Assembly: GCA_000004985.1 (NCBI GenBank) | Contig: GG738878.1 | Length of the DNA: 64,000 bases | Origin: Naegleria gruberi | Lineage: Eukaryota | Direction: 5' to 3' (one strand) | In this document: in pieces, positions 1 through 64,000 of the stretch | Layout: each line of letters starts with the position of its first letter | How positions within the stretch are numbered: the first letter of the stretch is position 1 | The notes under the pieces: generated by a model | The model's database searches: none | What the model was told of the DNA's origin: nothing | Seen by the model: the letters and a program-made list of their open reading frames with translations, nothing else | Translations under genes and position numbers: made by a program

Positions 1-729
1 AACTCCAATACATGGATGGAAATGATTTAATAATCATAATAATGAATTGATGTGCCATTTGTCTAACAATATCTAATCTATGAATACACATTTTAAATAA
101 ATAAATAGTTTCTTGTGCTAATATATGATTCATTTCATCTCTTGATTGTTGATATTGTGATTGTTGATATTGTAATTGTGATTGTAATTGAGATTGTTGA
201 GGTTGAGATTTAATATAAATTAATAACCATTGTTCAAATATTCTTCTTAATAATGATTGTAATGTTGTATTTACTATATTTGTAAATATATTATAATGTT
301 CTAAATAATTTAATAAATGTTTTAATGGTTGACCTGAACGTGCTCTAAATAATTCTAAATTATACATTGAAATTAAAAATATTACTTCTTCAATTGTTAA
401 TTGTCTTAAAATGGAAGGATTAACAAGTATATCTTTACCATGATTAATATAAGATTCTAATTGTTGTGTAAAATATGTCTTTTCTTCTTGTAATATATTT
501 TTAGAATCTAAAATTACTTCAATTTCCTTATTAATTTCCATAAACGTATGAATATTAGAATTTAATAAAATTGGACCATTCATTCCAATAATTTGACATG
601 ATTCAAATGTTTCATCATTAAATTCATTTGGATTATTAAATTTAAATATAATTATATAAAACCACATCATTCTAAATAAATTTAAATTATTATTTAAATT
701 ATTATTATTATTTAAATTTAAATTATTTA

Positions 730-766
<37 letters not shown>

Positions 767-2984
767 AGATTTAATTAAAGTAGCAACAGCAGGTAATAAA
801 ACAGCAATATGTTTTAACATATCTTTTTTCTTTTCATTTGATTCTTTCATAATTTGAATTTCACCACCTAATTTATTAATTAATTTAATTAATTTAATTA
901 ATAATAAATGTTTTAAATCAATTCTATTTTTTAATTTCTTATTCATAATATAAATAGAATCAATTAATAAACCACCAATAACAGTTTCACTTGAATGAAA
1001 TGGATTTTGATAAATACTAAAAATTAATTCAACAATTTCATTAAAATAATGTCCATTACCTAAATCAATTAAATGTGATAATGCTCTTAATGATAAATTA
1101 TCTAATTTACCCATTGATCTCTTTTTAGTTAATTGTCCTGATAAAACAGGTAAAATTGAATCTGTAATTGGATTATGATCAATTTCAGTTGCAATATTAC
1201 CTAATAAAGTAACTCTTCTATTATTTTTAATAGAATCATCTGGATTTAAATAAATATTATTAGAAATTGCAAATACTGCACTTGATGTATTTAAAATACC
1301 TCTCTTATTAAAATCATAAATTAATATATTTGAAATACATTTTGTAATATATTCAATTAAATGTTCAGATTTTTCATTAGATTCTTCAATAAATTCACGT
1401 AATGTTTTAACACTTAATGAAATATATTCTGAATTTTCAATTTTACAAATCTTTTCAATACAATTTATCATTTCTTTTATCATTTTCTCTTCAAATTTAT
1501 TATATCCACAATCATTATTTTTAGAAAATTCTAAACATTCAATAAATATTTTTAAAACTTCTTTTTGTTCAGTTGTTGTTGTTGTTAATATAATAGATTG
1601 ATTATTATTATTAGAATTATTATTATGATGTTGATTATTATTACCATGTTGATTATTATTATTAGTATTATGATGGTGATAATAATGATTTGATAATTTT
1701 AATGAACAATTTAATGCCAATTGACATGATGTACAAAATGCATTAACACTATAATTAGTATCTATATTTAAATCAATATCATGTTCTTGTTGTTTAAATG
1801 TTATAATTCTTTTATAATAATCTAATGATAAATTTCTAAATGAAATTAATAATAACTTGTTCAATTCTTCATTTTCTAATTTATTTGATAAAACAATATG
1901 ATCACATATTTTTAATACTAATACAATCATACTTTTTAATAATCTTGATTTAAATGCTTTTAATTGTTTAATTTCATTAGATTGTTTAAATGTTGTTATA
2001 TTAATAAAATATTGAACAATTTCATTCACTATTTTATATTGTTCATTACTCATTTGAGAAGGTAATCCTTCTGATAATCCTTTAAATACTCCATATAATA
2101 CACGTGCTGTATTATCACTATCAAATATAACTATTATTATATTTATATTTAATATATATATAGATGAATGTTATTATGATGTTATGTTGTTATATTGTTA
2201 TTATTGTTATGTTAAATAAATGAATAAATAGATGAATATTGTTATTATTATTATTATTGTTATTGTAAAAATATAAAAACTTACATTTAGATTCATATGA
2301 TTTCATAATTAAATAACATTCATTTAAACAAATATTAATTAGAGAATTTGTAATTTGTTGTGAATATTCAACGTGTGAATAAGAAATATCTCTCAATAAA
2401 GAAATTAAATGATAAGAGAAATATTCACCTGTAATTTTAGTTTTTTGATTCCATTTACAATGTGGTAAATGATTAACAATACCAATTAATAATGGTAATA
2501 TTTGTTCACAATATTGTAAAGATGATGAAGATGATTTACATCTAGTTAAAAAGTAGGCTAATGCAAGTGCTGATTCTTGTCCTTCTTCAGTTAATGATAA
2601 TAATGAATGTTTCTTATTATAATCATCAAAATCTGTAATTAAATCATGATCTTCATTTTCTTTATGAATAATAACTTGTTTAAATCCTTTAGAATGATGT
2701 TGTTGTTGTTGTTGTTGTTCAACATTGTTACCTCCTCCATTATTATTATTATTATTATTATTATTAGTAGTATTATTATTATTAATATTAGATCTAATAA
2801 TAGTAGTAGTAGGTAGAATAGGACATTTATGTTTAATAAAAGTTAATTTCTTTTCAATACATTGTATTTGTGAAGGTGTCTTGTCATTTAAATTTTCTAA
2901 TTTACTAATACTTTCAACTAATTCTAAAAGTATTTGTAATTGAAATGATGCTATATATTCTTTAATATTATATACTTTATTCAT
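1..2984 (-). CDS. Large Asn/Gln-rich alpha-helical protein of unknown family, partial. The 5' end (Met at 2984) lies in the window and the 3' part runs off the window start.
   Basis: Minus-strand ORF from ATG at 2984 (MNKVYNIKEYIASF...). Exon 1 is about 2984..2285 with a GTAAGT donor. An AT-rich intron of about 2131..2284 follows. Exon 2 runs 2130 down to position 1 with no stop and stays in frame (MSNEQYKIVNEIV... to ...IIKSFPSMYW). No competing plus-strand ORF of 60 aa or more exists in 1..2190. Coding (AAT)n and (CAA)n tracts lie within it. Confidence 0.5.
731..765. repeat. (ATT)n trinucleotide microsatellite, about 12 units, inside the coding region of the 1..2984 gene (poly-Asn tract on the minus strand)
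   Basis: attattattattattattattattattattatt at 731-765. Confidence 0.8.
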
Positions 2985-3565
2985 CTTAAATAGTAGTAAT
3001 ATTTAATAATATTTAATAATAATAGAATAATAGTACTAGTAGTAGTAGAATATAATAACAGTACAACAGTAATAATTAAAACAAGAGAGTGCGAAGAGTA
3101 TAGAAACAAATGATGACAAGGATAATAATCAAGATGATAATGATCACTTGTTGTCAGCAGATAATGATGATGACGTATCGCTCTTTTATCGCACAACAAT
3201 AAAACTTTTAATTTTTTTTCGTTGTTGAAAACTTCAACGAGTGGTGTTGTTATCAACTCGACCTTCTATTTGAAAATGTTCATTGACTTATCAGATAGGT
3301 TTCTAATGATAATTATCATAGAATCTGTTAAAAGTGCAATAATCAATTAATTAAATAATTATTATTGTAATTTTATTTTTAATTGATGAATGTCACATAG
3401 AATCTGAGCTTTCTATTTGTTATCCATCAGATAGAGAGGTACTAGTCAACCACAGATTGTCTGAGCTGTAAAATTGAGAAATAAATTTATTTGAATCAAC
3501 ATTGAACCAGTGTGTTCTATTGAGATTGAATATAATTATTTTGATTTCACTTACCAATAAATTTG

Positions 3566-3579
3566 TTTGGCGCCAAAAA
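3566..3579. promoter_or_regulatory. Palindromic E2F/DP-type site TTTGGCGCCAAAAA, about 65 bp upstream of the smc5 ATG
   Basis: Exact match to the TTTSGCGCSAAA E2F consensus (DHFR-type palindromic site). One of four GGCGCC-core occurrences in the 64-kb window, each sitting 5' of a gene start. Confidence 0.5.
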
Positions 3580-3640
3580 TCACTTCCATCAAGTAGTGGA
3601 TGCAAAACTAAAAGGCTTGTCTTTGAAACGTTAAAAAAAA

Positions 3641-6600
3641 ATGCCTGCACGAAAGAAGCCTTCTTCGTCGTCCTCTCAGAGCAACAATAACAACAACAAA
3701 CGGAAGAGAAAGGACGATGTGTCATCAGATGAAGAAGAATCGGATCATGAAGAATTAGCATCACAACCATTAACAGCAAATGGAACTAAAAAAACAAAAC
3801 CAAATTCAATTTGTGGTTATCAATTACCCAAGATGAGAGATGGTAGTATTGTTAGAATCAAAATACATAATTTCATGACTTATGATGATTGTGAATTCTT
3901 CCCTGGGCCTGGTTTGAACTTGGTTTTAGGTCCTAATGGTACAGGTGAGTTTCAACTAATAATAATATTGAATAGTTTAATCAAATCATCAATTAACAAT
4001 TTCATCAAATTAACACTTATATTATTGTCAAATAATCAACAGGTAAAAGTTCAATTGTTGGAGCTATTTGTGTTGGATTAGCTGGTCACACTAAATTACT
4101 TGGAAGAGCTAGTAGAGTATCAGATATGATTAAACATGGCAAATCTGAAGCCTTTGTTGAAATTGAATTAAAAGCAGCAAAGAAAAATGTTGTTATTAAA
4201 AGAAGTTTTCATCTCAACAAGGACAATAAGGAGTCAACAGATTGGAGAGTGAATGGTACTAAAAAAACAGGAGAAGAAGTTAGAAATATAATTGAAGGAT
4301 TTAATATTCAATTGGACAATTTGACTCAATTTTTACCTCAAGAAAAAGTTTGTGAATTTGCAGCCTTGGATTCTACACAAAGACTTGAACAAACTCAATT
4401 AGCAGTTTTATCACCTGAAATTATTCAACATCAACAAGATTTAATTAAGAGACAAGATGAATTTAAACTTAGTAGTAATCAATTAGATACATTAACAAAA
4501 CAATTGGAAGGTCTTAAAAAGAAGAATGCTACATTGGAAAAGGAAGTTGAAAAATATAATCAAAGAAAGAAATATCTTGATGAAGCAGAACTTTGTAAAA
4601 TCAAAATGCCTGTACTTCAATTTAAGAATATTCAAGAAAGAGGAAAACAATTGAAGGAAATGGAATCTAAATTAGCTCAAGAAGTTGCAAGTCAACAACA
4701 AGAAGTTGGTCCACTTAGAGATGTTATGGAAGAATTGGATAGATCCATTAAAAAAACAGATTCTGATATGAGAACTGATAGAAATCGTATTAATACTAAT
4801 AAGGAAAAAATTTCCAATGTCATTCAAAAATTTGCAACATCCAATAATAATATTGAAAAATATTCAATAGAAATTGAAAAAGCAAAACAAAGTGAACATG
4901 CTAAACAATCTAAAATTCAAAAATTAGATCAACAAATCAAACAACTTGAAACACATTTATCAAAATATAACATTCCAGAAATTAAAGGGAAAATTCAAGA
5001 GAAGAATAATGAAGCACGTGATCAAGATGAAGAATATCGTAAAATTATGGATAGAAAATATGAATTGAATGAATCATTCAAATCCAAGAAGGAAGAAATG
5101 GAAGAATGTAAACGTAAAATTCATAAATTAGACAATGTAAAAGAACAACGTTTAAGAAGACTCAGAGAAAATAGATTAGAACAAGTTGTTAGAGTTTATG
5201 AATGGTATATGCAAAATAGAAGTCAATTTTTAAAACCAATTTATTGTATTCCACTTGAAATTGCACCAACAACACCTTTATTTGGTTCATTTATTGAAAT
5301 GCATTGTCCTCAATATGTTTTTCGTTCATTTGTAACACAATGTATAGAAGATAGAGAAAGGCTACAAAAATATGCAACAGAAAATGAATTAAGATTATCA
5401 ATAATTTTACCAGATAATTTAGAATATCATCCAACAAGAGTTTATCCAACAGATCAATTGAAACAATATGGTTTTATATCATATTTAGATGAACAATATA
5501 CAGCACCTGATGCTGTTAAATCATGTATCAAAGATTTAACTCAAATGGATACAGTTGCAGTTTCAGAAAATCCAAATGCTAAAGTTTCAGATTTATTAAT
5601 GAAAAGTCCAATTCAATGTGCATTTATTCCAAATCAACAATATTTAATGAAAACATCAACATATGATAGATCAAAATCTACAAGAGTTGTTGATGTAAAT
5701 CCAGCACGTGTTTTCTTACCTATGGATTTATCTGAAAAGGAAAATTTAGAAATGGAATTAAAATCACTAGCCAATGAAAAACACAAAATTGAAACCGATC
5801 TTAATCAATTAAAAGAATTGGAAGTTTCAATTTCATCTAAAATTGAAATGATTAGATCAGAAAAAAGAGCCTTNNNNNNNNNNNNNNNNNNNNNNNNNNN
5901 NNNNNNNNNNNNNNNNNNNNNNNNNNNNNNNNNNNNNNNNNNNNNNNNNNNNNNNNNNNNNNNNNNNNNNNNNNNNNNNNNNNNNNNNNNNNNNNNNNNN
6001 NNNNNNNNNNNNNNNNNNNNNNNNNNNNNNNNNNNNNNNNNNNNNNNNNNNNNNNNNNNNNNNNNNNNNNNNNNNNNNNNNNNNNNNNNNNNNNNNNNNN
6101 NNNNNNNNNNNNNNNNATATGCTCTTAATTCTTATTCACAAAGAATGATATTTCAATAGAAGAATTGAGAGATCGTTTAGCTTCACTTCCAGAAACAGAA
6201 GAAGAATTAACAGAAAAGATTGATTTTTATTTAAATGAAGCAGAAAAGATAACAGCTAATGCTTCAGTTTTAGATGAATATGCTAAAAGATTACGTGAAA
6301 TTGAAGAAAAGGAAAATCAAATTAAAGAATTAGAAAATGCCTCTGAAACAATAGCAGGAATAGTTGAAGAATTGAAAGAGAAATGGTTAAAACCATTAAG
6401 AGAATGTGTTACAAAAATTAATGATACATTTACAGAATATTGTAAACATGTTGGTATTGCAGGAGAAGTAACACTAGTTGGAGATGAAAATAATTTTAAA
6501 TCATTTCAAATTGATATTAAGGTTAAATTTAGAGATTCTGAAAAATTAACATCACTTTCAGCACAACGTCAATCAGGTGGTGAAAGATCAGTTACAACAA

Positions 6601-6926
6601 TTTTATATTTATTATCACTTCAACAATTGAACAAATCACCTTTTAGAGTTGTTGATGAAATTAATCAAGGTATGGATCCACAAAATGAGAGAAAGATTTT
6701 TTATCAAATGTTAGATTCAAGTCAAGGTGAAGATATTCCTCAATCATTTTTAATTACTCCTAAATTATTACCTGATTTGGTACCTAATAACGCTAACAAT
6801 ATTACTGTAATTTTCGTTTTTAATGGTCCTGCTAATATTTCACAAGATGAATTTGCCAAGTTTTTCCAACCTTTTGATAAAAGTATGGAAATCAAAGGTG
6901 AATCATCAAGAAAAAGTGTAAATTAA
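3641..6926 (+). CDS. smc5: Structural maintenance of chromosomes protein 5 (SMC5)
   Basis: Exon 1 is 3641..3944 and ends in the Walker A motif GPNGTG; a GTGAGT donor follows. The intron is 3945..4042 (98 nt, AG at 4041-4042). Exon 2 starts at 4043 (...KSSIVGAICVGL) and is in frame with ORF 4126..6159. Long coiled-coil arms follow. The C-terminal head carries the SMC signature LSAQRQSGGERS and Walker B VVDEINQGMD, which is SMC5-specific (DEINQGMD). An assembly gap at 5874..6116 interrupts the CDS. A possible further intron ends at ...ttcaatag 6159. Stop TAA at 6924-6926. Confidence 0.85.
5874..6116. other. Assembly gap (243 N) inside the smc5 coding region
   Basis: Run of N characters. The reading frame across the gap is undefined. 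Confidence 0.99.
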
Positions 6927-7116
6927 AATGTAAATAGAAACAGTTTGTCTGTTTTTTAATTGATTTATTCAATTCCATAAAATAATATTATTTAATAATA
7001 TAAATATATTTGTTAAGAAGTTTTAATTGATTTATTTATTCAATTCATCAATTTTTGTTATATATTTGAGTTTGTATGTACACATTGTGTTCATGAAAGT
7101 TAAAATTGAGAAAAAA

Positions 7117-7587
7117 TTAATTTTTTGGAACAAGACCACCACTTGATACACCAGTAGAACCAAATCCACCAGCACCTCTCGATGTATCATCCAAATCATC
7201 AACCTCAACAATTTGTGGTAATGCAATCTTTTCAATAATGAATTGAGCAACTCTATCACCACGTTTAATGACAAAATCTTCCTTTCCATGATTGAATAAA
7301 ACAACACCTAAATTTCCTCTATAATCAGAATCAACAACACCTGCACCAGTGTCAATAAAATTCTTCAAGGCTAATCCAGAACGAGGTGCAACACGTCCAT
7401 AATAACCATGTGGAACAGCTACGGCCAAGTCAGTCTTGACAAGTAATTTATCATGGGCTGGAACAATGTAATCATAGGCTGATGCCAAGTCATATCCTGC
7501 TGCAAATTCTGATGATCTCACAGGGAGAATGGCATGTTCCGAAAGTTTCTTTACACGAAGTTCTGTTGGTTCTGGGAATGAAGTCAT
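7117..7587 (-). CDS. dut: Deoxyuridine 5'-triphosphate nucleotidohydrolase (dUTPase)
   Basis: Single-exon 156-aa ORF carrying all five dUTPase motifs: AAGYDL, PRSGLA, GVVDSDYRGN, GDRVAQ and a C-terminal RGAGGFGSTG. Confidence 0.9.
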   Translation of the reverse strand: MTSFPEPTELRVKKLSEHAILPVRSSEFAAGYDLASAYDYIVPAHDKLLVKTDLAVAVPHGYYGRVAPRSGLALKNFIDTGAGVVDSDYRGNLGVVLFNHGKEDFVIKRGDRVAQFIIEKIALPQIVEVDDLDDTSRGAGGFGSTGVSSGGLVPKN

Positions 7588-7646
7588 TTTTTTTGAATTT
7601 AACTTGTGAATTTAATTTTCAAAGTTTAACGATTTTTGGAGGCAAA

Positions 7647-7657
7647 TTTTGGCGCCA
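7647..7657. promoter_or_regulatory. E2F/DP-type site TTTTGGCGCCA, about 60-70 bp upstream of the dut start codon on the minus strand
   Basis: GGCGCC core flanked by a T-run, located at 7647-7657 in the dut 5' region between the dut and upf2 genes. Confidence 0.5.
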
Positions 7658-7855
7658 TGTCAACCATGAAAAGAATGAGACAATATAAATTGTTAATGTT
7701 TAATTTATTAATAAACATTAATACCAACCTAACTGGTTATTGTCGTTCAATCTAGATTGTTCTTCAACTCTTGAGATTTATCAAGCATTTGGTTTTATCC
7801 AAAATTAAATCACTTGCAAATTTGTTTGACAATATAATTCAATATATCATCAAAT

Positions 7856-10390
7856 CTATTGAGTAGTGTTATTGTTGTTTGAATCTTTTCTCAATAATTT
7901 TGTAACATTGGCAGCAACAAAAACTTCTTGTGCCTTATTAGTTCTACCTTGTTTAGAGAGAATGGTAATCTTTTGAGCCATTGGTGGTGGTGGTGATGAT
8001 GATGATGTATTTGTACTATCATGTTGAGCATGTTGAGCATGTTGAGTGTGTTGAATGTGTTGTTGGTGATGATGATGATGTGCTGGTTGTTGATGATGAA
8101 TTATTTTAGGTGTAATAGCTTGTGTCATCATTTCTTGTGGTTTTGAAATCAATGTACCCATCTTGACAATATTATTATTGGTCAAGTATTTTCTCTCATT
8201 AATACTTTGATTAATCATTTCCATTAATTCCTTATCCAATTCACCTCCATCATCATCTTTATGTGTTGATGATTTAGAGTTGTTTTGAGAATCTTCAGTT
8301 TCATCTTGAACAACATCTTCCTCTTCAGCAGCAGCAGTTGCAGAAAGTTCATCCTCATGATCATTAATTGGCCATAGTGAAAGTGGATCATTGGATTTAC
8401 TTTGACCTGGAAGTGGAATTGGTTTCTTTTGTTCAATATAATCAATTTTATCAACAACTTCCTTCAAATTCTTTGGCCATTTCAATTTAGGTCTAACTGT
8501 ATCCAAAGTATCTGCTAACATATTTTCCATATCGACTGGTAAACGATACTGTTTACTTAAAACATATCTCTGCAAATATAATAAAAATCTATCTAATTTC
8601 TTTCTATCGGCAGATGTTTCAAAATAAGGACCACATGTATCTAGAAGAGTACAAACTAATCTCAATCTAAAAGTATCTTGTTTGTGTGGAAGTAGTGGTG
8701 TTGGATATAAAATTAATGTGTACAATACATCCATAATGACATTAATATCTAATAATTGATAATTATAAAATTCACCCAAGAATTTGATATCAATAATTCT
8801 TTTTTGTTCAGATCTTAATCTAGATGGTATATATTCAGCATTTTGATTAATACCCAATTCAATATTATCAATATATTCTTGTTGAAGTGAATATCTAATT
8901 TCCTCTAATAAAAGATCAATAATAACAACACCAATTTCTTCATGATATCTTGATAAACCTCCTAAAACACTTGCCATTAAATGAATAGTACCAAATGCAC
9001 ATTCTCTTATATGTGATAGAATACTCTTGATAATATTTTTAATTCTATCAAAATCATCGTATGGAAGTTTTCTCAATTGTTTTAAAACAGTATTAATATT
9101 ATACTTGTTCAATTCTGATAAAAGTAAATGTAAAACATATTGTGTTAATTCATCATCTTCACCAAATACTGTTCTTGGTTTTTCAACTTCTTGATCAACA
9201 TTTACAACTGTATTATAATAGGCACTATCAATCATGGTATTATATTTTACATCTAGTACTTTAATATCTTTAATTCTCATCATTTTAGAAATTAATTCAA
9301 CCATTAATAAATGTGATGTAGATTGTGCATATAAATATCTTCCACAAACTTCAAGAAAATGACATGCAACATCAATATTATGATGATGAAATTGTGAAAG
9401 ACATTTCTTTAAAAATTCAATACCAGTCTCTTCTGGACATATTTTAAATAAAATTAATTCACCCAAGAATCTAATATTTTTAACTTTGGTTTCAATTTTG
9501 ATTTGATCTTGTTCTTCAAATAATTTGTTAAATTCTTCTTCTAATGATTGAACAAGTGATTTACCAACATCTTTAAAAAGTGGATTCAATATAGCAATTA
9601 ATCTACTATAATATGGTAATAATTCTAAACTTGTTCTATTAACACTAAACATCTTTTTAACTAATTTAGTTCTATTACCTTTTTGATTAAGATATTTTAT
9701 AGCCAATGTTGTTGCTAATTTATCAATAGGTGGTCTTTTAGGTAATTTATCTAATAAATCTTCCATAGAAACTATATTTTCTAATTCATTCTTATCATTA
9801 ATTAATGTATTAATATCAGGTATTTCTTCATAGAATTGTCTTGTTCTTTCATTTACAAATTTATCAATATTATCTGTGAGAATATCTTTTTTATCTTGTT
9901 GTTCTTTTTTAGCTGATAAATCTTCAACTTTAAGTAAAGCATCTTCAATATCTGATGGTATCTTGGATTGAAGAATGTCAGCAGCTCTTTATCAAAATAA
10001 AAATGTTAAAAATAATAACAATGTAAACATACTCTTTTGCTAAATCGTATTGTTTCTTCCATTGTTTCAACTTTTTCTTTTCCTTATCAAGATTTTCAGT
10101 ATTTCCATCATCAATATTTGTTGTAGCTGCTTGTTCATCTTCATTAATTTCCTTTTGTTTAGATCTTAAACGTTCACAAAGTGTTTCAAAGAATGACAAG
10201 AATTGTTCATTAATAAGTTTGTGTTCTGGTTCAGTGATAAAACATTTAGTAGCATCATAGGATTTTCCAATTAAAAAGTCATGTTGGAATTCTGTTAAAA
10301 AAGGCATTAAAATTGATGATTGTGAAGTTTTCTTATTGATTGTAATCTAATTAGTCCGAAAGAAGTTCAATTTTGAATATTTACACACAT

Positions 10391-10423
<33 letters not shown>

Positions 10424-10998
10424 ATAATTAACAAACTATAGAAAATGATAAAAACATACAAATCCCTTTAAAACAGTTCCTACAATTGTAAAATTATCGT
10501 GCATCCTAGTTATGAATAATTTAGTAATAATTAATAATACAACGTGTAATCTAGGTAGGTTAGGTTCCTTCTTGTCAGAATCTTTACATGATTTTACAAG
10601 TGATGTAACAAAACTTTCAGAAAATTCAGCATATAATTGATGAAGTGATGATGCAATTTCTACAATAATATCTACATCTTCCAATTTTAATGGCATTTCT
10701 AAAAAGCCTTGAACAATTTCACTAATAAATCTACGAAGATTTAATTTTTGAATCTAATATTGATTATTAGTATGAAGATGATGATTAATACTACAACAAC
10801 AACAATAAAACATACATCAGGTACAATTGATACTTTTTGATCAGGAGTTAATTCATGTAATGATTTAATTTTCTTTACAAAAGCACTATTCTTCTTAATA
10901 GAAGCATCCAATGATTTAAAGAAAGAAGCATCGGGTCTTTTTCCTTTCAAGGCCTGTTCATTCTTTGCTCGGAGTTCAGCCTTCTTTTCTTCATTCAT
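7856..10998 (-). CDS. upf2: Regulator of nonsense transcripts 2 (UPF2), 4 exons
   Basis: Exons on the minus strand are 10998..10816, 10753..10460, 10346..10033 and 9986..7856. Intron lengths are about 62, 113 and 46 nt, with GTATGT donors. The N-terminus RPDASFFKSLDASIKKNSAFVKKIKSL aligns with human UPF2 ENFFSRLDSSLKKNTAFVKKLKT. The MIF4G-3 segment LELLPYYSRLIAILNP...NIRFLGELILFKI...FHHHNIDVACHFLEVCGRYL aligns with human LDLLPFYARLVATLHP...TVRFIGELTKFKM...FSHHHIEMACTLLETCGRFL. The C-terminus KQGRTNKAQEVFV aligns with human RKGNKQQFKILNV. Confidence 0.85.
8042..8086. repeat. 9-bp tandem repeat (CATGTTGAG, 3 perfect and 2 degenerate copies) inside the upf2 C-terminal coding region
   Basis: The unit catgttgag appears at 8042-8050, 8051-8059 and 8060-8068, followed by tgtgttgaa and tgtgttgtt. 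On the minus strand this encodes a His/Gln/Ala-rich tract (HTQHAQHAQH). Confidence 0.7.
10393..10421. repeat. (TAT/ATT)n microsatellite inside upf2 intron 2
   Basis: tattattattattattattattattatta at 10393-10421. Confidence 0.8.
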
Positions 10999-11165
10999 TT
11001 TTTCATTATTTTTTTTAATTTTATTTATTTACTGATTATCTTTTGAAGGCTTTACTACTCAACATGTTGATAATTCATATTTTGTAATTGATTAAACTAC
11101 TTGATGATAATCCACAGAAGACTCAACTTGATAAAGGTGAACTATGAAGATGCAATTTAAAAAAA

Positions 11166-11996
11166 ATGGAATCATCATCCAATTCTTCTTCATCCAAGGA
11201 TGATAACAATAATAATAACAACATGATGATGAACATTGGAAATGATGACAATATGACTATTCAATTATTTAATATTCCATCATCATCAACAACAACATCA
11301 ACAACATCCACCATATTAACTAATAATAATAATTCTATTGAATGTATAATATGTACAAATAAACCATGTATTAATCCATCCATGACACTTCCATGTTTTC
11401 ATTATAATTTTTGTACACATTGTATTGCAACATGGTTACAATGTAGTGAGAAATGTCCACTGTGTAATACTATTGTTACTAATTTAGTACATGATATATT
11501 TAGTACAATACATTTTCAAGTTACTAATTTAGGAAATGAAAATAGAATTGAATCTTTACCTCAACATACTTTTAGACATTTAATTTATTATTCAAATGAT
11601 CCTATTTATACAATTTATAATTTAAATATTCATAAAAAAAAAATTATTAATGAAAATTTAAATTTAGAAAATAGAATTAAATTATTTCTAAAAAGGGAAT
11701 TAGAAACTATAACAAGATCATTTAATATTAATATTTTAAAATTACATATTGAAAGTTTATTATCATCTAAACAATTTCATTTTACAAAATTAATTAATGA
11801 TTGGTCACCCAAAGATGGTAATTACCAATTTAATAATTTAATTTTATTATTTCAAAAAGAAATTGAAAAATATTTAAAACAATATACAAATCATTTTATT
11901 CATGAATTATTATTATTTATAATGTCAAATATTTCACATCCAGATCGTTATGATACACTTGTTGAATATAAACGATTTTCCTATCTATTTAAATAA
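11166..11996 (+). CDS. C3HC4 RING-finger protein (probable E3 ubiquitin ligase)
   Basis: 276-aa ORF with a RING signature CIICTNKPCINPSMTLPCFHYNFCTHCIATWLQCSEKCPLC. The N-terminus is Ser/Asn-rich low complexity. Confidence 0.6.
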   Translation: MESSSNSSSSKDDNNNNNNMMMNIGNDDNMTIQLFNIPSSSTTTSTTSTILTNNNNSIECIICTNKPCINPSMTLPCFHYNFCTHCIATWLQCSEKCPLCNTIVTNLVHDIFSTIHFQVTNLGNENRIESLPQHTFRHLIYYSNDPIYTIYNLNIHKKKIINENLNLENRIKLFLKRELETITRSFNINILKLHIESLLSSKQFHFTKLINDWSPKDGNYQFNNLILLFQKEIEKYLKQYTNHFIHELLLFIMSNISHPDRYDTLVEYKRFSYLFK

Positions 11997-12287
11997 TTTG
12001 TAACATATATTGTAATAGTATTTAAATAATAATTCAATTCATTAATATTGTGAAAAGAATAAAAAGAAGCAGAAATATGAGAGAAACAAATTGATGCTAC
12101 ACAAAAGATGCCTCTTTAAACAGAGTACATACTTGAATATCTTCAGTACAATTTAATATCCTTTAGTTAGCCAATTCTTTTATTTCAATAACAAGGTTAT
12201 TTAATATTATTAATATTTTAAAATTACAATGACAGATATTTTTCAAAAATTCTTGTGCGATGAGGAAATGTCAAATCAAAAAAAAAA

Positions 12288-14470
12288 ATGGAAGAAGAAC
12301 GTGAAGCAACATTAGATTCCGAACCAACAACACGTGTTGTTGTAATTCTAATTGATCACATTAAAAATACTGATGATCAAACAACAACAGCATCGAGATG
12401 TGAATTATTAATGACAAGTAAATTTTCAGAAACAAGGCTTGATTTTCTCTACAAGGAAACTCTTATATATTTAGCTAAAAGATTTGATAGGAAGGATTTT
12501 ATTTCATTATATCACAATGATAGAAAGTTTGTTCTAGCACTATTAAAGAGTGATTGTATTGATGCTGATATTTTACCTCAATTATTAGAATATTTTGCTA
12601 GTTTGATGAAATTAACATCGGAGGATGAAGAAATTATTGCACTCCTAATGATCAAAAACCATTTATCACAAAATCAAGTGAATGGAATGGCACATCTATT
12701 AGAACATAATACAAGATTTCTACATCAAGTTGCTTCTTATGGTTTTTTTCTTGATAAATTAACTGATAGAGATTTTGTAATTGATCTAGTAATGGAGAAA
12801 CCAAAGAGATACAAATCTTTGAGTTCAGATTTGAAAAATGATAGAGAGGTTGCAAAGGCTGCCTTTTCAAAAAGAGGATCTTTGATTACCAATGAATTCT
12901 ACAATGATAGAGAATTACTGCTCATTGCATTGACTAATGATGGTTCAGTCTATTACAACCTTGATGAAGAACTAAAAAATGATTTGGAAATTATTAACAT
13001 TGCTGTCAAAACTTGTCCTGAATTGTTGAGCGAATTGGATTGTTCCTTCTTCAATGATGTTGAATTTTCAGAGAGGGCTGTAAAATTATTGCCAAATGTT
13101 TTAAAATTTGTTCCACAAATATTAGAGGATTTGGAATTAGTTAAAAGGGTTTTTAGTGCTGAAGTTCTTCCTTATTTAAAGTCTATTCACTTGCAAGATG
13201 ATGAAATTAGATCACAAGTTGAGAACCTTGTAAAGGAATGTAAAGAGAATTATACGAGAGCTAGTAGTGATTTGAGAATGGATAAAAAACTTGCACTTTT
13301 AGCTTTAGAAAATGGTGTAAAATTATCCTATATATTAATTCAAGATTATGACTGTTACAAATTGGCTATTACCAAAAATCCTCAAACCATTTTTTTTTGT
13401 GACCCTGAATTCTTAAAAAGTCATTTTGATTTGGTAGATTTGGCATTCTCATTACATGGTCCAATGCTTTATTATGATTTGCCATCAAATATTAAGCATG
13501 ATCCAATTTGTGTAATGAAAATAATTGAGAAAGAACCATCTGTATTCTCAAGTCTTGAAAAGGAATTGAAACAAGATGAACAGGTTTTAAGTTTATATTA
13601 TAGTTTGCTTGATACTTCAAAAGAAACTGTTAAATTGGTGGAAGGAAAGAAATTATATATGAATACTTCTTTTCAAACCAAACCATTTTATGATTTTACA
13701 CCATCTGATTTTTCCAATATCAAACCATTCTCACTTGATACAAGTAATAGTGCTTTTAAATTTGGATTATCAAATACATCAAATACTGCTACTACAAGTA
13801 CAAGTACAACAACCACCAACAATGGTGAATTAGTGAATCCATTTGCCAATAAGAATCCATTCTCCCTCACTTCATTCACAATAGTTCATCAACTAATACC
13901 ATGAATCCATTCTCAAAACCAGTCATTTCAAAAACTCTTACTTTACAAGAAGAGATTCATTTATCAAATGATAAGAATTTTCTTAAACAAGTTTTTGAAA
14001 AGGATGCATTCTTATTTAGATATTGTAATGAAAATTTAAAAAAGGATCAGGAATTTATTCTTGAATTAATGACCAAGCATACAGGAGCAATTTTCCAATT
14101 TGCTGATAATTCTTTGAAAGAAGATAAGGATTTTGTTTTAAAGGCCATTCCTATTTCTGTTACAGTTTCCAAATTTATTTCTCCCAATTTGAAAGAAGAT
14201 AAGGAAATTATTTTGAAAGCATTGAAAACATCACCTGTTGCCTATGCATTCTTTGATAATTCTGTTCTATTTTGTGGAGATCAGGATATTGCTTATAGGG
14301 CTGTTAAATCAAATCTCCATATTCTTAAAACTATTAGTATTGATTATTTTAAGGATCGTAAATTTGTCTCTCAATTATTCAAGTTAATGTTTAGAAAGAA
14401 AAAGTACAAGAAGAAGAAGAATGGAAATAATCAAAAAACAACAACAACTAATAGTACTACTACTAATTAG
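12288..14470 (+). CDS. DUF4116-repeat protein. It is encoded as two ORFs in different frames (12288..13904 and 13901..14470) joined by an apparent -1/+2 frame break.
   Basis: Both ORFs are built from repeated helical modules of about 28 aa (LKNDxEvvlxAvxxxgxaLxyas pattern, DUF4116-like). ORF1 ends ...NPFANKNPFSLTSFTIVHQLIP*. ORF2 begins MNPFSKPV, with its ATG overlapping the ORF1 TGA as ATGA at 13901-13904. The NPF motif repeats across the junction. No GT..AG intron of correct phase fits, so a 1-nt indel (assembly error or real) is likely. Confidence 0.5.
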
Positions 14471-14637
14471 TACTAGCAACTACTGCAACTACTAGTATTG
14501 TATTATAAAGATGATAATCATCTATTTCTCCGTGTTAATAGTTTAGTATTTCAATATTATTATTAAGAGATACCTGATATCTTTTATAAAATTAATTTAA
14601 ACCTATTGTGATAAATTAGCAGTTTACCTTCCATAAC

Positions 14638-14653
14638 CGGAGGTAGACCTCCG
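14638..14653. promoter_or_regulatory. Perfect 16-bp palindrome CGGAGGTAGACCTCCG, followed by a 10-bp palindrome CACACGTGTG at 14670-14679, lying 55 and 30 bp upstream of the 7TM-RGS gene ATG
   Basis: Inverted repeats read directly from sequence. CACGTG is an E-box core. This stretch is unusually GC-rich for an intergenic region here. Confidence 0.25.
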
Positions 14654-14707
14654 ATCGTTTTCGTGTTGACACACGTGTGAAAGAAAGATTTCAATATTCA
14701 TTAAAAA

Positions 14708-17002
14708 ATGAAACTATTTACTATTGTGCTGCTTGTTATCTTTGCATCTTTGTGTTATTGTGAAGAGTTATCCATTCATCATCATCATCATCACTACTCA
14801 ACATCTACATCAACAATGTATAGTACTATTGATGGAGATATCTCTTCAACTACTAGTACTACTAATCTAACTATTTGGGAAAGAAAATACTATGAAATAG
14901 ACCCTTCGAATTATGTTTACTTTCCTTCACTTTATATGAAAGCATACATGTGGAAGGATAATCCCAAATTACAATCACTATTACAATCAACATTTAGAAA
15001 TATAACTAACAAGGATGATTTTATTAGTGTGTTAAAAGACCAATCATTGAATAATGGTCAAGAATCAACTTTAAAAATAGGAGCAATTCTATATAATAAT
15101 GAAGATGATAGAGCTTTCTATAAACGATTCATTCGTGATTTTCTAAAATTTCACAATATTTCACATGTACAACCATTGATTAGTTATACTACTTATAATT
15201 TAGGTACATGTCAACCTAATGTATTTGATGTATTTGACATTGTCATTTCTACCAATTTCATGTTTTATCAATTAATAAGAGTTCATAGAAGTGGTGATAG
15301 AAAATCTCAAGGTTTTTATTCAATTTCTGATTTTTCATCCATTTACTTGGAACCCTTAGTAATATTTCAAGGTAATAGAAAAGAATTGACACTTTCAGAT
15401 TTTAATTCTTACAAATCTCGAGGTCAATTCTATGAAAGACCTAATTGTCTCAATCAAAATACTTTAAATATTGTTGCTAATTATGAATCTTCTGTAGAAT
15501 ATGATTTGAGAATTTTGAGTGGAGAAAATGGGACATTCTTTCATTCATCAGAATTGAAATTTTTAAATCAATTCAATAAGGAAGTTCTACAATTAGTTCC
15601 TCAGAATGTTTCAAATTCATGGATGAAACAAATTATTCAATTTTATAATATTAATGATAATGATATTACTAGTAATAATACATTAATCTATCAATCATTT
15701 CTCATTCCAGAATGTGCTGTTTGTAAGGCAGATTTTTGTGAGGATTTTAATTTTTATGAAGTTGATTATTGGATTATTCCAATGACACTTTTAGTAATTA
15801 TACATTATATTGTATTATTTACATCTAAGGCATTTATGACACCAGCTCTGAAAATTCGATTATTGGTTCCTTATATGCCTATTTTTGCTTTATATTTTGA
15901 GGTTCAATCAATTTTAGTATTTGGAAGGAGTTGTGCTGCTGCTAGGTTTATAGTTGTTGGTTATTTAATTACATGGTATTTACTAACATATTCTTTTACC
16001 ATATTTAGAGTTTACTATTTGAGAAATTTGTATCACTTTATTAGTAGTTCTGGAAAAAGTCTAGAAGATTCAAAACAAAGAATTAGATTTCAAAGAAAAA
16101 TAGTCAATCCATGGGTTGGTGCCTTAATTACTTGTGGAGCAGCCTTGCTATTTGCCTTAATTCTTGGAAGTCCATTCTTACTCATTATTAGTTATGTTGA
16201 TGACATTTTTAGAAATAGAGTACTTATTATTAATGCACTCATTGGATTCTATTTTGGACTTGGTTGTTTAATTGGAGGTATTGCAATTATAATTGACTTG
16301 ATTATTAATCGTCAAAAATTGAAAGAAAAAGGATTGAGACACATTTTATTCTTTGATGATCCATTCTTAATTAGATTGGAAGTTATTTTACTTTCACTTG
16401 TTATCATTTTTATTATTTTAATTACAATTTTCACAGGTGCTGGCAATGGACATGTGGAGAGAGCCTTTAGATTTGTAATTTATGTTATTGTCATTCTCAA
16501 CTCGGGATTATTGACTAGTTTTAAACATATTATTACTCAATTTTCTAATAGAAAATCACACAATGAAGCATCTAAATTGGAAGTTTATTTGAGAAATGAT
16601 GCTTTTAAAATTTTAATGAGGGAATATTGTGTGAAGGAAATGTCAGTTGAGAATTATAATTGTTACATCTTTTTGGAACAGATAAGAGAGCGGAAGGATC
16701 AAACTATTGATTTGGAAACAATTAAAGAGTTTGAGAGGAATTTCATTTCAGTGAATTCTATTTACGAGTTGAATATTCCATCACAAGTAAGAAAATCATT
16801 TCATCAATTATTGAAACAAGTTGAAGATTTGGGTAAAAACAATAATAATTCACCTCCGCCAAAATATTCAGATCTATTGGAGACACTTCTCTTTAGTATT
16901 CTCACTAATTTGGGAGATACTCACAATAGATTGGAATCAACTAAGGAATATAAGGTTTGGCAGGAAGTCTACGAAATCCAAGCTAAATCATCAATACATT
17001 AA
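14708..17002 (+). CDS. Seven-transmembrane receptor-like protein with a C-terminal RGS domain (7TM-RGS fusion)
   Basis: Single 764-aa ORF. It has an N-terminal signal peptide MKLFTIVLLVIFASLCYC, a His6 tract and a large Thr/Ser-rich ectodomain. A cluster of about 7 hydrophobic helices follows (WIIPMTLLVIIHYIVLF through to IFTGAGNGHVERAFRFVIYVIVIL). The C-terminal RGS box FKILMREYCVKEMSVENYNCYIFLEQI matches the F..FL..EFSEENL.FW consensus. Confidence 0.7.
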   Translation: MKLFTIVLLVIFASLCYCEELSIHHHHHHYSTSTSTMYSTIDGDISSTTSTTNLTIWERKYYEIDPSNYVYFPSLYMKAYMWKDNPKLQSLLQSTFRNITNKDDFISVLKDQSLNNGQESTLKIGAILYNNEDDRAFYKRFIRDFLKFHNISHVQPLISYTTYNLGTCQPNVFDVFDIVISTNFMFYQLIRVHRSGDRKSQGFYSISDFSSIYLEPLVIFQGNRKELTLSDFNSYKSRGQFYERPNCLNQNTLNIVANYESSVEYDLRILSGENGTFFHSSELKFLNQFNKEVLQLVPQNVSNSWMKQIIQFYNINDNDITSNNTLIYQSFLIPECAVCKADFCEDFNFYEVDYWIIPMTLLVIIHYIVLFTSKAFMTPALKIRLLVPYMPIFALYFEVQSILVFGRSCAAARFIVVGYLITWYLLTYSFTIFRVYYLRNLYHFISSSGKSLEDSKQRIRFQRKIVNPWVGALITCGAALLFALILGSPFLLIISYVDDIFRNRVLIINALIGFYFGLGCLIGGIAIIIDLIINRQKLKEKGLRHILFFDDPFLIRLEVILLSLVIIFIILITIFTGAGNGHVERAFRFVIYVIVILNSGLLTSFKHIITQFSNRKSHNEASKLEVYLRNDAFKILMREYCVKEMSVENYNCYIFLEQIRERKDQTIDLETIKEFERNFISVNSIYELNIPSQVRKSFHQLLKQVEDLGKNNNNSPPPKYSDLLETLLFSILTNLGDTHNRLESTKEYKVWQEVYEIQAKSSIH

Positions 17003-17176
17003 GCACTCTTAAAGTTAGTCCACCATTAGTGTTATCAAATATAGTTTGCCATATTATGAACTCGATTAATCGTTGGATAGAAAAATGTTAGAGGCTTTGA
17101 TAATAATTTCTCCATCGCGAATACTCTTCACCTCTGTAATCTACGTGGCCTTAATTAAATTTCTTCATCAAAAAAA

Positions 17177-18693
17177 ATGGCCATCTCTCAATTCTATATT
17201 CTCTCCACTAGAGGTGATAAAATTATTGCAAGGGATTGTACGTAATTTTGAATGAATCAATTACTTATATATGAAAAGATCGTTATGATATTGTAAAGGG
17301 ATCTGAGGAAATTTTCTTCAGAAAGATAAAGAGTATGGATAGTGAAGGGTTCCCTGTATTTGTAAGTTATCAAGGCTTGTTTTTAATCATGATGAAATTA
17401 TTGAAGGAAGTACAAGGAATTCAATTTGTTTCCCTCAAAAAGAGTAACATGTATTTTGTAATTACTACTAGAAATAACGTTTCCGCCATCACTTATATTC
17501 AATTCCTTGCCAGAATATCAAACCTTATTAGAGATTTTTGTGGTACTTTGAATGAAGAGAGTGTGAGGCAAAACTTTACATTAATCTATGAAATTCTTGA
17601 TGAAATTATAGATAACGGTTTCATTCAGGACTGTAACACCAAATTACTTAAAAGCTTTATATCTAATGAACCTGTTGAAGTTGAACAACAATCATCAATT
17701 CTTCAAACTTTATCAAACACCTTCTCAGTAAGTATTCTACTATTTACCATTGATATTCAATAACAATCTTTCCAGTTAACCGAACAAAGAACAGTTAATA
17801 GTACCGCTGCAGCAAGACCTATTCAAGGCGGACAAAATAAGAAGAGTGAATTGTTTCTTGATGTTCTTGAAAAGATTAATGTTACATTTTCATCAGCAGG
17901 CAATGTTTTGAATTCGGAAATAGTTGGATCTATTATAATGAAATCTTTCATTCCAGGTGATCCACTCATCAAGTTGGGATTAACTGAAGGATTAGTAATT
18001 TCATCTGAAGAGAATAGACCTTATGGTACTGTTGTTCTGGATTATGTTAAATTCAGTGAATATGTTGACTTGAGAGAATTTGAACAATCTCGTGTTTTGA
18101 GTCTTTATCCTCCTGATGGAGAATTTAGTGTTATGGATTATAGAGTTTCAAAAGAGTATAATGTACCATTTAGAATTACACCTTATGTTACTAAGGAATC
18201 TCAATTCAAAGTTAAATTATTGGTAACATTGAGAAATGAACTCCCAGCAACTAAACAAGCAACAAATGTAGTGGTTAGAATTCCAGTTCCAAAGGATACT
18301 GCCACTGTTAGTGTTGAATTTGGTGTTGGTCAACAAAACAGTTATGAATATAATGCAGCTGATCAAGTAGTTTTGTGGGGAATTAAGAAATTCCCAGGTT
18401 CATTGGAACAAGTTATTAAGATTAATGTTGTAACAAATAGTGCCATCACATATGCCTTGTCACCACAAATGGGACCAGTTGGTATGAGATTTGAAATTCC
18501 AATGCACAATTGTAGTGGTCTTGAAGTTAAATATCTTAAGGTTGTTACCCCAACCTCTTTGGCTACTCCAAAGAAGTCAACTGAACGTAAGTTTCATTTA
18601 ATTTTAAAATATTTACCATTTTTAAAAGCTTCTCGTTATGTGAGATGTATAACACAAGCTGGAAGTTATCTTTGTAGAGTAAATTGCGATTAA
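17177..18693 (+). CDS. apm4: AP-4 adaptor complex mu subunit
   Basis: Four exons: 17177..17237, 17279..17727, 17776..18586 and 18629..18693. The N-terminus MAISQFYILSTRGDKIIARD|YRYDIVKG...FFRKI aligns with human AP4M1 [23 protein letters not shown]...FYRKL. KSELFLDVLEKI matches KNEVFLDVVERL, KLGLTEGL matches RIGLTEEF, and IPMHNCSGLEVKYLKV matches LPRHTCSGLQVRFLRL. Intron 1 is only 41 nt (17238..17278). Confidence 0.8.
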
Positions 18694-18728
18694 GAATTTT
18701 GTGTATTAAAGTAAAATATTATTGAAAA

Positions 18729-20691
18729 TTAAATCTTTGAAAAAACTTTTGAAATATCTCTTTCGTTTCTAATAAATTCATCAGTTTGTAATAAGTGTTG
18801 AGTTTGAGCTTGTTGCTCTAATACTCGTTTCATGACATTACTCAAATCATCGGTTTGTGTCTTGATAAATTGTAATTGTTCCATAATATCTTTAGAAATT
18901 AATTGAGGAACAATATTAGGATTATTCAAATCAATCTCACTATGGAAGAGACATTTTTCTAATTCAATATTCTTCTCTAATCTATTTAGAATGTTGTTAG
19001 TATAATTAATTATTATTACTTACACTTTCCCAATCATTAAATTCAATTCTAATTTTAATGCATGAATCTCCTTTTTAGTTTCATTAATAGTATGTCGTAG
19101 AGCTTCCGATAAATTTTGAGTTTTTAAAGGAGCTATATTCGAGTAATGAGTGAAATATTGATATTGACAGTACTTACAATTCGAAATAAAATTCTGAAAA
19201 TCATTTGATAAAATTGAATTCAAATCTGAATGTATCGAGTAGAGTGATGACGATACATCCTCCGAATTTGATAATTCTTCTTGTTGCTTATCAATCAACT
19301 GAATTTCACTCAATCTCTGATAATGGTATAATCTAGTTTCAAATCCTTGTAAAATTTCATTTAATTCAATTATTATACAGTTAATTAATAAATAGTCCTT
19401 ATAAATATTTGTATATTCCATATTAAAACATTCGTTTAACAACCTTAGAGTTGAATATCTTGTCAGTACATGATTAACTATCATGTTTAATTCTTCATTT
19501 CTTTTTTGTTCAAAATCTATTTTCTTAATATAATCTTGATTAATTACATTTACAGAATTCAATTCTGTTAAATCCTTTACCAGAATAGGTATATCATTTG
19601 TTATATATTGTAAAACAATTGATTTCAAATTAGCTACCTGTTTCTTAGTCTTTTCAATATTCTCAATTATTGTAGAAATATCCAAATGTTGATAATTATG
19701 TAAATGTTCTTTTTGATTATTTGCACTTTCTAATGATGCCTGTAACTTTTTATATGACGTTAAACTTGTTAAATATTGTTCCTCCGTTGTTTTATATCTA
19801 TATTAATGTGGTTAATATGATGATTGTTGATTATTATTGAATGAATACTCACATGGATGATAATCTGTTCAATTCCTTGGAGTGCTTTTCTAAATTATCC
19901 TCACCAGCATCATTTTCATTAAATTTATCCATTAATTGTTTCAGATTTTCTTCAACCATTCCATCATTTTCTAAATTCAATTCAGTTAAATTTAAGAGAG
20001 AATGATTAGAAAGCGCCTTCACATATTCTTCAACACTATTCTTAACTTGAGTCAGTATTCTAGTAAATTCCAAATTTTTCATTGAAATAGATTGAACATT
20101 CTTTAATTGTTTTTCTCCCAACTTTTCAAAATAATGTTTTAATTTATCTTTTTGAATTTTTTTCTTTTCTAATTGATTTTCCAGTATATCCAATTCTTCA
20201 TTCAATAATTCCAACTCCTTCTCTAAATCTTCAATAGGAGTTTCATCTTTATTTCTATAAAAATCATCACCCAATTCAAGTGCTTGTTCCAAATCATGTC
20301 CATGTAATATTCTTCCTTGTTTTTCCAATTCTTCAAACTCTTTAATTTCATTCTCTGTCAAGATCATGGATTCTGATTTAATAATATTACATAATTTTAA
20401 TATAAAACTTGTTGATGTTTCATTGCAATGAAAAATCCAATCAAGAACACTCGGGTCCACTGGTAAATTAAAGCCTTCTTCCTTTGATGAAGGATATGTT
20501 TCCAAATCACCATAATTCAACTTTCGTAATAAGAGATGAAGTAATTTCCCTTCCGAAGATGATGATGAAGATCCACTACCACCACTACCACTATTATGAT
20601 CAATAGCACCTCGACGAGACATTGAAGAAGAATTAAACTTTAACATTTTTTTGTTGGTGGAAATTGAATTAAATTTTGGCGGGAAAGTCAA
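18729..20691 (-). CDS. Coiled-coil protein of unknown function, 3 exons
   Basis: Exons are 20691..19852, 19797..19024 and 18981..18729. The donors are GTGAGT and GTAAGT and the introns are 54 and 42 nt. The three listed ORFs (19849..20691, 19020..19685, 18729..18929) join in frame. The product is predicted to be largely alpha-helical/coiled-coil with an N-terminal Ser/Gly-rich stretch. Confidence 0.5.
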
Positions 20692-20851
20692 AGATGAAAT
20701 ATTGAATCAACCTAATATAATATTAGAAGAGTATCTTCATGCAATGTTAAATTCATTACAATCTTTAAATTTCCTTCGAAATGTCCTCTTTTTATATTTC
20801 TAATTGAAACCAACAGCATCAAGTTGATAATAAATTTCAAAGCCTAAAAAA

Positions 20852-22736
20852 ATGTCAACCGTAGAAAGATCGTTATCATCATCATCGGAACATGTGGATC
20901 CTATTCTACAAATAATTATTATGGAATTTACTCCATTGGTTGATGAATCGATTATTAGAGATTTATATTTGGAGAATGGATGTGATTTTGATAAAACTAT
21001 CAATGAAGTATGTTTTTTAATATTTTAATTATTATTCATCATTAAATATTGATGAATATGTTCATGATCATCAACATTCATACGCCAATTATAATGTCAT
21101 CAACATTCATAACAATTTAATGATCATCATTTAGTTATATTTCATCTTGTCATCTAATGATCCTTCTATTTCGGATATAGAATCCAATGCAGATTCTCTA
21201 AATAATATTTCTAATGTGGCAACATTTAGTGATAGTGATAATTATCAAGATTTTTCACTTCATTCACCAATTAATAGAGATGATGAAAACAATGTATTAC
21301 TACTTTACCATATGTTTAAAGATATTAAAAGTGGAGATGAAGATTTAATTGAAAAGGATTTTATTCAATTTTTATATGAAGAGAATGACAAGGATTTATT
21401 TCAAACTATGGAAGTATTACGTAGAGCATTATGTAGTCAATATGATGATATTTCTATTCCAGAAACTAGTGTAAATAATAATCAAAAACAACCTTCATCG
21501 TTATTTGCTGCAATTGAACGAAATAAGCCACTTAGTGAAATGGCACGAGAATTACCAGTGTATTTTATAGTAGAAGATGAACAAGAAAAGAAAAAGAAAC
21601 AAAAACAAAAGCAAAAACAGAAAACAAGCGAAAAGAAAAAGAAGGTTGAAATGGAAACTAAGGACAAACAACAAAAAATGAAACAATTATGTGAAATATT
21701 CCCAAATATTGACAGATCCATGATAGAATCTCAGTTAATTGCTAGTAATTTCAGTGTTGAAGAAGCTACCTTGTATATTTTAAATCAAACCACTAAATCA
21801 TCTGGTAATAATCAAAAGAAGAAACCTAGTAATAATGGTAGAGGTGTTGTAAGAAACGATTTACTTGTTGGTGGGTCTAGATGGAGTACTAATAGTGGCT
21901 CTATTTCTCCAACCTCTACTCCTAAGTCAAACCTCAGTTTGCAAATGAAAAAACAAAAATTATCCGATCTTATCAAAGGAAAGGGTGTATCTCTCGAGTT
22001 TGCAACTGAAATTTTTGCTCAATGCAATGAAAACTTGACCAATACCATTGAAACACTTGCAGAAATGTATCCTAATCAATTTAAGAATCAATCATCTAGT
22101 GAAGATTTACTAATCAAGCCAACTAGTCAAGAAGTTATCTATGGTACCACTATTGGTCCACAATCAGCTGTTTTACCATCCAATATTGTAAATGTTAATG
22201 AGAATAATTCTAGAAATCAATCAAGAATTGCATTGGATGAGCTTATGCAAAAGAGAAAGCATTTCCAACTACCTGACTTGGTTGACACTGAATCTAGTTA
22301 TTTGCAAGCATCTAATCAATATACAAAATTAAGAGATAAGTTTATGGAGCTTGCTGTCAGAGCACAACAAAATGGAAATTATGGATTGGCGACAAACTAC
22401 ATGTCTAAAGCAAGACAATACTCAATAATTGTTGAAAATTGTCATGATAGAGCAAATGAAATTTCAGTAAGAGAGCAAACAGGAGGAAAGATGATAACAA
22501 GGCCAAGAAATCTCGATTTGCATGGTTTGGTTTTACAAGATGCCTTGGAAACATTAGAAGAATTCCTTAACAAGATGAGAAATTCATGTGAGAAGGTTAA
22601 TATTATTACAGGTTCAGGAAAACACTCCAAGAACAACCAGCCTGTTTTGTTACCTGCAGTTAATCAATACTTGTTAGAAAATGGATATGATTTTAAACAG
22701 CTAGGAAAAGGTGTGTTCCAAGTTAAATTCAGATAG
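20852..22736 (+). CDS. CUE-domain and Smr-domain protein (yeast Cue2 / human N4BP2 / NONU-1-like candidate no-go-decay endonuclease)
   Basis: Exon 1 is 20852..21007 and encodes CUE-like ILQIIMEFTPLVDESIIRDLYLENGCDFDKTINE; a GTATGT donor follows. The intron is 21008..21134. Exon 2 is 21135..22736. A second CUE-like segment is LCEIFPNIDRSMIESQLIASNFSVEEATLYIL. The C-terminal Smr domain is LDLHGLVLQDALETLEEFL...VNIITGSGKHSKNNQPVLLPAVNQYL. A (AAACAA)n-encoded KQKQKQ tract lies at about 21600. Confidence 0.7.
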
Positions 22737-22803
22737 TAGTAAATGGAATTTTAATTTTTCTAACAGCCATTTTCAAGTGAATCTCTGAATTATTACGGAA
22801 ACA

Positions 22804-23941
22804 TTACACAAGTTAATGGATGGATTCAAGTTTTTTGATGAGCTCAGAGGCATTTTGGATTCTCTCTTTAGGATTAGAGCATAACATTTTAACAAATACG
22901 TCTTTCAATTTTGCATTCTCAATAATATCCAACAATTCCATAATCTTCTCTACTTGAGCATGATCTTTCATCCAAGAAACTCAAACATGACAAACCTAAA
23001 GAAAATATATCAGCGGCAGTGCTTGCATACGGTATTTCAGACTTTTTGGAGAGAAAATTGTCATATTATGGAGGATGAAAACCTTTAGTGCTTCCCAGAA
23101 TTGTACAAAATTCAAAATCTATTAACACCACATCACCATCCTTAATCAACAAATGTTGTGGCTTAATATCTCCATGAACAATATCTTCATCATGCAGTTT
23201 CTTTAAAGCACATGCAGCAGAATGCAACAAATCAAATAATTGTTCCTTCTTAATTGTATTCAAGTTTTTGGCAACAGACATGATCAAAGTGTTCATTCCA
23301 TTTCCCCAACGTGAATTGTTAATAACTAAGGAGTTTAGAGATTGTTCCATGTTGAATGGTTTTAAGTTAGTATATTGTTTGACAACTTCGTGATCTTTCC
23401 TATTATTGTCACTTTCTCTAATTTGAACCAAGTAAACAATTGATCTTTCATTCTTTGACTTGTATCGAATATTAGACGAAACCATTAAATAGGCTAACAT
23501 ACAAATAGCTTGAAACGGTACTTGAAACAAGACATATCTGGAATTTCAATTTGTTCAAGTATTTTCTAATTACAATATTTGGCGAATCTAAAATCGTCAC
23601 CTCAGAGTTTACTATTTCCAATAATTTCAAGATATATCTCGAACAATACATTGAATAGAACATTAAATTATCAACTTCTTGGTTTCAACAAAAAACCCAC
23701 GAGCTCTGGTTCCATGAATAGTTATGGGATTACTTCCAGCACAAAACAACGAGTTGTCAATGGCAATTAGTTGCTTTCTTAAGAATTTTGGGAAAAACTC
23801 TTTTAAACAAGTAATTTTGTTCTGAATAGTTTCTTCTTCAGATGAGCTTGCAGACTCACTTTCAAAAGAATCCTGACTTCTCTCGTCTGATCCAACTAAA
23901 GCATCACTTTCTTCATCCTTTTCTTTTTTAATTTGTTTCAA
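22804..23941 (-). pseudogene. Protein-kinase-like gene (CK1/VRK-like motifs) with disrupted reading frame, probably a pseudogene
   Basis: Minus-strand ORF 23066..23530 carries catalytic-loop and activation-segment motifs IVHGDIKPQHLLIKDGDVVLIDFEF and ends in an in-frame TAA immediately after GFHPP. Downstream, the same frame continues into subdomain IX (SEIPYASTAADIFSLG). The C-lobe (WMKDHAQVEKIMELLD...MLCSNPKERIQNASELIKKLESIH*, stop at 22804-22806) then sits in a different frame after ...SFL. The N-lobe region 23531..23941 has no clear GxGxxG or VAIK motif and is split across frames. Confidence 0.45.
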
Positions 23942-24439
23942 ACATATACTTTCAATTGTGTAACAATATCTGAAATATTCAAAGTATTGACAGTAAATTC
24001 AAATGGTACTTTGCCATCCTTAAATCTCAAGTAATAGTGTAACGATGAAGGAAGGAAAGAAGTTAAGGAAAATCTATTGCTGGGTTTCCTTATGCAACTT
24101 ATCCATCAATTGAAGGGATTGTCTTGCAAGCATTTTCAGAATATTAATAATTGAACTTCTTAAAGGACTTACAAGTCTTTGGAGAGGTCGTTAAAGCAAT
24201 GAAACCTACAGTCCAAATTGAATCTTTTCAACTCAACATTAAAAAATACTTTCGAATATTTCATTTAGGTGAGTCTACAAGTAGTAACCTAATAACCTAA
24301 TTAATTTAAATGAAACTGTATAATAAAAGAAGATGGATAACATTATATTTCAACATTTATCATTTAGGAAATTTACAATAAAACGTCAAAGTTATTCGAA
24401 TATTGTTCTTGTCGAGACATTAAAATAAACTAAAAAAAA

Positions 24440-26148
24440 ATGTCATCATACAACAACAATATAAATTCACCACCTCAAACACCAGGTGATCTAAATAGTT
24501 CCTTTATTGAAGATTATGATGAAATTGAAGAATTTCATGAAGAAATTAATGTTCAATCATTTTCACCTGCCATCCTTCAAACGTCACCTTCATTTAAAAC
24601 TCCTAAACAAGTTTTAATATCATTAAATAATTTAAATGATGATCAAAAACCAATCATTGATGAATTTATTGAAATGAATAAGAAATTAAAATATCACAAA
24701 TTTGATCAATTTGAATTGGGTGATGAATATGGTGGAATGAAATTATCACTTCCAACCAATATTTATAAACCTATTTTTACAAATGAAAAGACAGGTGCTG
24801 TTAAAGTATTAGGTATGTTATATTCTATATTGTAATGAATATTTAATATTTAATAATATTGTAATTAATATTTAAAAATATTGTAATGATGGGTAATGAA
24901 AAAAAATACATAAAAAATAGGAAAAGGATCATTTGGTGTTGTGATTGAATGTTTAGATATTGAAAGAAATGAAAAAGTAGCCGTAAAGAAATGTATCAAT
25001 GCTCTAAATATTGCACCGTGGAATATTATAAGAGAAATTGAATGTATGAAACATTTACGTGGACATCCAAATGTCATTGAACTCATTGATGTATATATTG
25101 ATTATAATAGTTTTGATAATGAGAATTCAGATATTTATGTTGTAACTGAATTGTGTGGAAAGACAATGTGGGAATATTTGAATGAAAAAACATTTCCCGC
25201 CAATTTTATTACAGAACAAGAAATTAAGAATTTAATGTCACAATTGTTATCTGTTTGTGTTTTTATGCATAGTGCTGATATTTTACATAGGTATGTTTAA
25301 TATTTATTCAAATATTTACAAAAATTATAATATTGTAAAATTATAATATTGTTGTAAAATATTTAGAGATATTAAACCAGAAAATATTTTAATGAAAGGT
25401 GATAGAATTAAATTAATTGATTTTGGATCTGCAACTAAATGTAGAGAACAACAACAAGTTGAACATATGGAATCAGTTTATGTTGTCACTAAATATTATA
25501 GACCTCCAGAAGTAGTTTTAACTTCTGATCAACAATCTCCTGCCATTGATTTATGGTCAATTGGTTGTGTATTTGCTGTAAGTAGTACTACTTGATTGAA
25601 TAATTGCGAACACTGTTTTGAATGGTGTTTGTTACTCATTCATTCTTTAAAAATAATAATAATAGGAATTACTCTTTTTACTTGAAGATCCACCATGTAG
25701 ACAACCATTATTCTTTGTTAAAAACTCTGGAATGTTAAGTGTTAAAGAACACTTGATGAAAATTATTGCAATTTGTGGTAAACCAGCTCCAAATGAAATT
25801 ATTGCAAGTGAACGTGGAATGGAATTCTTCCAAAGTTTATTAACAAAAACCAATCAACCAAAAGTACCACTTGAAGCAATCTTTGTAAATGCATCACATG
25901 AAGCTCTAGATTTATTGAGTAAATTATTAACATGGAGTCCTAAGAGACGTATTACACCTGAAGCTGCTCTTCGTCATCCTTACTTGAAGAATAACCCATT
26001 CATAGACACTAATAATGCAGATGAAGAATTCCAAATCAATTTGGTGTTGAACTCTGTCAAAATTACAGATCGAACTGAATCAAATAATTGGAAATTAACT
26101 CAATGGAAGAGATGTTTAAAGGAATTACTAATTGAATGGAATAACTAG
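24440..26148 (+). CDS. CMGC-group serine/threonine protein kinase, 4 exons
   Basis: Exons are 24440..24812, 24921..25290, 25367..25577 and 25666..26148. The introns are 108, 76 and 88 nt with GTATGT/GTAAGT donors. Splicing restores the Gly-loop LGKGSFGVV, the Lys in VAVKK, the catalytic loop H|RDIKPENIL, DFGSA, an activation loop YVVTKYYRPPEV, and DLWSIGCV. The stop TAG is at 26146-26148. Confidence 0.8.
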
Positions 26149-27126
26149 GCAAATAAAACCAAATGCATCAATTTTTCTCCGTATTGTTCTTCAAATTTTA
26201 CAATTTCTCTCTGTACATCATTTTCCCAATCTTCACTTTCATTCAAACGTTTAGCAAACTCTGCAATATATTTGGCATTTCTTTCAGCTTCCTCAGGTGT
26301 ATCCTTTACGTTAATGTTGATGATGTGTGTTGGTCTATCATACATGGTTTGATTGGCAATCATACTTTCAATAACAGCATCAAACACTCTATCTTCGAAA
26401 GTAATAACAACATCAAAGTGATTAATATTTTCTTGCCACTTCTCTGGTGCTGTCTTAATTTGAGCATTTCTTGTTAACATCTTTAACAAACCAAGTCTTG
26501 TATAACTAATTTTAAAGAGAAGTTCCAATATTGTTGTTGTTGTGAATAGTTCCACACCATTATCATCAATATTAAATAATATTAAATAATAGAAATACAT
26601 AAAACCAAATAACAAATACATACTATTCTTCATCTTGTGATTTCAAATCGTTGAAAATGTCTTGATAGGAAGTACCAAAATCGTAAATATTTGGAGAGTC
26701 TCTTGATTTACCAGGTAATTTGACTGATGAACCTGTACCAAAACTGCTAACGTTCATTCTATACTTCTTTTGCAACAAATAGTGAGCAGACATGGATCTG
26801 TTCTGATTGGAAGCACAAACAACAGCAAAGGAAATCTTTTGTACAACAGCTTCCTCACCACTATTACTCAATTGTTGTGATGATTGTGATCCGCTTCCAT
26901 ATTCTCCTTTAAAATTGTCATAGCCTTGATCTTGTTGTTGTTGTCTGTGATAATTTCTATTATCATTTCTATTATTACGAGTATTGTAGTAGTCATTACC
27001 ACCTCCACCACCACCACGACCTCCACGTGAATATCCACCTCCACCACCACCTCCTTGATCATTATAGGCTTGGAATTCAGAAATACCACCTCCTCGTGAA
27101 CCTCCTCCTTGATATCTTTGACTCAT
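26145..27126 (-). CDS. ssu72: RNA polymerase II CTD phosphatase SSU72, with an extra Gly/Arg-rich N-terminal extension
   Basis: Exons are 27126..26624 and 26505..26145, with a GTATGT donor and a 118-nt intron. The catalytic motif is [16 protein letters not shown]. The C-terminal half [26 protein letters not shown]...VININVKD aligns with human SSU72 YTRNGILHMLDRNKRIKPRPERFQNC...VVNVDIQD. The roughly 95-aa N-terminal extension consists of [11 protein letters not shown] repeats and poly-Q. Confidence 0.85.
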
Positions 27127-27301
27127 TTTTTTGTATTTAAATATTTAATTTAAAAAATTTATTGATAATAATAATTGATTAGTGAACAGGTTTCTATCTA
27201 ATACCCAGACTGTGAATTTAAATGTAAGGATTCATAATTTTGCAAATATTAAAAAAGAATCTTGTTATTTTTCTATTTTTAAAGTTTTTATTATTTAAAA
27301 A

Positions 27302-28453
27302 ATGAAAGAAAGCCTTTCAACTAACACATCAATGGTGGTGCCATCTGATCGGAAGAGATTATTCAAGAGTGGAAGTAGAAGCAGTTATTATATTGCTGCT
27401 ATTAGTTTGATATTTATAGTTAGTGGATATAAGAATTACGTAGAGGCAACATCATCAACAACAACAACAACAAATACATCTTCATCGTATGGTGTTGTAG
27501 ATTTTATAATTGACTTGGGAATGGTGTTTGCACCAACTATTGGTTATTTTGATCAAATTCGTTTGATGATCAAGAATAATGATTCAAAGGCTTTCTCTAG
27601 ATTTATCAGTTTAATTTTACTTTCATCTAATTTATTGAGAATTTTCTTCTGGTATTTGAAACAATTTTCTATGGTTATGCTTTTTCAATCAATTGTTATG
27701 ATTTTATGTCAATTAGTTACGCTCTTTGTGGCTGTTAAATATGGAAAGGAAAAGAAGCGACAAGAAAATGAAAGAAACGATAATGAAAATCCTTCTGCAT
27801 TGATGGATAGAGAAAATCCTAGAGATTTTACATCATTAATTCAAATTGATACAAATCAATTTTTAGATCGTTTTTGGAAATGGGATGATTTCTCTTACTA
27901 TTTGTGGACTAATCTTTTTTTTATAATTTTTGTGCTAGTTATTTCATTATTCTTTTATCCAATTTTCCCTGTGACTTATACTGAACTACTTGGAATGTTG
28001 AGTGTTACTATTGAAGCATTACTGGCAGTTCCTCAAGTAATTACTAATTTCCAAAATGGATCAACTGAAGGATTGTCACTTGTATTAATCGCTACTTTTG
28101 TTCTTGGTGATACACTCAAGACAGCTTATTTTGTTTTCAAACAATTACCATATCAATTTGTTTTTTGTGGAGCCTTCCAAATATTTGTTGATATGATCAT
28201 GGTAATACAAATGATTTACTATAACTTTGTGACTAGGGGTAGTGCTTATGCCAACAAGTTCCAAGAAGTTGACAGTATTGGTGAGTTGGAGGATGAAGAA
28301 GAAGAAGAAGAGGAAATCAATCTTGAGAGCGTTTCTGAGAGCAAAGACCAAATTGCTGAACAAATAGAAAACCTTGAGGAACCTATTAAAACAGAACTAG
28401 CAACCCAGGAGAAAACTGAATCTAGCAATAATAAGGAAAGTGAATCTGTATAA
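27302..28453 (+). CDS. PQ-loop repeat membrane protein (SLC66/PQLC family)
   Basis: 383-aa single-exon ORF with two PQ-loop motifs (APTIGYFDQI and LLAVPQVITNF) in a multi-pass hydrophobic core. The C-terminal tail is acidic, encoded in part by a (GAA)n repeat at about 28296..28312. Confidence 0.65.
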   Translation: MKESLSTNTSMVVPSDRKRLFKSGSRSSYYIAAISLIFIVSGYKNYVEATSSTTTTTNTSSSYGVVDFIIDLGMVFAPTIGYFDQIRLMIKNNDSKAFSRFISLILLSSNLLRIFFWYLKQFSMVMLFQSIVMILCQLVTLFVAVKYGKEKKRQENERNDNENPSALMDRENPRDFTSLIQIDTNQFLDRFWKWDDFSYYLWTNLFFIIFVLVISLFFYPIFPVTYTELLGMLSVTIEALLAVPQVITNFQNGSTEGLSLVLIATFVLGDTLKTAYFVFKQLPYQFVFCGAFQIFVDMIMVIQMIYYNFVTRGSAYANKFQEVDSIGELEDEEEEEEEINLESVSESKDQIAEQIENLEEPIKTELATQEKTESSNNKESESV

Positions 28454-28495
28454 ATTGTAAATAGCTCAGTAAATTATTATAAATTAAGTTTCAAT

Positions 28496-31400
28496 TTATC
28501 GTTTGGTTTTTGATTGTGAGGCACTTCTAAACATCAAGCTTTGAGTTCCACCAACTGTGGCCGTAAAGTTTTGACTCATCATCGAACCCGAATCCATCAT
28601 CTTATCAAGTGGGGGAAGTTTGGAAGTAGAAGTTTTCTTTTGTGGTGGTTGGATTGTTGCTGTATTGGTTGGTTGAGGTTGTTTGGCTGCTAAAGGGTTA
28701 ATAACTCCAACATTTGGCTGTCTACCGAATGTCTTATTGTATGTTTCTTCTCTATTTACCAATTCCATCTTGTAGTACTTCATATCACGTACAGTCTTTT
28801 GAAGAAGAGCTTCCTTATCAGCTAGAGTCTGTTGAAGAACCTTAATTGTTTCAACATCTTCAGGTCTACTCTCTCTGTTTTGGTATTTGAGTTCCCATTC
28901 TCTAATTTTCTGTTCCAATAAAGTGTTTCTTTCTTCCATAATATTTTGAGCTCGAGTAAATTCAGTTTGAAGATTCTTGGTTTCTTGTATGTGTTCTTCT
29001 ATCATGTCATTGATTCGTCTCTTATGATCATCAATAAGCATTTTCTCTCTTTTCTTCCAATCTTCGTTCATTTGCACTTGAAGATCTGCATAATCTTTGG
29101 CTGCTCTCTTTTTAAGCTCTTCATATTCTGTTTTACTTTTATCCAATTGGTCTAACAACTGGGCACGTTCAGCCAAGAATTGATTTTTAAGTGATTCCTC
29201 AGTTTGATACAGTTTTTCGTTTGACACTCGAATGAGTTCATCTATTTTAGCTCTTTGTTCCTTGATTAACTCTTCAGTATTGTGCTTATCCTTCAGTCTG
29301 GCAGCCTCCATTTCCTGTTGATGTTTGGCTTCTAGACTTTGAACATATGCTTGTTGATCTTCTTTCAATTTCTCCATTTGTCTCAAAAGGGCTTCTTCTC
29401 TACCTAGGCCATCTTTTATACTATTATTAAGCATATTAATTTGATTCAAATGTTGTTGAATTTCTCGTTCACGATTTTCAATTTCTCTTTTAAGGGCTGC
29501 AATCTTAGAATCATATGTCTCTATTATATCCTTCTTTTCTTTTTCCTTTTGTCTATCTAGGGTCTTTAGAGATTCCTGTTTATCTATTTCACATTTCTCC
29601 ATGGATGTGTTGTGATTTGAAAGAATCAGTTGTATCTCTTCCATTTTCTTGGTGAGCTCATTTTCAAGGTTTGCTATTTTTCTTAACAGTTGATTCTTTT
29701 CATTCTCCAGATTATCAACTCTCAACTTCCATGATTTTTCCACAGTATTTCTCTCAGACTGCCCGTTTTCTTGAAGTTCTCTGATAAGTCTTTGTCTTTC
29801 TGAATTAAATGATTCGGTCAGTTCCATCTTGAGTTTTTTAAGCTCTTCCATGAGCCTTTGATCGAATTGTCTTTCCATTTGCAGTTTCATTTCACCCATT
29901 TCTCTAACCTTATTGCTAGCAGCAATTCTAAGCTCTTCTTTTCCCTTTTCCACAGTTAATGCGAGTCTGTTTTCGAGATCCTTTAGATCTTTTTGCAAGT
30001 TGTCTCCTCTTGCTTTTTCATCTAAGGTTTTCAATTTCTGAGCCTCGAGTCGTTGATTCAATGAAGTCTCCCTCTTCAATGCTTCTTGAAGTTTTCCGTG
30101 AAGGTCCTCCATTGATGAATTACTATCTCTGTTGAGTTGGTTAATTTGGTTCTTGAGAATATTAATCTCTGAATCTCTTTCGTCTATTATTGTTGTAAGA
30201 TCTTTCTTCAATTGATTATACCCAGCCTGAGAGCTTGATTTGAGCTCTTCTATTTGCTTTTGAATTAATCCCAAATCATGCTTAGACTTATTAGCAAGAT
30301 CTTCCAATTCCTTCTTCTTCTGCTCGATAACCGACTGGAGTTGCTTTCTTTCAATATCAAATTCATCTAATAACTTTTGCTTGAGATCTGTGAGCTGTTT
30401 GTTGGAGTTCTTAGCAAGTGTATCCACAGAATTTTCTTGGTCTCTTTTGAATTTTTCCATCTTTTCATCATAGACTTTCTTAAGTTTATCCATTTCCTCT
30501 GCAAACCTAGCTTCCATCAATGACTTTTCCTTCTCCCTCTCTATCTTAAAATTTTCAATGTCATGCAACAAATTCTGTTCTCGTTTCAGCATATCCGAAA
30601 GTTGCTTTTCCTTTTCTGCAAGTTGTTTTTGTAAAGATTGAACCATTTTGTCTTTTTCATCAATAGTTAAAGAATTTTGTGTGAGTGATTGTCTTAAGGA
30701 TGCAATTTGTTGTTCTAGAGATTTGATTTCTGATTGTTTTTGTTTGAGCTGTCTTTCTACGTCTTCCAATTTTGTAGTCATCATTGTTTCTGAAGAACCG
30801 TGTGAATCCTTAACTTCTTGAATCATTTTCCTAAGCTCATCCAACTCAGCTTCTAGTTTCTTTAAATATTCATCCTTATTGGATAACTCCAGTTTCATTG
30901 AAACAACATTCCTTTCACTCTCTTCCAACTTCGAATCCAGTAATTGTCTTCCTTTCAAAATTTTCTGAACAGTTTCTTCCTTTTCTTGTACTTCTTGACC
31001 CAGCTTTGAAACACGATTATTGAGAGAAGACTCTGATTGCTTCAGAGTTTCAATATCCTTATTCAAACGATTAATAACATCGCTCGTTGAGCCTGCCCTT
31101 TTGTCAAACTCATCTTTTTGTTGCTCTAGAGCCTTCAGCCGTTTTTGGGCTTCTTCTTCGAGTAATGCTGCAATTCTTGCCTTTTCTTCGGCCTTCAGTT
31201 GCTCAACTTTATCGTTTTGTCGTTTCTCATAATCCACTCTTAATTGTTCTTGCTCATTTAGCATTCTCGTCAACATATCATTATACTTTTTGTTATATAC
31301 TAGGACTAGATCTTCTAGTTCCTTGTTATGTTGATTCCGTAAATTAGCATCTCCTCGATTTTTGCTCTTCTCTAATTCTTCTGATATTGATGTAAATTTT

Positions 31401-31931
31401 GCTAAACGTTGCGTAAATTCATCTTTAGCAGACTGTAATGACCTAGTTAGTTCCTTAATCTTATCATCGGACTCTCTCTTCAGTAAATCTTCTCTCTCCT
31501 TAGCTTTTCTTTTAAAATCCTCGAACTCTTCCAAAGCCTTTTGCCTCTCCTGATTATGTTTCAGGGTTAAGGTTTTTACTATGTCCGTTATTTTGTTTTC
31601 ATTATTCTTCTTTTCTATTTGTTCTCGAAATAAGGCTATTTTAGCTGTTGTATCTTTAATTATCTATTTAAAATCATCATCATAATAATAATAATTTAGA
31701 AAATGTAAAGAAAATGATCCGACGTACATCTTCAATCTCTGATTCATACGCATCAGCTAACGAATTTAATTGAAATTCATGGTCATCATTTTTAGTGTTT
31801 AAATGATAAATAACTTTCGTCAGCTGAGCAATCTTTTTGCTCATCTTGTGATGAAAATCAGGAAATCCATTGGCAATTTTATTTGCACTAATGCTGCTAT
31901 TTACATTGTCCTTACTCTTGGACTGTTTCAT
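28496..31931 (-). CDS. FAM184-family long coiled-coil protein
   Basis: Exons are 31931..31728 and 31663..28496, with a GTACGT donor and a 64-nt intron. The N-terminus KMSKKIAQLTKVIYHLNTKNDDHEFQL matches human FAM184A KMSKKIAQLTKVIYALNTKNDEHESAI. The C-terminus ...NRESRPEDVETIKVLQ...YYKMELVNREETYNKTFGRQPNVGVINPLA matches ...RESKPEDIQMITELK...FYQLELVNRETNFNKVFNSSPTVGVINPLA. About 1000 aa lie between these two conserved ends and are predicted to be continuous coiled coil. Confidence 0.8.
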
Positions 31932-31975
31932 TTTTTACAAATTGTTTTTTATTCAACCACTACAGGCGGGAACAG

Positions 31976-31988
31976 TTTTTGGCGCCAA
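31976..31988. promoter_or_regulatory. E2F/DP-type site TTTTTGGCGCCAA in the divergent promoter. It lies about 45 bp upstream of the FAM184-like start and about 250 bp upstream of the 32236 gene.
   Basis: GGCGCC core with a flanking T-run and AA, same architecture as the sites at 3566 and 7647. Confidence 0.45.
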
Positions 31989-32235
31989 CCGACTCTAAAC
32001 GTTATCTCATGAAGAACACATAAAAGAACAGACAAAAACTCTTCCTCTTAATGATGTATTGTTAAAGTGGACCATTCTTACAAGCATTCCTTATTGTTCT
32101 CTATTATTCCTTGGATAATAAATAGCCTCTTTTCATTCCGCCATCCCTACACTCTAAATAGATCACGTCAGTAAATTCAAAATTAAAAAATAGGCTGATG
32201 AGCAATTAATACATTCTGATCAACCCACTGAGTAG

Positions 32236-33236
32236 ATGCCATTCAAACATTATTTTCCAATAGTGTTATCTTTTGATGATACACTTTTTCAAATTGGTGA
32301 TCAATTTGAAATTCAATTATACCATGTTTTGTATACAATCAAAATGTTGTGGTATGTCCACACGGCTCTTGTAGCTTATGAACACAAATCCGAAGCTAGA
32401 AATTTACGACACCATATTACATTGTTTTTAATTTTCTTCTTTGTTTCATCAGAGGGAGGAGGTGCTATTAATGAATTAATTCTTGGATTCAAAAATTCAT
32501 TCATTGGAAATAATTACAAATTTGCAAGTGCATTATCCATTTGGGTTTTGTGTCATGAGGTTTTATTTACAACAGAAAAATTGAAAAAGAAGTTTTGTGC
32601 ATATTTTGAAAAGGGTTGGACGAAATATGTATTGGAAATTCCAAATCAATTTCGTTTAGGATTGGGTTTATGCTATGAATGCATTTACTATGACGTTTAT
32701 TTGAGGAGGAGAAAGTTTAAGAATTTTCATCACGAGGATTATCATTACAAGTATATGATATTATCGAATCCTATTGAATTTGTTGGACATTTTGTTAGTG
32801 TAATTACATTGGTCATGATTTCAATGTCAATAAGGTTAGTTTCGTATTATTTCATTTCAGTAATTTTAATTTCAATAATAGTTGTTTCATTGCTCCATAT
32901 TTGGCAGATAAGTTTATCAAAGGTGAAAAGTCTTCCCTCTCCTCAGTTATTTCAAAATTTAGTGCAGACACTTGGTTTTATATCAAATTATGTCTTATTG
33001 CCTCAACAATTCTCATTATTTCACAAGATTTTCTCGTAGTTACCAATACCATCTCATTTGGAGATTTCTCCCTCCCTATTATTTATATTTTCCAAATCAT
33101 TACAATTCTAATCTTTATTCTCTACCCAATAATTATTAATGATCTTGGTTATTTCCGTTCCAAATCTCCAAATCCTCCACAACAACAGCAAATTATCAAA
33201 AAGAAACAAAAAGAAAACATTTTAAAAATGCTCTAG
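32236..33236 (+). CDS. Multi-pass transmembrane protein of unknown family, probably 2 exons
   Basis: ORF 32236..33039 is strongly hydrophobic with several predicted TM helices. A second overlapping frame, ORF 32901..33236, encodes further TM helices (WFYIKLCLIASTILIIS..., IIYIFQIITILIFILYPII). A candidate GTTAGT donor sits at 32845 and a candidate acceptor AG at 32880-32881. The resulting 37-nt intron would be very short. A 1-nt frame error is the alternative. Confidence 0.4.
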
Positions 33237-33345
33237 GTTAAAATAATAAACATCATGTTCAATTACATTGAAAACAACTAAGCCAGTAGGACTAACTCTT
33301 GAAAGTTTACAAAACCTCAAAAAAAAACTTAAAAATAGAAGAGCC

Positions 33346-34892
33346 ATGAGAGGAAGAAGATCCTTCTTTACCAGAGCCTTGTTAGATGATAACAACTCGG
33401 ATAGTAGTAGCAATAGTGATGATTCACCATCAGAAGAACCTAGTAGTAATACAATATTTGATCCGAATAGTGATGAAAAATTATCCTTTACACAGGACGA
33501 TGATCAGGAAATGGTAACAAATACATCTTCTTCTAATGCAACACAATCACTCAGTGCCTTTAATCAAAGCTATTCAAAATTAAAACAATTATCATCACCT
33601 TCGTGTTTTAATATTTTGGATAAATCAGCCTTTGTTAGAGTTGAAAGAGATTTACTAACCGTAAAGTATATCGGAAATGTTCATCAGGAAATTGGAGTAT
33701 GTTATTTAATATTATTTGTTATTGATTTAATTTCATAGACTGTAAGATCAAACATTCCATTCTCTGGTGAAAAATTGATTGACTACTTTGAGATTCAAAT
33801 CAATTCCCTTAACGAAAGAGCATGTTCGGTTGTGATCGGTTTGACCGATGAGAAAGCTGATTTTGTCCCTACTAGATATCCAGGATTTGAATATAATTCA
33901 TTTGGTTTGAATGGAATGGATGGTAAGATATACAAGTAAGTTTTATTATGATAGAGTTCATTCTTACAATTTCTTAAAATAGTAATGGAAAAGGAATCAA
34001 ACAAATTACAACAAGATTCTTGGAAGGGGATGTTATTGGTTGTGGAATTAATTATAATCAGAAAGAAATATTCTTCACAAAGAATGGTACACTTGTAGGT
34101 GCTGGATTTTCAAACGTAATTTCAAATGGAAAGTTTTATCCTACAGTCTCCCTTCATTCAAAAAAAGAGGAGATTAAGGGAATATTCTCTTCATTTACTT
34201 TTAATTTGGAATCGATGAATGCATTGGAAGAAAAAATTATCAATCAAAATCTAGAAAGAGTTGCACTCTTTGACGAGGAAAAATCAGATGGAAATGAGCT
34301 GAACAACCTTATAAGAGATTACTTATTTTATATGGGTTACAGTGAGACTCTAAAAACATTTGAGCAATCTGCTACTTTGGAACAATGTAATAATGAATTT
34401 TGTGAATATAGAAAGAAAATTTGTAAATTAATTGAGCTAGGAAACTCTCAAGCTGCATATACTTTAATTTGTGAGCAAAACCCAAACTGCTTTGAGAAGC
34501 ATGAAGATGTAAAAATAAGAATCCTATGTCAAATTGTAACAGAATTACTTCAACAAAACAAATTGCTTGAGGCTCTTCAATTTTCAAGAGATAATCTGTC
34601 ACAATTTTTGATTCCAAATAACTCTCAGAAAAAGCCACTCAATGAGAAAATTCAATCTCTTATCATGGAAACCCTTGGATTATTTGCTTTTTCAGATCTT
34701 TCTTCTTGCTCATTTTCACATCTTTTGGAACAAGAAAAGAGAAATGAATTAGCTTTTGAAGTGAATCAAATGTTATTGAAAGAATCAGGATATCAGAAGA
34801 AATATTCTTCTATTGAGACCTGTTATAGACAATTAAGTGCTGTAAGAAATACTCTTTTAAATACTGGATCGGGAAAACTCTTCAACTTCTAA
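33346..34892 (+). CDS. Ran-binding protein M (RanBP9/10; Gid1-like) with SPRY, LisH and CTLH domains, 3 exons
   Basis: Exons are 33346..33696, 33739..33935 and 33983..34892. The in-frame region from TTG 33268 is open, but the first ATG is 33346. The introns are 42 and 47 nt (GTATGT/GTAAGT donors). The SPRY core GDVIGCGINYNQKEIFFTKNGTLVGAGFSNVISNGKFYPTVSLHS aligns with human RanBP9 [43 protein letters not shown]. A LisH motif LNNLIRDYLFYMGYSETLKTFEQ and a CTLH region follow. Confidence 0.75.
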
Positions 34893-34918
34893 TAAACTTG
34901 TAAATATATTGTAATTTG

Positions 34919-35410
34919 TTATTTCTTCTTTGGTCGAGTAAATAAAAATTCTGAAATATTGGTAACATCATTTGGAATTATTAACAAATTTCCACTATTT
35001 GAAGAAATACTTCTTATTATTGGAATGTTATCTTTTGTGTAGGGATTATATTCTAGAGAGTGATTTTTCTTTTGTTTCTTTTTCTTTTTTGAATCTCCAC
35101 TCATAGATGCTGATTCTACTCTTTTCAATACCTTTTTAATTGCTTCATCAGCTTTATCTCTCCTTTTTCTTTTCTTTGGTAGATCTGTGCCCTGTCCATT
35201 TTGTTGTTGATTTAATACTGTGTTTCGTTCTTCGATAACTTCATCTTGATTATTTGCATTCCCTTCTTGATTAATAGCTTCTCCATTTTCTTCCTCATCG
35301 TCATCAGTTTCTGATTCCTCCTCCGCTGATAAATCTTCATTATTAATTTTTTCTTCTTCCGATTCCTCGTTAATATTTTCTTCAAAAGTTTCCTCCTCTT
35401 CTTCTGCCAT
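34919..35410 (-). CDS. Acidic/basic low-complexity nuclear-type protein (hypothetical)
   Basis: 163-aa ORF with an N-terminal poly-Glu/Asp (MAEEEEETFEENINEESEEE...), a central KKRKRRDK/KKKKKQKK basic cluster that looks like an NLS, and a conserved-looking C-terminus YNPYTKDNIPIIRS. No family assigned. Confidence 0.4.
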   Translation of the reverse strand: MAEEEEETFEENINEESEEEKINNEDLSAEEESETDDDEEENGEAINQEGNANNQDEVIEERNTVLNQQQNGQGTDLPKKRKRRDKADEAIKKVLKRVESASMSGDSKKKKKQKKNHSLEYNPYTKDNIPIIRSISSNSGNLLIIPNDVTNISEFLFTRPKKK

Positions 35411-35809
35411 TTTTTTGTAAAATATTAACTTTTTGTAAAATAGGTTACCTATGATGTTTTAATTATTTAATATGCATGCTCTACTTGCCTGAAATGAAAT
35501 TGGATTGCATCCAAGCTTCATACTATTGACATCCATTGACAAATCCAAAAGCAGATTAGTATTAGCGCCGCTATTGTTGCGCTTAGTAAACTTGAGATGC
35601 AACATGTGACATTCAATTTCTTTTAGGATTTATTAATTTCAATCGTAAACATCGTTCATATTTTGCGTTGAAAGAGTTTCCTATTCGGTGCAAGTGGTAA
35701 TTGGGCCAAAACGTTCTATGGAGAACAAACAAAATTCCACAAGGTACTGCTTATTTTGAATTGTGCATGTAACATCTCTGCATGATGTTGTTTAAACAAC
35801 ATGTTCAAA

Positions 35810-36636
35810 TTATTCCTTGAAGATAGATTCTGGGTTCATCATCATTTCTTTCCAGTCTGAATAATCGTCAGTGAGGATAAACCTAGAGAATGTGTCTCTC
35901 AAATTCATGACAACTTCTTTTCTTAGACGAATCAACAATTCGTTGGCTGTTTCAAGATCAATCACCTTAGAGTTTGCTATCGATTTTATCAATTGTCTAG
36001 AACGACCAGATACATTTACTTGTTGAACACTTTCACCTGAAAAATACTTTCTTTGAAGAGCTTTGCATGACTCTCTTCTCTTCTTTCCATTCATTCTGGT
36101 AATCTTATTTTGTAGTGTTTGTATATCTTGTAAACATTGACAATTTTCAGCACTTTTTGCATGTTAGATGTTCAAATAAAACTATTCGAAACTTACCTAT
36201 ATTCTTTCGTACAAAATTCGTAGAAGAGATTCCAACCAATTTCATCCTTTAAAAGCATCATCAATTCGTTGGCTTCAATGCCAATACTATCATGAGCTAA
36301 ATAGGTTGTATTTGTGGCTGTTGTACTTGTAGTGTTGGTTGTGATATTAGTATGGGTTGTTGATGTTGTTATTGTGGAAAGGGCCGTTGAAACATCCATA
36401 CCATTTTCTCCAGGAGAAGTTACAGAAGATGGACTTCCATTACTTCTCTTTAAACTCTGCACAAGTCTCTTTAATTTTCCTCTCTTTGAAAGAGGTTCCA
36501 ATTCTGGTGAGGATAATGAAACTTTATCATGTTTAGTAGATTTTTTGGATGAAGGTACATAGATACTCGCTGATGATGTTGAATATTGATCAAACGAATG
36601 ACCTCTATGATTGCGATGAACATTGATGTTTCCCAT
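35810..36636 (-). CDS. Small RGS-domain protein (regulator of G-protein signalling) with an N-terminal MGN motif
   Basis: Exons are 36636..36196 and 36152..35810, with a GTAAGT donor and a 43-nt intron. Splicing joins ...LFYEFCTKEY|SAENCQCLQDIQTLQNK, which matches the RGS core F..FL..EFSEENL.FW.AVE.FKK. The downstream sequence (...ANELLIRLRKEVVMNLRDTFSRFILTDDYSDW) fits RGS helices 6-9. The N-terminus MGNINV is a possible N-myristoylation site. Confidence 0.7.
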
Positions 36637-37366
36637 ATTTCACGCGTTTTCTTGTTGTTGTTGTAATATTCCAAATGAGAATGAGAGAGAAGACGCAAAG
36701 TTGTGTGCTGTTGAAGATAAAAAGTTGCGGCAACGTAAGACTTGTTGTAGTTTTTTTTTTGTTGACTTCTTTTTTAAGCCTATTAACGTGCCAATGTCAT
36801 TTTTTGAGGTGGAACTTGGCTTGCAGACAATTGATTGAAGAAAAGTTATTAATTGGCAATTTTATTAATTCGTGACTTCCTTATTGAAAGGGGCACTGAA
36901 GAACGCACACTCAGTTAATGACCATTATTATTCGATGCAACAAAGTTTTGCTGGAAGAATCTGAATGAAGTATCTGTTGTTAGTGAAATACTATGAAGTG
37001 CCAGATGTTCCTATGTTTTTCAGAGATAAATTATGAAGGGATTATCAGTGATTAGAAGAACATTAAGTTTTTAACGATTCTATTTTCTGTATCGAATAAA
37101 TAGTTGGATAGATGTTGTTTATCCTAATCTCATTTCTTCGAGGCAAAATTGTTGGTTAGGTTGACGTACGTACAAGGATATGGGAACCACTTATTCAAAA
37201 TTGATTGTTCTAATTGGAACGGAATGGGTTTACAAAACAAGAAGAAATATTACAATACAATAGATTGTAATCAGATTTTTAATGACCTGTCAAAATAGTT
37301 GTTAATACAAAAACATGAATTTGTTCATGAAATAAACGTCAAAATAAATAAAGAAACAATGTGTCT

Positions 37367-38473
37367 TTATATCTGAAGCTCAGAGACATCTTGACTGAAC
37401 AGGTTTTGAAGATTGCTGTTGATGATTTCTAGAGATTTGAGATTTTCATTTGTGGTTTCTACATTTTCATTATAGGAAATAATCTCACCAAATTGTAGTT
37501 TTACATTATTCAATACAAATAAACTTTCTTTAGATGTTTCAGTTTGAGATAATTCCTCAACAGTATTGACTTGCTTCAAATTCTCAATGTTTACATATCT
37601 GGAATAATGATATTCAATATGCCAAGTAAAAACACATAAATCTTCATTTTGTAATGTTTCTGAATTTCTTCCTAAAAACTTTTCTAAACGAATATGCTTG
37701 ACAACAACTGTTTGTTGGAATCCTTCAGTATTTACAGTCATTTCAATTCTCCATTTCTTTCCATCATACTATTAGAGTGAGAAAATTTTAAAGTTGAAAG
37801 GTATACCTACATAATCTTGTCCAAATAATTCTCTAGATTTAAATTTCATATAAATAATTGGTTGACTGACACCATCTTGTGTCATACATCTAAATATTTG
37901 AATTACTATTCAAAATGATAATATATTTTGAATAATTATTGCTACACACATACCTGGACTATTCACACCAAAAGTATCTACAACAAAATTAGTAAATGTT
38001 GAATGAATTTCAAAATTGACATCATTTTCCAATTTATCCTCAATTTCTTTAAAGAGATTATTTGAATTTAGTAATAGAATATTAGAGCAAACTCCACATA
38101 GAAATTGAGACATTCTCTTCTTCCTCTCAGAAATGATCTTTTCCACTTCAATTATTGATGATGATAAAACTCCTTCCACTTCTTTATATTCCTCTCCATC
38201 CAAAGTGATCCTATGCAATAGACGAGGAATATCCTTTCCTATTGTTGTTATTTGTTCCAAATCTTCAATCTTACCACAAACAATTTCTTTCAGATTGTTT
38301 ATCATTGTTTCAATACTCATAATTTTAGATGATTGTTGTGTTGTTTGATTAATTGATTCCGATGTTCTATTCATACGTGATGTGTTATTGTAATTATGTC
38401 CCATCAAGGCTTCATCTGTATCTTCTTCCTCACTACCACTGATAGAGGTGAACCAAAACTTGAAGGGTTTCAT
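37367..38473 (-). CDS. Hypothetical protein, 3 exons
   Basis: Exons are about 38473..37951, 37889..37811 and 37768..37367. The donors are GTGTGT (phase 2) and GTAGGT, and the introns are 61 and 42 nt. The ORFs 37910..38473 and 37367..37741 join through a short middle exon (CMTQDGVSQPIIYMKFKSRELFGQDY). No family recognised. The exon 1/2 junction is uncertain. Confidence 0.4.
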
Positions 38474-38816
38474 TTTTTTTATTGTTTGTGATTTAACGTT
38501 GAAATGTATCCTGAAAAGATTGTCATGCTACTTCTTGATTTCTCTCTCTACTTGTCAAGTGTAGTATCATAATTGTTAAGTACTATCTTTCTTTGCTATC
38601 AATGAAACCCCTTTTGAATTCAAATCATATGATGTGATAGTAAAAATTAAATCAAATTGGTAACTTTTATATTAAACAAAGAGGAAAAGCAATAGAGCTA
38701 ACATTTACAATATTCAATATTTACAGTTTTTCAAGCTTGAATAAAACTCATTGCTATGAATAAACATTCAATCAATTTGAAAATGTATTTTTGTTTTTTG
38801 TTATTCAAATAAAAAA

Positions 38817-40233
38817 ATGGCTCCACAACGTTCCATGTATGACCTTCAAGGTCCTCCAATTAATAATCCATATATTAAACAGGGAGTTAGTAGTACTACA
38901 ATTGATAATATTTCATCATCGGGAAGTGGTGGCGGAATTAAATCAATTTTTCAAACGCTAACACAATTATCATCAAATCCCGATAAGGCTATTAAAGTTA
39001 TTTCAGCTGTGTTATTAGTAATTGGAGGTGGTTCATTAATTAAAATACTTTTCGGAGGGTCAAAGCCTGTCAAAGTTGTAGAAAAGGAAGTAAATGGATT
39101 TTCAAAGAAGAGTACAGGAAAGATTGTTCCTCAACGATATGCAGGACTAAGAAATGAAGGAGCAACTTGTTAGTAAGTGTTTTTAGAATGTAAATATTTG
39201 AATTGACAATTTAAATAGTTTAAATTCACTTCTTCAAACATTGTTCCACATTCCACTCTTTAGAAAGAGTGTTTTTAAAATGATGGAAGACAAACAAGAA
39301 AGTATTGATTCTATCTCTAAAGCAATTGTTAGAGTTTTTTATAATTTACAAAAAGTACAAGAACCAAACGAAGATGGGAAAACATATTCTGGAAGTGTGT
39401 CGACAAGATGTTTAATTGAAAGTTTTGGTTGGTCAGGAAGTGAAGTTTTTGAACAACATGATATTCAAGAAGTCACAAGAATTCTTTTGGATGATTTACA
39501 AGAGAAAATGAGAGACACTTCAGTTTCGAGTGTAATTCCTAATTTACTGGCAGGTATTGTGGAGAGTGGAATTGAATGTATCAATGTTGAATATAATAGT
39601 TTCAAACAAGATTTAGTTTATGATATACAATTGGATGTTAAAGGTTGTAGAGACATTTATGCCTCCTTTGATAAGTATATCAAACCAGAATTATTAACTG
39701 GTGATAACAAATATCACGCAGAAGGACATGGATTACAAGATGCAAAGAAGTATTCCATGTTTACAGTCTTACCTAAAGTTTTAATGTTACATTTGAAGAG
39801 ATTTGACTATACTCCATTTGGAACATTACAAAAAGTTTCAGATATTCATCAATTCTATGATGAAATTGATTTGACAAAATATGTCAAACAAAAAGCAAAG
39901 AAAAACAAGAAGGAATACAAATATCATTTACATGCTGTTCTCATTCATAAAGGCTCAACTGTGAACAGTGGACACTATGTTGTGGCAGTTAATGTAAGTG
40001 ATGATGTTACTAAGAAAGAGTGGTATTTGTTTGATGACGAAAGAGCAACCAAGATTTCTCCTCTTGATGCTATTGAGGCAAACTTTGGAGGTGCTTATAA
40101 TACTGCCTACATGTTGGCATACGTTAGACATGATGCTGTTCAAGAGGTTTTGAGCCCAATGAACAGAGAGGATATTCCAGATATTCTCAGAAGTACATTC
40201 AAAAATGATGAATCTGGTTGTTCAATAATGTAA
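38817..40233 (+). CDS. Ubiquitin carboxyl-terminal hydrolase, USP7-like catalytic core only
   Basis: Exons are 38817..39172 and 39219..40233, with a GTAAGT donor and a 46-nt intron. The Cys box [31 protein letters not shown] aligns with human USP7 [31 protein letters not shown]. The His box is YKYHLHAVLIHKGSTVNSGHYVVAV, followed by WYLFDDERATKIS and NTAYMLAYVR. There is no MATH or UBL domain. Residues 60-80 form a hydrophobic segment KVISAVLLVIGGGSLIKILFGG. Confidence 0.85.
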
Positions 40234-40254
40234 ATAATTTATTATTCGAATTCT

Positions 40255-41460
40255 CTACACTTGGTCTGAATTCTTTGGTTCGTTTGTTGGATAATTTACA
40301 CCATCTGATGTAGATTTTTGTAAATTTGGAAGGAGAAGAGTTTTAGCCCAAATTAACTTTGACTCTTCAGGTACAACAGCACCATAGACTTGTTGAATAT
40401 TGTCCTTAACACCAATATCATAAATATTTCCAACTTTCTTTGTTGTTGCACCTGGTTCCATTAATTTCATCTTATTAAATTGGAATTCAATTGTTGTTTG
40501 ATTGGTCAAAACAAGATAAATATGCCATGAAGTGAAGGTTGTCATGGTTACACCCATAGCACCTGAAAGAACCATTACAAAAGTCAACCAACCATTCCAT
40601 TTAGCATATAAAATTGGATCAGGAGAATATAATCCAAAAACACCAAAAGAAATCATTAAAAAGTTATAAAGAGCAGCAAGAGCTAAAAATCCAATAAAAC
40701 CAACAAAGTGTTTGTGATTATTGAGACCAACACAATTATTCAACCATGGGCAATGGTGATCCATTCTCAAAATACAAACATCACAAATATGACAATGGTG
40801 GGCTCTTGGAGGTTTTGGTTGTTGACATCTGCCACACCACTTACTAAATTTCTTTCCTGGAAGTGATTTAGTATCAGATTTTAAGGATTCAGTATCAGAA
40901 ACTGAATCTAACCATTCTTTTGGAGTGTTTCCAGGGTTTAAGCGGACGCATTGGAAATAGTTAAATGTGATTGATCCTGCTATGTAAATACCAAGAATTA
41001 AATGTAAAGTAAAAGTCCACATTTGAGTATTCATCATTGGAAGTGTAACTGTAAAGTAGAAATAATAATTTAAAGAAAGTAAAACAATTGCAAGAAGAAC
41101 CATCACTAATCCAAAAATTCTCATGCAATATTTGGCAAAGTTAATAAAGAAAAATCCAGCTTTTGATTCATATAAAGCATCCAATGGAGACATGCTAATT
41201 TTCTTATCTTCTAATTTATCAAAAAAGCCTGAACCTGGCTTTTGTGCAATAACTACATTTGATGATGGTGAAGTATTTTGTTGGTCACTGTTTGATTCGG
41301 ATAAGAGTGGTTGTTTTTGTTCCACTTGATCAAATCTCTTATTCAACCTAGAAGATAATCCATACGAATTGGCTGTATAGTCGTCCTCCTCTTCGATGTG
41401 TGGTTCGTTGTTGATGGATTGGATTATAATCCCCTCCTCTGTAGCAGAAGAATTAGACAT
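40255..41460 (-). CDS. DHHC-type zinc-finger protein S-acyltransferase (palmitoyltransferase)
   Basis: 401-aa single-exon ORF. The DHHC-CRD is CGRCQQPKPPRAHHCHICDVCILRMDHHCPWLNNCVGLNNHKHF, flanked by 4 TM helices. Confidence 0.85.
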   Translation of the reverse strand: MSNSSATEEGIIIQSINNEPHIEEEDDYTANSYGLSSRLNKRFDQVEQKQPLLSESNSDQQNTSPSSNVVIAQKPGSGFFDKLEDKKISMSPLDALYESKAGFFFINFAKYCMRIFGLVMVLLAIVLLSLNYYFYFTVTLPMMNTQMWTFTLHLILGIYIAGSITFNYFQCVRLNPGNTPKEWLDSVSDTESLKSDTKSLPGKKFSKWCGRCQQPKPPRAHHCHICDVCILRMDHHCPWLNNCVGLNNHKHFVGFIGFLALAALYNFLMISFGVFGLYSPDPILYAKWNGWLTFVMVLSGAMGVTMTTFTSWHIYLVLTNQTTIEFQFNKMKLMEPGATTKKVGNIYDIGVKDNIQQVYGAVVPEESKLIWAKTLLLPNLQKSTSDGVNYPTNEPKNSDQV

Positions 41461-41662
41461 TTTTTTCTGTTGTTTCTATCCAATTTCCATTCTCATAGAT
41501 TCTCGCAAAGGCTGTTACTCATCTAAATACTTCATTGTAAGGGAATTTATTAAATAGTAGTATTCAACAATTATTTGATCAATCGGTTGTGTTGACAGTA
41601 GTATTCTCTTCCTCATCACACCAACAATATTTCATGATCATCACAGAAGAAAGAATTAAAAA

Positions 41663-43312
41663 ATGAGCACATCGAACCAATCAGACTCTGAGAATGAAAA
41701 TAATAATCAGAGCATACAACCATCATCATCAACAGATGTTGCTCAACCTTCCTCCTCATCAGATGCCTCGACAATAGATTATTTTAAACCTGTTGGTGTT
41801 AATGAAGAGGGTAAACCAATGTATGATAGAACAGGCATTACTTTACACGGAATGAAAAAACATGAGAAGGATGGAAAACAACTTTGTGGTTTTGGTGGAA
41901 ATGTTTGTACACAAAGACCAATGAAGACTTTTGATTTTTGTGTAAAACACATTCTTCAAGATCCGACAGCTCCTTTTAAAAGATGTGAATATGTTGCCAA
42001 GGGAAAACATTGTGGAAATCCTGTAAAATTAGATGTTGGAGAAGATATCAGATATTGCAACATTCATAAACAAAAGATGGGCATTACTCCAAAGACAAAG
42101 AAGAAGAAATCGGAAGAGAAAACACCATCCAAGAGAGGAAGAAAAAAGGAAAAGAAGGAAGAAAGTGAAACAACACCAGAAAGTAAAGAAGTTAAAGAAG
42201 AAAAATCAACACCAGATGTTCCTCCACCTTCATCTTCTGTAGAAACAACTACAATACCAACAACAACAACATCATCAACAATAACTAGCACCACAATACC
42301 AACACCTTTAATTTCTACTCTTTCAACTTCTGTTGAGCCAATACTACCATATCCAATCAATTGTGTAAACAATAATAATGAAGATACTGACTCTGATGAT
42401 TATACAGGAGTAAATAAGCCAATCGACACAAGAAAGGAACAAAAACCACCTAAGAAATCTCCTCCACAAAAAAGAAAGAGAAAATTCAATAAGAAACCAC
42501 AACAAACTGTACTTTTTTCAGGATCTGACACAGAATCCGATGTACCAACAGATGATGATGAATGCATGGAGGAAACATACTTGTATCCTCCTTATTCTGC
42601 TCAAGAAAATGGTTCTCAATGTTTAACAGAAATGGAATTTTTGAGGATTAGAAAACATCATATTGAATCTTTGTTAAAATTGTATCGAGGAAGGCATAAG
42701 AAGATGAGGAACGAATTGGAACGAAAGTATACAGAATTTTTAATCCAAAGAGAGATGGCAGCTAATATTATTCTCAATGAACAAACAACTATCAATTCTG
42801 ATATCAAGATACGTCTTAAGAAGGTCAACTATAACAATTATTATAACCCTAAGAATAGAATGAACGATACAGACTCTGTTGTTTTACCTACTGTCAATTT
42901 CCCACCTGAAAATCAACAAGTTTATCATTGTTCCAAAGTTGAAAAGTATCATGAATCTACTAAGGAGCCATTATGTTGTCATCCAAATTGTTTCAGTAAG
43001 AGATTACTTGGAGTAGAGTTTTGTTTACAACATATAATCTATGATGAAAAACAAAGACTTTATGTACCATCAACAGGATCCACACCACTTTATGCTTCAA
43101 GCTCTGATGTAAATACTAAAATACCTAAGGAAGCAACACTTGGTGAAAGAACTGTAGTTGTAATTGAAAATGCAAACAAATTAACTTTACCAAAATGGCA
43201 AATTAATTCAGAACAAGATAAGCATGTTCAAAATCTTCTCAAAAAACTCAAAGGAGAAGATGATCCAATGCAAATTGACAATGTTCCAATTTCTGAAGAT
43301 CTTTCCAAATAA
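41663..43312 (+). CDS. zf-C3Hc3H (KANSL2/INO80D-type) domain protein, possibly a KAT8 regulatory NSL complex subunit 2 homolog
   Basis: 549-aa ORF with two Cys/His-rich modules of the KANSL2/INO80D type. The first is CGFGGNVCTQRPMKTFDFCVKHI...CEYVAKGKHCGNPVKLDVGEDIRYCNIHK. The second is YHCSKVEKYHESTKEPLCCHPNCFSKRLLGVEFCLQHI. A Lys/Glu-rich and Thr-rich linker separates them. Confidence 0.5.
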   Translation: MSTSNQSDSENENNNQSIQPSSSTDVAQPSSSSDASTIDYFKPVGVNEEGKPMYDRTGITLHGMKKHEKDGKQLCGFGGNVCTQRPMKTFDFCVKHILQDPTAPFKRCEYVAKGKHCGNPVKLDVGEDIRYCNIHKQKMGITPKTKKKKSEEKTPSKRGRKKEKKEESETTPESKEVKEEKSTPDVPPPSSSVETTTIPTTTTSSTITSTTIPTPLISTLSTSVEPILPYPINCVNNNNEDTDSDDYTGVNKPIDTRKEQKPPKKSPPQKRKRKFNKKPQQTVLFSGSDTESDVPTDDDECMEETYLYPPYSAQENGSQCLTEMEFLRIRKHHIESLLKLYRGRHKKMRNELERKYTEFLIQREMAANIILNEQTTINSDIKIRLKKVNYNNYYNPKNRMNDTDSVVLPTVNFPPENQQVYHCSKVEKYHESTKEPLCCHPNCFSKRLLGVEFCLQHIIYDEKQRLYVPSTGSTPLYASSSDVNTKIPKEATLGERTVVVIENANKLTLPKWQINSEQDKHVQNLLKKLKGEDDPMQIDNVPISEDLSK

Positions 43313-43377
43313 ACCTTATTAGACCGTTACGGATAGCTGATGGTGGATACGTGTTTTTCAAAAACAACAGAAAAAAA

Positions 43378-44634
43378 ATGAAAAAACTTGACTGCTCTGT
43401 GCAAAATTATTCCTGGGGAAGAAAAGGAAGCGAAAGTACAGTTGGAATTTTGTACGCCAACACAATAGTGGAAGGAAAAATTGATGAACAAAAACCCTAT
43501 GCAGAATTATGGATGGGAACTCATCCAAGTGGCCCATCTAAAGTAAAATTAGATGATCAGTCAGGTTCGGAATTACTTTCTGAATTTTTAAAACGAAATG
43601 TAGAACAATACTTTTCAAAAGAGGAAGTGAATGAATTCTTTGAAAAGAAGGGATATGAATTTGCTTCATTACCTTATCTTTTCAAAATTTTATCTGTAAA
43701 TCAAGCCCTTTCCATTCAGGCCCATCCTGATCAGACACTCGCTCAAAAATTGTTCAAAAACGACCCAGAACACTATAAGGATCCTTACCACAAACCAGAA
43801 CTATGTTGTGCATTGACAAAGTTTGAGGCTCTTTGTGCATTTCAAAATTTGGAATCAATTGTGGAAAATATCAAAAATATTGAATCGCTCCAATCACTTT
43901 TGAGAGCTCAAAATAATGAATTAATTGACTCTATTCTAAGTAATGATGTAAAGGATTCATCTCAAGATGATAGAAAGATTATTTTGAAGAGTTTATTTAA
44001 AAGTTTGATGACATCACCAAAATCTCTCGTAGAAGCCCATCTTCCAAACCTTGTAAAGAACCTCCAAAATTCTACCTCATCCAGAGATCAATTAATTCTT
44101 AGACTTTACAAAGATTATGGAAATGATATTGGATGTTTCTCAGTTTATTTCCTTAACCATGTTGAGTTACAACCTGGGGAAGGATTATTCTTAGGTCCAA
44201 ACGAACCTCACTCTTATCTTTATGGAGATTGTGTGGAGTGTATGGCATCATCTGACAATGTTGTTAGAGCAGGTTTGACACCAAAATTCATTGATACTGA
44301 AACACTTATTGAAATGTTGACGTACGACGATCATGCATTAGAAAAGATGAAGATGGGTGGTGAAAAAGTCAACCAATTTGAAACTTTATATACCACACCT
44401 GTTTCAGAATTCAAGGTTCAAAAAATTGTCTTGTCTAAAGGGGATAAGTACACTCTTACTCCAAATGCTATTACTATTGCTATTGTTATCAATGGAAGTG
44501 GTTTAGTGAATGGTGAAAACTCCAAGAAAGGAGATGTACTTCTTTTCCCTTTTAATTCCAAAACAGATCTTGAAAATTCTCATGAGGAATCTATGGAAAT
44601 ATTTGCTGCTACAACTAATATTCAAGCTAATTAG
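43378..44634 (+). CDS. mpi: Mannose-6-phosphate isomerase (phosphomannose isomerase type I)
   Basis: ATG at 43378, with an open GTG upstream at 43351. MKKLDCSVQNYSWGRKGSES aligns with human MPI LSCAVQQYAWGKMGSNS. The zinc/active-site regions are LPYLFKILSVNQALSIQAHPDQTLAQKL, YKDPYHKPELCCALTKFEALCAF and LGPNEPHSYLYGDCVECMASSDNVVRAGLTPK. Stop TAG at 44632-44634. Confidence 0.85.
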   Translation: MKKLDCSVQNYSWGRKGSESTVGILYANTIVEGKIDEQKPYAELWMGTHPSGPSKVKLDDQSGSELLSEFLKRNVEQYFSKEEVNEFFEKKGYEFASLPYLFKILSVNQALSIQAHPDQTLAQKLFKNDPEHYKDPYHKPELCCALTKFEALCAFQNLESIVENIKNIESLQSLLRAQNNELIDSILSNDVKDSSQDDRKIILKSLFKSLMTSPKSLVEAHLPNLVKNLQNSTSSRDQLILRLYKDYGNDIGCFSVYFLNHVELQPGEGLFLGPNEPHSYLYGDCVECMASSDNVVRAGLTPKFIDTETLIEMLTYDDHALEKMKMGGEKVNQFETLYTTPVSEFKVQKIVLSKGDKYTLTPNAITIAIVINGSGLVNGENSKKGDVLLFPFNSKTDLENSHEESMEIFAATTNIQAN

Positions 44635-46112
44635 TCATATTCGAAAAAATCTGTGTTTGGCATTTCTGGCAAGCTTTCAGGTGCTTCATCATATGTTTCT
44701 TTTTTGATTTGAGTAAAGTTATTTGTGAATGTTAGAAATTTGTTGGATTGAACAGTTTTCTGATCCTCATGTTTTACTTTCTTTAACAGTTCATCAGTGC
44801 TTAATTGATTAACTGGAAAGTAAGAAATACACTTTTGTAGAAAGTGGGGCAAAGGCTTTCCACAACAAATGCAAAAGGAAGTAGATAACTGAGCTAAATA
44901 CTGGAAGAATTGATGCTCATTCTCTTTCCACGTTTGAAATTTTATATCTTCTCCTATCTTGAAATTTTTAAAGTAGTTCAAAGTCTTTTCAATATCTTCC
45001 AAGTATTTGAGATCATAGTTTGATGTGTTCATATTTGGAGAGTTTAAAAATGTTGAAAAGTTTTCAATATCTGAAATATAGGTTAAAAGAAATTTCTTCA
45101 AATTAAGTAAATGTTGAATTCTATCTAGCCTTTTCATTTCGCTTTCCTCTGTTTTAACTTGGACTGAAGATAGCAATAATTCTTGTATTTGAGATACTAG
45201 ACTTCTGAAGAATTGTTCAATCTTAGGTATCAGTAATTGACTAGCCAATAATTCACTTCGTTTTTTGTAAATAAATTCCAATCTTTGAATTTCTTCACTA
45301 CTGTTATTGTTTAATGTATTCGGTAGACTGTCTTTGCTTTTTTGTTTAATAAAATGAAATGTAAATGGTTTGATGAATGAGGCATTAGAATAAAGAAAAC
45401 TAGGGCTTTCAACTTTGGGGGAAGAAATGTTTTGGCTTCTCGAGTATGATGAAGATATAAATGGTTGGGGAAGGAGATTGCATGTTGAGACAGAAAAGTT
45501 AGATGTCTTATCAACAAAAGGAGGTAGGATAAAGCTGTTTAGGGATGGAGAATGATTTTGGGATGGAGAGTATCTTACAGGAGTAATATTAGATTCTGAT
45601 AACTGTTTGTAGTTACCATTGTTTTGTGGTTTAGCTTTAAGGGCAGTAGATTGTTGGGAAACAACATTACTGAAAGAGTTGGTTTTGAAATGAATTTGGA
45701 GAAGTGAGCGAGGTTGAGAGGGAGGAAGGTGTCGAATAAGAGCAGAATTAGGTGTTGTAGGAGTGTTTGGGTTAATCATTTTCGATGACGATGATGGAGA
45801 GGTAAAACTGGAAATGTTGTTGTCATCTCGTGGAGGAATGAGTACTTGTAATTTCTTTTCCTCCAGAAATGAAGCAGAAAGTTTTTGTTTTTGATAGCTC
45901 CCTACTGTATTTTCAGTCAATTTCTTATCAGGACTTGTGTTATTCGTGAATAAGTCCCCTCCGCTCGCATGCATGTTACTGTCCACTTCACTGCAATCAT
46001 TAAATTCTAACATCTTCTTCCAAGATGTGATTGATCCACTATCTGTTGATGACTTATCATAAAACTGATTGTTGGGCGAATTACTTTCCGTAGATGTGTA
46101 TGGATTGTACAT
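44631..46112 (-). CDS. Hypothetical Ser/Asn-rich protein (493 aa)
   Basis: Long minus-strand ORF. Its TAA stop (plus-strand tta at 44631-44633) overlaps the mpi TAG at 44632-44634. The C-terminal half has predicted helical and Cys-containing segments (CICCGKPLPHF). No family recognised. Confidence 0.4.
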   Translation of the reverse strand: MYNPYTSTESNSPNNQFYDKSSTDSGSITSWKKMLEFNDCSEVDSNMHASGGDLFTNNTSPDKKLTENTVGSYQKQKLSASFLEEKKLQVLIPPRDDNNISSFTSPSSSSKMINPNTPTTPNSALIRHLPPSQPRSLLQIHFKTNSFSNVVSQQSTALKAKPQNNGNYKQLSESNITPVRYSPSQNHSPSLNSFILPPFVDKTSNFSVSTCNLLPQPFISSSYSRSQNISSPKVESPSFLYSNASFIKPFTFHFIKQKSKDSLPNTLNNNSSEEIQRLEFIYKKRSELLASQLLIPKIEQFFRSLVSQIQELLLSSVQVKTEESEMKRLDRIQHLLNLKKFLLTYISDIENFSTFLNSPNMNTSNYDLKYLEDIEKTLNYFKNFKIGEDIKFQTWKENEHQFFQYLAQLSTSFCICCGKPLPHFLQKCISYFPVNQLSTDELLKKVKHEDQKTVQSNKFLTFTNNFTQIKKETYDEAPESLPEMPNTDFFEYD

Positions 46113-47042
46113 TCCTTCTCAATGATCATATTGTGAGAGTATTTCAACAAGGTGTGTTACTTTGATTTTGATCCGAGTTGATATACAAGTAAATTTCAAT
46201 ACTTGTGCAATGGAAATATTAATTGATCAAATTAAATATTAATTTCGGTTAAAAGGTTTTCTTGTTGAAAATCCACTTCTAAACAATAAACTATTGCAAT
46301 AGATGTTAATTCTCTTTTCAAATATAATATTTGCACTAGATGAAAACAATAATAACTTGGAAGATGATCTGATCAGAAGAACTCTCACAACAACAATACT
46401 GTCAAAAAACAACAATTGGGTCACAGAGTAAGAAAACTTCTCAGATCTTATCTAGAAAACAGTAACTAACTACAAACAAGAAACTATTACAACAACAAGA
46501 GAATGAACACTCTTCACAGGGAGTTTAATGGTTTTTTTTAAGCGGAATGAACAAAGGCCTTTGTACGGTTCCTCCTTTCAATCTCTTCTTTTTGTGTCTG
46601 ACAAAGATCACAAACAAGGCTCTCTGAAAGAGCGAAAATTAAATTGATACTGTGTTGGTTAGATATTAAAATGAATGAGAGTACCCTGTTGTAGTTCAAA
46701 TGTTGGAAGGATACTTTTCTTACGATCTTACTTTGTCGATCTGTTGGATATCAAACAAAGATTGAGATCTTAATGTTATCAGTGTTTGAAAATTTGTAAA
46801 TCTAGATCAAAAGATATGTGAAGAAAGATTTGTTGGTCTCTTGATAGATCAAAATACAAAGCCCTAATTAGTGCGTTATCAACGTTGCCAATCATTTCTC
46901 TATGTTTGTACCTAAGGGTTTTATCTTGATTGGGTAATTTGAGGGTAATCTGAGATTTTGTATCTTTTCTTTAAATTTCATTGTAATCAATAGAACGAAC
47001 ATTAAGAACCAATTAATTTAAGTGAGCTCTATATTTTTCCAA

Positions 47043-48816
47043 CTATTGAATTATTGTTCCAAAACATTGGAAAGAGCTTTGAATGGCATTTTTCTTACAT
47101 AAACCAATATCAATTATCATATTCTGCTTTGGTTCTGTATAAGTTGTAAAGTAGGCATTCGTTTTAGGGGATTTCTCTAACTTGTATATTACAAGAGGAG
47201 TCGGAGCTTCATTATCAACAATTGAATTGCATGGAATCTCTGAGAATGAAGCTAACATCCTTAATTGACCATATTTTGCTACCTCGTTTGTAATTACTGA
47301 TAAATATGTTTTGTTTACATCTTTCATCATGTCCACATATTCCTCCAACAATAAATTGGTATTATTTGTTAAAGTCTTACTTAATGACTCCAATGTTTTG
47401 GTAACTAAATCCAACTCGTTTGATAGATCCAAAATGGATAGTACAGATGGATCATATTTTATCCTTTCCTTGAAATACTGAGCTAACAAAAATTCCGTTA
47501 ATCCTCCTCCAGGTAGAACATACGGATTGGAAACAAAGAGTTTGAGACTCGTTTGGAGACCTTTCATCACTTCTTCCAATTCTTGCGTTATCAGTGGAGA
47601 GTTCGAGCACAGTACAACAGAGTATACGTCCGACATTTCATTGCTCACATGAATACAGCTTGAGTGGTTTAAATGATAAATTATAATAATAAAAATCTTA
47701 CCTTCTACCTCCAATTTCCACTTCAGATACAGATGTCAAAGAACCAATCTCAGAATTGGTCAACTCGGTAAATATTGAGGACAAAGGGGTGCAGCCAGAG
47801 ATTTTCTTGAAATTTTCAAAATTGAATACTGAAATTCTTTCTAAACAGAGAATACCCTCATTTGCTAGAATTAATTGAACACTTTTTTCAATTACTTTTT
47901 GAGAAACGACAAGTTGAATTCCCAACTTTTTCCATTCCTTGATACAATCTCTTAGTTTGGAAATAAATTCCTTAGAAGTTGTTTTTTGAGGAACCAACTT
48001 AACTGTTGCTCCTATATTACTCTCACTATATTCTTCCATTTTCTTTGCTTCTATATATACAGATTCCTTTAAAAGTACAACTTTGACATTGGTTAAATCT
48101 TGTTTTTTTCTCGATTTTATGATGTGTGGGAATGGCATGTTAAAGTAAAGACCATTCACTACTCGGCTATCTGAAACCCTTACATTATCTCCATTGATAT
48201 GATGATAAATGAAATCATTTCTCGCTCCAAATCTATTCTTACTCATTTTAGGTAGAATATCACATAATAATTTAAGGGACAACATTGTCATGTGCTCCAC
48301 TTCATATTGAGATAGATCCAAAAGTTTATCACTTCTCCATTTCAATATAGATAATTGTTTTAAATTATTAAAATCCACGTCTACCACTAATTTGTGACTT
48401 TCAACAAATTCCTCAATCCACTGAGGAATAATATTCTGCAATAGATAAGTCAATTTAAATAAAGAATAATTTCCGGTCTTGTAATTAATAAATAAATTCA
48501 ATATCAAGTAACCAAAACAACTTCCATAACTTCCACATTGTATGAGATGAGACTTGAGAAAACTTTTAATAATCTTCATCACAACCAATTCTTCATCATT
48601 AAATTCAGTCCTATCAAATAATTCAAATTTTAATAATCCCGAAGAACAATTTGTCATACAAATATCAGAATCTCTTTTTAATTCTTTTCCAATAATTGTA
48701 ATACATCCATTAGGTCCACAATTAGTAAAAAGTCGAAGTGTTTCATAGAATACAGAAAGGGGAGAACCTTTGTATTTTGATCGACTTGTTGAGGGTGGAG
48801 TTGTATTATTGAGCAT
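47043..48816 (-). CDS. Highly divergent group-II chaperonin (TCP-1/CCT superfamily) protein, closest in character to the BBS-type chaperonin-like proteins (MKKS/BBS10/BBS12)
   Basis: Exons are 48816..47702 and 47658..47043, with a GTAAGA donor and a 43-nt intron. It carries degenerate versions of the CCT signature blocks. CGPNGCITIIGK replaces GPKGMDKM, QCGSYGSCFGYLI replaces GDGTTS, GILCLERISVFNFENFKKISGCTPLSS is an apical-to-intermediate hinge as in MKKS ([27 protein letters not shown]), and YVLPGGGLTEFLLAQYFKER matches the VPGGGA.E ATP-binding loop (MKKS has LLGGGCTETHLAAYIRHK). Confidence 0.6.
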
Positions 48817-48840
48817 TTTTTTAAATTGTATTCAAATTGT

Positions 48841-50142
48841 TTATTCCTTCTTTGGATACTTGAGCCCAGTCAATGAAGGTTTAATATAAATTGGACAAGT
48901 AAGAACAGCATCCGCACCAAAACCCACAGCACATGTAACTACAATATTGTAGCTAACTTGAATGAGTTTAGAGTTATTGATAGATGCCATCCAAAAAGCT
49001 CTATTTTCAAAATTATCATATTGTTCAGAGTTTTCAGCTTTTGACTCTATAGAACGATAGGATGGAATTTCAAAAGTAATCTTGGTTTCATAATTTTCTT
49101 CAGATAAAACAATCTTATCAATTTGTTTCTCAAACATTACAATATTTTCTTTTTCCTCAGCTGGTTTGCTCTCGAAAAACTTTAATCCACCTTCTTCCTT
49201 TTCCTCAGTTTCAATATGTCTAAATTCTTGAATAAGAGCAACATGGATGCTGTTCACAGTCTTGGTTGATTGATTATTAACTTGAAGACTGAAAACGATA
49301 TCATCGTCATACATTCTGAAAGTATTTCTAGCAAAATTACATCCAACCTTCAGCTTTTTTGCACTAAATAAATACTTTTTAGATGTTTCAAAGTGCATGG
49401 TTGATTTTCCAGAAACTCCTTCAATAGTAGGATAGAGTTCACTCACAAAGAGAATGCATGATTTTTCAATCTTACAAGTATGCAAAGATTGTTCATTACT
49501 AACAACTTTCTTTTCCTTTGGATGATGAGCAGCAACAACTGATGTATGTGCATTGTGTTCATGGTGCTGATGATTAACTTTAATTTCGTGTTGTTCCGTA
49601 ACTAAGAAGGCTTTAAATTTGTAACAAATAGAATATTGTGTATCGTGTCTTTCGTGGAATGTGCTAGTAGGAATTCTATCTGGGAGAGTATAGGAGAATG
49701 GATACGAATGTTGTCCAATATCTAAATCTTCATTCATAAAGTCTTTAATTAACATATAATCCACAAAGTAGACATGTTCTTTTACAACTTCATATTCATT
49801 GCTTTCATTCTTTTTCGAATGTCTTTCAAAAGCTTTACATCTCAAAACAAGTTTTTTAGATACAGATGAATCCAAAGTACTTGTTAATTTTACATCAATA
49901 AATCCGGATACACAATCATGTTCCTTGATAAATTTCTTGTCATTATTTGAAACTCTGATACGAATAGAACCTCCGGAAGTAATTGTATTCTTAAATTTAA
50001 AACGTTCCAGAGTAGATTGAGGAATTATTGATGATGGTGTGATGGGAACATCTTCAACTGTAACAAGAATATTATCTGGTGGTGGAGAGTGTCCAAGATC
50101 AAAGCCATTGTTGACGATGTGCTCATCCGATGCAGAGTTCAT
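48841..50142 (-). CDS. Arrestin-domain-containing protein (alpha-arrestin/ARRDC-like)
   Basis: 433-aa single-exon ORF. The arrestin_N hallmark GQHSYPFSYTLPDRIPTSTFHERHDTQYSICYKFKAFL fits G.HsFPF.F.LP...P.SF....g.i.Y.lKA.L. A second beta-sandwich, presumably arrestin_C, follows. Confidence 0.65.
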   Translation of the reverse strand: MNSASDEHIVNNGFDLGHSPPPDNILVTVEDVPITPSSIIPQSTLERFKFKNTITSGGSIRIRVSNNDKKFIKEHDCVSGFIDVKLTSTLDSSVSKKLVLRCKAFERHSKKNESNEYEVVKEHVYFVDYMLIKDFMNEDLDIGQHSYPFSYTLPDRIPTSTFHERHDTQYSICYKFKAFLVTEQHEIKVNHQHHEHNAHTSVVAAHHPKEKKVVSNEQSLHTCKIEKSCILFVSELYPTIEGVSGKSTMHFETSKKYLFSAKKLKVGCNFARNTFRMYDDDIVFSLQVNNQSTKTVNSIHVALIQEFRHIETEEKEEGGLKFFESKPAEEKENIVMFEKQIDKIVLSEENYETKITFEIPSYRSIESKAENSEQYDNFENRAFWMASINNSKLIQVSYNIVVTCAVGFGADAVLTCPIYIKPSLTGLKYPKKE

Positions 50143-50362
50143 TTTTTATGATTGGTAAATAACTAATCTTTATTTGTTTGTTAAATAATACTTCTCGTCA
50201 TAATACCATGCGTATAATATTATATTTTTCGCAGCAGTAATCGAATTGAAAATCCATCAATCATCCCACAATCAAAGATGTTAAATCATCTCAAAAGTTT
50301 TGCTGTTTTCGAGGTAATAATGAAGTAATAAGGAAACAAATCTAGAGCTTTAATGTGAAATA

Positions 50363-52210
50363 TTAAACTTTTATTGGAGCCTTAGTTTCCTGTTCTCTTT
50401 GTAAACCTCTGAACATTTTACCGAATGGTTTGTTAGGAATGAATCTTCCACTTCCTGCTTCCACATTTAATTGACCATTTTCCCAGACAACTTTACCATT
50501 AGAGATTGTCACTTCAACAACTCCTGTTACTTGTCTTCCTTCATAGACATTATAGTCAATGTTTTGATGATGTGTTTTAGCACTGATGATTCTTGTAGCA
50601 TTTGGATTCAAAATGATAATGTCAGCATCAGATCCAACTTGAATAGCTCCTTTTTGTGGGTAAATGTTAAAGATTTGAGCAGCTTCAGTGCTGGTAACTC
50701 TAACAAAATCACTTGGAGATAATTCACCACTTGCTACGAGTTTATCAAAGAGAACTGACATTCTATCTTCTAAGCCATTGACACCATTTGGAATCTTTCT
50801 AAAATCACCAAGACCCATCTTTTTTTGCTCACTATCGAAAGTGCAGTGGTCAGTTCCTGTTAAATCAAGAATTCTATTCTTAAGACCTGCAATAAGCGCC
50901 TTTTGATCCTCAATTCCTCTAATTGGAGGTGACATGACAAATCTTGCTCTATCCATCCAACTGCCCTTATAATATACACTGTCATCAAGTGATAAACCAG
51001 CAGCGATTGGCTCACCAACAATTCTATAGCCCTTTGCTTTAGCATGAGCAACTTCTTCCATTGCTTCCTTACTCATGACATGAACAATATCTGCCAATTA
51101 ATTAGTTGTTCAAGTTCAAATAAGGTAAAATAACTTACATAATGGAGCATTACCAACAGAGTAGGCAATTTCAGAGGCACGTCGAACAGCCTCAGCTTCA
51201 ACATTTGAAGGTCTGCTTTGTGGATGGCCCTCAGGTCCTGTAATATTAAATTCATTGAACAACCTTGTTTGGCCTTTTACTACCAAATCACCATTCTCTG
51301 CATGCACTTGAGAAATGGCTCCAATACTCATGGCAGTCTTGAATCCATTATATAATTCCTCATCATTGACTTGGAAAACTCCCTTATAAGCCATGAAGAA
51401 TTTAAAACTATTAATTCCATGATTTTCCACAAGTTCTTTCATTTGTTGAGCAGTATTTTCATTAAATCCTGTAATTCCAACATGGAATGAATAATCTGCA
51501 CAAGCCAATTTTTCTCCTCTCCTCTTATATTCATTGACAATATCAAGATAAGTTTCTCCTTTAGCTGGAATTGCACTTTATCAACATCTTTCCAATTGAC
51601 TAGTAAATTATAAACAACTTACAAATCCATAATCATGGTGGTTCCTCCTGCAAGTGCAGCTCTTGTTCCGTGATAAAAGTCATCCTTACTAATTGTTCCC
51701 ACTTTTGGATAATTGTGTGTGATTAAACTATTAAATATAACATAATTACATACTAAATTTAAGTGCCAAATGGACATGAGGATCAATACCTCCAGGCATT
51801 ACATATCTGTTAGAAGCATCAATTAATCTGACTTGACGATCCTCCTTCTCTTCTTGTTTTAGAATGTGATCGTAACTTTGATCATCATGAAGCACATTAA
51901 CAATTTTTCCATCTTTAATAACTACTGTTCCTTTGAATTCAAGATCGTGCGTTACGATGGTACCTCCATGGATTACTATTGTGATTGGTGCATATCGTAT
52001 GGTAACAAGTTGTGGTTCATCTTGATGTTGTGCCAACACTACACAAAGAAACAGAGAAATGATCAATGTGGTGATCAAAAGAAATGTTGTTCGCCCTTGC
52101 ATTGTTTGTTGGATTTTTCTTTTTTCTTGTGGTATGCACTTTACAATGCTGTTTGAGTCATTTGCGTCTTTTTGGAATAGCTTTTCTCTTTTGGTTTGCC
52201 TGATGAACAA
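50363..52210 (-). CDS. dpys: Dihydropyrimidinase (cyclic amidohydrolase, DHPase/hydantoinase family), 4 exons
   Basis: Exons are 52210..51754, 51701..51623, 51575..51139 and 51090..50363. The introns are 52, 47 and 48 nt with GTATGT/GTAAGT donors. Splicing restores [74 protein letters not shown], which aligns with human DPYS [58 protein letters not shown]...CCDYSLHV. Further conserved blocks are NSFKFFMAYK, VHAENGD, GITGPEGHPQSRP, VEAEAVRRA, PLYVVHVMS, IPNGVNGLEDRMSV and GSDADIIILNP. The N-terminal roughly 55 aa, including the hydrophobic TTFLLITTLIISLFLCVVLA, are an extension. The start is either M 52210 or M 52102. Confidence 0.85.
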
Positions 52211-52321
52211 GCAAAATTTCAGTAGGGCGGAGAAACATGGGCAAGAGCTTTTTTTGCACCTTTAAGGATGTTTCATTTAAGAACTGTACAATTTATTTTA
52301 CATTTTATTTGGGCATTGAAT

Positions 52322-54363
52322 TTAGACGGAGAACTTCCAGGTCTTACACATGAAATCTTCACCACCAGAAACAAATGTTTCACTATCAATGAATGCACAA
52401 GTGGAAACACCCAAATGGTGAGCCATGTCAGTCTTAACTCTCTTACCAGCAGCAAGATCCCAAACAATCAAGTTCTTATCAAGTGAACAAGTAAGCATAT
52501 ACTTGCTATCATCAGACCAATCGACATCAACAACAGCAGATGAGTGATAAGTCATGTTGGAATACTTTGGTTTCCATGATGCAGTATCAAAAATAACAAC
52601 ATCATAAGCACTATCAGCTGAAGCTAAAAGAGCACCATCTGGAGAGTAAGAAACCTTTTGAATCTTGGCTGTGTTTTCAGCAAGTTCAGTGGCACCGTCA
52701 ACAATCTTTTGACCAGCAACCTTATAAACACGAATCTTCTTATCCTTACAACCAACAGCAATTTCACTACCATCAGGCTTAATTGAGATAGATTGTGGAT
52801 CCTTATCAATCTTGACTTCAGACAAAATCTTACCATCAGCAGAGAGCAAAGTAGCACCAACGTGAGTTGAGATGGCAACCAAATTTCCATCAGCAGAGAC
52901 AGAAACATCATTTGGAGAACCGAGCAAAGTAGTGGCATCACCAACATATGTGAAATCTGAAAGATTGACCAAACGAACTTCGTTATTTTGAGCAGCAGTA
53001 ATCAACTTGTCACCAGCAATAGCCATAGTATTAATAGTAACATCTTGGTGCCCATTTCCTTGAACCTTAGCAACACTACCAACACCAACTTCCCATTTAA
53101 TCAATTGACCACCAGTTGAACAAGTGTAGAAGAATTTACCACCAGATTTCTTATCAACAACAATCTTGTTGACACGAGCATTGTGACCCAAAATCTTTCT
53201 TTCAACACGAGTACAATCCTTAGAGAGAACGTTCAAATCACCGTTCAAAGAAATTGAAACAGGAACACCAGCAATTACTGAAACACCAACTTGAATATCA
53301 TTGGTAGAATCTCCAATAACAGTGGTAGCAACACATTCCTTAGTATCAATATTCCACAATTTGACAGACTTATCACCAGAAGCAGTGACAATATGCTTGT
53401 TGTCCAAATAGGACAAACCATAGATTGAGAGCTTGTGACCATTGGTTTGAGACAATTCACCAAGTTTTTCACCAGTCTTTCCTTCAAAGAAAATAACCTT
53501 CTTATCAGATGAGCAAGAAGCAAAAGTACTTCCGTCTGGTGAATAACGAATACAGTTAATGAAACGTTCGTGATCCTTGTTTGAGTGAGAGAACTTGAAT
53601 GGAGGACCAGTGAAAAAGTTCAAAGACAAATCAGCACCACCAGTGGCAATTCTGAATGGTCTTTCTGGACGAGAATCACAAGTGAGAACTTCCTTTGAGT
53701 GAGCAGAAATTTCACCAGTATTAGTACCCATATCATAAGCAAAAACAGCTCCGTATTCTTGTTTACCATCACCAACAGCAACAACACGTTGGGAATCACC
53801 AGTCCAAGCCAAATCACGAACACTCTTTGACAAGACACGCTTTTCCAATTTGATGGTCTTGTCAGCATTTTCAGTTGACCAAATACGAACATTACCTGAC
53901 TCATCTCCTGAAGCAATGTAAAAACCTGTTGGTGCGAACTTTGCAACATTGACCTTATGAGTGTGTTGAGTATAATAGTCAATAGAAAGCAAATTGTTCA
54001 AATCACGGATCAAAACATTGGTTCCAGAACCATAGGTGAATTTACCAGACTTGGAGGCAGGAGCAGCAGAAATAAAAGTTGGACGGCCTCTTTCGGTATT
54101 TGGGACACCACCGTATACGTTTTCTTTATAAAATGTTATTGTTGTTATTTGCAGTAGTATCACACGACATCATCATGATTCAAACAAATCATTGTATACA
54201 ACAGATCAAAGTGTCGGTATCATTATTAATCATCAATGATAATACATTGTATTCATTATCCGCATCAAATCATCATGTATACACCAACATCAAAAAAGAA
54301 TCATCAAGCTTAAGATATTCCTTGCCCAAGCGAGAAAAAATACTTACGGAGAGAGATGGACAT
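52322..54363 (-). CDS. wdr1: Actin-interacting protein 1 (Aip1 / WD repeat protein 1), 2 exons
   Basis: Exon 1 is 54363..54348 (MSISL, GTAAGT donor). The intron is 54124..54347 (224 nt). Exon 2 is 54123..52322. The N-terminus MSISLQNVYGGVPNTERGRPTFISAAP...FTYGSG aligns with D. discoideum Aip1 [27 protein letters not shown]...IVYASG. 14 WD repeats are recognisable, for example YAPTGFYIASGD, GEISAHSK, FKFSHSNKDHERFINCIRYSPDG, IYGLSYLDNKHIVTASGDKSVKLWN and DWSDDSKYMLTCSLDKNLIVWDL. Confidence 0.85.
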
Positions 54364-54415
54364 TTTTTTTTGTGTTGAATTGTGATGGCTTGTATTGACG
54401 ACTTGAAGCTTTTTG

Positions 54416-55927
54416 ATGGTTTTATGTATTACAGCCTCTGCTCTGGCAGTTTGGTTGATAAAATTATGGATACAAACGAATGCCCAATTTGAAAAAATGA
54501 AACATGTGCCAGGAGCTTGGCAATTGCTTTCGTTTTCATTCTTTTATATTCCCTTCCTTTCTCCTTATAGTTATATTGGTAGCTATAACAATCTGGTCAA
54601 GGCTGTGGAAAAGTATGGAGACCCAATAACTAAAACATTCAGATTGACCACTTCTAAATCAAATTCTGTTTGGATTAGTGATCCAAAATTATTGAAAGAA
54701 TACTTCATTGCAAAGGCTCACAATTTCGAAAAGCCAAATTACAATGTGGCAGCCTTCTTTGGGGAAAATATTCTATCAGCACAAAACAATGAAAGTTGGA
54801 AGAAACACTTTAAAGTTTGTAATCCAGCATTTGGTCCAAAAAATCTCAAATATCTCTGTAAGGTTGCAGTAGAGTCTTGTAATTCAATGTTTGAGATGTG
54901 GGATAGAAGATGCGATGGTACAAACAATTGCATTCTCGAACATGATGACTACCCAAATTTGAGTTTGCAAATTTTGGGCTTGGCAGGTTTAAATATTGAC
55001 TTTGGTATCTATGCTGAGGAAGCAGAGGGTAAACAGTTCAGATTTCATATGGTAAATATGCAATCAGGAAGATCCATTATTTTAAAAATGTTCTTTGACA
55101 AAGAGTCTTTCATGTACAAACTCATTGGTAGAATTACTGGCATTTCACAATCTATTGAATTTTGCAGTAAATATTTGGATAAAATGATAGAGGAAAGAAA
55201 AGCTAAATTGAAGAATGAAGATTTCTGTGAGGCAGATGAAATGAGCGATATTTTGAGTCTGTTGGTGAAGGCTAATGTAATTGAAAATTCAATTTCTAAT
55301 GATGAACTCAAAAGTAACTCGATGGTAATGAGCGTTGCTGGCCATGAGACGACGGCGAACGCTTTGAGATGGGCCTCTTACTACATCTCAAAAAATACCC
55401 AAGTCCAAGAAAGGTTATGGAGAGAGATTGACGCCGTACTCAATGGAAGAAATCCTACCTATGAAGATTACCAATCTTTGGAATATGTAAATGCTGTGTT
55501 GTTGGAGACTTTAAGATTGTCTCCACCAGTCTTACACATGGGAAGAGTTGCTCTTAAAAATCTCACTTTGGGAGAGTATGAAATTAAAAAGGGAGTGTCT
55601 GTAATTCCAATGTTTGGATATGTACAGAGGAGGGAAGACATTTGGCCTAATGCTTCAGAATTCAACCCAGAGAGATTCCTTGATCCAGAGGTTAAGGCTA
55701 ATTATCAACACAACTTTACCTTTGCGGCTTTTAGCTTTGCAAATAGACAATGTTTGGGAAAGAACTTTGCATTGTTGGAGGCATGCATGATTTTATCCTC
55801 AATGATGCAAAAATATGAACTCAAATTATTGAATGATGAGGAAACAGATCCTATAGTTGCTGTACCATTTCCTGTTAATCGTCCTTCGAAGAACTTGAAA
55901 ATTCAATTGTCGAAGAGACACGATTAG
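54416..55927 (+). CDS. Cytochrome P450 monooxygenase
   Basis: The ATG at 54416 follows an in-frame TTG at 54413. The N-terminus is a hydrophobic anchor MVLCITASALAVWLIKLW. The helix I motif is AGHETTANALRW, K-helix is ETLRLSPPV, the PERF motif is FNPERF and the heme loop is FSFANRQCLGKNFALLEAC. An out-of-frame ATG at 54385 opens a 32-codon uORF-like frame. Confidence 0.85.
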   Translation: MVLCITASALAVWLIKLWIQTNAQFEKMKHVPGAWQLLSFSFFYIPFLSPYSYIGSYNNLVKAVEKYGDPITKTFRLTTSKSNSVWISDPKLLKEYFIAKAHNFEKPNYNVAAFFGENILSAQNNESWKKHFKVCNPAFGPKNLKYLCKVAVESCNSMFEMWDRRCDGTNNCILEHDDYPNLSLQILGLAGLNIDFGIYAEEAEGKQFRFHMVNMQSGRSIILKMFFDKESFMYKLIGRITGISQSIEFCSKYLDKMIEERKAKLKNEDFCEADEMSDILSLLVKANVIENSISNDELKSNSMVMSVAGHETTANALRWASYYISKNTQVQERLWREIDAVLNGRNPTYEDYQSLEYVNAVLLETLRLSPPVLHMGRVALKNLTLGEYEIKKGVSVIPMFGYVQRREDIWPNASEFNPERFLDPEVKANYQHNFTFAAFSFANRQCLGKNFALLEACMILSSMMQKYELKLLNDEETDPIVAVPFPVNRPSKNLKIQLSKRHD

Positions 55928-55940
55928 AAATTCATAGAAA

Positions 55941-56863
55941 TTAATGAAAGTGCAAGTATAATATTACTAAAGCACTGAGGAAAATCCACTTCCAAAAAGA
56001 TCCAAGCTGCATCTTCTTTTTCTGTTTCTTTTGTTGGTGTTGAATAATCTCATTTTCATCAAAAGGTATTCCATTATTATATTTAGCAGCATTTGTAGTA
56101 TCTCCAAGTCTTGAATAAGTGAGAGCAATAAATTGGTAGACTCTCTCCTCGTTAGATTTATCTAATTCAATAGATTTCAAGTAATCGCCAAGTGCTTGTT
56201 TGTATTTTTCCAGTTCAAAATATGAAGATCCTCTATTAATAAAGGCAGAGCTATTGTGGGCTCGAGCTTGATTGCCTCGGTGAAATCCTTGATGGCATTT
56301 TCGTACTCGCCATTTTGATGATATGCTGAACCTCTACTTAAATATGCTGTTGAAAACTTTGAGTTCAATTCAATAGATTTTGAAAAGTCCTCGATAGCTT
56401 TGAGGTATTCCTTACTTTCCAAGTGAACAACTCCTCTTCTACTGTAAATCAGATAATCAGGGCTTTCTTCAATTACCTTATTATAATCTTTAAGAGATTT
56501 ATCAGTTTCTCCAATCTCATAATACAAATGTCCTCTAATTGTGTAAATTAATATCTTGTTTGTTGAATTAAAGTCCAAAGCAAAATTAAAATCCGAAATG
56601 GCTTTCTCCTTTTCCTTCATTTCTAAATACACAAGACCTCTACTGCAATAAACATCACCATTTTTTGGTTTTAATTTGAGAGCTTCGGAATAGTCAGATA
56701 TTGCTTTTTCAAATTCTTTCAATTCAAAATATGAACTTGCTCTGTTGTTGAGAGCAGTAAAATTATTCTTATCAAATTGGAGGGCATGGGAAAATTCATC
56801 AATGGCTATTTTAAATTTTCCACTATTGTGTGCAGACAAACCGGCAAGGAGGTGTTGTTCCAT
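55941..56863 (-). CDS. Tetratricopeptide-repeat (TPR) protein with a C-terminal transmembrane tail anchor. The CDS is split by a single-base frame break near 56243-56250.
   Basis: ORF 56177..56863 has about six 34-aa TPR units, each with an ...ALNNRASSYFELKEFEKAISDYSEALKLKP... pattern. Near plus coordinates 56243-56250 the frame dies (...AIKLEPTIALPLLIEDLHILNWK...*). The +2 frame continues the TPR with RGSSYFELEKYKQALGDYLKSIELDKSNEERVYQFIALTYSRLGD and ends in the hydrophobic tail SFWKWIFLSALVILYLHFH* (ORF 55941..56180). One extra A in ttattaATAgagg (tta-aat-aga-gga) would restore a single frame. Confidence 0.55.
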
Positions 56864-56967
56864 TTGTTTAAATTAGTTTTATTAATAAAGATAACACAAA
56901 CAATAAATTGTAAATAAGAGAGTGTTTTAGATTGAACAGGGCTTAGTATTTTTTACGAACAATGTAT

Positions 56968-57040
56968 TCCCCCTTAGCTCAGTCGGTAGAGCGTCAGACT
57001 GTTAATCTGCAGGTCGGTGGTTCGAGCCCACCAGGGGGAG
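56968..57040 (+). tRNA. tRNA-Asn(GUU): tRNA-Asn (anticodon GUU)
   Basis: A 73-nt cloverleaf. The acceptor stem TCCCCCT pairs with AGGGGGA (57033-57039) and G is the discriminator. The D-arm is GCTC AGTCGGTAG AGC. The anticodon stem-loop TCAGA CTGTTAA TCTG(C) has GTT at positions 34-36 and U33. The T-arm is GGTGG TTCGAGC CCACC. There is no intron. Confidence 0.85.
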
Positions 57041-57925
57041 TAATGTTTTATTTTCAATATCTTAATTTATTGTTATTATTCATTTCTGTTTTCACTCCCT
57101 TGTAGTGCAGTCTGCCTTTTGGTGGAATGTTGAACCGAAAAACAATTTGAAAATTCATTAGAAGAAGCATTAATCTTATAAAAGGAAGGTAGTTGACTGT
57201 CCGTTTAAATACACTTGAATAGGATACAACTTTTTTTCGTTGTTTGTAACTTCATGGTTGACAATCAAAGTATTCGTGGACTCCACAACATTGGAAAGTC
57301 TTGGACTGGAAAATCTCTTATTGTTAGGCAGTGAAAATGACAAGAAGGCTTACCTGAAGTCTTAATTTCCTTTTTCCATACACCATCAATCTAATGCGTG
57401 ACAATGGATTCAACCAAACCCTCTGTTTTCAAAAACCTTTTCACACATTCACATAAATAAAAATCTTATAAACGAGCTCGTGGGATCTTCTCTTCATCCC
57501 GTTTCACCAGCTCTTTAAGATACATTCCCCATCTTCAGTACTATATTTTACAACAACAATTATAGCTAAAATCGCTTTAATTCATTTAGGAAGATCATTG
57601 GAGATTGTCCAACAACAGAAATATTTTTTAATTTTAATATTTATTTAATAATCTAAATTGTTAATATCCTGATTTAAACAAACACTTTTAAACTCGTTCA
57701 ATAATTTTTAGACTTGTAGTGAAGAGCAACTCACGTACAACTCCAACCAACATCTTATTTGAAAATCAAAAACGATACCGTACTCAAACAAATAAGGAAA
57801 AGTTGGCAAGAAATCATTTCGAACAACATCAAAATTGTATTTAATTACAACCTTTTGTACAGAGTTTCGTTTCATCAGTTTACACTCTATCGACATCACT
57901 CGACCCGATATAACTGAATTGTATT

Positions 57926-57942
57926 GTTGGCGCCATTTTTTT
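57926..57942. promoter_or_regulatory. E2F/DP-type site GTTGGCGCCATTTTTTT, about 525 bp upstream of the cyclin ATG
   Basis: GGCGCC core with a 3' T-run, matching the reverse complement of AAAAAAATGGCGCC. It lies inside the low-AT island 57041..58417. Confidence 0.45.
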
Positions 57943-58465
57943 ATTGAATTAGCTGAGTGGTACAAGAAGAAACTGTTCGGGCTTTTCTCAACCTGTGCTG
58001 CCATTTGCTTTTCAGTTTGCCTGTTGTTTGTGTTCTCTCTCTTTGCGCATCTCTTAATCGTAATTGACGTACCGCCAAGCAAAGCACTGTATTGATTTAG
58101 AAAACGACTGTGCTGTTTGTTGTTGTTGAGGTCCAGAGTTTATTGTTATCACTCCTCAACTACCTCCTTAGTGCTTGCTCAAAATCCAAAAAAAAACACT
58201 CCATTGGCTTATTGAACTGAACAGCGGTTTCAAAGTTCATTTTCTTTCAACTTCCTTACTGCCCTCATTCCTCTTGAAATCACATTCCTACCAATCCGAA
58301 GATTGGATTAATAGCGATTGTTGATTTGCCTTATATTCCCTACAACAACACACCTCTTCTACAATATTACTACCAACTACCAACTACTTCCATTATTAAT
58401 TCTTTTAAGAATATTTAGTGATCATCGACTTTCCTCATCAAACTCTCATAACCTCCAATTTAAGA

Positions 58466-59932
58466 ATGAATACAAGAACAACACCATTCCCTTTCAGAAG
58501 AAACTACTCATCACCAAGCTGCAATGGCAGATACACATCCGATTTCAATACTCCCCAAGATAAGATACGGGATGATGAAGCAATTTCTGATACAAGCAGC
58601 TGTATCGGTAACTATAATAATTCTCCATACTCTGTTGATGGATCCTCATCCATTTCTTCTTCCTCCTCATTCATGAGGGATCGATCCCTCTCTACATGCT
58701 CTGTAAATGTTTCCCCTCTTTTAAGAAATTCTTTGGATTGTTTCTCTTCGCCTCCAAGTTATGAAACTTATGAACAACCCAGACAATTGATTAATTGGAG
58801 TGAATACTTTTTCAGTCTGAGTCAAAAACAAAGCCAAGTTAGAACGAGAAAGACAGCCTCTGTCTACCAACAATTATATACTTCAAGCTATATGAAAAGA
58901 TATAGAAGTGTTGTCTGTGATTGGTTCTTTGAAATACAGTACGCTTTGTCTTTGAGTCAAAGACTCGTCCATGTTGCTACCTTATACATGGATATTTGTA
59001 TGTATAGACTTTATTCCACAAACAGGGTAGCTTGCCCTTCCACTAACATTGCACCTGGTGAAGGTCTCTTTAGTATCAAGCAATATCTTCAATTATTAGC
59101 TGCCAGTTGCTTATGGATTTCAACCAAACGAGATGAAACTTATGGCGACTCAAAACTTAAACTCGATACCTTAGTACAATATTGCTGTGGCATGTACACC
59201 AAACAAAATTTCCAAGAAATGGAAGCTTTTGTATTAGATTTACTGGAATGGGAATTAGAAGATACTCCTTCTATCGATTTTCTTGATACAATGATGGCAT
59301 CAGACTCTGATTTATCAAGTGAAGATGACATGGAGGATGAAGAATCATCTGAAGAAGAGACATTCAACAACTTTAAGGAATCTGTTAAACACTACTCGAA
59401 AATGATTATTGATTCCTCAATACTGAATACACTCGTTACCGGATCAAATAAGGAGAAAATGGACACTTTTGAGCAACTTAAACAATTGTTTAATATCCAT
59501 GTCCCAAGCCAATACGTTCAACAACTTGAACATACATATATTTCACTCTGGATTACCATGCTTAATTATCCAAGCTTATTGGCTTTATCCTCACTTCTTT
59601 CCGGATTATTCTTATATCACTTGTATGAATCTCCTTTTGAACAAGGCCAATTATCTGGTATTTACCAATCTGCTGATATGACCACCCTGGAACAATTTGA
59701 AGATGTTCTTTCTCATTATTGGACATCAGACATGGAAATGAATATTGGTTATAGTTTGGAACAAGTAGCTATTTGCTCAAGAATTCTATACACATTCTTT
59801 CATATTGAGCAATCAAAAACCTCAGTTGAAGAAAAACCGAAACGTGAAACACAAAGACCATCAAATAATACTCGCAGCGAAACAACTCATGGATTGGATC
59901 AAATGAACTTGGCTTGCAATGAGCAACTGTAA
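58466..59932 (+). CDS. Cyclin (cyclin-box protein; A/B/E-class not resolved)
   Basis: First ATG at 58466 in an ORF open from GTG 58418. The cyclin box MKRYRSVVCDWFFEIQYALSLSQRLVHVATLYMDICMY...LQLLAASCLWISTKRDETYGDSKLKLDTLVQYCCGMYTKQNFQEMEAFVLDLLEWELEDTPSIDFLDTMM fits the cyclin_N pattern MR.ILvDWLvEV...l..eTL.LAV.y.DRfL......lQLvG..cl.IAsK.EE.......e.v......yt...i..ME..iL..L.f.l..pT...FL. The N-terminus is Ser-rich, there is an acidic SSEDDMEDEESSEEE stretch, and a second helical fold follows. Confidence 0.75.
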   Translation: MNTRTTPFPFRRNYSSPSCNGRYTSDFNTPQDKIRDDEAISDTSSCIGNYNNSPYSVDGSSSISSSSSFMRDRSLSTCSVNVSPLLRNSLDCFSSPPSYETYEQPRQLINWSEYFFSLSQKQSQVRTRKTASVYQQLYTSSYMKRYRSVVCDWFFEIQYALSLSQRLVHVATLYMDICMYRLYSTNRVACPSTNIAPGEGLFSIKQYLQLLAASCLWISTKRDETYGDSKLKLDTLVQYCCGMYTKQNFQEMEAFVLDLLEWELEDTPSIDFLDTMMASDSDLSSEDDMEDEESSEEETFNNFKESVKHYSKMIIDSSILNTLVTGSNKEKMDTFEQLKQLFNIHVPSQYVQQLEHTYISLWITMLNYPSLLALSSLLSGLFLYHLYESPFEQGQLSGIYQSADMTTLEQFEDVLSHYWTSDMEMNIGYSLEQVAICSRILYTFFHIEQSKTSVEEKPKRETQRPSNNTRSETTHGLDQMNLACNEQL

Positions 59933-60062
59933 TAAATAAGGTCTTTTTCAACCCCTTAATTTAGATGTTGTACAAAAACATTTCCTTATTGATCTCTCGA
60001 TAAAAGACAATCCAATTAAGGAAATACGCCAAGATTTGCTTACAAATTAGTAAATTAATAAT

Positions 60063-61778
60063 TTATAAAGTTTCTGCTTCATCAGCAATGGTTGAGGTAT
60101 CGTCTTCGTCTTCACTGGAGGCAACAGCTGATTCATCATCATCAGCATCATCACCTTCAGGTATTTCGTATAAATCTAATCTGTCTCTGTTTGGATGCTT
60201 CAACAAGACAAATTCGCAATCTTGCTTATTGTTTTCTTGGAGATATCTTTGAACATATTCGATTATGAGTTTAACAACACCCCACATGTTGTACAAATGG
60301 AGTTGAAGTTGATCAGCAAAGTCTTCTGGTCTGTATTTTTCAGTGCCCAAAATAAGGTGAGTCTTTGTAGCCTTTGGTGATTGTCTTGAAACGAAACCGA
60401 GCTTGAATTGCTTGCTTGAGCTCAAAAGGGCTTGAGCAGTCCACTTAGCCATTTTGGCAGAGTTGTTCTTAAATTCAGCCATGATGATTGAGGTCTTTTG
60501 GGATTCCATTGAAGTCTTCCAATCAGCAACATTGTGATATTGATTTTGTTCTGCTGGGAAATATTCATTCAAAACCTTCAATGACATTTCTTCATCACCT
60601 GAAGTTTCCTTAGACAAACCATTGATTTCACATCTTACGAGAAGGTTAATTGAGTCACTTAATTTGAATTCACGATACTTGTAAGCCAAGTTAAAGACAC
60701 CAGTTGAGAATGGAACAGCTTCGTTACCCAATTTCTTAACTTCATCTTCCTTGAAAGCTTGTTTTTGGAGGTAAGCATTGACGAGAGTAGCTTCCTTACT
60801 CAATGAGAATGCAGAGTTGATGGATTGAACATTCTTTTCATCTACTGATGGAGGATTTGATGATGTTTCAGAAACAGAGTGCCACAAGTTAATGTTACGA
60901 CCTTCCAATTTTCTCATATCCAAATAAATCTTTCCTTCACTGACACGAACAGCCATATCCCAAGGAAGTTCGGATTTAGAAGCAGCCATAAGTGTAGCAA
61001 TAGCATCATCAGTGGCAAAAACGTTGGCTTCTGGAGCAGTCTTATTGTTAAGAAGTGGATCTTCTGATGAAGCTGGTGGTTGAAGAATATAACCATTAAG
61101 TTTTTGTGGTTTTTCCAAAGTGAGTGGTTGTTTGGCAGAAGCTCTGTCAAACTTCTTGTCATAGTATCCCAAACTACCACAAATATGACGATCAATTGGT
61201 TCAGGTGTCTTGTATCCTTTACCACTTTCCAATGGTTCTGTTGTAGCCTTCTTCAATGTACCGAATAAGAATTTATCAATCAAGACCCAGCTCTTCTTAA
61301 CCTTGATGGAAGGTTTGTAGTTTTGTGTCTTGGTTTTTTGATAATAGCTAAGTGTGGCCTTCTTTTTCTTTTGTTTGTTTTGCTTGTTTTGTTCTTGGTT
61401 GTAAGCAGCCTTTGGAGGTTGTGATTGTGTAGTAGGTCTTCTCTTGTTTTGATTATAGTTGGTGTAGGATTTTCTTTGACTTTGAGTGTTTGAAACGACC
61501 AAGTTAAAGTCGTCATTAGCACCAGTTACATTGGCAATAGCAGCAGCAACTGAGTGAGTTGTTGTACTTGTTGTTGGAGCCGATTGTTCGCTTGTCCAAT
61601 CAGCAATTTTACCAATACTTATTTTACTAGGAATAATGTGAAATAAATTTGTTGGCAAAGACAAAATTTCTGATTTAGATTGTTCAACAGAAGAGGAAGC
61701 TGGGTGAATAGGACCCCATCCTTCCTTTGATTGTTCGAGCAGAGAAATGGCAGAGAGTAAATCTGATGACGATTGCAT
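60063..61778 (-). CDS. eif3d: Eukaryotic translation initiation factor 3 subunit D (eIF3d)
   Basis: 571-aa single-exon ORF. N-terminal GWGP and GKIADWT align with human GWGP and GKVADWT. NVFATDDAIATLMAASKS aligns with NVFATDAILATLMSCTRS. LVRCEINGL aligns with IVRCEHDGV, and EFKNNSAKMAKWTAQALL with ELKNNSYKLARWTCCALL. The C-terminal tail is acidic, as in eIF3d. Confidence 0.85.
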   Translation of the reverse strand: MQSSSDLLSAISLLEQSKEGWGPIHPASSSVEQSKSEILSLPTNLFHIIPSKISIGKIADWTSEQSAPTTSTTTHSVAAAIANVTGANDDFNLVVSNTQSQRKSYTNYNQNKRRPTTQSQPPKAAYNQEQNKQNKQKKKKATLSYYQKTKTQNYKPSIKVKKSWVLIDKFLFGTLKKATTEPLESGKGYKTPEPIDRHICGSLGYYDKKFDRASAKQPLTLEKPQKLNGYILQPPASSEDPLLNNKTAPEANVFATDDAIATLMAASKSELPWDMAVRVSEGKIYLDMRKLEGRNINLWHSVSETSSNPPSVDEKNVQSINSAFSLSKEATLVNAYLQKQAFKEDEVKKLGNEAVPFSTGVFNLAYKYREFKLSDSINLLVRCEINGLSKETSGDEEMSLKVLNEYFPAEQNQYHNVADWKTSMESQKTSIIMAEFKNNSAKMAKWTAQALLSSSKQFKLGFVSRQSPKATKTHLILGTEKYRPEDFADQLQLHLYNMWGVVKLIIEYVQRYLQENNKQDCEFVLLKHPNRDRLDLYEIPEGDDADDDESAVASSEDEDDTSTIADEAETL

Positions 61779-62182
61779 TTTTTTTCTTCAAAAGAATGTT
61801 GTAAAGAATCAAAGGTTTTTAATTTAATTAATATTATTAATAATTCTTCAATGATCTTGGCTTGATTTCCTCTTCACAGATATAAATATTCGAGAAGTTT
61901 ATTTCGATATGAATACAATTCGAGATTGAAGAGAAGGGAATAATTTTATGATGGTGAATCTTTGGGTTGAAGGCTTGAAAAAAATTATTGTCTTTTGATG
62001 AAAAAGGTCAAGTTGTCCTGCTATCATGTTGTCTGGAAGAAAGTACTCTTATTATTATTAACAATCAATTATGGCTGAACAAGCAACTCGGTCAAATTTT
62101 CCACAAGTCAATTTTAAATTAAAATCTTCATCAATTAATATTATTACCCTCTTCCTATCAATATTGAATGAATTGAAAAAAA

Positions 62183-64000
62183 ATGTTGAAAAAGCTCCAC
62201 TCTATTTCATCATCAACATTACCAGTTACTCTCTCCACCACTAACGGAAGTAAAGCGGTGTTTAATATGATGGCCAATAGTGCTATTCAATCACGTTTTA
62301 ATCATCAAGCAGCTGCTATTGTTGTGGACGAAAAAAAGGTTCAATCAAATCGTCCTCCTCAAAAACAGAGTGGAGCTCCAGCCAATAACAAATTCATTAG
62401 TAAACAACATAAGAAAGAGAAATTCCAAGAATTGAATTTGGAAAAAAAAGCAAGATTGGATAATATTATTAATGACCAAAAATCGAAGCAAAAACTCGGA
62501 AAGAGAATTCTTTTGTATTTGATGAGATGTTCTCAAAAGAATATTCCTATCACAACAGTATACTTTTACTTTGATTTACTTTTGAATCATTTAAAGATTA
62601 CTATGGAACATTCATTCTTTATTCAACTTCTTAGTTTATGTAAGGATGAAGACCAATGTGTAACTGTCTTTTTACTTTCCGTGAAAGCTGAAAAGGTTAA
62701 ATTAGAAAATGGAACAGAATCAATTGAACCAATCATCAAGTTACCAAAGAATATCTCATATAATAGAGAACAGTATGAAAAGTTTAGATCATTGATGCCA
62801 TTAAATCAGCACTATAATGAAGTCATGATTTCTACAGCATTATTCCATACACTTGCTAGATTAAAGTCAAAGTATACATATGCTTTATTCAGAGCATTGA
62901 AACAATCTGATGAAAGTCTATTCAGTGAATATCACACAGTTGAATGTTACAATTGTCTTTTATTACAATATGCTAAACCACCATTTACTGATATGGAATT
63001 GGTCAACAAACTTCTTTCGGAAATGAACCAAAATGAAGCTACCAAACCAAACATTAGAACTCACACACTTCTCTTGGACTTAATTCTTAAGAGCACCTAT
63101 TCAAATGGTGAAAAGTTGCAAAGAATTCTTCAAATGACAAGAGAAATTGAGTCAGCAGATACTGCCTTCTTTAACAAACTCCTCACAAATCTCATAGACA
63201 CTCAACAATACAAAATTGCCATCCAATTATTTAATGCTATTAATCAAGCATCAGTTGGAACAGATTCCAAGATTCGTCCTGACCGTGTTACATATCACAA
63301 GATGATTTCACTCTACTTTAAGATAGGAAGCCCTGAAAAGGCTCTTTCTATTGCTAAAGCTTTTGAACAAGATCCTTTGAGTCAAATTACAAGTTATACT
63401 TGTTGTTTGGTTATTCAAGGTTTTATTGATGCTGACAGAATTCAAGAAGCCATAATGCTCTATGAAAACTTTATCAAACATCCAAAGATTAAATTGGATC
63501 AAATTTTCTTCAACGCTATTATTTCATCAGCAGGTAAAAAGAATTTACCACAACTTTTACAACGAGCAATTAAGGATATGAAGGAGCTTAAAGTGGAACC
63601 AGATTTAACCTTATACTTTACAACATTGTCATCATACTCTAGAATGGGACTTATGCCAGAAGCTGAAAAGATGTATCAATTATTCAAAGTTAAAGGTTTG
63701 CTTACATCATCAAAGCATTATACTGCCTTGATGAGAGGTTACTTTAGACTTAAAAAAGATGACATGGTATGGGATGTATTCCAAAGATTTTTGGAAGATC
63801 AAAAATTACGTGAAAAATCAGGCGATCCTCTTTATTTAGATTTTGCAATTTTATCGTATTTGTTGGCAGCTACTAGATCTAAGGAACAACTTGAACAAAT
63901 TTTCGTACACTACAAGGCATTGATTGAAAAGAATATTATTTCAGATAGTACAAATGATTACGTTATGTTGGATGATGAAGCAGAGGATGATATTATCCTT
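62183..64000 (+). CDS. Pentatricopeptide-repeat (PPR)-like protein, probably mitochondrial, partial (continues past window end)
   Basis: ATG at 62183. The frame is open for 606 codons to position 64000 with no stop. The N-terminus MLKKLHSISSSTLPVTLSTTNGSKAVF is presequence-like. Multiple 35-aa helical hairpins of the PPR type occur, for example VTYHKMISLYFKIGSPEKALSIAKAF, SYTCCLVIQGFIDADRIQEAIMLYENF, LYFTTLSSYSRMGLMPEAEKMYQLF and HYTALMRGYFRLKKDDMVWDVFQRF. Confidence 0.65.
   Translation, partial: MLKKLHSISSSTLPVTLSTTNGSKAVFNMMANSAIQSRFNHQAAAIVVDEKKVQSNRPPQKQSGAPANNKFISKQHKKEKFQELNLEKKARLDNIINDQKSKQKLGKRILLYLMRCSQKNIPITTVYFYFDLLLNHLKITMEHSFFIQLLSLCKDEDQCVTVFLLSVKAEKVKLENGTESIEPIIKLPKNISYNREQYEKFRSLMPLNQHYNEVMISTALFHTLARLKSKYTYALFRALKQSDESLFSEYHTVECYNCLLLQYAKPPFTDMELVNKLLSEMNQNEATKPNIRTHTLLLDLILKSTYSNGEKLQRILQMTREIESADTAFFNKLLTNLIDTQQYKIAIQLFNAINQASVGTDSKIRPDRVTYHKMISLYFKIGSPEKALSIAKAFEQDPLSQITSYTCCLVIQGFIDADRIQEAIMLYENFIKHPKIKLDQIFFNAIISSAGKKNLPQLLQRAIKDMKELKVEPDLTLYFTTLSSYSRMGLMPEAEKMYQLFKVKGLLTSSKHYTALMRGYFRLKKDDMVWDVFQRFLEDQKLREKSGDPLYLDFAILSYLLAATRSKEQLEQIFVHYKALIEKNIISDSTNDYVMLDDEAEDDIIL

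Follow-up and report, generated by a model that had tools for sequence, protein, structure and literature searches.

The Naegleria gruberi DNA analyzed here, a stretch of 64 kb (the window), contains a small set of elements built on GGCGCC or GGCGGG that are likely, with a probability of roughly 0.7, to be real cis-elements serving as binding sites for Naegleria E2F-DP, with a two-domain DEL/E2F7-8 homologue possibly acting as a further reader. GGCGCC occurs exactly four times in the window, at 3569, 7651, 31981, and 57929, and the count, quoted strings, and coordinates given in a preliminary description of this DNA were all exact. The mean expectation is 0.21 occurrences, and in the comparison with random sequence that the description had proposed, none of 100 dinucleotide-preserving shuffles, which retain CpG content, reached four. 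Three of the four loci also fit the longer consensus TTTSGCGCS, for which 0.03 matches are expected; at 57929 only TT is present. Relaxing the search to TTSSCGCS yields nine strand matches at seven loci against 0.39 expected, a count that was likewise reached in 0 of 100 shuffles of the window. The three additional loci, overlooked by the description in an inventory that did hold all four GGCGCC sites, lie at 20674–20686, 31965–31972, and 25193–25201; TTTSSCGC is matched at 20679 and 25193, and TTSSCGC at 31966. CGTTAAA, considered as a second motif, shows no window-wide enrichment (6 versus 5.1 expected). On inspection, the flanks of all seven sites proved unrelated, for which reason an origin from repeats or transposons was rejected.

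Non-coding DNA makes up 29% of the window and holds six of the seven E2F-type sites against 0.45 expected (Poisson 8e-6), an enrichment of about 13-fold, and coding DNA holds one against 1.2 expected. The case for chance occurrences without function would draw on the small sample, seven sites in 64 kb with one of them in a coding sequence, and on the several orthologous promoters of N. fowleri and Willaertia that have no consensus site. Set against this are the shuffles and the Poisson value given above, together with the independent recurrence of the motif in orthologous and pathway promoters of three other Naegleria species (see below), and we consider chance to be very unlikely.

With a GC content of ~30%, the window is as AT-rich as had been described (roughly 70% AT), and it is strongly depleted in CpG, the observed/expected ratio being 0.36 for coding DNA and 0.56 for non-coding DNA. 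E2F-type sites are hence visible by eye in this AT-rich, CpG-depleted genome. The weaker depletion outside genes would also suit a passive explanation, in which words containing CpG survive where promoters escape methylation-driven decay and no specific factor is involved. Among the 36 classes of G/C-only hexamers, however, only GGCGCC (four) and GGCGGG/CCCGCC (three) occur more than once, and the CpG-rich words CGCGCG, CCGCGG, GCGCGC, and CCCGGG are absent from the window. Furthermore, the T-runs and A-runs at the sites complete the E2F consensus, the shuffles from which the expectation of 0.21 derives already preserve CpG, and orthologous promoters with flanks that no longer align carry the same word at an unchanged distance. 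CpG leftovers are therefore an improbable origin for these elements.

Five of the sites are located 32 to 67 bp from a start codon. Site 1 (TTTGGCGCCAAAAA, 3566–3579) lies 67 bp 5′ of the SMC5 ATG (3641, plus strand); on its other side, at a distance of 585 bp, is the ATG of the divergent PI4K gene (2984, minus strand), a start located by a tblastn search with the N-terminal sequence from N. fowleri. The T-runs and A-runs reported for the GGCGCC sites are present, but the full palindrome TTTGGCGCCAAA, which had been attributed to each of them, is found at site 1 only. Site 2 (TTTTGGCGCCA, 7647–7657; ATGGCGCCAAAATTT in gene orientation) lies 64 bp 5′ of the dUTPase ATG (7587, minus strand) and is unchanged in a contig from a second N. 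gruberi-type strain (98.2% DNA identity). The HAUS3 site (TTTTGGCGGGAAA, 20674–20686; TTTCCCGCCAAAA in gene orientation) lies 32 bp 5′ of the first in-frame ATG (20646, minus strand). FAM184 (ATG at 31931, minus strand) is preceded by a tandem pair of sites 10 bp apart: site 3 (TTTTTGGCGCCAA, 31976–31988), 50 bp 5′ of the ATG and ~250 bp from a divergent membrane-protein ORF (32236, plus strand), and a second site (GGCGGGAA, 31965–31972; TTCCCGCC in gene orientation), 34 bp 5′ of the ATG. Site 4, which together with its conserved flank reads ATTGTATTGTTGGCGCCATTTTTTT (57918–57942, plus strand), has its hexamer 532 bp 5′ of the cyclin ATG (58466), within a probable long ATG-free leader. The remaining match, TTTCCCGCC (25193–25201, plus strand), falls within the coding region of a protein kinase of the CMGC type (Pfam Pkinase; codons ..T F P A N..) and is probably a chance or non-functional occurrence. 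The earlier assertion that the sites are always 5′-proximal and never in a coding sequence is correct insofar as all GGCGCC sites lie outside coding DNA; it does not extend to the kinase match, nor to the cyclin site, whose place inside a probable leader is not a conventional proximal promoter position.

The gene identities proposed earlier (smc5, dut, FAM184-like, and cyclin) agree with Pfam and with matches to solved SMC5 chains. The latter reach E = 9e-48, with a much weaker match to SMC6; dUTPase is recognized by Pfam at E = 1.6e-44, and FAM184 and Cyclin_N score above their Pfam cut-offs, although the cyclin is divergent and gave no match to solved structures. HAUS3 scores 40.3 bits against Pfam HAUS-augmin3 (cut-off 29.4), its N-terminus was compared with that of N. 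fowleri HAUS3, and the FAM184 N-terminus is conserved in three Naegleria species. Sites are carried by SMC5, dUTPase, HAUS3, and the cyclin versus one of ~30 other genes (FAM184), a difference of Fisher 1e-4 for classes drawn post hoc and in a comparison without the canonical S-phase genes PCNA, MCM, and RNR. The housekeeping genes of the window, among them eIF3d, CCT, PMI, and AP-mu, have no E2F-type site. The preliminary description had placed each site next to a cell-cycle or DNA-metabolism gene, which goes too far for FAM184, a gene with no established cell-cycle role.

Site 4 is contained in an ATG-free stretch of 1,062 nt (57404–58465, plus strand) that runs up to the cyclin start codon and exceeds in length every other such run in the window, both strands included, where the mean gap is 50 nt. 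Between site 4 and the start codon there is no ATG where about seven would be expected, and the run continues for another 525 nt 5′ of the site. This stretch is probably a long 5′ leader, in which case site 4 may lie 3′ of the transcription start, or may act in the RNA. The N. lovaniensis cyclin is likewise preceded by an ATG-free stretch, of 900 nt, and carries GGCGCC at −535, the same distance as site 4 in N. gruberi, in the context ATTGTATTGcagTGGCGCCA; a flanking 9-mer is found at −548 in both species.

Orthologous promoters of other species were compared by anchored inspection and shared k-mers, as MAFFT misplaced motifs because the promoter flanks no longer align. The FAM184 site is conserved in three species: N. 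lovaniensis keeps the tandem arrangement, with GGCGCC at −65 and CCCGCC at −38, and an environmental Naegleria has TTTCCCGCC at −34. The dUTPase promoter of the environmental Naegleria contains GCGCCAAAA at −48 and TTCCCGCCAAA at −22. Such persistence is not universal. The N. fowleri SMC5 promoter has no E2F-like core within 270 bp, at the N. fowleri dUTPase promoter there are only TTGCGCT and TTGCGCC, variants with one mismatch, the N. fowleri HAUS3 promoter has the near-consensus GCCGCC, and the Willaertia dUTPase promoter has no E2F-type site. A metagenome scan for dUTPase returned 80 loci, with no close Naegleria relative among them. The losses in N. fowleri and Willaertia imply that individual sites turn over, and the conserved regulon proposed in the preliminary description is borne out only in part, with sites kept at FAM184, the N. 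lovaniensis cyclin, and the environmental dUTPase, and absent or degenerate at SMC5 and dUTPase of N. fowleri and at dUTPase of Willaertia.

Elements of the same kind are found at genes of the pathway itself. In other Naegleria, the 100-bp divergent promoter shared by RB and a kinesin contains TTCCCGCC...CCCCGCCAAAAAA, and the DEL promoter of N. lovaniensis and N. fowleri combines TTTTGGCGC with a CCCGCC core that takes the form TTTCCCGCC in the former species and CTCCCGCC in the latter. In 93.7 kb of DNA from other Naegleria, an SSCGCS core is present at 9 of 12 cell-cycle-type promoters versus 4 of 36 others (Fisher 7e-5), a gene-class statistic that is post hoc, the extra loci having been picked for holding cell-cycle genes. 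In N. lovaniensis, one GGCGCC (L089 8522) is situated in the space separating a convergent gene pair.

The preliminary description had argued from the Rb, E2F, and DP proteins of dictyostelids. Since the host is N. gruberi (Heterolobosea, Discoba), with dUTPase and cyclin 100% identical to N. gruberi proteins, this argument is inapplicable as written; N. gruberi has the same proteins, and the sequences of its E2F, DP, DEL, and RB are published (PMC4862756, source data). According to Pfam, NgruE2F comprises E2F_TDP and CC-MB domains, NgruDP comprises E2F_TDP and DP, RB (P0121) comprises RB_A and RB_B, and the Naegleria DEL/E2F7-8 type protein has two E2F_TDP domains. The recognition helices, read off the sequences, are RRIYD in NgruE2F and RRRVYD in NgruDP, leaving the DNA-contact motifs intact. 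By inspection, the C-terminus of NgruE2F, DFMFEMESGEGVSDLFL, resembles the pocket-binding segment of human E2F1.

The elements could also be real cis-sites read by another protein with no link to RB, either a Naegleria-specific or a core-promoter factor for which SSCGCC and a subsequent A-run would form the recognition sequence. Read in the direction of the gene, the majority of sites have the form (G/C)(G/C)CGCCAAAA, their A-run facing the gene, a directional bias that, to our knowledge, is not typical of E2F sites, and what the degenerate sites of N. fowleri (GCCGCCATTTT, TTGCGCC) retain is CGCC and not the full E2F core. However, the sequence is that of the textbook E2F and E2F7/8 consensus (TTTSSCGC; TTCCCGCCAAAA), the recognition helices of E2F and DP are unchanged, the genes belong to classes under E2F control elsewhere, RB and DEL included, and the housekeeping genes of the window are site-free. 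We consider a different reader somewhat unlikely, though not negligible. The E2F/DP reading that the preliminary description had put forward is favored by every indirect test applied, namely the consensus, the non-coding enrichment, the gene classes, the recurrence in other Naegleria, and the factors encoded by the genome; what was mistaken or went too far is the organism, the counting of FAM184 as a cell-cycle gene, and the extent of conservation.

The canonical animal and plant E2F/DP site is TTTSSCGC, present as TTTCGCGCCAAA in DHFR and as TTTCCCGCC in the plant PCNA, RNR, and CDC6 promoters. The Naegleria elements share this consensus, including the palindromic TTTSGCGCSAAA form, as well as a position close to the gene start, often in tandem, targets in nucleotide metabolism, chromosome maintenance, cyclins, and pathway components (RB, E2F7/8), and factors with RRXYD recognition helices. 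They differ in that their host is a heterolobosean amoeba (Discoba) with an AT-rich, CpG-depleted genome, in that the A-run of most sites faces the gene, and in being predicted from sequence. The atypical E2F7/E2F8/DEL proteins recognize TTCCCGCCAAAA, which is matched exactly by TTTCCCGCCAAAA at HAUS3 and by TTCCCGCCAAAC at the environmental Naegleria dUTPase, and the Naegleria DEL-type protein has E2F-type sites in its own promoter; the sequence of a given site does not, however, suffice to assign it to one family member. There may also be some likeness to the CDE/CHR elements of DREAM/MuvB promoters in animals. The CHR-like word TTTGAAA follows the E2F-type site of SMC5 and of dUTPase by 20–45 bp on the 3′ side, and at DEL it adjoins the CCCGCC site, but its spacing in Naegleria is variable as opposed to a fixed 4 nt, AT-rich DNA is generally full of TTTGAA, and neither HAUS3 nor FAM184 has TTTGAAA in its promoter.

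A further parallel concerns Dictyostelium, another unicellular amoeboid organism, in which RblA represses S-phase and mitotic genes, including smc5 and mitotic kinesins, according to the portion of the published data considered here (Strasser et al. 2012, PMC3386910). This mixture of S-phase and mitotic targets resembles the Naegleria set of SMC5, dUTPase, HAUS3, kinesin, and cyclins, although a look through that portion of the RblA table revealed neither dUTPase nor augmin. Dictyostelium belongs to the Amoebozoa and is no relative of Naegleria, and its regulon is defined by expression in a knockout, whereas the Naegleria set is defined by sites.

If the E2F/DP reading is correct, E2F-DP sites would lie ~20–75 bp from the start codons of DNA-metabolism and mitosis genes, with those of the cyclin at the head of, or within, a long leader. 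In analogy to animals, plants, and Dictyostelium, these promoters would be kept silent by RB bound to the C-terminal tail of E2F until phosphorylation of RB by cyclin-CDK released them, and joint transcription of the genes would then precede S phase and mitosis. We infer the physical binding by E2F/DP, the repression by RB, and the cell-cycle timing of expression by analogy with those systems. More tentatively, the E2F cis-code and its core targets (RB, DEL, dUTPase, and SMC5) might date to the ancestor of Discoba and other eukaryotes, with the Naegleria regulon having added spindle-assembly genes (augmin HAUS3, kinesin, and perhaps FAM184) and acting on cyclins that have site-bearing, uATG-free leaders of 0.5–1 kb, which would couple transcriptional and translational control. 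For periodic expression, an indirect hint is the reported upregulation of the augmin subunit HAUS6 in N. gruberi mitosis (bioRxiv 10.1101/2024.01.08.573270).

The presence of E2F-type sites in Naegleria would be expected, not surprising, and amounts to a prediction. E2F, DP, and RB proteins are spread across eukaryotes and are therefore assigned to the last common ancestor, and evidence for a shared DNA code and shared target genes comes mostly from animals, plants, and Dictyostelium; no published E2F cis-elements or promoter motif analysis for Naegleria or Discoba was found in the literature searched. Conserved E2F-type sites that can be read from the sequence of a heterolobosean would bring Discoba into the evidence for a shared code, with dUTPase, SMC5, augmin, cyclins, RB, and DEL as candidate targets. 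Naegleria amoebae build microtubules only for mitosis, and the motif, together with the list of candidate promoters, would offer a handle on how this mitosis-only microtubule machinery is switched on.

The window has exactly four copies of GGCGCC (3569, 7651, 31981 and 57929), as the preliminary description had stated, and the strings and coordinates it quoted for these sites proved exact on re-checking. Dinucleotide-preserving shuffles of the window averaged 0.21 copies, and four was not reached in any of 100. CpG is strongly depleted in this DNA (observed/expected: coding, 0.36; non-coding, 0.56; GpC, 0.83), which may be tied to cytosine modification in the N. gruberi genome; the shuffles already take this depletion into account. 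Among all 36 G/C-only hexamer classes, only GGCGCC (four) and GGCGGG/CCCGCC (three) occur more than once in the window, most classes being absent altogether, and both recurrent words are, as far as their sequence tells, E2F cores. Three of the four loci match TTTSGCGCS (0.03 expected); at 57929 there is TT only. Three E2F-type sites can be added to the original four, at 20674-20686, 31965-31972 and 25193-25201, and TTSSCGCS is matched in the window at seven loci (nine strand matches, versus 0.39 expected). Under a first-order Markov model, the non-coding part of the window, about 29% of its length, holds six GGCGSS-type hexamers versus 0.45 expected (Poisson probability 8e-6), and the coding part one versus 1.2 expected.

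The first site (TTTGGCGCCAAA, hexamer at 3569) lies 67 bp upstream of the start of SMC5, a gene identified by its match to solved SMC5 chains (E = 9e-48; SMC6 is weakly matched), and 585 bp from the start of its divergent neighbor PI4K. A 243-N run, an assembly gap, falls within the SMC5 coding region at 5874-6116. The hexamer at 7651 precedes dUTPase (Pfam, E = 1.6e-44) by 64 bp, and the site at 20674-20686 (TTTTGGCGGGAAA) precedes the augmin subunit HAUS3 (Pfam, 40.3 bits; cut-off 29.4) by 32 bp. At the FAM184 gene, the hexamer at 31981, 50 bp upstream, has a GGCGGG partner 10 bp away (31965-31972, GGCGGGAA, 34 bp upstream). A divergent cyclin, with a Pfam Cyclin_N domain and no match among solved structures, starts 532 bp downstream of the hexamer at 57929. 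The remaining match (25193-25201, TTTCCCGCC) falls inside a gene for a CMGC-type kinase, within its coding sequence. Read in gene orientation, most sites are SSCGCCAAAA, with the A-run on the gene side.

The start codons next to the sites were compared with orthologues; the remaining ~30 genes of the window were annotated by Pfam. The assertion that the sites precede cell-cycle or DNA-metabolism genes stands for SMC5, dUTPase and the cyclin, whereas FAM184 has no established cell-cycle role. No site was found at any of these ~30 remaining genes, among them UPF2, RING, AP-mu, Ssu72, PQ-loop, UCH, DHHC, PMI, CCT, arrestin, amidohydrolase, WD40, P450, TPR and eIF3d genes. With classes assigned post hoc, all four a priori cell-cycle/DNA-metabolism genes bear a site versus one of ~30 others (Fisher, 1e-4).

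The dictyostelid origin implied earlier is contradicted by dUTPase (7117-7587, minus strand) and the cyclin (58466-59932), each 100% identical to a different N. gruberi protein and both on a 395,411-bp scaffold, which assigns the window to N. gruberi (Heterolobosea, Discoba). Medina et al. 2016 (PMC4862756) give sequences of N. gruberi E2F, DP (the E2F partner), DEL (an E2F7/8-type protein) and RB (the pocket protein) in their source data. Pfam assigns E2F_TDP and CC-MB domains to E2F, E2F_TDP and DP to DP, and RB_A and RB_B to RB; DEL of N. fowleri carries two E2F_TDP domains. The recognition helices, read from the sequences as KRRIYDITNVLEGIGLIEK in E2F and RRRVYDALNVLMALNIISK in DP, indicate that the RRXYD contacts are intact in both. 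The C-terminus of N. gruberi E2F, DFMFEMESGEGVSDLFL, is on inspection similar to the pocket-binding tail of human E2F1. E2F-type sites in Naegleria are to be expected from where E2F, DP and RB are known to occur; in the literature searched, E2F cis-elements were not described for Naegleria or any other member of Discoba. A factor other than E2F/DP could read the same word, which we consider unlikely.

Conservation of the sites at orthologous genes, implied by the proposal of a conserved regulon, is partial: it extends to FAM184 and the cyclin in N. lovaniensis and to FAM184 and dUTPase in environmental Naegleria, and fails at SMC5 of N. fowleri and dUTPase of Willaertia. Upstream of FAM184, N. 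lovaniensis (locus L089) has GGCGCC at -65 and CCCGCC at -38, and in an environmental Naegleria (JGI sample 3300002220) TTTCCCGCC is found at -34. In front of the N. lovaniensis cyclin, GGCGCC lies at -535, and the 9-mer ATTGTATTG stands at -548 of the cyclin in N. gruberi and N. lovaniensis alike, in surroundings that share scattered blocks only. Environmental dUTPase is preceded by GCGCCAAAA at -48 and TTCCCGCCAAA at -22. GGCGCC is over-represented in L089 (three versus 0.25 expected). One copy there (8522-8527, flanks AATAGGGCGCCAAAAAG) lies between convergent Tmemb_14 and 190-aa genes, outside annotated promoters, and could be a non-functional match or mark an unannotated transcript.

N. 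fowleri carries HAUS3, dUTPase and SMC5 on one locus, L002, which has neither GGCGCC nor GGCGGG anywhere in its 20 kb. Its dUTPase promoter holds the one-mismatch variants TTGCGCT and TTGCGCC, 11 bp apart, and its HAUS3 promoter the near-consensus GCCGCCATTTT at -42; no E2F-like core was found in its SMC5 promoter, and nothing comparable in the dUTPase promoter of Willaertia magna. Individual sites, to go by these promoters, clearly turn over among Naegleria species. Compared with window positions 1-22700, L002 keeps HAUS3, UPF2, RING, CUE/Smr, dUTPase, SMC5 and PI4K as neighbors in changed order and orientation, with the SMC5-PI4K divergent pair preserved. In a GC-rich unrelated eukaryotic contig (L097, 25-65), TTTGGCGG and TTTCCCGCC lie 70-100 bp upstream of the ATG of a dUTPase 73% identical to that of the window; this fits dUTPase as a common E2F target, with matches in GC-rich DNA weighing less.

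Sites also occur at genes of the pathway itself. Upstream of DEL, both N. fowleri and N. lovaniensis have TTTTGGCGC at about -75/-85 and a CCCGCC core at about -205/-230 (TTTCCCGCC in N. lovaniensis, CTCCCGCC in N. fowleri), and these two DEL-promoter sites are the sole TTSSCGC matches in 22.5 kb of N. lovaniensis. In environmental Naegleria (L095), a 100-bp divergent promoter flanked by a kinesin (ATG 594, minus strand) and RB (ATG 694) holds TTCCCGCCTTTTTTGCTCCCCGCCAAAAAA. The ORF from ATG 694 is preceded by an A-run, lies upstream of the RB gene as called and runs to GTAAGT, resembling a splice donor, near 976 (within 594-980). It is probably an unannotated 5' exon, the real first one, of this RB, and the N. 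gruberi model (starting MVSLQF) may be similarly truncated. Across 93.7 kb of non-gruberi Naegleria DNA, 14 of 19 SSCGCS cores are intergenic, and promoters with a core number 9 of 12 for cell-cycle-type genes versus 4 of 36 for others (Fisher, 7e-5), a comparison of cell-cycle genes with their own neighbors rather than genome-wide, since the loci were picked for holding cell-cycle genes. The N. fowleri locus L006 has three more E2F-like words: TTGGCGCAAAAA (19464-19470) precedes an Elongin C-like gene by ~11 bp, CGCGCG (20631-20636) adjoins the ATG of a RING gene, and AAATGGCGCCAAAA (21637-21642) precedes an unannotated gene by 174 bp.

Two other explanations bear on this distribution. That the sites are chance occurrences is very improbable, and that CpG words survive passively in protected promoters is only slightly less so; both are disfavored by the restriction of the excess to particular hexamers, by flanks that fit the consensus and by the recurrence across species.

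Between the E2F-type site and the ATG, CGTTAAA adjoins TTTGAAA in the SMC5 and dUTPase promoters (3620-3636 and 7615-7632). CCGTTAA (other strand TAACGG, Myb-site-like) and TTTCAAA occur in the N. fowleri (L002, ~9950-9975) and environmental (L092, ~905-915) dUTPase promoters. CGTTAAA is not enriched window-wide (six versus 5.1 expected), and we therefore treat it as a mere lead for a second element.

The 531 nt from the hexamer at 57929 to the cyclin ATG contain no ATG versus about seven expected, within an ATG-free run of 1,062 nt (57404-58466, plus strand) that is the longest in the window on either strand (mean gap, 50 nt). The corresponding run is 900 nt at the orthologous N. lovaniensis cyclin (L089, 5101-6001) and at least 884 nt at cyclin A on an N. 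gruberi-type strain contig (L088), where all 884 nt upstream (1-884) lack ATG and GGCGCC stands at -820. These runs look like long 5' leaders kept clear of upstream start codons, which would place the hexamer near the leader head or inside it rather than in a distant upstream element. The second-longest run in the window (766 nt, 46129-46895, minus strand), just upstream of an unannotated 493-aa ORF (44631-46112), may likewise be a long leader. L088 also has three E2F-like cores (GGGCGCCAAAA, CGCGGCAAAAAAA and TCCCGCC) within about 50 bp (1436-1481), some 550 bp past the cyclin A ATG, in a 444-nt in-frame segment that is left out of the published 612-aa N. gruberi model and is either coding or an intron with regulatory sites.

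On the simplest reading, these are putative binding sites for E2F/DP, and possibly for DEL, in a cell-cycle regulon of Naegleria. Such a regulon would take in dUTPase for nucleotide metabolism, SMC5 for chromosome maintenance, HAUS3 and a kinesin for spindle assembly, the cyclins, and two genes of the pathway itself, RB and DEL. It is paralleled by the RblA regulon of Dictyostelium, where RB represses smc5 and mitotic kinesins (PMC3386910). The augmin subunit HAUS6 is reported to be upregulated in N. gruberi mitosis (bioRxiv 10.1101/2024.01.08.573270), which fits the proposed regulon. The ATG-free leaders suggest, in addition, possible translational control of cyclins.

What the first reader, a model, noticed from the sequence alone, without database searches (positions are those of the whole stretch)
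22804..23941. Decaying protein-kinase-like gene with an in-frame TAA and a frameshift inside the catalytic domain
The catalytic loop and DFG-equivalent are present but atypical: IVHGDIKPQHLL and LIDFEF, which use HGD and DFE. The ORF stops with TAA right after GFHPP, resumes in the same frame through subdomain IX (SEIPYASTAADIFSLG), then switches frame before the C-lobe (…KMLCSNPKERIQNASELIKKLESIH). The N-lobe cannot be reconstructed in one frame. This is either a recently pseudogenised kinase or pseudokinase, or a cluster of assembly indels. No plausible short intron of correct phase explains both lesions.
Basis: seen in the sequence. Interest (0 to 1): 0.5.

Follow-up and report, generated by a model that had tools for sequence, protein, structure and literature searches.

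The report
Dead kinase gene copy in Naegleria
This is an ordinary pseudogene: a decayed, intron-containing copy of a Naegleria-specific protein-kinase-like gene. Its stop codon and frameshift are real mutations, because an independently sequenced sister strain carries both.

Summary
The window is Naegleria gruberi nuclear DNA. On the minus strand, about 24192-22813, lies a broken copy of a small Naegleria kinase-like family whose other members look intact (NAEGRDRAFT_53201 and XP_002682028).

- HGD and DFE motifs are present.
- A TAA follows GFHPP, and the same frame resumes after it.
- The frame changes by +1 before the C-terminal helices.

HGD, KPxH and DFEF are family traits, not decay. The TAA replaces the Glu of the PPE (=APE) motif, which is Glu in 3/3 paralogues.

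A 567-bp contig from a different N. gruberi-like strain, assembled independently from Illumina reads, covers the same locus with the same flanks. It carries the same TAA and the same frameshift sequence. Assembly error is therefore excluded for both lesions.

Further damage lies upstream:
- three more frame changes
- a frame-shifting deletion of the family's most conserved N-terminal motif
- loss of about 400 N-terminal codons

Two short GT-AG introns (50 and 44 nt) sit at positions conserved in paralogues, so this is an unprocessed pseudogene. The public annotation calls only a 139-aa fragment, NAEGRDRAFT_69338. Verdict: ordinary, low interest.

The parts
24173..24192 (-). Last codons of an upstream exon remnant (..NDLSKD, then TT of a split Leu codon).
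   Evidence: It aligns with ..DDFSKD of paralogue P0170 directly before a conserved intron. Similarity further upstream is not significant against shuffles.
24123..24172 (-). Retained 50-nt intron, GTAAGT..CAAG, phase 2.
   Evidence: It has the same position and phase as the intron of P0170/L001 (FSKD|L/S-EC..). Removing it gives a gapless NDLSKDLQSLQLMDKLHKET against DDFSKDLECFQMMQILFEKT.
24083..24122 (-). Exon segment LQSLQLMDKLHKET. The ATG at 24133 lies in the intron.
24082..24082 (-). Lesion 1: a frame-shifting deletion that removes about 16 codons, the motif GYIYPIxAPSxxNAG.
   Evidence: The motif is present in 4/4 other family members that cover this region and absent here. The frame changes at this point.
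23950..24081 (-). N-terminal-domain segment SNRFSLTSFLPSSLHYYLRFKDGK..IVTQLK.
   Evidence: It aligns with RLSLTCVLPSSLLYYLKYKEN.. of P0001/P0170.
23948..23949 (-). Lesion 2: frame change (net -1/+2).
   Evidence: A 32-nt GTATAT..AAAAG intron (23949-23918) would also restore the frame, but L001, L003 and L004 read straight through this position.
23675..23947 (-). N-terminal-domain segment ..KEKDEESDALVG..ITCLKEFFPKFLRKQLIAIDNSLFCAG..FFVETKK.
   Evidence: 36% identity to P0001; family alignment.
23673..23674 (-). Lesion 3: frame change (net -1/+2).
   Evidence: The residues on both sides align with paralogues (VESSS | DMKTLIYYCLVTCKYILK).
23576..23672 (-). Segment DNLMFYSMYCSRYILKLLEIVNSEVTILDSPN.
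23566..23575 (-). Lesion 4: frame change, exact position uncertain (23591-23566). One option is the 8-nt GTAATTAG.
23503..23565 (-). Segment KILEQIEIPDMSCFKYRFKLF, which ends in the start of the kinase domain.
   Evidence: It aligns with ELQEVSLPEMNWFNYRFKQL of P0170.
23459..23502 (-). Retained 44-nt intron, GTATGT..ACAAG, phase 0.
   Evidence: Removing it gives YRFKLF|SKNERS against YRFKQLSKNERS. Paralogous loci have 39-nt (L003) and 38-nt (L004) introns at exactly this position.
23069..23458 (-). Kinase N-lobe, catalytic loop (VHGDIKPQH) and DFE (LIDFEF) through TKGFHPP. The public model NAEGRDRAFT_69338 (139 aa) spans 23485-23066 and starts inside the intron.
   Evidence: Pfam Pkinase. P0020 is identical to this ORF. 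A 15-nt in-frame deletion relative to the sister strain lies between the TGTACA at 23107-23102 and the TTCTGG at 23099-23094; the exact junction is ambiguous because the flanking A bases repeat.
23066..23068 (-). Lesion 5: in-frame TAA at the Glu of the PPE (=APE) motif.
   Evidence: Paralogues read GFHPPEYD, GYHPPEYD and GYHAPELE. The same TAA is in the independent contig L002.
22940..23065 (-). Subdomain VIII-IX and alphaF segment YDNFLSKKSEIPYASTAADIFSLGLSCLSFLDERSCSSREDY.
   Evidence: It is colinear with paralogues up to the conserved 'DY'.
22939..22939 (-). Lesion 6: +1 frame change (possible range 22978-22939).
   Evidence: Different guide proteins place it at 22978, 22954 or 22945. Placing it after REDY keeps the DY shared by all paralogues. 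The sequence here is identical in L002 apart from a 3-nt indel.
22813..22938 (-). C-terminal segment ELLDIIENAKLKDVFVKMLCSNPKERIQNASELIKKLESIH plus the TAA stop.
   Evidence: 50% identity to P0001 residues 446-487. The sister strain has a 4-nt deletion in the ATCCATCC repeat that shifts the last codons.

Best explanation
The locus is an unprocessed pseudogene in Naegleria gruberi. It is a dead copy of a small, lineage-restricted family of atypical protein-kinase-like genes. Each family member has an N-terminal KTGYIYPI..NAG..YRxS domain followed by a kinase domain with HGDIKPxH and D[FY]EF motifs.

The copy keeps the parental exon-intron structure, with two short GT-AG introns. It has accumulated these lesions:
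- a nonsense mutation at the APE-motif glutamate (consistent with GAA to TAA)
- four small frame-shifting indels
- a frame-shifting deletion of the most conserved N-terminal motif
- loss of the 5' third to half of the gene

It cannot encode a complete kinase. At most it could give a fragment ending at GFHPP, without the C-lobe. The 139-aa public gene model NAEGRDRAFT_69338 is such a fragment, and it starts inside an intron.

Shown: the homology, the lesions, the conserved intron positions, and the presence of the TAA and the C-lobe frameshift in a second strain. Inferred: that the locus has no protein function, that the other four lesions are also real, and that it arose by gene duplication rather than as a unitary loss.
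For: Organism: the eIF3d ORF in the window is 100% identical to the N. gruberi protein on a 395,411-bp scaffold. P0020 (NAEGRDRAFT_69338), which is identical to the ORF at this locus, is on a scaffold of the same length.

Family: a profile search of 1.84 billion proteins, followed by cluster look-up, finds N. gruberi paralogues P0170 (944 aa), P0169 (768 aa) and P0025 (182 aa), plus metagenome pieces. The alignment is colinear across the whole locus but only if the frame is changed five times.

TAA: it aligns with Glu in 3/3 paralogues, and 16 motif residues are missing here that are present in 4/4.

Introns: the two introns sit at positions shared with L001, L003 and L004.

Independent check: L002 matches window 23159-22601 at about 98% identity in aligned columns (BLAST reports 95% with gap columns counted) and includes 212 nt of syntenic flank. 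It has the same TAA and the same frameshift context. The two strains differ inside the pseudogene by 6 substitutions and by 15-, 3- and 4-nt indels. The flank has 2 substitutions and no indels.

Neighbouring genes within 100-300 bp are intact. No intron candidate rescues the lesions.
Against: - Only the 3' 347 nt of the pseudogene is covered by the second strain, so lesions 1-4 rest on the NEG-M assembly alone.
- The between-strain substitution counts are too small to prove relaxed constraint. There are 2 synonymous and 4 non-synonymous changes. Intact paralogues also differ by 2-3% in protein sequence between the same strains.
- No expression data could be consulted.
- The repaired frame has only one stop in 447 codons, so decay is shallow.
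- Lesions shared by two strains would also be expected if they were functional recoding sites.
Confidence: 0.9

Rival explanations
1. The gene is intact in the organism. The stop and frameshifts are sequencing or assembly errors in a low-coverage stretch of the N. gruberi NEG-M Sanger assembly.
For: Indels outnumber the one visible substitution lesion, which is the usual pattern of read errors. Lesions 1-4 have no independent coverage. The whole lesion cluster spans only about 1.3 kb, roughly two Sanger reads.
Against: An independent Illumina/megahit contig from a different strain has the identical TAA and the identical sequence at the C-lobe frameshift. The flanking ORFs, 529 aa ending 77 bp away and the exons of the kinase gene about 300 bp away, are intact. 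The 16-codon motif deletion and the missing 5' exons are not error-type lesions.
Confidence: 0.02
2. The gene is functional and is decoded through unusual tiny or non-canonical introns, or through programmed stop read-through and ribosomal frameshifting.
For: Naegleria introns in this family are very short, 38-50 nt. A 32-nt GTATAT..AAAAG element would fix lesion 2, and an 8-nt GTAATTAG would fix lesion 4. The TAA and the frameshift are conserved between two strains.
Against: - The TAA sits inside GFHPP-E-YD, which is colinear with paralogues. Every in-frame GT/GC-AG candidate that removes it deletes conserved residues and lacks a consensus donor.
- By direct reading of the sequence, the five frame changes go in both directions and share no slippery or recoding motif.
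- Paralogues have no introns at the lesion sites.
- The N-terminal motif is simply absent.
- One strain has a further 4-nt frame-shifting indel.
Confidence: 0.03
3. The locus is a pseudogene by descent but still acts. It could act as a transcribed regulatory RNA. It could also give a truncated protein (N-lobe plus catalytic loop, ending at GFHPP) that interferes with its paralogues.
For: A 154-codon ORF survives, and a 139-aa part of it is annotated as a protein. The locus lies about 300 bp from a divergently oriented gene whose promoter region could drive it. The lesions have persisted in two strains.
Against: There is no evidence of expression. The annotated ATG lies inside a conserved intron. 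The fragment would lack the alphaF-alphaI core of the C-lobe. Strain-specific indels suggest drift.
Confidence: 0.05

Closest known systems
N. gruberi paralogue NAEGRDRAFT_53201 (XP_002670950.1, 944 aa; P0170) and its sister-strain 3' exon P0001/L001
   Same: The domain order is the same..FSKD | intron | ..KTG.IYPI..NAG..YRLS.. N-terminal domain, then YRFK, SKNERS, a kinase domain with VHGDIKPQH, LIDFEF, TKGFHPPEYD, and NPKERI at the C-terminus. Identity to the repaired window sequence is 34-37% in the BLAST/tblastn alignments, 44% over the aligned columns of A3, and 51% over the kinase part alone.
   Different: The paralogue is uninterrupted over these 503 codons. It has about 440 further N-terminal residues and a ~55-aa acidic insert, and it has no intron after YRFKQL. 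The window copy has six disabling lesions and lacks the 5' part.
N. gruberi paralogue XP_002682028.1 (P0169) and its sister-strain locus L003
   Same: It has the same intron position after (N/Y)(I/Y)RFKxx (39 nt against 44 nt), the same N-terminal domain, and HGDIKPDH, IDYEF and TKGYHAPE motifs.
   Different: In L003 the N-terminal exon and as much of the kinase exon as the contig holds are uninterrupted. The contig ends before the stop codon. Identity to the window copy is about 32%.
Unprocessed (duplicated) pseudogenes of multigene families
   Same: The copy retains introns and gene structure, carries nonsense and frameshift lesions, is truncated at the 5' end, and shows strain-specific indels.
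   Different: Nothing unusual. The only notable points are that public annotation treats a fragment as a protein-coding gene and that the parent family is itself undescribed.
Eukaryotic protein kinase superfamily (Pfam PF00069), with motif resemblance to HGD-type kinases (RIO, Bud32, APH/choline-kinase-like; the latter comparison is from general knowledge)
   Same: The Pkinase C-lobe match is above the cut-off. The catalytic Asp, the DFG Asp, a candidate beta3 Lys (VVKQY) and a candidate alphaC Glu (MEQ) are conserved across the family.
   Different: There is no GxGxxG loop. HGD replaces HRD, KPxH replaces KPxN, and DFE replaces DFG. PDB sequence matches are only weak, with CDKL3 best at E=1.7e-4. 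APH, Kdo and RIO Pfam matches are at or below their cut-offs.

Membership tests
Unprocessed pseudogene | Clear homology to a protein-coding gene family that has intact members | tested here: met
   tblastn E=4e-53 to P0001. N. gruberi paralogues P0170 and P0169 exist, and uninterrupted sister-strain ORFs are seen in L001 and L003.
Unprocessed pseudogene | Disabling lesions (nonsense or frameshift) at positions that are coding and conserved in relatives | tested here: met
   The TAA is at the conserved Glu. Five frame changes are needed for a colinear alignment, and a conserved 16-residue motif is deleted.
Unprocessed pseudogene | Lesions are real, not artefacts of one assembly | tested here: met
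   The TAA and the C-lobe frameshift are present in the independent contig L002 from another strain. Lesions 1-4 have not been checked independently.
Unprocessed pseudogene | Parental introns retained (as opposed to a processed retro-copy) | tested here: met
   The 50-nt and 44-nt GT-AG introns lie at positions shared with L001, L003 and L004.
Unprocessed pseudogene | Relaxed selective constraint | tested here: inconclusive
   Between strains there are 2 synonymous and 4 non-synonymous substitutions and 3 indels, one of them frame-shifting, in 347 nt. The 212-nt flank has 2 substitutions and no indels. The numbers are too small.
Unprocessed pseudogene | No full-length transcript or protein | not testable with these tools
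   No N. gruberi RNA or proteome data are reachable. No papers mention the locus tags.
Eukaryotic protein kinase domain (PF00069) | Profile match above Pfam's gathering score | tested here: met
   45.5 bits against 31.7 for the repaired translation, but only profile positions 88-241 are matched. Paralogues score 41.6-45.6 bits.
Eukaryotic protein kinase domain (PF00069) | Catalytic-loop Asp and DFG Asp | tested here: met
   VHGDIKPQH and LIDFEF are conserved in all family members, with HGD in place of HRD (HCD in P0025), His for the metal-binding Asn, and Glu for the DFG Gly.
Eukaryotic protein kinase domain (PF00069) | Glycine-rich loop GxGxxG | tested here: not met
   The position is occupied by SKNERS(I/S)VY in the window and P0170, and by other Gly-free sequences in L003 and L004.
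Eukaryotic protein kinase domain (PF00069) | APE-motif Glu and a complete C-lobe | tested here: not met
   In the window the Glu codon is TAA and the C-lobe is out of frame. Both are intact in the paralogues.
Eukaryotic protein kinase domain (PF00069) | Bilobal kinase fold | tested here: inconclusive
   The AlphaFold2 model of P0001, built from a 4-row alignment, has mean pLDDT 38.4 and is unusable. No fold search was run.
Programmed recoding (read-through or ribosomal frameshift) | A shared recoding signal at the sites, with a single direction of shift | tested here: not met
   The five frame changes go in both directions, and no common heptamer or context is visible in the sequence.

The most novel reading that the evidence does not exclude
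The dead copy is not inert. It could be transcribed from the promoter region it shares with the divergent CDK/MAPK-like gene. It could then yield either a regulatory RNA or a truncated N-lobe plus catalytic-loop protein that modulates its intact paralogues. A related point is that the parent family is an undescribed, Naegleria-restricted lineage of atypical kinases (no Gly-loop, HGD/KPxH/DFEF) undergoing birth-and-death turnover.
Probability: 0.05. Interest if true: 0.35.

Novelty: new member of a known kind. Interest (0 to 1): 0.12.

Why it matters
It matters mainly for annotation hygiene.
- NAEGRDRAFT_69338 (XP_002675402.1, D2VKB8) is a pseudogene fragment whose start codon lies in an intron. 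It should not be counted in the Naegleria kinome.
- Related models appear incomplete: XP_002682028.1 is marked partial, and NAEGRDRAFT_63349 has only 182 aa.
- The case shows that a public metagenome assembly can serve as an independent check on a suspected assembly error in a protist reference genome.
- Biologically it documents turnover in a small lineage-specific kinase-like family with unusual catalytic motifs and 38-50-nt introns. None of this is surprising to a specialist.

Tried and rejected
- Ciliate-type code (TAA = Gln or Glu) and Stentor-type 15-16-nt introns: rejected. The window has 500-1000-codon ORFs free of TAA/TAG, the neighbouring gene has 76-108-nt GTATGT/GTAAGT introns, and the organism is N. 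gruberi.
- Introns as the cause of the flagged lesions: all GT/GC-AG candidates were enumerated and rejected.
- The 24-nt in-frame 'intron' proposed by my alignment program in the acidic tract (23859-23836): spurious.
- The 32-nt intron at 23949-23918: considered unlikely, because three paralogous loci read straight through that position.
- Upstream exon remnant beyond about 24200: not significant against shuffles.
- Exact look-ups of window ORFs and of P0170 and P0169 to obtain NEG-M annotation or DNA: not on record. No nucleotide-level dN/dS control on the intact paralogues was therefore possible.
- JGI metagenome scans, by peptide patterns and by a 29-nt DNA pattern with N at the TAA's first base: no relatives.
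- The search for homologous proteins did not return the identical 139-aa P0020 or the 63-aa P0026. They surfaced only in the exhaustive HMMER search.
- AlphaFold2 model of P0001: pLDDT 38, unusable, so no fold search was run.
- Literature searches for the project accession, the locus tags and Naegleria intron statistics: nothing usable.
- One search was an empty script.
- In one search the first 13 codons were mis-phased. This was corrected.

Full report
**Where the window comes from.** The window is about 30% G+C and gene-dense, with long ORFs free of TAA and TAG. The gene next to the finding has three GTATGT/GTAAGT..TAG introns of 76-108 nt. The eIF3 subunit D ORF at 60063-61778(-) is 100% identical to a Naegleria gruberi protein on a 395,411-bp scaffold. 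The next best matches are N. fowleri (71%) and Willaertia magna (66%). The window is therefore N. gruberi nuclear DNA read with the standard genetic code.

**The observation.** The feature lies on the minus strand.
- A 154-codon ORF (23530-23066) contains ..DIVHGDIKPQHLLIKDGDVVLIDFEFCTILGSTKGFHPP and ends in TAA at 23068-23066.
- The same frame continues YDNFLSKKSEIPYASTAADIFSLGLSCLSFLDERSCSSREDY.
- The C-terminal ..ELLDIIENAKLKDVFVKMLCSNPKERIQNASELIKKLESIH* is in the +1 frame.

Pfam's Pkinase model matches the joined translation at 45.5 bits (cut-off 31.7, E=8e-12). Only profile positions 88-241 are matched.

**The parent family.**
- The word-indexed protein search gave a single relative, P0001. 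It is a 503-aa uninterrupted ORF on a 2.3-kb, 31% G+C metagenome contig (ENA ERZ929261) and is 34% identical over 99% of the query.
- An exhaustive HMMER profile search of 1.84 billion representatives, followed by cluster look-up, showed the rest.
- The 139-aa ORF MVSS..GFHPP is itself the public N. gruberi model NAEGRDRAFT_69338 (XP_002675402.1, D2VKB8).
- P0001 is the sister-strain counterpart (98% amino-acid identity) of the 3' exon of N. gruberi NAEGRDRAFT_53201 (P0170, 944 aa).
- Further N. gruberi members are XP_002682028.1 (P0169, 768 aa, partial) and NAEGRDRAFT_63349 (P0025, 182 aa).
- Metagenome pieces P0021 (L003), P0047 (L004) and P0051 carry the N-terminal domain.
- No paper mentions these locus tags.

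In the family alignment the motifs VHGDIKP[QD]H, [IL]D[FY]EF and TKG[FY]H[PA]PE are shared by all members that cover them. A Lys (..[VI]IKQ/H[YC]) and a Glu that could be the beta3 Lys and the alphaC Glu are also shared. There is no glycine-rich loop in any member. The best PDB sequence matches are weak: CDKL3 at E=1.7e-4, then phosphorylase kinase and TTK.

**Gene structure and lesions.** I aligned the paralogues to the DNA with a frameshift- and intron-aware dynamic programme. Homology runs colinearly from about 24192 to 22816 on two conditions.

The first condition is that two short introns are removed.
- A 44-nt GTATGT..ACAAG intron (23502-23459, phase 0) gives YRFKLF|SKNERS against YRFKQLSKNERS. 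It lies exactly where L003 has a 39-nt GTAAGT..TAG intron and L004 a 38-nt GTAAGA..CAG intron.
- A 50-nt GTAAGT..CAAG intron (24172-24123, phase 2) lies where P0170/L001 have theirs (..FSKD|..).

The second condition is that six lesions are accepted.
1. At about 24082, a frame-shifting deletion removes GYIYPIxAPSxxNAG, which is present in 4/4 other members.
2. A frame change at about 23949.
3. A frame change at about 23674.
4. A frame change at about 23575-23566.
5. The TAA at 23068-23066 falls on the Glu of the PPE (=APE) motif, which is Glu in 3/3 paralogues. A single G-to-T change from GAA would produce it.
6. A +1 frame change lies between 22978 and 22939. It is best placed after REDY, because the 'DY' is shared by all paralogues.

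The kinase N-lobe itself (SKNERS..EVVKQY..NMEQSL..TLIMSV) is in the same frame as the catalytic loop.

The roughly 400-440 residues that precede this region in P0170 and P0169 have no detectable counterpart in the window. The divergent CDK/MAPK-like gene starts only about 300 bp upstream.

After repair the frame has one internal stop in 447 codons. In the reconstruction of 415-416 codons, the other two frames had 29 and 46 stops. A rough estimate from mutational paths to stop codons puts neutral divergence since inactivation near 1.4%, with a very wide interval of 0.04-8%.

**Are the lesions real?** P0026 is a 63-aa ORF about 90% identical to the C-terminal piece of this locus. It led to L002, a 567-bp megahit contig from the same metagenome as P0001.
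- L002 aligns to window 23159-22601 at about 98% identity in aligned columns. BLAST reports 95% when gap columns are counted.
- The match includes 212 nt of flank (the intergenic spacer and the 3' end of the convergent Smr-domain gene), so L002 is the orthologous locus in a different strain.
- L002 has the same ..CATCCTCCATAATATGAC.. and the same ..GAGTTTCTTGGATGAAA..CAAGTAGAGA..TTATGGAATTG.. sequence.
- The TAA and the C-lobe frameshift are therefore genuine and older than the strain split.

Inside the pseudogene the strains differ by 6 substitutions (2 synonymous, 4 non-synonymous in the repaired frame) and by three indels.
- A 15-nt indel: the sister strain keeps five codons that fill the gap the NEG-M copy shows against its paralogues.
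- A 3-nt indel.
- A 4-nt repeat slip that shifts the last codons.

The flank has 2 substitutions and no indels. This pattern fits drift, but the counts are too small to prove it. Intact paralogues differ by 2-3% in protein sequence between the same strains.

**Alternatives.**
- Introns cannot explain the flagged lesions. There are 31 GT/GC-AG candidates that would remove the TAA in frame and 23 that would correct the frameshift. None has a GTAAGT/GTATGT donor, and all would delete residues conserved in paralogues.
- Recoding is unlikely. The frame changes go in both directions, have no common context, and are accompanied by a plain deletion of a conserved motif.
- Random assembly error does not fit either. 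The neighbouring ORFs within 77-300 bp are intact.

**What it is and how it compares.** It is an unprocessed, 5'-truncated pseudogene of a small Naegleria kinase-like family. It cannot produce a complete kinase. The only sizeable ORF is the 154-codon fragment, and the public 139-aa model of it begins at an ATG inside the 44-nt intron.

**What could not be done.**
- Lesions 1-4 could not be verified independently.
- NEG-M DNA of the paralogues could not be fetched.
- JGI metagenome scans found nothing.
- An AlphaFold2 model of P0001 was unusable, with pLDDT 38.

**Verdict.** The object is ordinary.
- Interest: 0.12.
- Novelty: a new member of a known kind, namely an unannotated pseudogene.
- Most novel reading not excluded: a still-expressed truncated product or regulatory RNA from this locus. 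Probability about 0.05; interest if true 0.35.

Noticed in passing
window 24440-26140 (+): A CDK/MAPK-like protein kinase gene, apparently intact, with three GTATGT/GTAAGT..TAG introns of about 108, 76 and 90 nt. It is oriented divergently from the pseudogene, with only about 300 bp between them.
   Followed up: partly
window 20852-22736 (+): A CUE + DUF1771 + Smr domain gene (Cue2/N4BP2-like architecture) that converges on the pseudogene and ends 77 bp from its stop codon. It probably has an upstream exon at 20852-21028.
   Followed up: partly
L003 892-1578 and P0169 (XP_002682028.1): The public N. gruberi model P0169 leaves the kinase frame after ..LYSASL and continues into unrelated sequence. 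The sister-strain contig L003 shows that this gene has an uninterrupted kinase exon as far as the contig reaches (HVHGDIKPDH, IDYEF, TKGYHAPELE). The NEG-M model is probably mis-spliced or partial. NAEGRDRAFT_63349 (182 aa) may also be a fragment or a second pseudogene.
   Followed up: partly
window 23502-23459 and 24172-24123; L003 about 803-841; L004 about 947-984: Introns in this gene family are very short (38-50 nt), with GTAAGT, GTATGT or GTAAGA donors. They are shorter than the 76-108-nt introns of the neighbouring gene.
   Followed up: partly
L001, L002, L003 (ENA ERZ929261 / ERR1078381, PRJEB11402): This public metagenome assembly contains contigs of an N. gruberi-like strain that differs from NEG-M by about 1-2% in DNA and 2-3% in protein. 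It could be used as an independent check on other suspect sites in the reference genome.
   Followed up: partly
window 56967-57041 (+): tRNA-Asn (GTT), the only tRNA that ARAGORN found in the window.
   Followed up: no
window 1-2000: The most A+T-rich stretch of the window, at 18.6% G+C against about 30% elsewhere.
   Followed up: no
window 12288-13904 (+): An ORF with DUF4116 repeats (E=8e-32). Other identifiable neighbours are a MIF4G protein (7856-9766 -), a WD40 protein (52322-54163 -), an arrestin-like protein (48841-50142 -) and eIF3d (60063-61778 -).
   Followed up: no
tool behaviour: The word-indexed protein search did not return the 139-aa N. gruberi protein that is identical to part of the query, nor the 63-aa sister-strain ORF. 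Both appeared only in the exhaustive HMMER search. Short proteins may be missed by the indexed search.
   Followed up: no

What the first reader, a model, noticed from the sequence alone, without database searches (positions are those of the whole stretch)
47043..48816. Highly divergent BBS/MKKS-like chaperonin in an apparently dictyostelid-like genome
The protein keeps the architectural blocks of group-II chaperonins: a GP.G loop, a GDGTT-position loop, an apical hinge, and a C-terminal VLPGGGLTE ATP loop. Every block is degenerated in the same way as in the ciliopathy chaperonin-like proteins MKKS/BBS10/BBS12, not as in canonical CCT subunits. Dictyostelids lack cilia and are not known to keep BBS chaperonins. 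So this is either evidence that the source organism is ciliated or flagellated, or a repurposed or novel CCT-like paralogue, possibly a CCT-assembly factor acting outside cilia.
Basis: partly seen in the sequence, partly recalled or inferred. Interest (0 to 1): 0.6.

Follow-up and report, generated by a model that had tools for sequence, protein, structure and literature searches.

The report
Naegleria MKKS/BBS6-like dead chaperonin gene
This is the already-annotated MKKS/BBS6-like chaperonin gene of the amoeboflagellate Naegleria gruberi, not of a dictyostelid, so a cilium-linked chaperonin relative is expected here and the finding is largely ordinary.

Summary
Window 47043-48816 (minus strand) encodes a 576-aa protein from two exons joined by a 43-nt intron.

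The genome guess is wrong. Both halves are 100% identical to two adjacent GenBank models of Naegleria gruberi, each already named "McKusick-Kaufman/Bardet-Biedl syndromes chaperonin".

The protein is not a canonical CCT subunit.
- In an exhaustive profile search of 1.84 billion proteins, the best named non-Naegleria hits are animal MKKS.
- An animal-MKKS profile fits it 46 bits better than a thermosome/CCT profile.
- It sits in a 100%-bootstrap clade of MKKS-like proteins that lack GDGTT.
- It shares MKKS signature substitutions and the MKKS insertion site.

The tested catalytic positions have lost their Asp (or, less securely aligned, Lys). That includes the P-loop Asp that other MKKS keep, so it is most likely not an ATPase.

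The gene is under purifying selection (dN/dS 0.195 between two other Naegleria species), with a conserved intron position and conserved gene order.

New here:
- a corrected single-gene model;
- MKKS-like proteins also in diplonemids, Ceratiomyxa and Mesostigma, wider than the published "vertebrate-specific" or "arose in Opimoda" views.

Interest is low.

The parts
47702..48816 (-). Exon 1 (codons 1-371 plus 2 nt of codon 372). It covers the N-terminal equatorial, intermediate and apical domains.
   Evidence: ORF; spliced translation. It is colinear with the N. lovaniensis orthologue P0002 from residue 22 onward. GenBank model P0001 (319 aa) covers only residues 54-371 and then reads into the intron.
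47659..47701 (-). 43-nt phase-2 GT..AG intron (GTAAGA...TCAAG).
   Evidence: Removing it restores the frame and gives the junction GR|SCI. The same junction and phase are seen in N. lovaniensis (53-nt intron) and in a third Naegleria-like species (48-nt intron).
47043..47658 (-). Exon 2 (residues 372-576 plus the stop at 47043-47045). It covers the C-terminal intermediate and equatorial domains.
   Evidence: It is 100% identical to GenBank XP_002675407.1/EFC42663.1 (P0004, 197 aa), also named MKKS/BBS chaperonin.
48706..48717 (-). GPNG (res 34-37), the conserved nucleotide-binding Gly-Pro loop.
   Evidence: Aligns with thermosome LGPKG and MKKS YGPxG. Mukherjee et al. report that the GP dipeptide is conserved in the BBS chaperonins (PMC2846930).
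48643..48654 (-). T-N-C-S (res 55-58) in place of TNDG. The Asp is replaced by Cys.
   Evidence: Animal MKKS have T-S-x-S at this position.
48520..48534 (-). G-S-Y-G-S (res 95-99) in place of the GDGTT phosphate-binding loop. The Asp is replaced by Ser.
   Evidence: The other two Naegleria species have G-F-Y-G-S. Animal and other protist MKKS-like proteins keep the Asp (xDGG).
47884..47901 (-). QKVIEK (res 306-311), an apical-domain block (thermosome QKGIDD, MKKS QKVIHP).
47583..47585 (-). Gln397 at the position of the catalytic Asp (Mm-cpn D386, in the DE.ER motif).
   Evidence: hmmalign to the thermosome/CCT HMM and the MAFFT alignment. MKKS also lack the Asp here. CCT8 and thermosomes keep it.
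47493..47519 (-). VLPGGGLTE (res 419-427), the C-terminal nucleotide-binding GGG loop.
   Evidence: It is degenerate (VVAGSGVTE) in the other two Naegleria species.
47214..47390 (-). Approximate position (res ~462-520) of a ~45-residue insertion in the C-terminal equatorial domain.
   Evidence: The GGG-to-last-helix segment is 134 aa here, 84-90 aa in thermosome/CCT and 127-178 aa in five of six animal MKKS. The matching stretch in the AF2 model of the orthologue has pLDDT below 50.

Best explanation
This is the Naegleria gruberi member, most likely the orthologue, of the MKKS/BBS6 family. That family is a catalytically inactive offshoot of the group-II (CCT/thermosome) chaperonins.

Shown here: the protein keeps the whole three-domain chaperonin fold and the Gly-Pro loop. 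N. gruberi also keeps the GGG loop. The tested hydrolysis-critical positions have lost their Asp (TNDG Asp to Cys, GDGTT Asp to Ser, Mm-cpn D386 position to Gln). The nucleotide-sensing Lys also appears lost, but that column is less securely aligned. The gene is intact, spliced and under purifying selection in three Naegleria species.

Inferred by analogy with mammalian BBS6: it does not fold substrates by an ATP cycle of its own. Instead it acts as a non-catalytic, substrate-holding adaptor that works with CCT subunits near the basal body. There it would stabilise beta-propeller BBS proteins (BBS7/BBS2) for assembly of the BBSome. In Naegleria this would be needed when amoebae build basal bodies and flagella de novo.
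For: Identity and organism:
- 100% identity to two N. gruberi GenBank models already named MKKS/BBS chaperonin.

Chaperonin superfamily:
- Pfam E 5e-29.
- The AF2 model of the 44%-identical N. lovaniensis orthologue (pLDDT 84.6) superposes full-length on Mm-cpn, thermosome and CCT chains, TM 0.63-0.79.

MKKS affinity:
- The exhaustive hmmsearch of 1.84e9 representatives gives GDGTT-less proteins as top hits. All six of the metazoan top hits checked that carry a descriptive name are called MKKS.
- MKKS-core HMM scores 169.4 bits against 122.9 bits for the thermosome/CCT HMM.
- hhalign scores 268 (E 2e-35) against 204 (E 5e-26).
- The NJ tree puts it in an 87-sequence MKKS-like clade with bootstrap 1.00, and CCT8 is the sister group.
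- Shared signatures are T-x-S/C-S for TNDG, QK[VL]I for QKGI, loss of the D386 Asp, and xxD...K.NA at the C-terminus (the C-terminal D is also present in the CCT8-type P0133). It also shares the insertion site and the short C-tail.
- BLASTP to human MKKS gives E 2e-19.

Functional gene:
- dN/dS 0.195, conserved intron position and conserved gene order.

Mechanism by analogy:
- BBS6/10/12 with CCT1-5 and CCT8 mediate BBS7 association and BBSome assembly. MKKS is not expected to be an ATPase (PMC9325507, PMC2846930, PMC3370246).
Against: - Identity to any animal MKKS is only 22-27%.
- Inside the MKKS-like clade the Naegleria branch is long (1.72 against a median of 1.34) and its position is unresolved, with bootstrap at most 0.27.
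- The tree is NJ only, and the clade consists of fast-evolving sequences, so long-branch attraction is not excluded.
- By pairwise BLAST one CCT8-type protein (P0133, 84.7 bits) scores about as well as the best MKKS (91.3 bits).
- Naegleria lacks two MKKS hallmarks, the DGG Asp and the HP of QKVIHP.
- No database-derived BBS10 or BBS12 sequence was available for comparison.
- No expression, localisation or interaction data for this protein were found.
- That N. gruberi has a BBSome rests on my own knowledge of Fritz-Laylin et al. 2010, which I could not read.
Confidence: 0.72

Rival explanations
1. It is a lineage-specific, fast-evolving CCT8-derived paralogue of Heterolobosea or Discoba. On this view it lost its ATPase motifs independently and only resembles MKKS through convergence and long-branch attraction. 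Its role, for example a tubulin or basal-body assembly factor, would be unrelated to the BBSome.
For: A CCT8-type sequence scores almost as high as MKKS in pairwise BLAST. CCT8 is the sister of the whole clade. The DGG and HP hallmarks of MKKS are missing. Resolution inside the clade is poor. Published surveys place the origin of BBS6 in Opimoda, not Discoba (PMC10074162).
Against: Profile methods clearly prefer MKKS: +46 bits by HMM and 268 against 204 by hhalign. The A3 profile gives CCT8 P0133 only 51 bits, against 80-92 bits for MKKS. The insertion site and the truncated C-tail are shared with MKKS. Intermediate protist sequences (diplonemids, Ceratiomyxa, MMETSP) carry QK[TL]IHP and DGG, which bridges Naegleria to animal MKKS.
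Confidence: 0.15
2. It is an orthologue of BBS10 or BBS12 rather than of MKKS/BBS6.
For: All three are divergent chaperonin-like proteins. No database-derived BBS10 or BBS12 sequence could be included here. Only about 30 of the 150 listed hits could be looked up by name.
Against: Every metazoan top hit with a descriptive name is MKKS. At 576 aa with one insertion it fits MKKS (570 aa), not BBS10 or BBS12 (723 and 710 aa, with three and five insertions; PMC9325507). A memory-typed, unvalidated human BBS10 probe gave no significant match to the Naegleria protein and none to any member of the MKKS-like clade.
Confidence: 0.05
3. It is one of the eight canonical CCT subunits, only badly conserved.
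For: It has the group-II chaperonin fold and a Pfam Cpn60_TCP1 match.
Against: The best PDB CCT match is only E 2e-5, and archaeal thermosomes score better (3e-12). No single subunit is preferred. GDGTT and the catalytic Asp are absent. A real CCT8 from the same search matches human CCT8 at E 3e-140.
Confidence: 0.01
4. It is a decaying pseudogene or an annotation artefact.
For: The catalytic motifs are lost. The public annotation splits it into two short models.
Against: The spliced ORF is intact in three species. The intron position and phase are conserved. dN/dS is 0.195. Gene order is conserved.
Confidence: 0.02

Closest known systems
MKKS/BBS6 (McKusick-Kaufman/Bardet-Biedl syndrome 6 chaperonin-like protein) of animals
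   Same: - Similar length (576 aa against about 570 aa) and the same three-domain group-II fold.
- The GP loop is retained. The TNDG Asp and the D386-type catalytic Asp are lost.
- QKVI block, xxD...K.NA C-terminal motif, an insertion between the GGG loop and the last helix, and a short C-terminal tail.
- It gives the best profile and HMM scores.
   Different: - Only 22-27% identity.
- The Asp of the GDGTT-position loop that MKKS keep (xDGG) is Ser or Phe in Naegleria.
- QKVIHP is QKVIEK or QKLIDK.
- The GGG loop is eroded in two of the three Naegleria species.
- No BBS10 or BBS12 partner is known in Naegleria.
MKKS-like proteins of other protists (Flectonema neradi, Diplonema ambulator, Ceratiomyxa fruticulosa, MMETSP transcripts, unnamed Logan/ENA contigs P0024, P0025)
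   Same: They sit in the same NJ sub-cluster as Naegleria. They share ...G.GVTEF after the GGG loop, have long branches, and lack GDGTT.
   Different: They keep the DGG Asp and mostly the IHP motif. Support for the grouping is weak, with bootstrap at most 0.27.
CCT8 (TCP-1 theta)
   Same: It is the sister group of the MKKS-like clade in the NJ tree, which agrees with the published CCT8 origin of the BBS chaperonins (PMC2846930). The CCT8-type P0133 also has D instead of EP in the C-terminal motif.
   Different: CCT8 keeps a GD.G-type loop and the catalytic Asp, lacks the C-terminal insertion, and is highly conserved (E 3e-140 to human). The Naegleria protein has none of these properties.
Archaeal thermosome / Mm-cpn
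   Same: These are the best solved-structure matches by sequence (E 3e-12) and by fold (TM up to 0.79).
   Different: Thermosomes have the complete ATPase motif set and form homo- or hetero-oligomeric rings. The Naegleria protein lacks the catalytic residues.
Dictyostelium discoideum DDB_G0268902 (BBS12-like chaperonin reported by Ewerling et al. 2023)
   Different: It comes from a different organism and has a different reported affinity (BBS12-like, best BLAST hits to thermosomes).

Membership tests
Group-II chaperonin superfamily (Pfam PF00118 Cpn60_TCP1) | Significant match to the family profile above the curated cut-off | tested here: met
   E 5.1e-29 and 101.7 bits against a cut-off of 34.3. 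Only residues 202-575 align.
Group-II chaperonin superfamily (Pfam PF00118 Cpn60_TCP1) | Three-domain (equatorial-intermediate-apical) fold over the full length | tested here: met
   The AF2 model of the N. lovaniensis orthologue has pLDDT 84.6 and pTM 0.85. Foldseek gives TM 0.63-0.79 over about 580 columns to Mm-cpn, thermosome and CCT chains. This was tested on the orthologue (44% identical), not on the N. gruberi protein itself.
Group-II chaperonin superfamily (Pfam PF00118 Cpn60_TCP1) | Intact ATP-hydrolysis machinery (TNDG Asp, GDGTT Asp, nucleotide-sensing Lys, D386-type catalytic Asp) | tested here: not met
   The positions read TNCS, GSYGS and Gln397, and the Lys column reads D or N. 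The protein is therefore a structural member but not an active chaperonin ATPase.
Canonical CCT subunit (CCT1-8) | Strong, specific match to one of the eight subunit orthogroups | tested here: not met
   The best CCT chain in the PDB scores E 2e-5, and several subunits score about equally. Thermosomes score better. A true CCT8 scores E 3e-140.
MKKS/BBS6 | Closest relatives in an unbiased, exhaustive search are MKKS | tested here: met
   Top non-Naegleria hits have E 1e-21 to 1e-17. All six metazoan top hits with a descriptive name are 'molecular chaperone MKKS(-like)' or 'McKusick-Kaufman/Bardet-Biedl syndromes putative chaperonin'; two more are unnamed animal proteins.
MKKS/BBS6 | Scores better with an MKKS profile than with a thermosome/CCT profile | tested here: met
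   169.4 against 122.9 bits by hmmsearch. Score 268 against 204 by hhalign.
MKKS/BBS6 | Monophyly with MKKS in a phylogeny that includes CCT8 and thermosomes | tested here: inconclusive
   The NJ tree gives bootstrap 1.00 for the 87-sequence clade. However, it is distance-based, long-branch attraction is possible, CCT1-7, BBS10 and BBS12 were not demonstrably sampled, and the inner placement is unresolved.
MKKS/BBS6 | Family signature substitutions (T-S-x-S for TNDG; xDGG for GDGTT; QKVIHP; loss of D386 Asp; xxD...K.NA) | tested here: inconclusive
   Shared: T-x-C-S-S, QKVI, D386 loss, IID...KKNA. Not shared: the DGG Asp and the HP dipeptide.
MKKS/BBS6 | Insertion in the C-terminal equatorial domain and loss of the long C-terminal tail | tested here: met
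   The GGG-to-EP segment is 134 aa here, 84-90 aa in thermosome/CCT and 127-178 aa in five of six animal MKKS. The tail is 22 aa here, 34-62 aa in thermosome/CCT and 30-31 aa in MKKS.
MKKS/BBS6 | Reciprocal best hit against the complete N. gruberi proteome | not testable with these tools
   Only this 64-kb window of the genome was available.
MKKS/BBS6 | Basal-body or centrosome localisation, and binding to CCT and BBS7/BBSome intermediates | not testable with these tools
   This needs experiments. No Naegleria data were found in the literature searches.
BBS10 / BBS12 | Length of about 710-723 aa with three to five insertions, and closest relatives named BBS10 or BBS12 | tested here: not met
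   The protein is 576 aa with one insertion. No hit named BBS10 or BBS12 appeared among about 30 hits looked up by name. A memory-typed BBS10 probe gave no match but is unvalidated.

The most novel reading that the evidence does not exclude
MKKS/BBS6 may be neither vertebrate-specific nor an innovation of Opimoda. [quoted passage not shown] The Naegleria form would be the most eroded one, having lost even the last conserved P-loop Asp. It would apparently work without BBS10 or BBS12, which would show that the adaptor function needs no nucleotide hydrolysis. Naegleria's synchronous de novo basal-body assembly would then be a clean system to test what BBS6 does.
Probability: 0.5. Interest if true: 0.4.

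Novelty: already known. Interest (0 to 1): 0.2.

Why it matters
For the genome scan, this is a correct protein call on a wrong organism guess, and the apparent paradox is not real. Two modest points remain.

- The public N. gruberi annotation splits the gene into two truncated models (319 aa and 197 aa) because a 43-nt intron was missed. This may be one reason orthologue surveys could overlook it.
- Together with the diplonemid, Ceratiomyxa and Mesostigma homologues, it suggests that BBS6-type chaperonins are much older and more widespread than the medical-genetics literature states ("vertebrate-specific") and than a recent survey states ("arose early in Opimoda"). This bears on how BBSome assembly worked in early eukaryotes.

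Tried and rejected
- The word-indexed homologue search was run three times (single protein, 3-row profile, 38-row profile) and found only Naegleria sequences.
- The first AF2 run on a 3-sequence alignment gave pLDDT 36 and was discarded.
The structure was therefore predicted for the N. lovaniensis orthologue.
- A MAFFT alignment that included the exon-2 fragment together with P0003 misplaced the fragment and was discarded.
- The afdb50 fold library was unavailable, so there was no structural comparison with AlphaFold MKKS, BBS10 or BBS12 models.
- An exact look-up of P0004 in the contig index found nothing.
- I looked for cilia, IFT, BBSome or dynein genes in the window. None were found. The WD40 candidate is AIP1/WDR1.
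- Literature searches for Naegleria together with MKKS or BBS6 found no paper that discusses this gene. The N. gruberi genome paper is not held.
- dN/dS between N. gruberi and the other species could not be computed because synonymous sites are saturated (pS 0.76).
It could not be validated and carries little weight.
- Rejected readings: canonical CCT subunit, pseudogene, dictyostelid origin.
Full report
**1. What is in the sequence**

The interval 47043-48816 is exactly spanned by two minus-strand ORFs, 47698..48816 (372 aa) and 47043..47714 (223 aa). Reading the DNA shows a GTAAGA...TCAAG element of 43 nt at 47659-47701. Removing it joins the frames and gives a 576-aa protein with the junction ...EIGGR|SCIHV....

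The window is AT-rich (about 30% G+C) and clearly eukaryotic.

Pfam Cpn60_TCP1 matches with E 5.1e-29 and 101.7 bits (gathering cut-off 34.3), but only over residues 202-575. Among solved structures, archaeal thermosomes are the best matches (E 3e-12). Every CCT subunit is weak (E 2e-5 or worse), and none is preferred.

- GPNG at residues 34-37
- G-S-Y-G-S at the GDGTT position, residues 95-99
- the apical QKVIEK block, residues 306-311
- VLPGGGLTE at residues 419-427

**2. Whose gene it is**

The homologue search returned P0001, which is 100% identical over residues 54-371 and is named by NCBI [quoted passage not shown]. It also returned a full-length 580-aa orthologue from N. lovaniensis (P0002; 42% identity by BLASTP; 44% in the MAFFT alignment) and a third Naegleria-like protein (P0003).

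The exhaustive search additionally recovered P0004, which is XP_002675407.1/EFC42663.1. It is 197 aa, 100% identical to exon 2, and carries the same NCBI name.

The window is therefore Naegleria gruberi, a heterolobosean amoeboflagellate, and not a dictyostelid.

The public annotation splits it into two truncated models, for two reasons. The 43-nt intron was read through to a stop (P0001 ends ...GGRR), and an internal Met was used as the start.

My single-gene model is supported in three ways:
- It is colinear with N. lovaniensis from residue 22 to the end.
- A phase-2 intron lies at the identical GR|S position in N. lovaniensis (53 nt) and in the third species (48 nt).
- Gene order is conserved: amidohydrolase, arrestin-domain protein, this gene, then phosphomannose isomerase, a KANSL2-type zinc-finger protein and a DHHC palmitoyltransferase. 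This order is seen in the window, in N. lovaniensis, and, as far as the phosphomannose isomerase gene at the end of that locus, in species 3.

**3. What family it belongs to**

I searched a profile of the Naegleria proteins exhaustively against 1.84 billion representative proteins. Only 81 proteins reached E 1e-10. The top 31 non-Naegleria hits all lack a GDGTT motif. The first GDGTT-bearing hit, a nanohaloarchaeal thermosome, appears only at E 6e-14.

Of the ten top full-length hits I looked up by name:
- six are animal proteins named MKKS or MKKS-like (brittle star, amphioxus, sea urchin, hemichordate, mussel, frog);
- two are unnamed animal proteins (millipede, pearl oyster);
- two carry no name or organism.

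Further evidence for the MKKS affinity:
- A local HMM built from the 41 full-length members of the animal MKKS core scores the N. gruberi protein at 169.4 bits. An HMM built from the thermosome/CCT hits gives 122.9 bits. The N. lovaniensis protein gives 159.9 against 117.4 bits.
- Profile-profile alignment agrees, with score 268 (E 2e-35, columns 22-480) against 204 (E 5e-26).
- In a neighbour-joining tree (110 sequences, 484 columns, 200 bootstraps) the Naegleria pair lies in an 87-sequence GDGTT-less clade that contains all named MKKS, with bootstrap 1.00. The sister group (bootstrap 0.62) is a pair that includes P0133. The PDB search identifies P0133 as a CCT8 orthologue (E 3e-140). This matches the published derivation of the BBS chaperonins from the CCT8 lineage (PMC2846930).
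- A bona fide amphioxus MKKS shows the same PDB pattern as the Naegleria protein, with thermosomes scoring above CCT subunits.

Column-level signatures and architecture:

| Feature | Thermosome/CCT | Animal MKKS | Naegleria |
|---|---|---|---|
| TNDG block | TNDG | T-S-x-S | T-N-C-S / T-C-C-S |
| Apical block | QKGIDD | QKVIHP | QKVIEK / QKLIDK |
| DE.ER catalytic Asp (Mm-cpn D386) | Asp | lost | Gln / Leu |
| C-terminal motif | EP...K | LD.....K.NA | IIDIGLCKKNA |
| GGG loop to last helix | 84-90 aa | 127-178 aa (five of six) | 134 / 138 aa |
| C-terminal tail | 34-62 aa | 30-31 aa | 22 / 29 aa |

Points that weaken the case:
- Naegleria lacks the Asp of the xDGG loop that all other MKKS-like proteins keep. 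It is Ser96 in N. gruberi and Phe in the other two species.
- It lacks the HP dipeptide of QKVIHP.
- The C-terminal D in place of EP is also found in the CCT8-type P0133, so it is not specific to MKKS.
- Its branch is long, and its position inside the clade is unresolved.
- One CCT8-type protein scores nearly as well as MKKS in pairwise BLAST.
- I had no database-derived BBS10 or BBS12 sequences.

An exploratory probe gave some further support. A memory-typed BBS10 does not match, but that probe could not be validated.

I conclude that membership of the MKKS/BBS6 family is well supported, at roughly 0.8. Strict orthology is probable but not proven.

**4. Structure**

With a 112-sequence alignment, AlphaFold2 gave a confident model of the N. 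lovaniensis orthologue (pLDDT 84.6, pTM 0.85).

The N-terminal 200 residues, which Pfam cannot align, are modelled at pLDDT 80-97. Foldseek aligns the whole chain to Mm-cpn, thermosome and every CCT subunit at TM 0.63-0.79 and 12-16% identity. The complete equatorial-intermediate-apical architecture is therefore retained.

The apical segment that carries the lid has normal length (84 aa against 76-82 aa). The low-confidence stretches are a loop in the lid region (261-270) and the MKKS-type insertion (467-523).

**5. How it most likely works**

Shown:
- The tested hydrolysis-critical positions have lost their Asp (TNDG Asp, GDGTT Asp, D386-type Asp). The nucleotide-sensing Lys also appears lost, although that column is less securely aligned.
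- The GP loop is conserved.
- The GGG loop is intact only in N. gruberi. It reads AGSGV in the other two species.
- The gene is under purifying selection. dN/dS is 0.195 between N. lovaniensis and species 3 (dS 0.63). Comparisons with N. gruberi are saturated.

Inferred: the protein is a non-catalytic chaperonin-fold adaptor.

In mammals, BBS6, BBS10 and BBS12 associate with CCT1-5 and CCT8. They hold BBS7 and hand it on for assembly of the BBS2-7-9 core of the BBSome. They localise to the basal body and are thought not to be ATPases (PMC9325507, PMC3370246, PMC2846930). Naegleria makes basal bodies and two flagella de novo within about an hour, from newly transcribed conserved genes (PMC4819266). 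From my own knowledge of the genome paper, which I could not access, it encodes IFT and BBSome components.

The simplest reading is that this protein does the BBS6 job during flagellate differentiation. No Naegleria-specific expression or localisation data were found, so this step is analogy only.

**6. Comparison with what is known, and novelty**

The gene and its name have been in GenBank since the N. gruberi genome annotation, so the finding itself is already known. Two small things are new.

The first is the corrected 576-aa model.

The second is the wider phyletic picture. Named members of the MKKS-like clade include:
- the diplonemids Flectonema neradi and Diplonema ambulator (Discoba);
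- Ceratiomyxa fruticulosa (Amoebozoa);
- MMETSP marine-protist transcripts.

Mesostigma viride (900 aa) was too long to be placed in the tree, but it groups with the MKKS cluster by BLAST and scores 211 bits with the MKKS HMM against 87 bits with the thermosome/CCT HMM.

Reviews still call BBS6/10/12 "vertebrate-specific" (PMC9325507). The broadest survey I found reports BBS6 outside animals only in Mastigamoeba and Malawimonas, and concludes that chaperonin-like BBS proteins "arose early in Opimoda" (PMC10074162). Discoba and Archaeplastida members would push the origin back towards the last eukaryotic common ancestor. That is a modest, specialist-level correction and needs a proper phylogeny.

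That same paper describes a BBS12-like chaperonin in Dictyostelium (DDB_G0268902).

**7. Rest of the window**

No ciliary, IFT, BBSome or dynein gene lies in the 64 kb. The neighbours are ordinary housekeeping or unknown genes, and there is one tRNA-Asn.

**8. Verdict**

The gene is already annotated and is of low general interest. There is a minor annotation fix and a minor evolutionary lead.

Noticed in passing
window 47043-48816 (-): The public N. gruberi annotation carries this gene as two separate truncated models: P0001 (319 aa) and XP_002675407.1 (197 aa). A 43-nt phase-2 intron was missed, and the first 53 codons were dropped. The Logan gene call for a third Naegleria-like species (P0003) is truncated at the same intron.
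   Followed up: yes
window 48817-48840: Only 24 nt separate the stop of the upstream arrestin-domain gene (48841) from the ATG of the MKKS-like gene (48816). The gap is 62 nt in N. lovaniensis. The promoter must lie inside the neighbouring gene, or the two genes are co-transcribed.
   Followed up: no
hits P0023, P0049, P0019, P0145, P0189, P0193 (one search list): MKKS-like, GDGTT-less chaperonins occur in diplonemids (Flectonema, Diplonema), Ceratiomyxa and unnamed MMETSP protists, and a Mesostigma protein groups with them by BLAST and HMM score. This range is wider than the 'vertebrate-specific' or 'arose in Opimoda' statements in the literature.
   Followed up: partly
window 52322-54163 (-): A 613-aa double beta-propeller WD40 protein. 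It is an AIP1/WDR1 actin-interacting protein orthologue (PDB E 4e-112), not a ciliary WD40 protein.
   Followed up: yes
window 44631-46112 (-): A 493-aa Ser/Asn/Pro-rich ORF with no Pfam family. A 529-aa ORF, also without a Pfam family, sits at the corresponding place in N. lovaniensis (L001 10960-12549).
   Followed up: no
window 50363-51097 (-): This ORF matches only the C-terminal part of Amidohydro_1 (dihydropyrimidinase-like). The N. lovaniensis gene encodes 555 aa, so further exons and introns must lie upstream in the window.
   Followed up: no
window 56967-57041 (+): A tRNA-Asn (GTT) gene next to a 228-aa TPR protein (56177-56863, minus strand).
   Followed up: no
window 1-2000: G+C falls to 18.6% here, against about 27-38% across the rest of the window.
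   Followed up: no
window 19849-20691 (-) and 28496-31534 (-): A HAUS/augmin subunit-3-like ORF and a 1012-aa coiled-coil ORF with a FAM184-like match. These are microtubule or centrosome-related candidates, but they were not examined further.
   Followed up: no

What the first reader, a model, noticed from the sequence alone, without database searches (positions are those of the whole stretch)
57041..58417. 1.4-kb compositionally atypical non-coding island immediately downstream of tRNA-Asn
Typical intergenic DNA here is 85-90% AT, but this block is only about 60-65% AT. It has no credible ORF: the two overlapping 60-124-aa frames lack codon bias. It carries an E2F-type site at 57926. It may be a long structured 5' leader of the cyclin gene; several short uORFs are present, for example ORF 58318-58563, which overlaps the cyclin start. 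A second possibility is an unannotated ncRNA. A third is the eroded remnant of a tRNA-targeting retroelement, since TRE/DGLT-type elements in social amoebae integrate at fixed distances from tRNA genes.
Basis: inference. Interest (0 to 1): 0.5.

Follow-up and report, generated by a model that had tools for sequence, protein, structure and literature searches.

The report
Long AUG-free leader of Naegleria cyclin
The "odd island" is not a hidden RNA gene or a dead retroelement: it is most likely the promoter plus an unusually long (0.5-1.06 kb), start-codon-free 5' leader of a Naegleria gruberi cyclin gene carrying a conserved E2F-type cell-cycle site. This is ordinary in kind but unusual in length.

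Summary
The window is Naegleria gruberi, not a social amoeba: the cyclin ORF is 100% identical to an NCBI N. gruberi protein. The block is real and non-coding. It has no Rfam hit, no repeat, no Pfam domain, and no homolog of any six-frame ORF.

The stated contrast is overstated. The block is 66% AT. Other gaps in the window are 66-83% AT (median 71%). The excess GC is extra C on the cyclin's sense strand.

The decisive feature is that no ATG occurs on the + strand from 57405 to 58465 (1,061 nt; about 13 expected). This tract ends at the cyclin start codon. The antisense strand has 23 ATGs there.

The N. lovaniensis ortholog has an 899-nt ATG-free tract ending at its start codon. A third Naegleria-like lineage has at least 551 nt. 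The sequences are otherwise unalignable. Other genes have a median of 49 nt.

The E2F-type site TTGGCGCC (57927-57934) is enriched about 50-fold in the window and occurs only outside coding sequence. In N. lovaniensis it sits at the same distance from the ATG (537 vs 535 nt).

Best reading: promoter plus a long, G-poor, uORF-free leader. Transcription itself is inferred, not shown.

The parts
56967..57041 (+). tRNA-Asn (anticodon GTT). It is followed by T-runs that would act as a Pol III terminator. It is not present at the orthologous N. lovaniensis locus, so it is not part of the cyclin feature.
   Evidence: ARAGORN; Rfam tRNA 67.9 bits; no tRNA in L001-L003
57042..57404 (.). Ordinary spacer or presumed distal promoter zone. 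ATG density on the + strand is normal (5-6 observed, 6.5 expected), GC is 32.8%, and G>C skew switches to C>G near 57300.
57405..58465 (+). AUG-free tract (1,061 nt), the inferred 5' leader of the cyclin mRNA. It has 0 ATG on the sense strand (13.4 expected from local dinucleotides) and 23 on the antisense strand. The sense strand is C 22% and G 12%.
57600..57700 (.). AT-rich trough (21% GC) that splits the block into two GC-richer halves. Its function is unknown.
57807..57880 (+). Island of patchy conservation with N. lovaniensis (L001 about 7300-7365). It includes AATTACAAC (57843-57851) and TTTCGTTTC (57865-57873), which are 22 nt apart here and 23 nt apart in N. lovaniensis.
57918..57935 (+). 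Composite conserved element ATTGTATTG-T-TGGCGCCA. The E2F-type site TTGGCGCC is at 57927-57934, and its GGCGCC core starts 537 nt before the ATG. N. lovaniensis has ATTGTATTG-CAG-TGGCGCCA with the core 535 nt before its ATG.
58185..58197 (+). TCCAAAAAAAAAC A-tract. A similar C-C-A8-C tract is present in the leaders of all three lineages (L001 7673, L003 about 388). A8 runs are a common feature just upstream of Naegleria start codons.
58277..58327 (+). Local hairpin containing the palindrome CCAATCCGAAGATTGG. The 150-nt window has z = -3.15. A second local hairpin lies at 57463-57521 (z = -2.85). These are isolated and not conserved in N. lovaniensis.
58329..58338 (+). CCTTATATTC, a 10-mer shared with N. 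lovaniensis at a similar distance from the ATG (137 vs 152 nt).
57711..58139 (-). Antisense open frame of 143 codons (the ATG-initiated version is 57711-58004, 97 aa). It is longer than chance but has no coding signature, no homolog and no counterpart in N. lovaniensis. It remains unexplained and is probably not a gene.
58466..59932 (+). Cyclin-box protein CDS (488 aa; Pfam Cyclin_N 2e-14). It is 100% identical to an annotated N. gruberi protein. The start 'MN...' is conserved in the orthologs.

Best explanation
The block is the upstream control region of a Naegleria gruberi cyclin-box gene. It has two parts: about 360 nt of ordinary spacer after the tRNA, then a 1,061-nt tract (57405-58465) that is transcribed in the sense direction as the cyclin mRNA's 5' leader.

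Shown by computation:
- The tract is non-coding.
- It contains no ATG on the sense strand although about 13 are expected.
- It is C-rich and G-poor on that strand, and it has no more predicted structure than shuffled sequence.
- The same ATG-free, C-rich property is found upstream of the orthologous cyclin in N. lovaniensis and in a third Naegleria-like lineage, although the sequences are otherwise unalignable.
- An E2F-type palindrome with a neighbouring 9-mer is conserved 535-537 nt before the start codon.

Inferred:
- Purifying selection removes upstream AUGs because 43S complexes must scan this leader to reach the cyclin AUG.
- G-poverty keeps the leader unstructured so that scanning over 0.5-1 kb is possible.
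- E2F/DP binds TTGGCGCC and ties transcription to the cell cycle.
- ATG avoidance continues for about 520 nt (N. gruberi) and about 740 nt (N. lovaniensis) upstream of the E2F site. At least some transcripts therefore start well upstream, near 57405.
- The E2F site then either lies inside the transcribed leader or marks a second, proximal promoter giving a leader of about 0.5 kb.
- The long leader probably makes cyclin synthesis depend on translational capacity or on RNA-binding proteins. That last step is speculation.
For: ATG avoidance in N. gruberi:
- No + strand ATG occurs between 57404 and 58466. The same interval has 23 antisense ATGs, and the other permutations of A, T and G occur 9-14 times.
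- The expected ATG count from local dinucleotides is 13.4, and 0 of 1000 simulations reach 0.
- Among all 64 trinucleotides this is the most surprising free run in the window.

Orthologs:
- In the N. lovaniensis locus the most surprising free run is again ATG. It is 899 nt with 13 expected, and it ends exactly at the ortholog's start codon.
- The next 459 nt upstream in N. lovaniensis are also ATG-free. The only three ATGs in 1.4 kb lie inside a candidate intron, GTAAGT...TTTCAG at 7002-7121.
- In L002 and L003 the sequence is ATG-free from the contig end to the first in-frame ATG (at least 488 and at least 551 nt; 5.1 expected).
- Between L002 and L003 the leader differs 36 times more than the CDS and carries 1-, 1-, 4- and 2-nt indels. 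It is therefore non-coding, yet it stays ATG-free.

Background and boundaries:
- The upstream ATG-free length of 40 other window genes has a median of 49 nt and a maximum of 298 nt. For 9 other L001 genes it is 2-115 nt.
- The flanks have normal ATG density, so the boundaries are sharp.
- Both the half upstream and the half downstream of the E2F site are ATG-free in both species. The combined expectation upstream of the site is 17.4.

Composition and structure:
- Sense-strand C is 20-28% against about 15% upstream of other genes, and G is 2-16%.
- Fold z-scores average about 0.

E2F-type site:
- TTGGCGCC gives 6 strand-matches at 4 loci against 0.11 expected in the window, and 3 against 0.27 in L001.
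- 7 of the 11 GC-only hexamers in the 64 kb are E2F cores. All lie outside coding sequence, upstream of dUTPase, SMC-like, HAUS3-like and FAM184-like genes and the cyclin.
- Position and the flanking ATTGTATTG are conserved in N. lovaniensis.
- E2F/DP/pRb are reported in Excavata in a survey that included N. gruberi (PMC4862756).
Against: - There is no transcript evidence of any kind. No RNA-seq, EST or 5' RACE data were reachable, so the TSS is unknown and transcription of the tract is inferred only from the evolutionary signature.
- In this compositionally heterogeneous window, other trinucleotides also have free runs with local expectations of 11-12.7 (GTC, GAC, CCC, CTA). The single-species Poisson P of about 1e-6 is therefore too optimistic, and the argument rests on replication in the orthologs and on strand and position.
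- Only three lineages could be compared, and one of them only over about 550 nt.
- An E2F site 520 nt or more downstream of the presumed distal TSS is atypical. In the other genes of the window the site lies 30-100 nt before the ATG.
- The antisense 143-codon open frame is unexplained.
- The cyclin is divergent, with no PDB relative by sequence, so its cell-cycle role is assumed.
Confidence: 0.7

Rival explanations
1. Plain intergenic spacer. The ATG-free run and the slightly raised GC are chance plus local compositional drift, with no transcription or function beyond a short promoter near the AUG.
For: Other trinucleotides also show long free runs in this heterogeneous window, with local expectations up to 12.7. 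The GC excess over other gaps is only 2-7 points. There is no transcript evidence.
Against: The same trinucleotide, on the same strand, ending at the same gene's start codon, gives the top-ranked free run in N. lovaniensis as well, and the third lineage is ATG-free too. The antisense strand has 23 ATGs. Other genes have a median of 49 nt. Conserved islands and an E2F site at a conserved position lie in otherwise unalignable DNA.
Confidence: 0.08
2. An independent, unannotated non-coding RNA gene (or lncRNA) lies in the block, separate from the cyclin mRNA.
For: The block is long, non-coding and relatively GC-rich. Two local hairpins have z of about -3. Short conserved islands are shared with N. 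lovaniensis.
Against: No Rfam family matches at gathering score or at E<=10, apart from noise at 14-32 bits. There are no C/D-box candidates. Mean fold z-score is about 0 on both strands over 36 windows. An ncRNA gives no reason for strand-specific ATG avoidance that ends exactly at the cyclin AUG.
Confidence: 0.05
3. A small orphan protein gene on the minus strand (57711-58004/58139) accounts for the coding-like GC of the central part.
For: The open frame of 143 codons is reached in only 1 of 1000 Markov simulations and in 0 of 1000 local-composition shuffles. It has 0 stops in phase 0 against 9 and 10 in the other phases.
Against: Its codon-usage score is -0.024, below every one of 136 true coding windows and typical of spurious frames. 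It has no homolog at E<=10 in 5.8 billion proteins, including N. gruberi's own annotated proteome, and no Pfam match. AlphaFold mean pLDDT is 41. N. lovaniensis has no long antisense frame at the orthologous place although the nucleotide islands are conserved.
Confidence: 0.05
4. Decayed remnant of genes lost from this interval. N. lovaniensis has two extra genes between the TPR gene and the cyclin. Such a remnant would leave coding-like composition without ORFs.
For: In L001 a 362-aa gene and a WD40_RLD gene lie between the TPR gene and the cyclin. Neither has a counterpart in the window.
Against: There is no tblastx similarity between the block and those genes. N. lovaniensis itself still has a 1.8-kb gene-free, C-rich, ATG-poor tract next to the cyclin in addition to those genes. 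A pseudogene would not avoid ATG on one strand. This reading could apply at most to 57042-57404.
Confidence: 0.04
5. Eroded tRNA-targeting retroelement (TRE/DGLT-A-like) integrated downstream of tRNA-Asn.
For: It is adjacent to a tRNA gene. A LINE-like ORF exists 6 kb upstream of the cyclin in N. lovaniensis.
Against: The organism is Naegleria, not a dictyostelid. No RT, EN, integrase or any other protein similarity was found in six frames. There is no similarity to the N. lovaniensis LINE. There are no LTRs, terminal repeats, A-tails or other copies in the window. The orthologous tract in N. lovaniensis has the same properties without any tRNA.
Confidence: 0.01

Closest known systems
Long 5' leaders of cell-cycle regulators that couple their translation to growth (S. 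cerevisiae CLN3; S. pombe cdc25 and cdc13). Recalled from general knowledge, not tested here.
   Same: It is a cyclin mRNA with a leader many times longer than is usual for the genome. The plausible consequence is that cyclin synthesis is sensitive to scanning or helicase capacity.
   Different: Those leaders work through a uORF (CLN3) or through structure that needs eIF4A. Here there is no AUG at all in 1,061 nt, the leader is G-poor, and it has no excess predicted structure. If it throttles translation, it does so by length or by bound factors.
E2F-regulated promoters of G1/S genes (consensus TTTSSCGC, e.g. animal cyclin E and cyclin A, plant and animal dNTP-metabolism and replication genes)
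   Same: TTGGCGCC, TTCCCGCC and TTGGCGGG are the only 'TT + six G/C' octamers in the window. They lie upstream of dUTPase, SMC-like, HAUS3-like and cyclin genes. The site is conserved in the N. lovaniensis ortholog.
   Different: In the cyclin the site lies 537 nt before the AUG and inside the ATG-free tract. That places it probably downstream of at least one TSS rather than within about 100 nt of the start as in the other genes. Binding by a Naegleria E2F/DP is not shown.
General depletion of upstream AUGs in eukaryotic 5' UTRs
   Same: The avoidance of ATG is strand-specific and ends at the main start codon. Weaker depletion is seen in the first 50 nt upstream of the other genes in the window (1.08 vs about 2 ATG per 100 nt).
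   Different: The scale differs: complete absence over 0.9-1.06 kb, maintained in lineages whose leaders no longer align. Long UTRs in most organisms carry several uAUGs.
G-poor, CAA/CU-rich unstructured translational enhancer leaders (e.g. the TMV omega leader). A resemblance recalled from memory, used as a lead only.
   Same: The composition is G-poor, C/A/U-rich and AUG-free, with CAACAA- and ACTACCA-type repeats near the AUG.
   Different: It is ten to fifteen times longer. No sequence similarity was tested, and no evidence of enhancer activity exists.
tRNA-gene-targeted retrotransposons of Dictyostelium (TRE5, TRE3, DGLT-A)
   Same: Only the position next to a tRNA gene.
   Different: It is the wrong lineage. 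There are no ORF remnants, no repeats and no other copies.

Membership tests
5' untranslated leader of the downstream mRNA | Contiguous with the CDS on the sense strand, with no intervening gene or coding ORF | tested here: met
   No ORF with a coding signature and no homolog in six frames. The tract abuts ATG 58466.
5' untranslated leader of the downstream mRNA | Strand-specific depletion of upstream AUG relative to local composition | tested here: met
   0 observed against 13.4 expected; 23 on the antisense strand; ranked 1 of 64 trinucleotides.
5' untranslated leader of the downstream mRNA | The property is conserved at orthologous genes | tested here: met
   N. lovaniensis has 899 nt, plus 459 nt beyond a candidate intron. 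L002 and L003 have at least 488 and at least 551 nt.
5' untranslated leader of the downstream mRNA | Transcript evidence: cDNA or RNA-seq coverage and a mapped transcription start | not testable with these tools
   No N. gruberi contig or transcript carrying this protein is on record. No expression data tool was available.
uORF-mediated translational control | One or more AUG-initiated upstream ORFs in the leader | tested here: not met
There is no ATG in 57405-58465.
Structured leader / IRES-like RNA | Folding energy lower than shuffled controls over the element | tested here: not met
   18 windows per strand give a mean z of about 0. Only two isolated + strand hairpins reach z of about -3.
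E2F binding site | Match to TTTSSCGC or the palindromic TTTGGCGCCAAA | tested here: met
   TTGGCGCC at 57927-57934 matches 7 of 8 positions and has a full GGCGCC core. Perfect TTTGGCGCCAAA lies at 3566 and TTTTGGCGGGAAA at 20674 in the same window.
E2F binding site | Over-representation and restriction to promoters, preferentially of S/M-phase genes | tested here: met
   6 strand-matches against 0.11 expected in the window and 3 against 0.27 in L001. All lie outside coding sequence. Neighbours are dUTPase, SMC-like, HAUS3-like genes and the cyclin.
E2F binding site | Conservation at the orthologous promoter | tested here: met
   N. lovaniensis has the GGCGCC core 535 nt before its ATG (537 in N. 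gruberi), with the shared ATTGTATTG 548 nt before the ATG in both. The window 31981 site is likewise conserved at L001 11361.
E2F binding site | The organism encodes E2F/DP and the protein binds the site | not testable with these tools
   The literature reports E2F/DP/pRb in Excavata in a survey that included N. gruberi (PMC4862756). This was not verified for N. gruberi here. No binding data exist.
Rfam-class structured ncRNA | Covariance-model match at or near the gathering score | tested here: not met
   Only the tRNA passes. The best other match is 32 bits against a gathering score of 59, to a bacterial antisense RNA overlapping the tRNA.
tRNA-targeting retroelement (TRE/DGLT-A type) | Remnants of RT, endonuclease, integrase or gag coding sequence | tested here: not met
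   All six-frame ORFs of 30 aa or more gave no hit at E<=10 in 5.8e9 proteins and none at E<=1 in Pfam. tblastx against the N. lovaniensis LINE was negative.
tRNA-targeting retroelement (TRE/DGLT-A type) | Multi-copy in the genome; terminal repeats or an A-tail | tested here: inconclusive
   There is no other copy and no terminal repeat within the 64-kb window. The rest of the N. gruberi assembly was not available.
tRNA-targeting retroelement (TRE/DGLT-A type) | Host lineage Dictyostelia | tested here: not met
   The window is Naegleria gruberi, Heterolobosea.

The most novel reading that the evidence does not exclude
Kilobase-long, completely AUG-free, G-poor leaders form a distinct and selectively maintained class of Naegleria mRNAs. 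Two of about 45 genes in this window have one: the cyclin, and the ORF at 44631-46112 with a 764-nt tract. In the cyclin, an E2F element embedded in the transcribed leader acts as an internal, cell-cycle-gated promoter. The gene would then switch between long-leader and short-leader mRNAs with different translational efficiency. That would be a combined transcriptional and translational cyclin switch in a deep-branching eukaryote.
Probability: 0.2. Interest if true: 0.55.

Novelty: new member of a known kind. Interest (0 to 1): 0.35.

Why it matters
For annotation, the 'island' needs no new gene model. It belongs to the cyclin gene as promoter plus 5' UTR.

Biologically there are two modest points.

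First, a leader of about 1 kb kept entirely free of AUGs in lineages whose leaders have diverged beyond alignment is a clean natural signature of scanning-dependent initiation and of selection on leader content in Discoba. Translation control is barely studied in this group. It also gives a concrete, testable candidate for post-transcriptional control of a cyclin.

Second, canonical E2F motifs are essentially the only GC-only octamers in 64 kb, and they sit upstream of dUTPase, SMC-like, HAUS3-like and cyclin genes. This suggests that E2F cis-regulatory logic operates in Naegleria. That fits the inference that E2F-pRb control dates to the last eukaryotic common ancestor (PMC4862756).

Tried and rejected
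- **Rfam.** A scan of the whole window at gathering score and of 56800-58700 at E<=10 found only the tRNA.
- **C/D-box snoRNA.** A scan with a relaxed C box on both strands found nothing.
- **Repeats.** Direct, inverted and tandem repeat searches in the window and in the block found nothing involving the block. The only exception is a 2.7-copy ACTACCA heptamer.
- **Exact-protein look-ups for N. gruberi contigs.** The eIF3d and cyclin look-ups were not on record, so no N. gruberi annotation or transcripts could be read.
- **Protein searches of the block.** All six-frame ORFs were concatenated into one protein query. There was no hit at E<=10 and no Pfam match at E<=1.
- **Cross-species similarity.** blastn and tblastx of the block against the N. 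lovaniensis and metagenome loci gave no significant alignment. Only k-mer collinearity revealed the conserved islands.
- **More orthologs.** A profile search with the three cyclins returned the same three proteins. The search for related loci in metagenome contigs found nothing.
- **Composite element scan.** A scan for ATTGTATTG-N1-3-TGGCGCCA gave 120 or more chance matches. None lies next to a cyclin.
- **Cyclin subfamily.** PDB sequence search gave no hit, so the subfamily stays unassigned.
- **Antisense ORF structure.** AlphaFold of the 97-aa antisense ORF gave pLDDT 41, which is uninformative.
- **Failed scripts.** Two of my own shuffle scripts timed out and were replaced by Markov simulations and the strand folding.
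- **Literature.** Searches found no paper on Naegleria 5' UTR lengths, E2F sites or this cyclin.
- **Promoter/terminator scanner.** It was not used because it models bacterial signals.
Full report
**Identity of the window.** The ORF downstream of the block (58466-59932) is 100% identical over its full length to an NCBI protein of Naegleria gruberi, a 'cyclin box fold domain-containing protein'. It carries a Pfam Cyclin_N domain at 2e-14. N. gruberi is a heterolobosean in Discoba, not a social amoeba. The neighbours are a TPR protein (56177-56863, - strand), a P450, a WD40 protein and eIF3 subunit D.

**The observation.**
- tRNA-Asn(GTT) lies at 56967-57041 on the + strand.
- No credible ORF lies between it and the cyclin AUG. 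The longest frames are 124/143 codons (- strand) and 86/99 codons (+ strand).
- Their codon-usage log-odds are -0.02 and -0.14. That is inside the distribution of spurious frames (-0.08+-0.17) and below all 136 true coding windows (0.30+-0.11, minimum 0.077).
- The compositional contrast is much weaker than stated. The block is 33.7% GC. Gaps between long ORFs in the window are 17-34% GC with a median of 29%, and local spacers are 27-32% GC. '85-90% AT' applies only to two short spacers.
- What is unusual is strand-specific. The + strand has 22% C and 12% G. The sense strand upstream of 26 other genes has about 15% C and 11-16% G.

**What it is not.**
- Rfam gives nothing but the tRNA, even at E<=10.
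- There are no C/D-box candidates.
- Thirty-six 150-nt windows on both strands fold no better than dinucleotide shuffles on average. Only two isolated + strand hairpins stand out: 57463-57521 and 58277-58327, with z of about -3.
- No repeat in the 64 kb involves the block, and it has no terminal repeats.
- All six-frame ORFs of 30 aa or more, searched together, have no homolog at E<=10 among 5.8 billion proteins. That database contains N. gruberi's own annotated proteome. They also have no Pfam match at E<=1.
- There is no similarity to the LINE-like element in the N. lovaniensis locus.
- A missed protein gene, a known ncRNA family and a retroelement remnant are therefore all unsupported.

**The decisive feature.**
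- On the + strand there is no ATG between 57404 and the cyclin start at 58466, a run of 1,061 nt.
- The antisense strand has 23 ATGs in the same interval. The other five permutations of A, T and G occur 9-14 times.
- From the tract's own dinucleotide content 13.4 ATGs are expected, and none of 1000 simulations reached zero.
- The window is compositionally heterogeneous, so I also asked, for each of the 64 trinucleotides, which free run is most surprising. ATG at 57405-58467 ranks first at 13.4. GTC, GAC, CCC and CTA reach 11-12.7, mostly in coding DNA. The single-species P-value should therefore not be taken at face value.
- The third-ranked run is again ATG, on the other strand, upstream of another gene (see the last paragraph).

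**Replication in orthologs.**
- The cyclin has only two retrievable orthologs: N. lovaniensis (56% identity) and a Naegleria-like organism on two metagenome contigs.
- Their upstream DNA does not align with the block.
- In N. lovaniensis (L001, cyclin at 8001) the top-ranked free run of any trinucleotide is again ATG. It is 899 nt with 13 expected, and it ends exactly at the start codon.
- The next 459 nt upstream are also ATG-free. The only three ATGs in 6607-8000 lie at 7066-7103, inside a candidate intron at 7002-7121 (GTAAGT...TTTCAG, 120 nt). This candidate resembles the annotated introns of that locus.
- On L002 and L003 the sequence is ATG-free from the contig end to the first in-frame ATG (at least 488 and at least 551 nt; 5.1 expected).
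- L002 and L003 differ 36 times more in this leader than in the CDS, with 1-, 1-, 4- and 2-nt indels. The region is therefore non-coding and fast-evolving, yet it stays ATG-free.
- By contrast, the upstream ATG-free length of 40 other genes in the window has a median of 49 nt and a maximum of 298 nt. For nine other L001 genes it is 2-115 nt.
- The flanks (57042-57404 and L001 6184-6606) have normal ATG density.
- All three leaders are C-rich and G-poor on the sense strand.
- The start 'MN...' of the protein is conserved, so the annotated AUG is the real one.

**Interpretation of the tract.** The simplest explanation for strand-specific, position-specific and evolutionarily maintained ATG avoidance in non-coding DNA is that the tract is part of the mature mRNA upstream of the start codon. 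Upstream AUGs would intercept scanning ribosomes there. This is an inference. I could not reach any transcript data.

**The E2F-type site.**
- TTGGCGCC at 57927-57934 is not a chance match. The pattern TTSGCGCS gives 6 strand-matches at 4 loci in the window against 0.11 expected, and 3 in L001 against 0.27 expected.
- The 64 kb contain only 11 GC-only hexamers. Four are GGCGCC and three are CCCGCC/GGCGGG.
- All 11 'TT + six G/C' octamers are TTGGCGCC, TTCCCGCC or TTGGCGGG, which are the classical E2F variants.
- They all lie outside coding sequence. Examples are TTTGGCGCCAAA upstream of an SMC/AAA_23-like ORF, TTTTGGCGCC about 60 nt upstream of dUTPase, TTTTGGCGGGAAA 33 nt upstream of a HAUS3-like ORF, and a pair in a divergent promoter next to a FAM184-like gene.
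- In N. lovaniensis the cyclin's site is retained with its core 535 nt before the ATG, against 537 nt in N. gruberi.
- It is preceded in both species by ATTGTATTG, 548 nt before the ATG in both.
- Further collinear shared words are AATTACAAC and TTTCGTTTC (22 and 23 nt apart), an A8-9 tract, and CCTTATATTC.
- E2F/DP/pRb have been reported in Excavata in a survey that included N. gruberi (PMC4862756).

**Where does transcription start?**
- In the other genes the E2F site is 30-100 nt from the AUG. An E2F-proximal start for the cyclin would therefore give a leader of about 0.5 kb.
- However, the DNA upstream of the site is also ATG-free. N. gruberi has 522 nt with 4.9 expected. N. lovaniensis has 343 + 395 nt with 12.5 expected. 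The combined expectation is 17.4.
- I therefore favour a distal start near 57405 (near 6607 in N. lovaniensis). The E2F element would then lie either inside the transcribed leader or at a second, proximal promoter.
- The AT-rich trough at 57600-57700 has no canonical splice sites around it.

**Mechanism: shown and inferred.**
- Shown: the tract is non-coding, AUG-free, G-poor and not unusually structured. It carries a conserved E2F-type element and a few conserved islands. The same properties occur in three lineages.
- Inferred: it is transcribed as the cyclin 5' leader. Scanning over 0.5-1 kb requires the absence of uAUGs and low structure. E2F/DP gates transcription.
- Speculative: the length makes cyclin output depend on translational capacity or on leader-binding proteins, as with CLN3, cdc25 and cdc13 in yeasts. 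It would do so without a uORF or a stable structure.

**Unexplained.** The antisense frame 57711-58139 is open for 143 codons. That length is reached in only 1 of 1000 Markov simulations and in 0 of 1000 local-composition shuffles. It has no coding signature, no homolog, a low-confidence fold and no counterpart in N. lovaniensis. I treat it as probably not a gene.

**Verdict.** The feature is real but ordinary in kind: promoter plus 5' UTR. It is not an ncRNA or a retroelement. Its unusual aspect is the length and the complete, conserved AUG-freeness of the leader, together with a positionally conserved E2F-type element.

**A second example in the window.** The - strand from 46893 to 46130 is ATG-free for 764 nt, with 12.2 expected. 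It lies upstream of a 493-aa ORF. This hints that such leaders recur in Naegleria.

Noticed in passing
window 46130-46893 (- strand), upstream of ORF 44631-46112: This is a second kilobase-scale AUG-free tract: 764 nt with 0 ATG on the sense strand (12.2 expected) and 12 on the antisense strand. It lies upstream of a 493-aa Ser/Asn-rich ORF without Pfam domains. One out-of-frame uAUG at 46129 sits 17 nt before the ORF's first AUG. An A8 run lies at 46532-46539 on the sense strand.
   Followed up: partly
window 3566-3577, 7648-7656, 20674-20686, 25193-25201, 31965-31988: Canonical E2F-type motifs are essentially the only GC-only octamers in the 64 kb. They are TTTGGCGCCAAA, TTTTGGCGCC, TTTTGGCGGGAAA, TTTCCCGCC, and a GGCGGG + TTGGCGCCAA pair. 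All lie outside coding sequence, upstream of an SMC/AAA_23-like ORF, dUTPase, a HAUS3-like ORF, kinase fragments and a FAM184-like gene. The site at 31981 is conserved at the orthologous N. lovaniensis promoter (L001 11361). This suggests working E2F cis-regulation in Naegleria.
   Followed up: partly
L001 7002-7121 (N. lovaniensis): This is a candidate 120-nt intron in the cyclin's 5' leader (GTAAGT...TTTCAG). It contains the only three ATGs found in the 1.4 kb upstream of the start codon. Alternative GTGAGT donors lie near 6784 and 6930.
   Followed up: partly
window 57711-58139 (- strand); L003 3-512 (+ strand): Both are open reading frames significantly longer than chance (143 and 169 codons) inside the leaders, but without coding signatures. 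The L003 frame is shown to be non-coding by indels between two near-identical contigs. No explanation was found.
   Followed up: yes
window 7587, 11166, 12288, 38473, 43378, 61778 (start codons): Runs of eight or more A sit immediately upstream of many start codons on the sense strand. This appears to be an A-rich initiation context typical of this genome.
   Followed up: no
window 1-3000 versus 50000-62000: There is a strong compositional gradient within one window. The first 3 kb are 19% GC, including a 723-codon open frame with AAT repeats (weak PI4K_N match). The region at 50-62 kb is 35-39% GC.
   Followed up: no
window 27400-33150 versus L001 10200-16100: There is a synteny break next to the cyclin. 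The genes downstream of the N. lovaniensis cyclin correspond to window 33.1-27.4 kb in inverted order. In N. gruberi the cyclin is followed by eIF3d. Two genes lying between the TPR gene and the cyclin in N. lovaniensis are absent from the window, and the tRNA-Asn is absent from N. lovaniensis.
   Followed up: partly
L001 1-2054: A LINE-like ORF (endonuclease/exonuclease/phosphatase + RVT_1, 1,448 aa, cut by the locus end) lies 6 kb upstream of the N. lovaniensis cyclin. It is unrelated to the block.
   Followed up: partly
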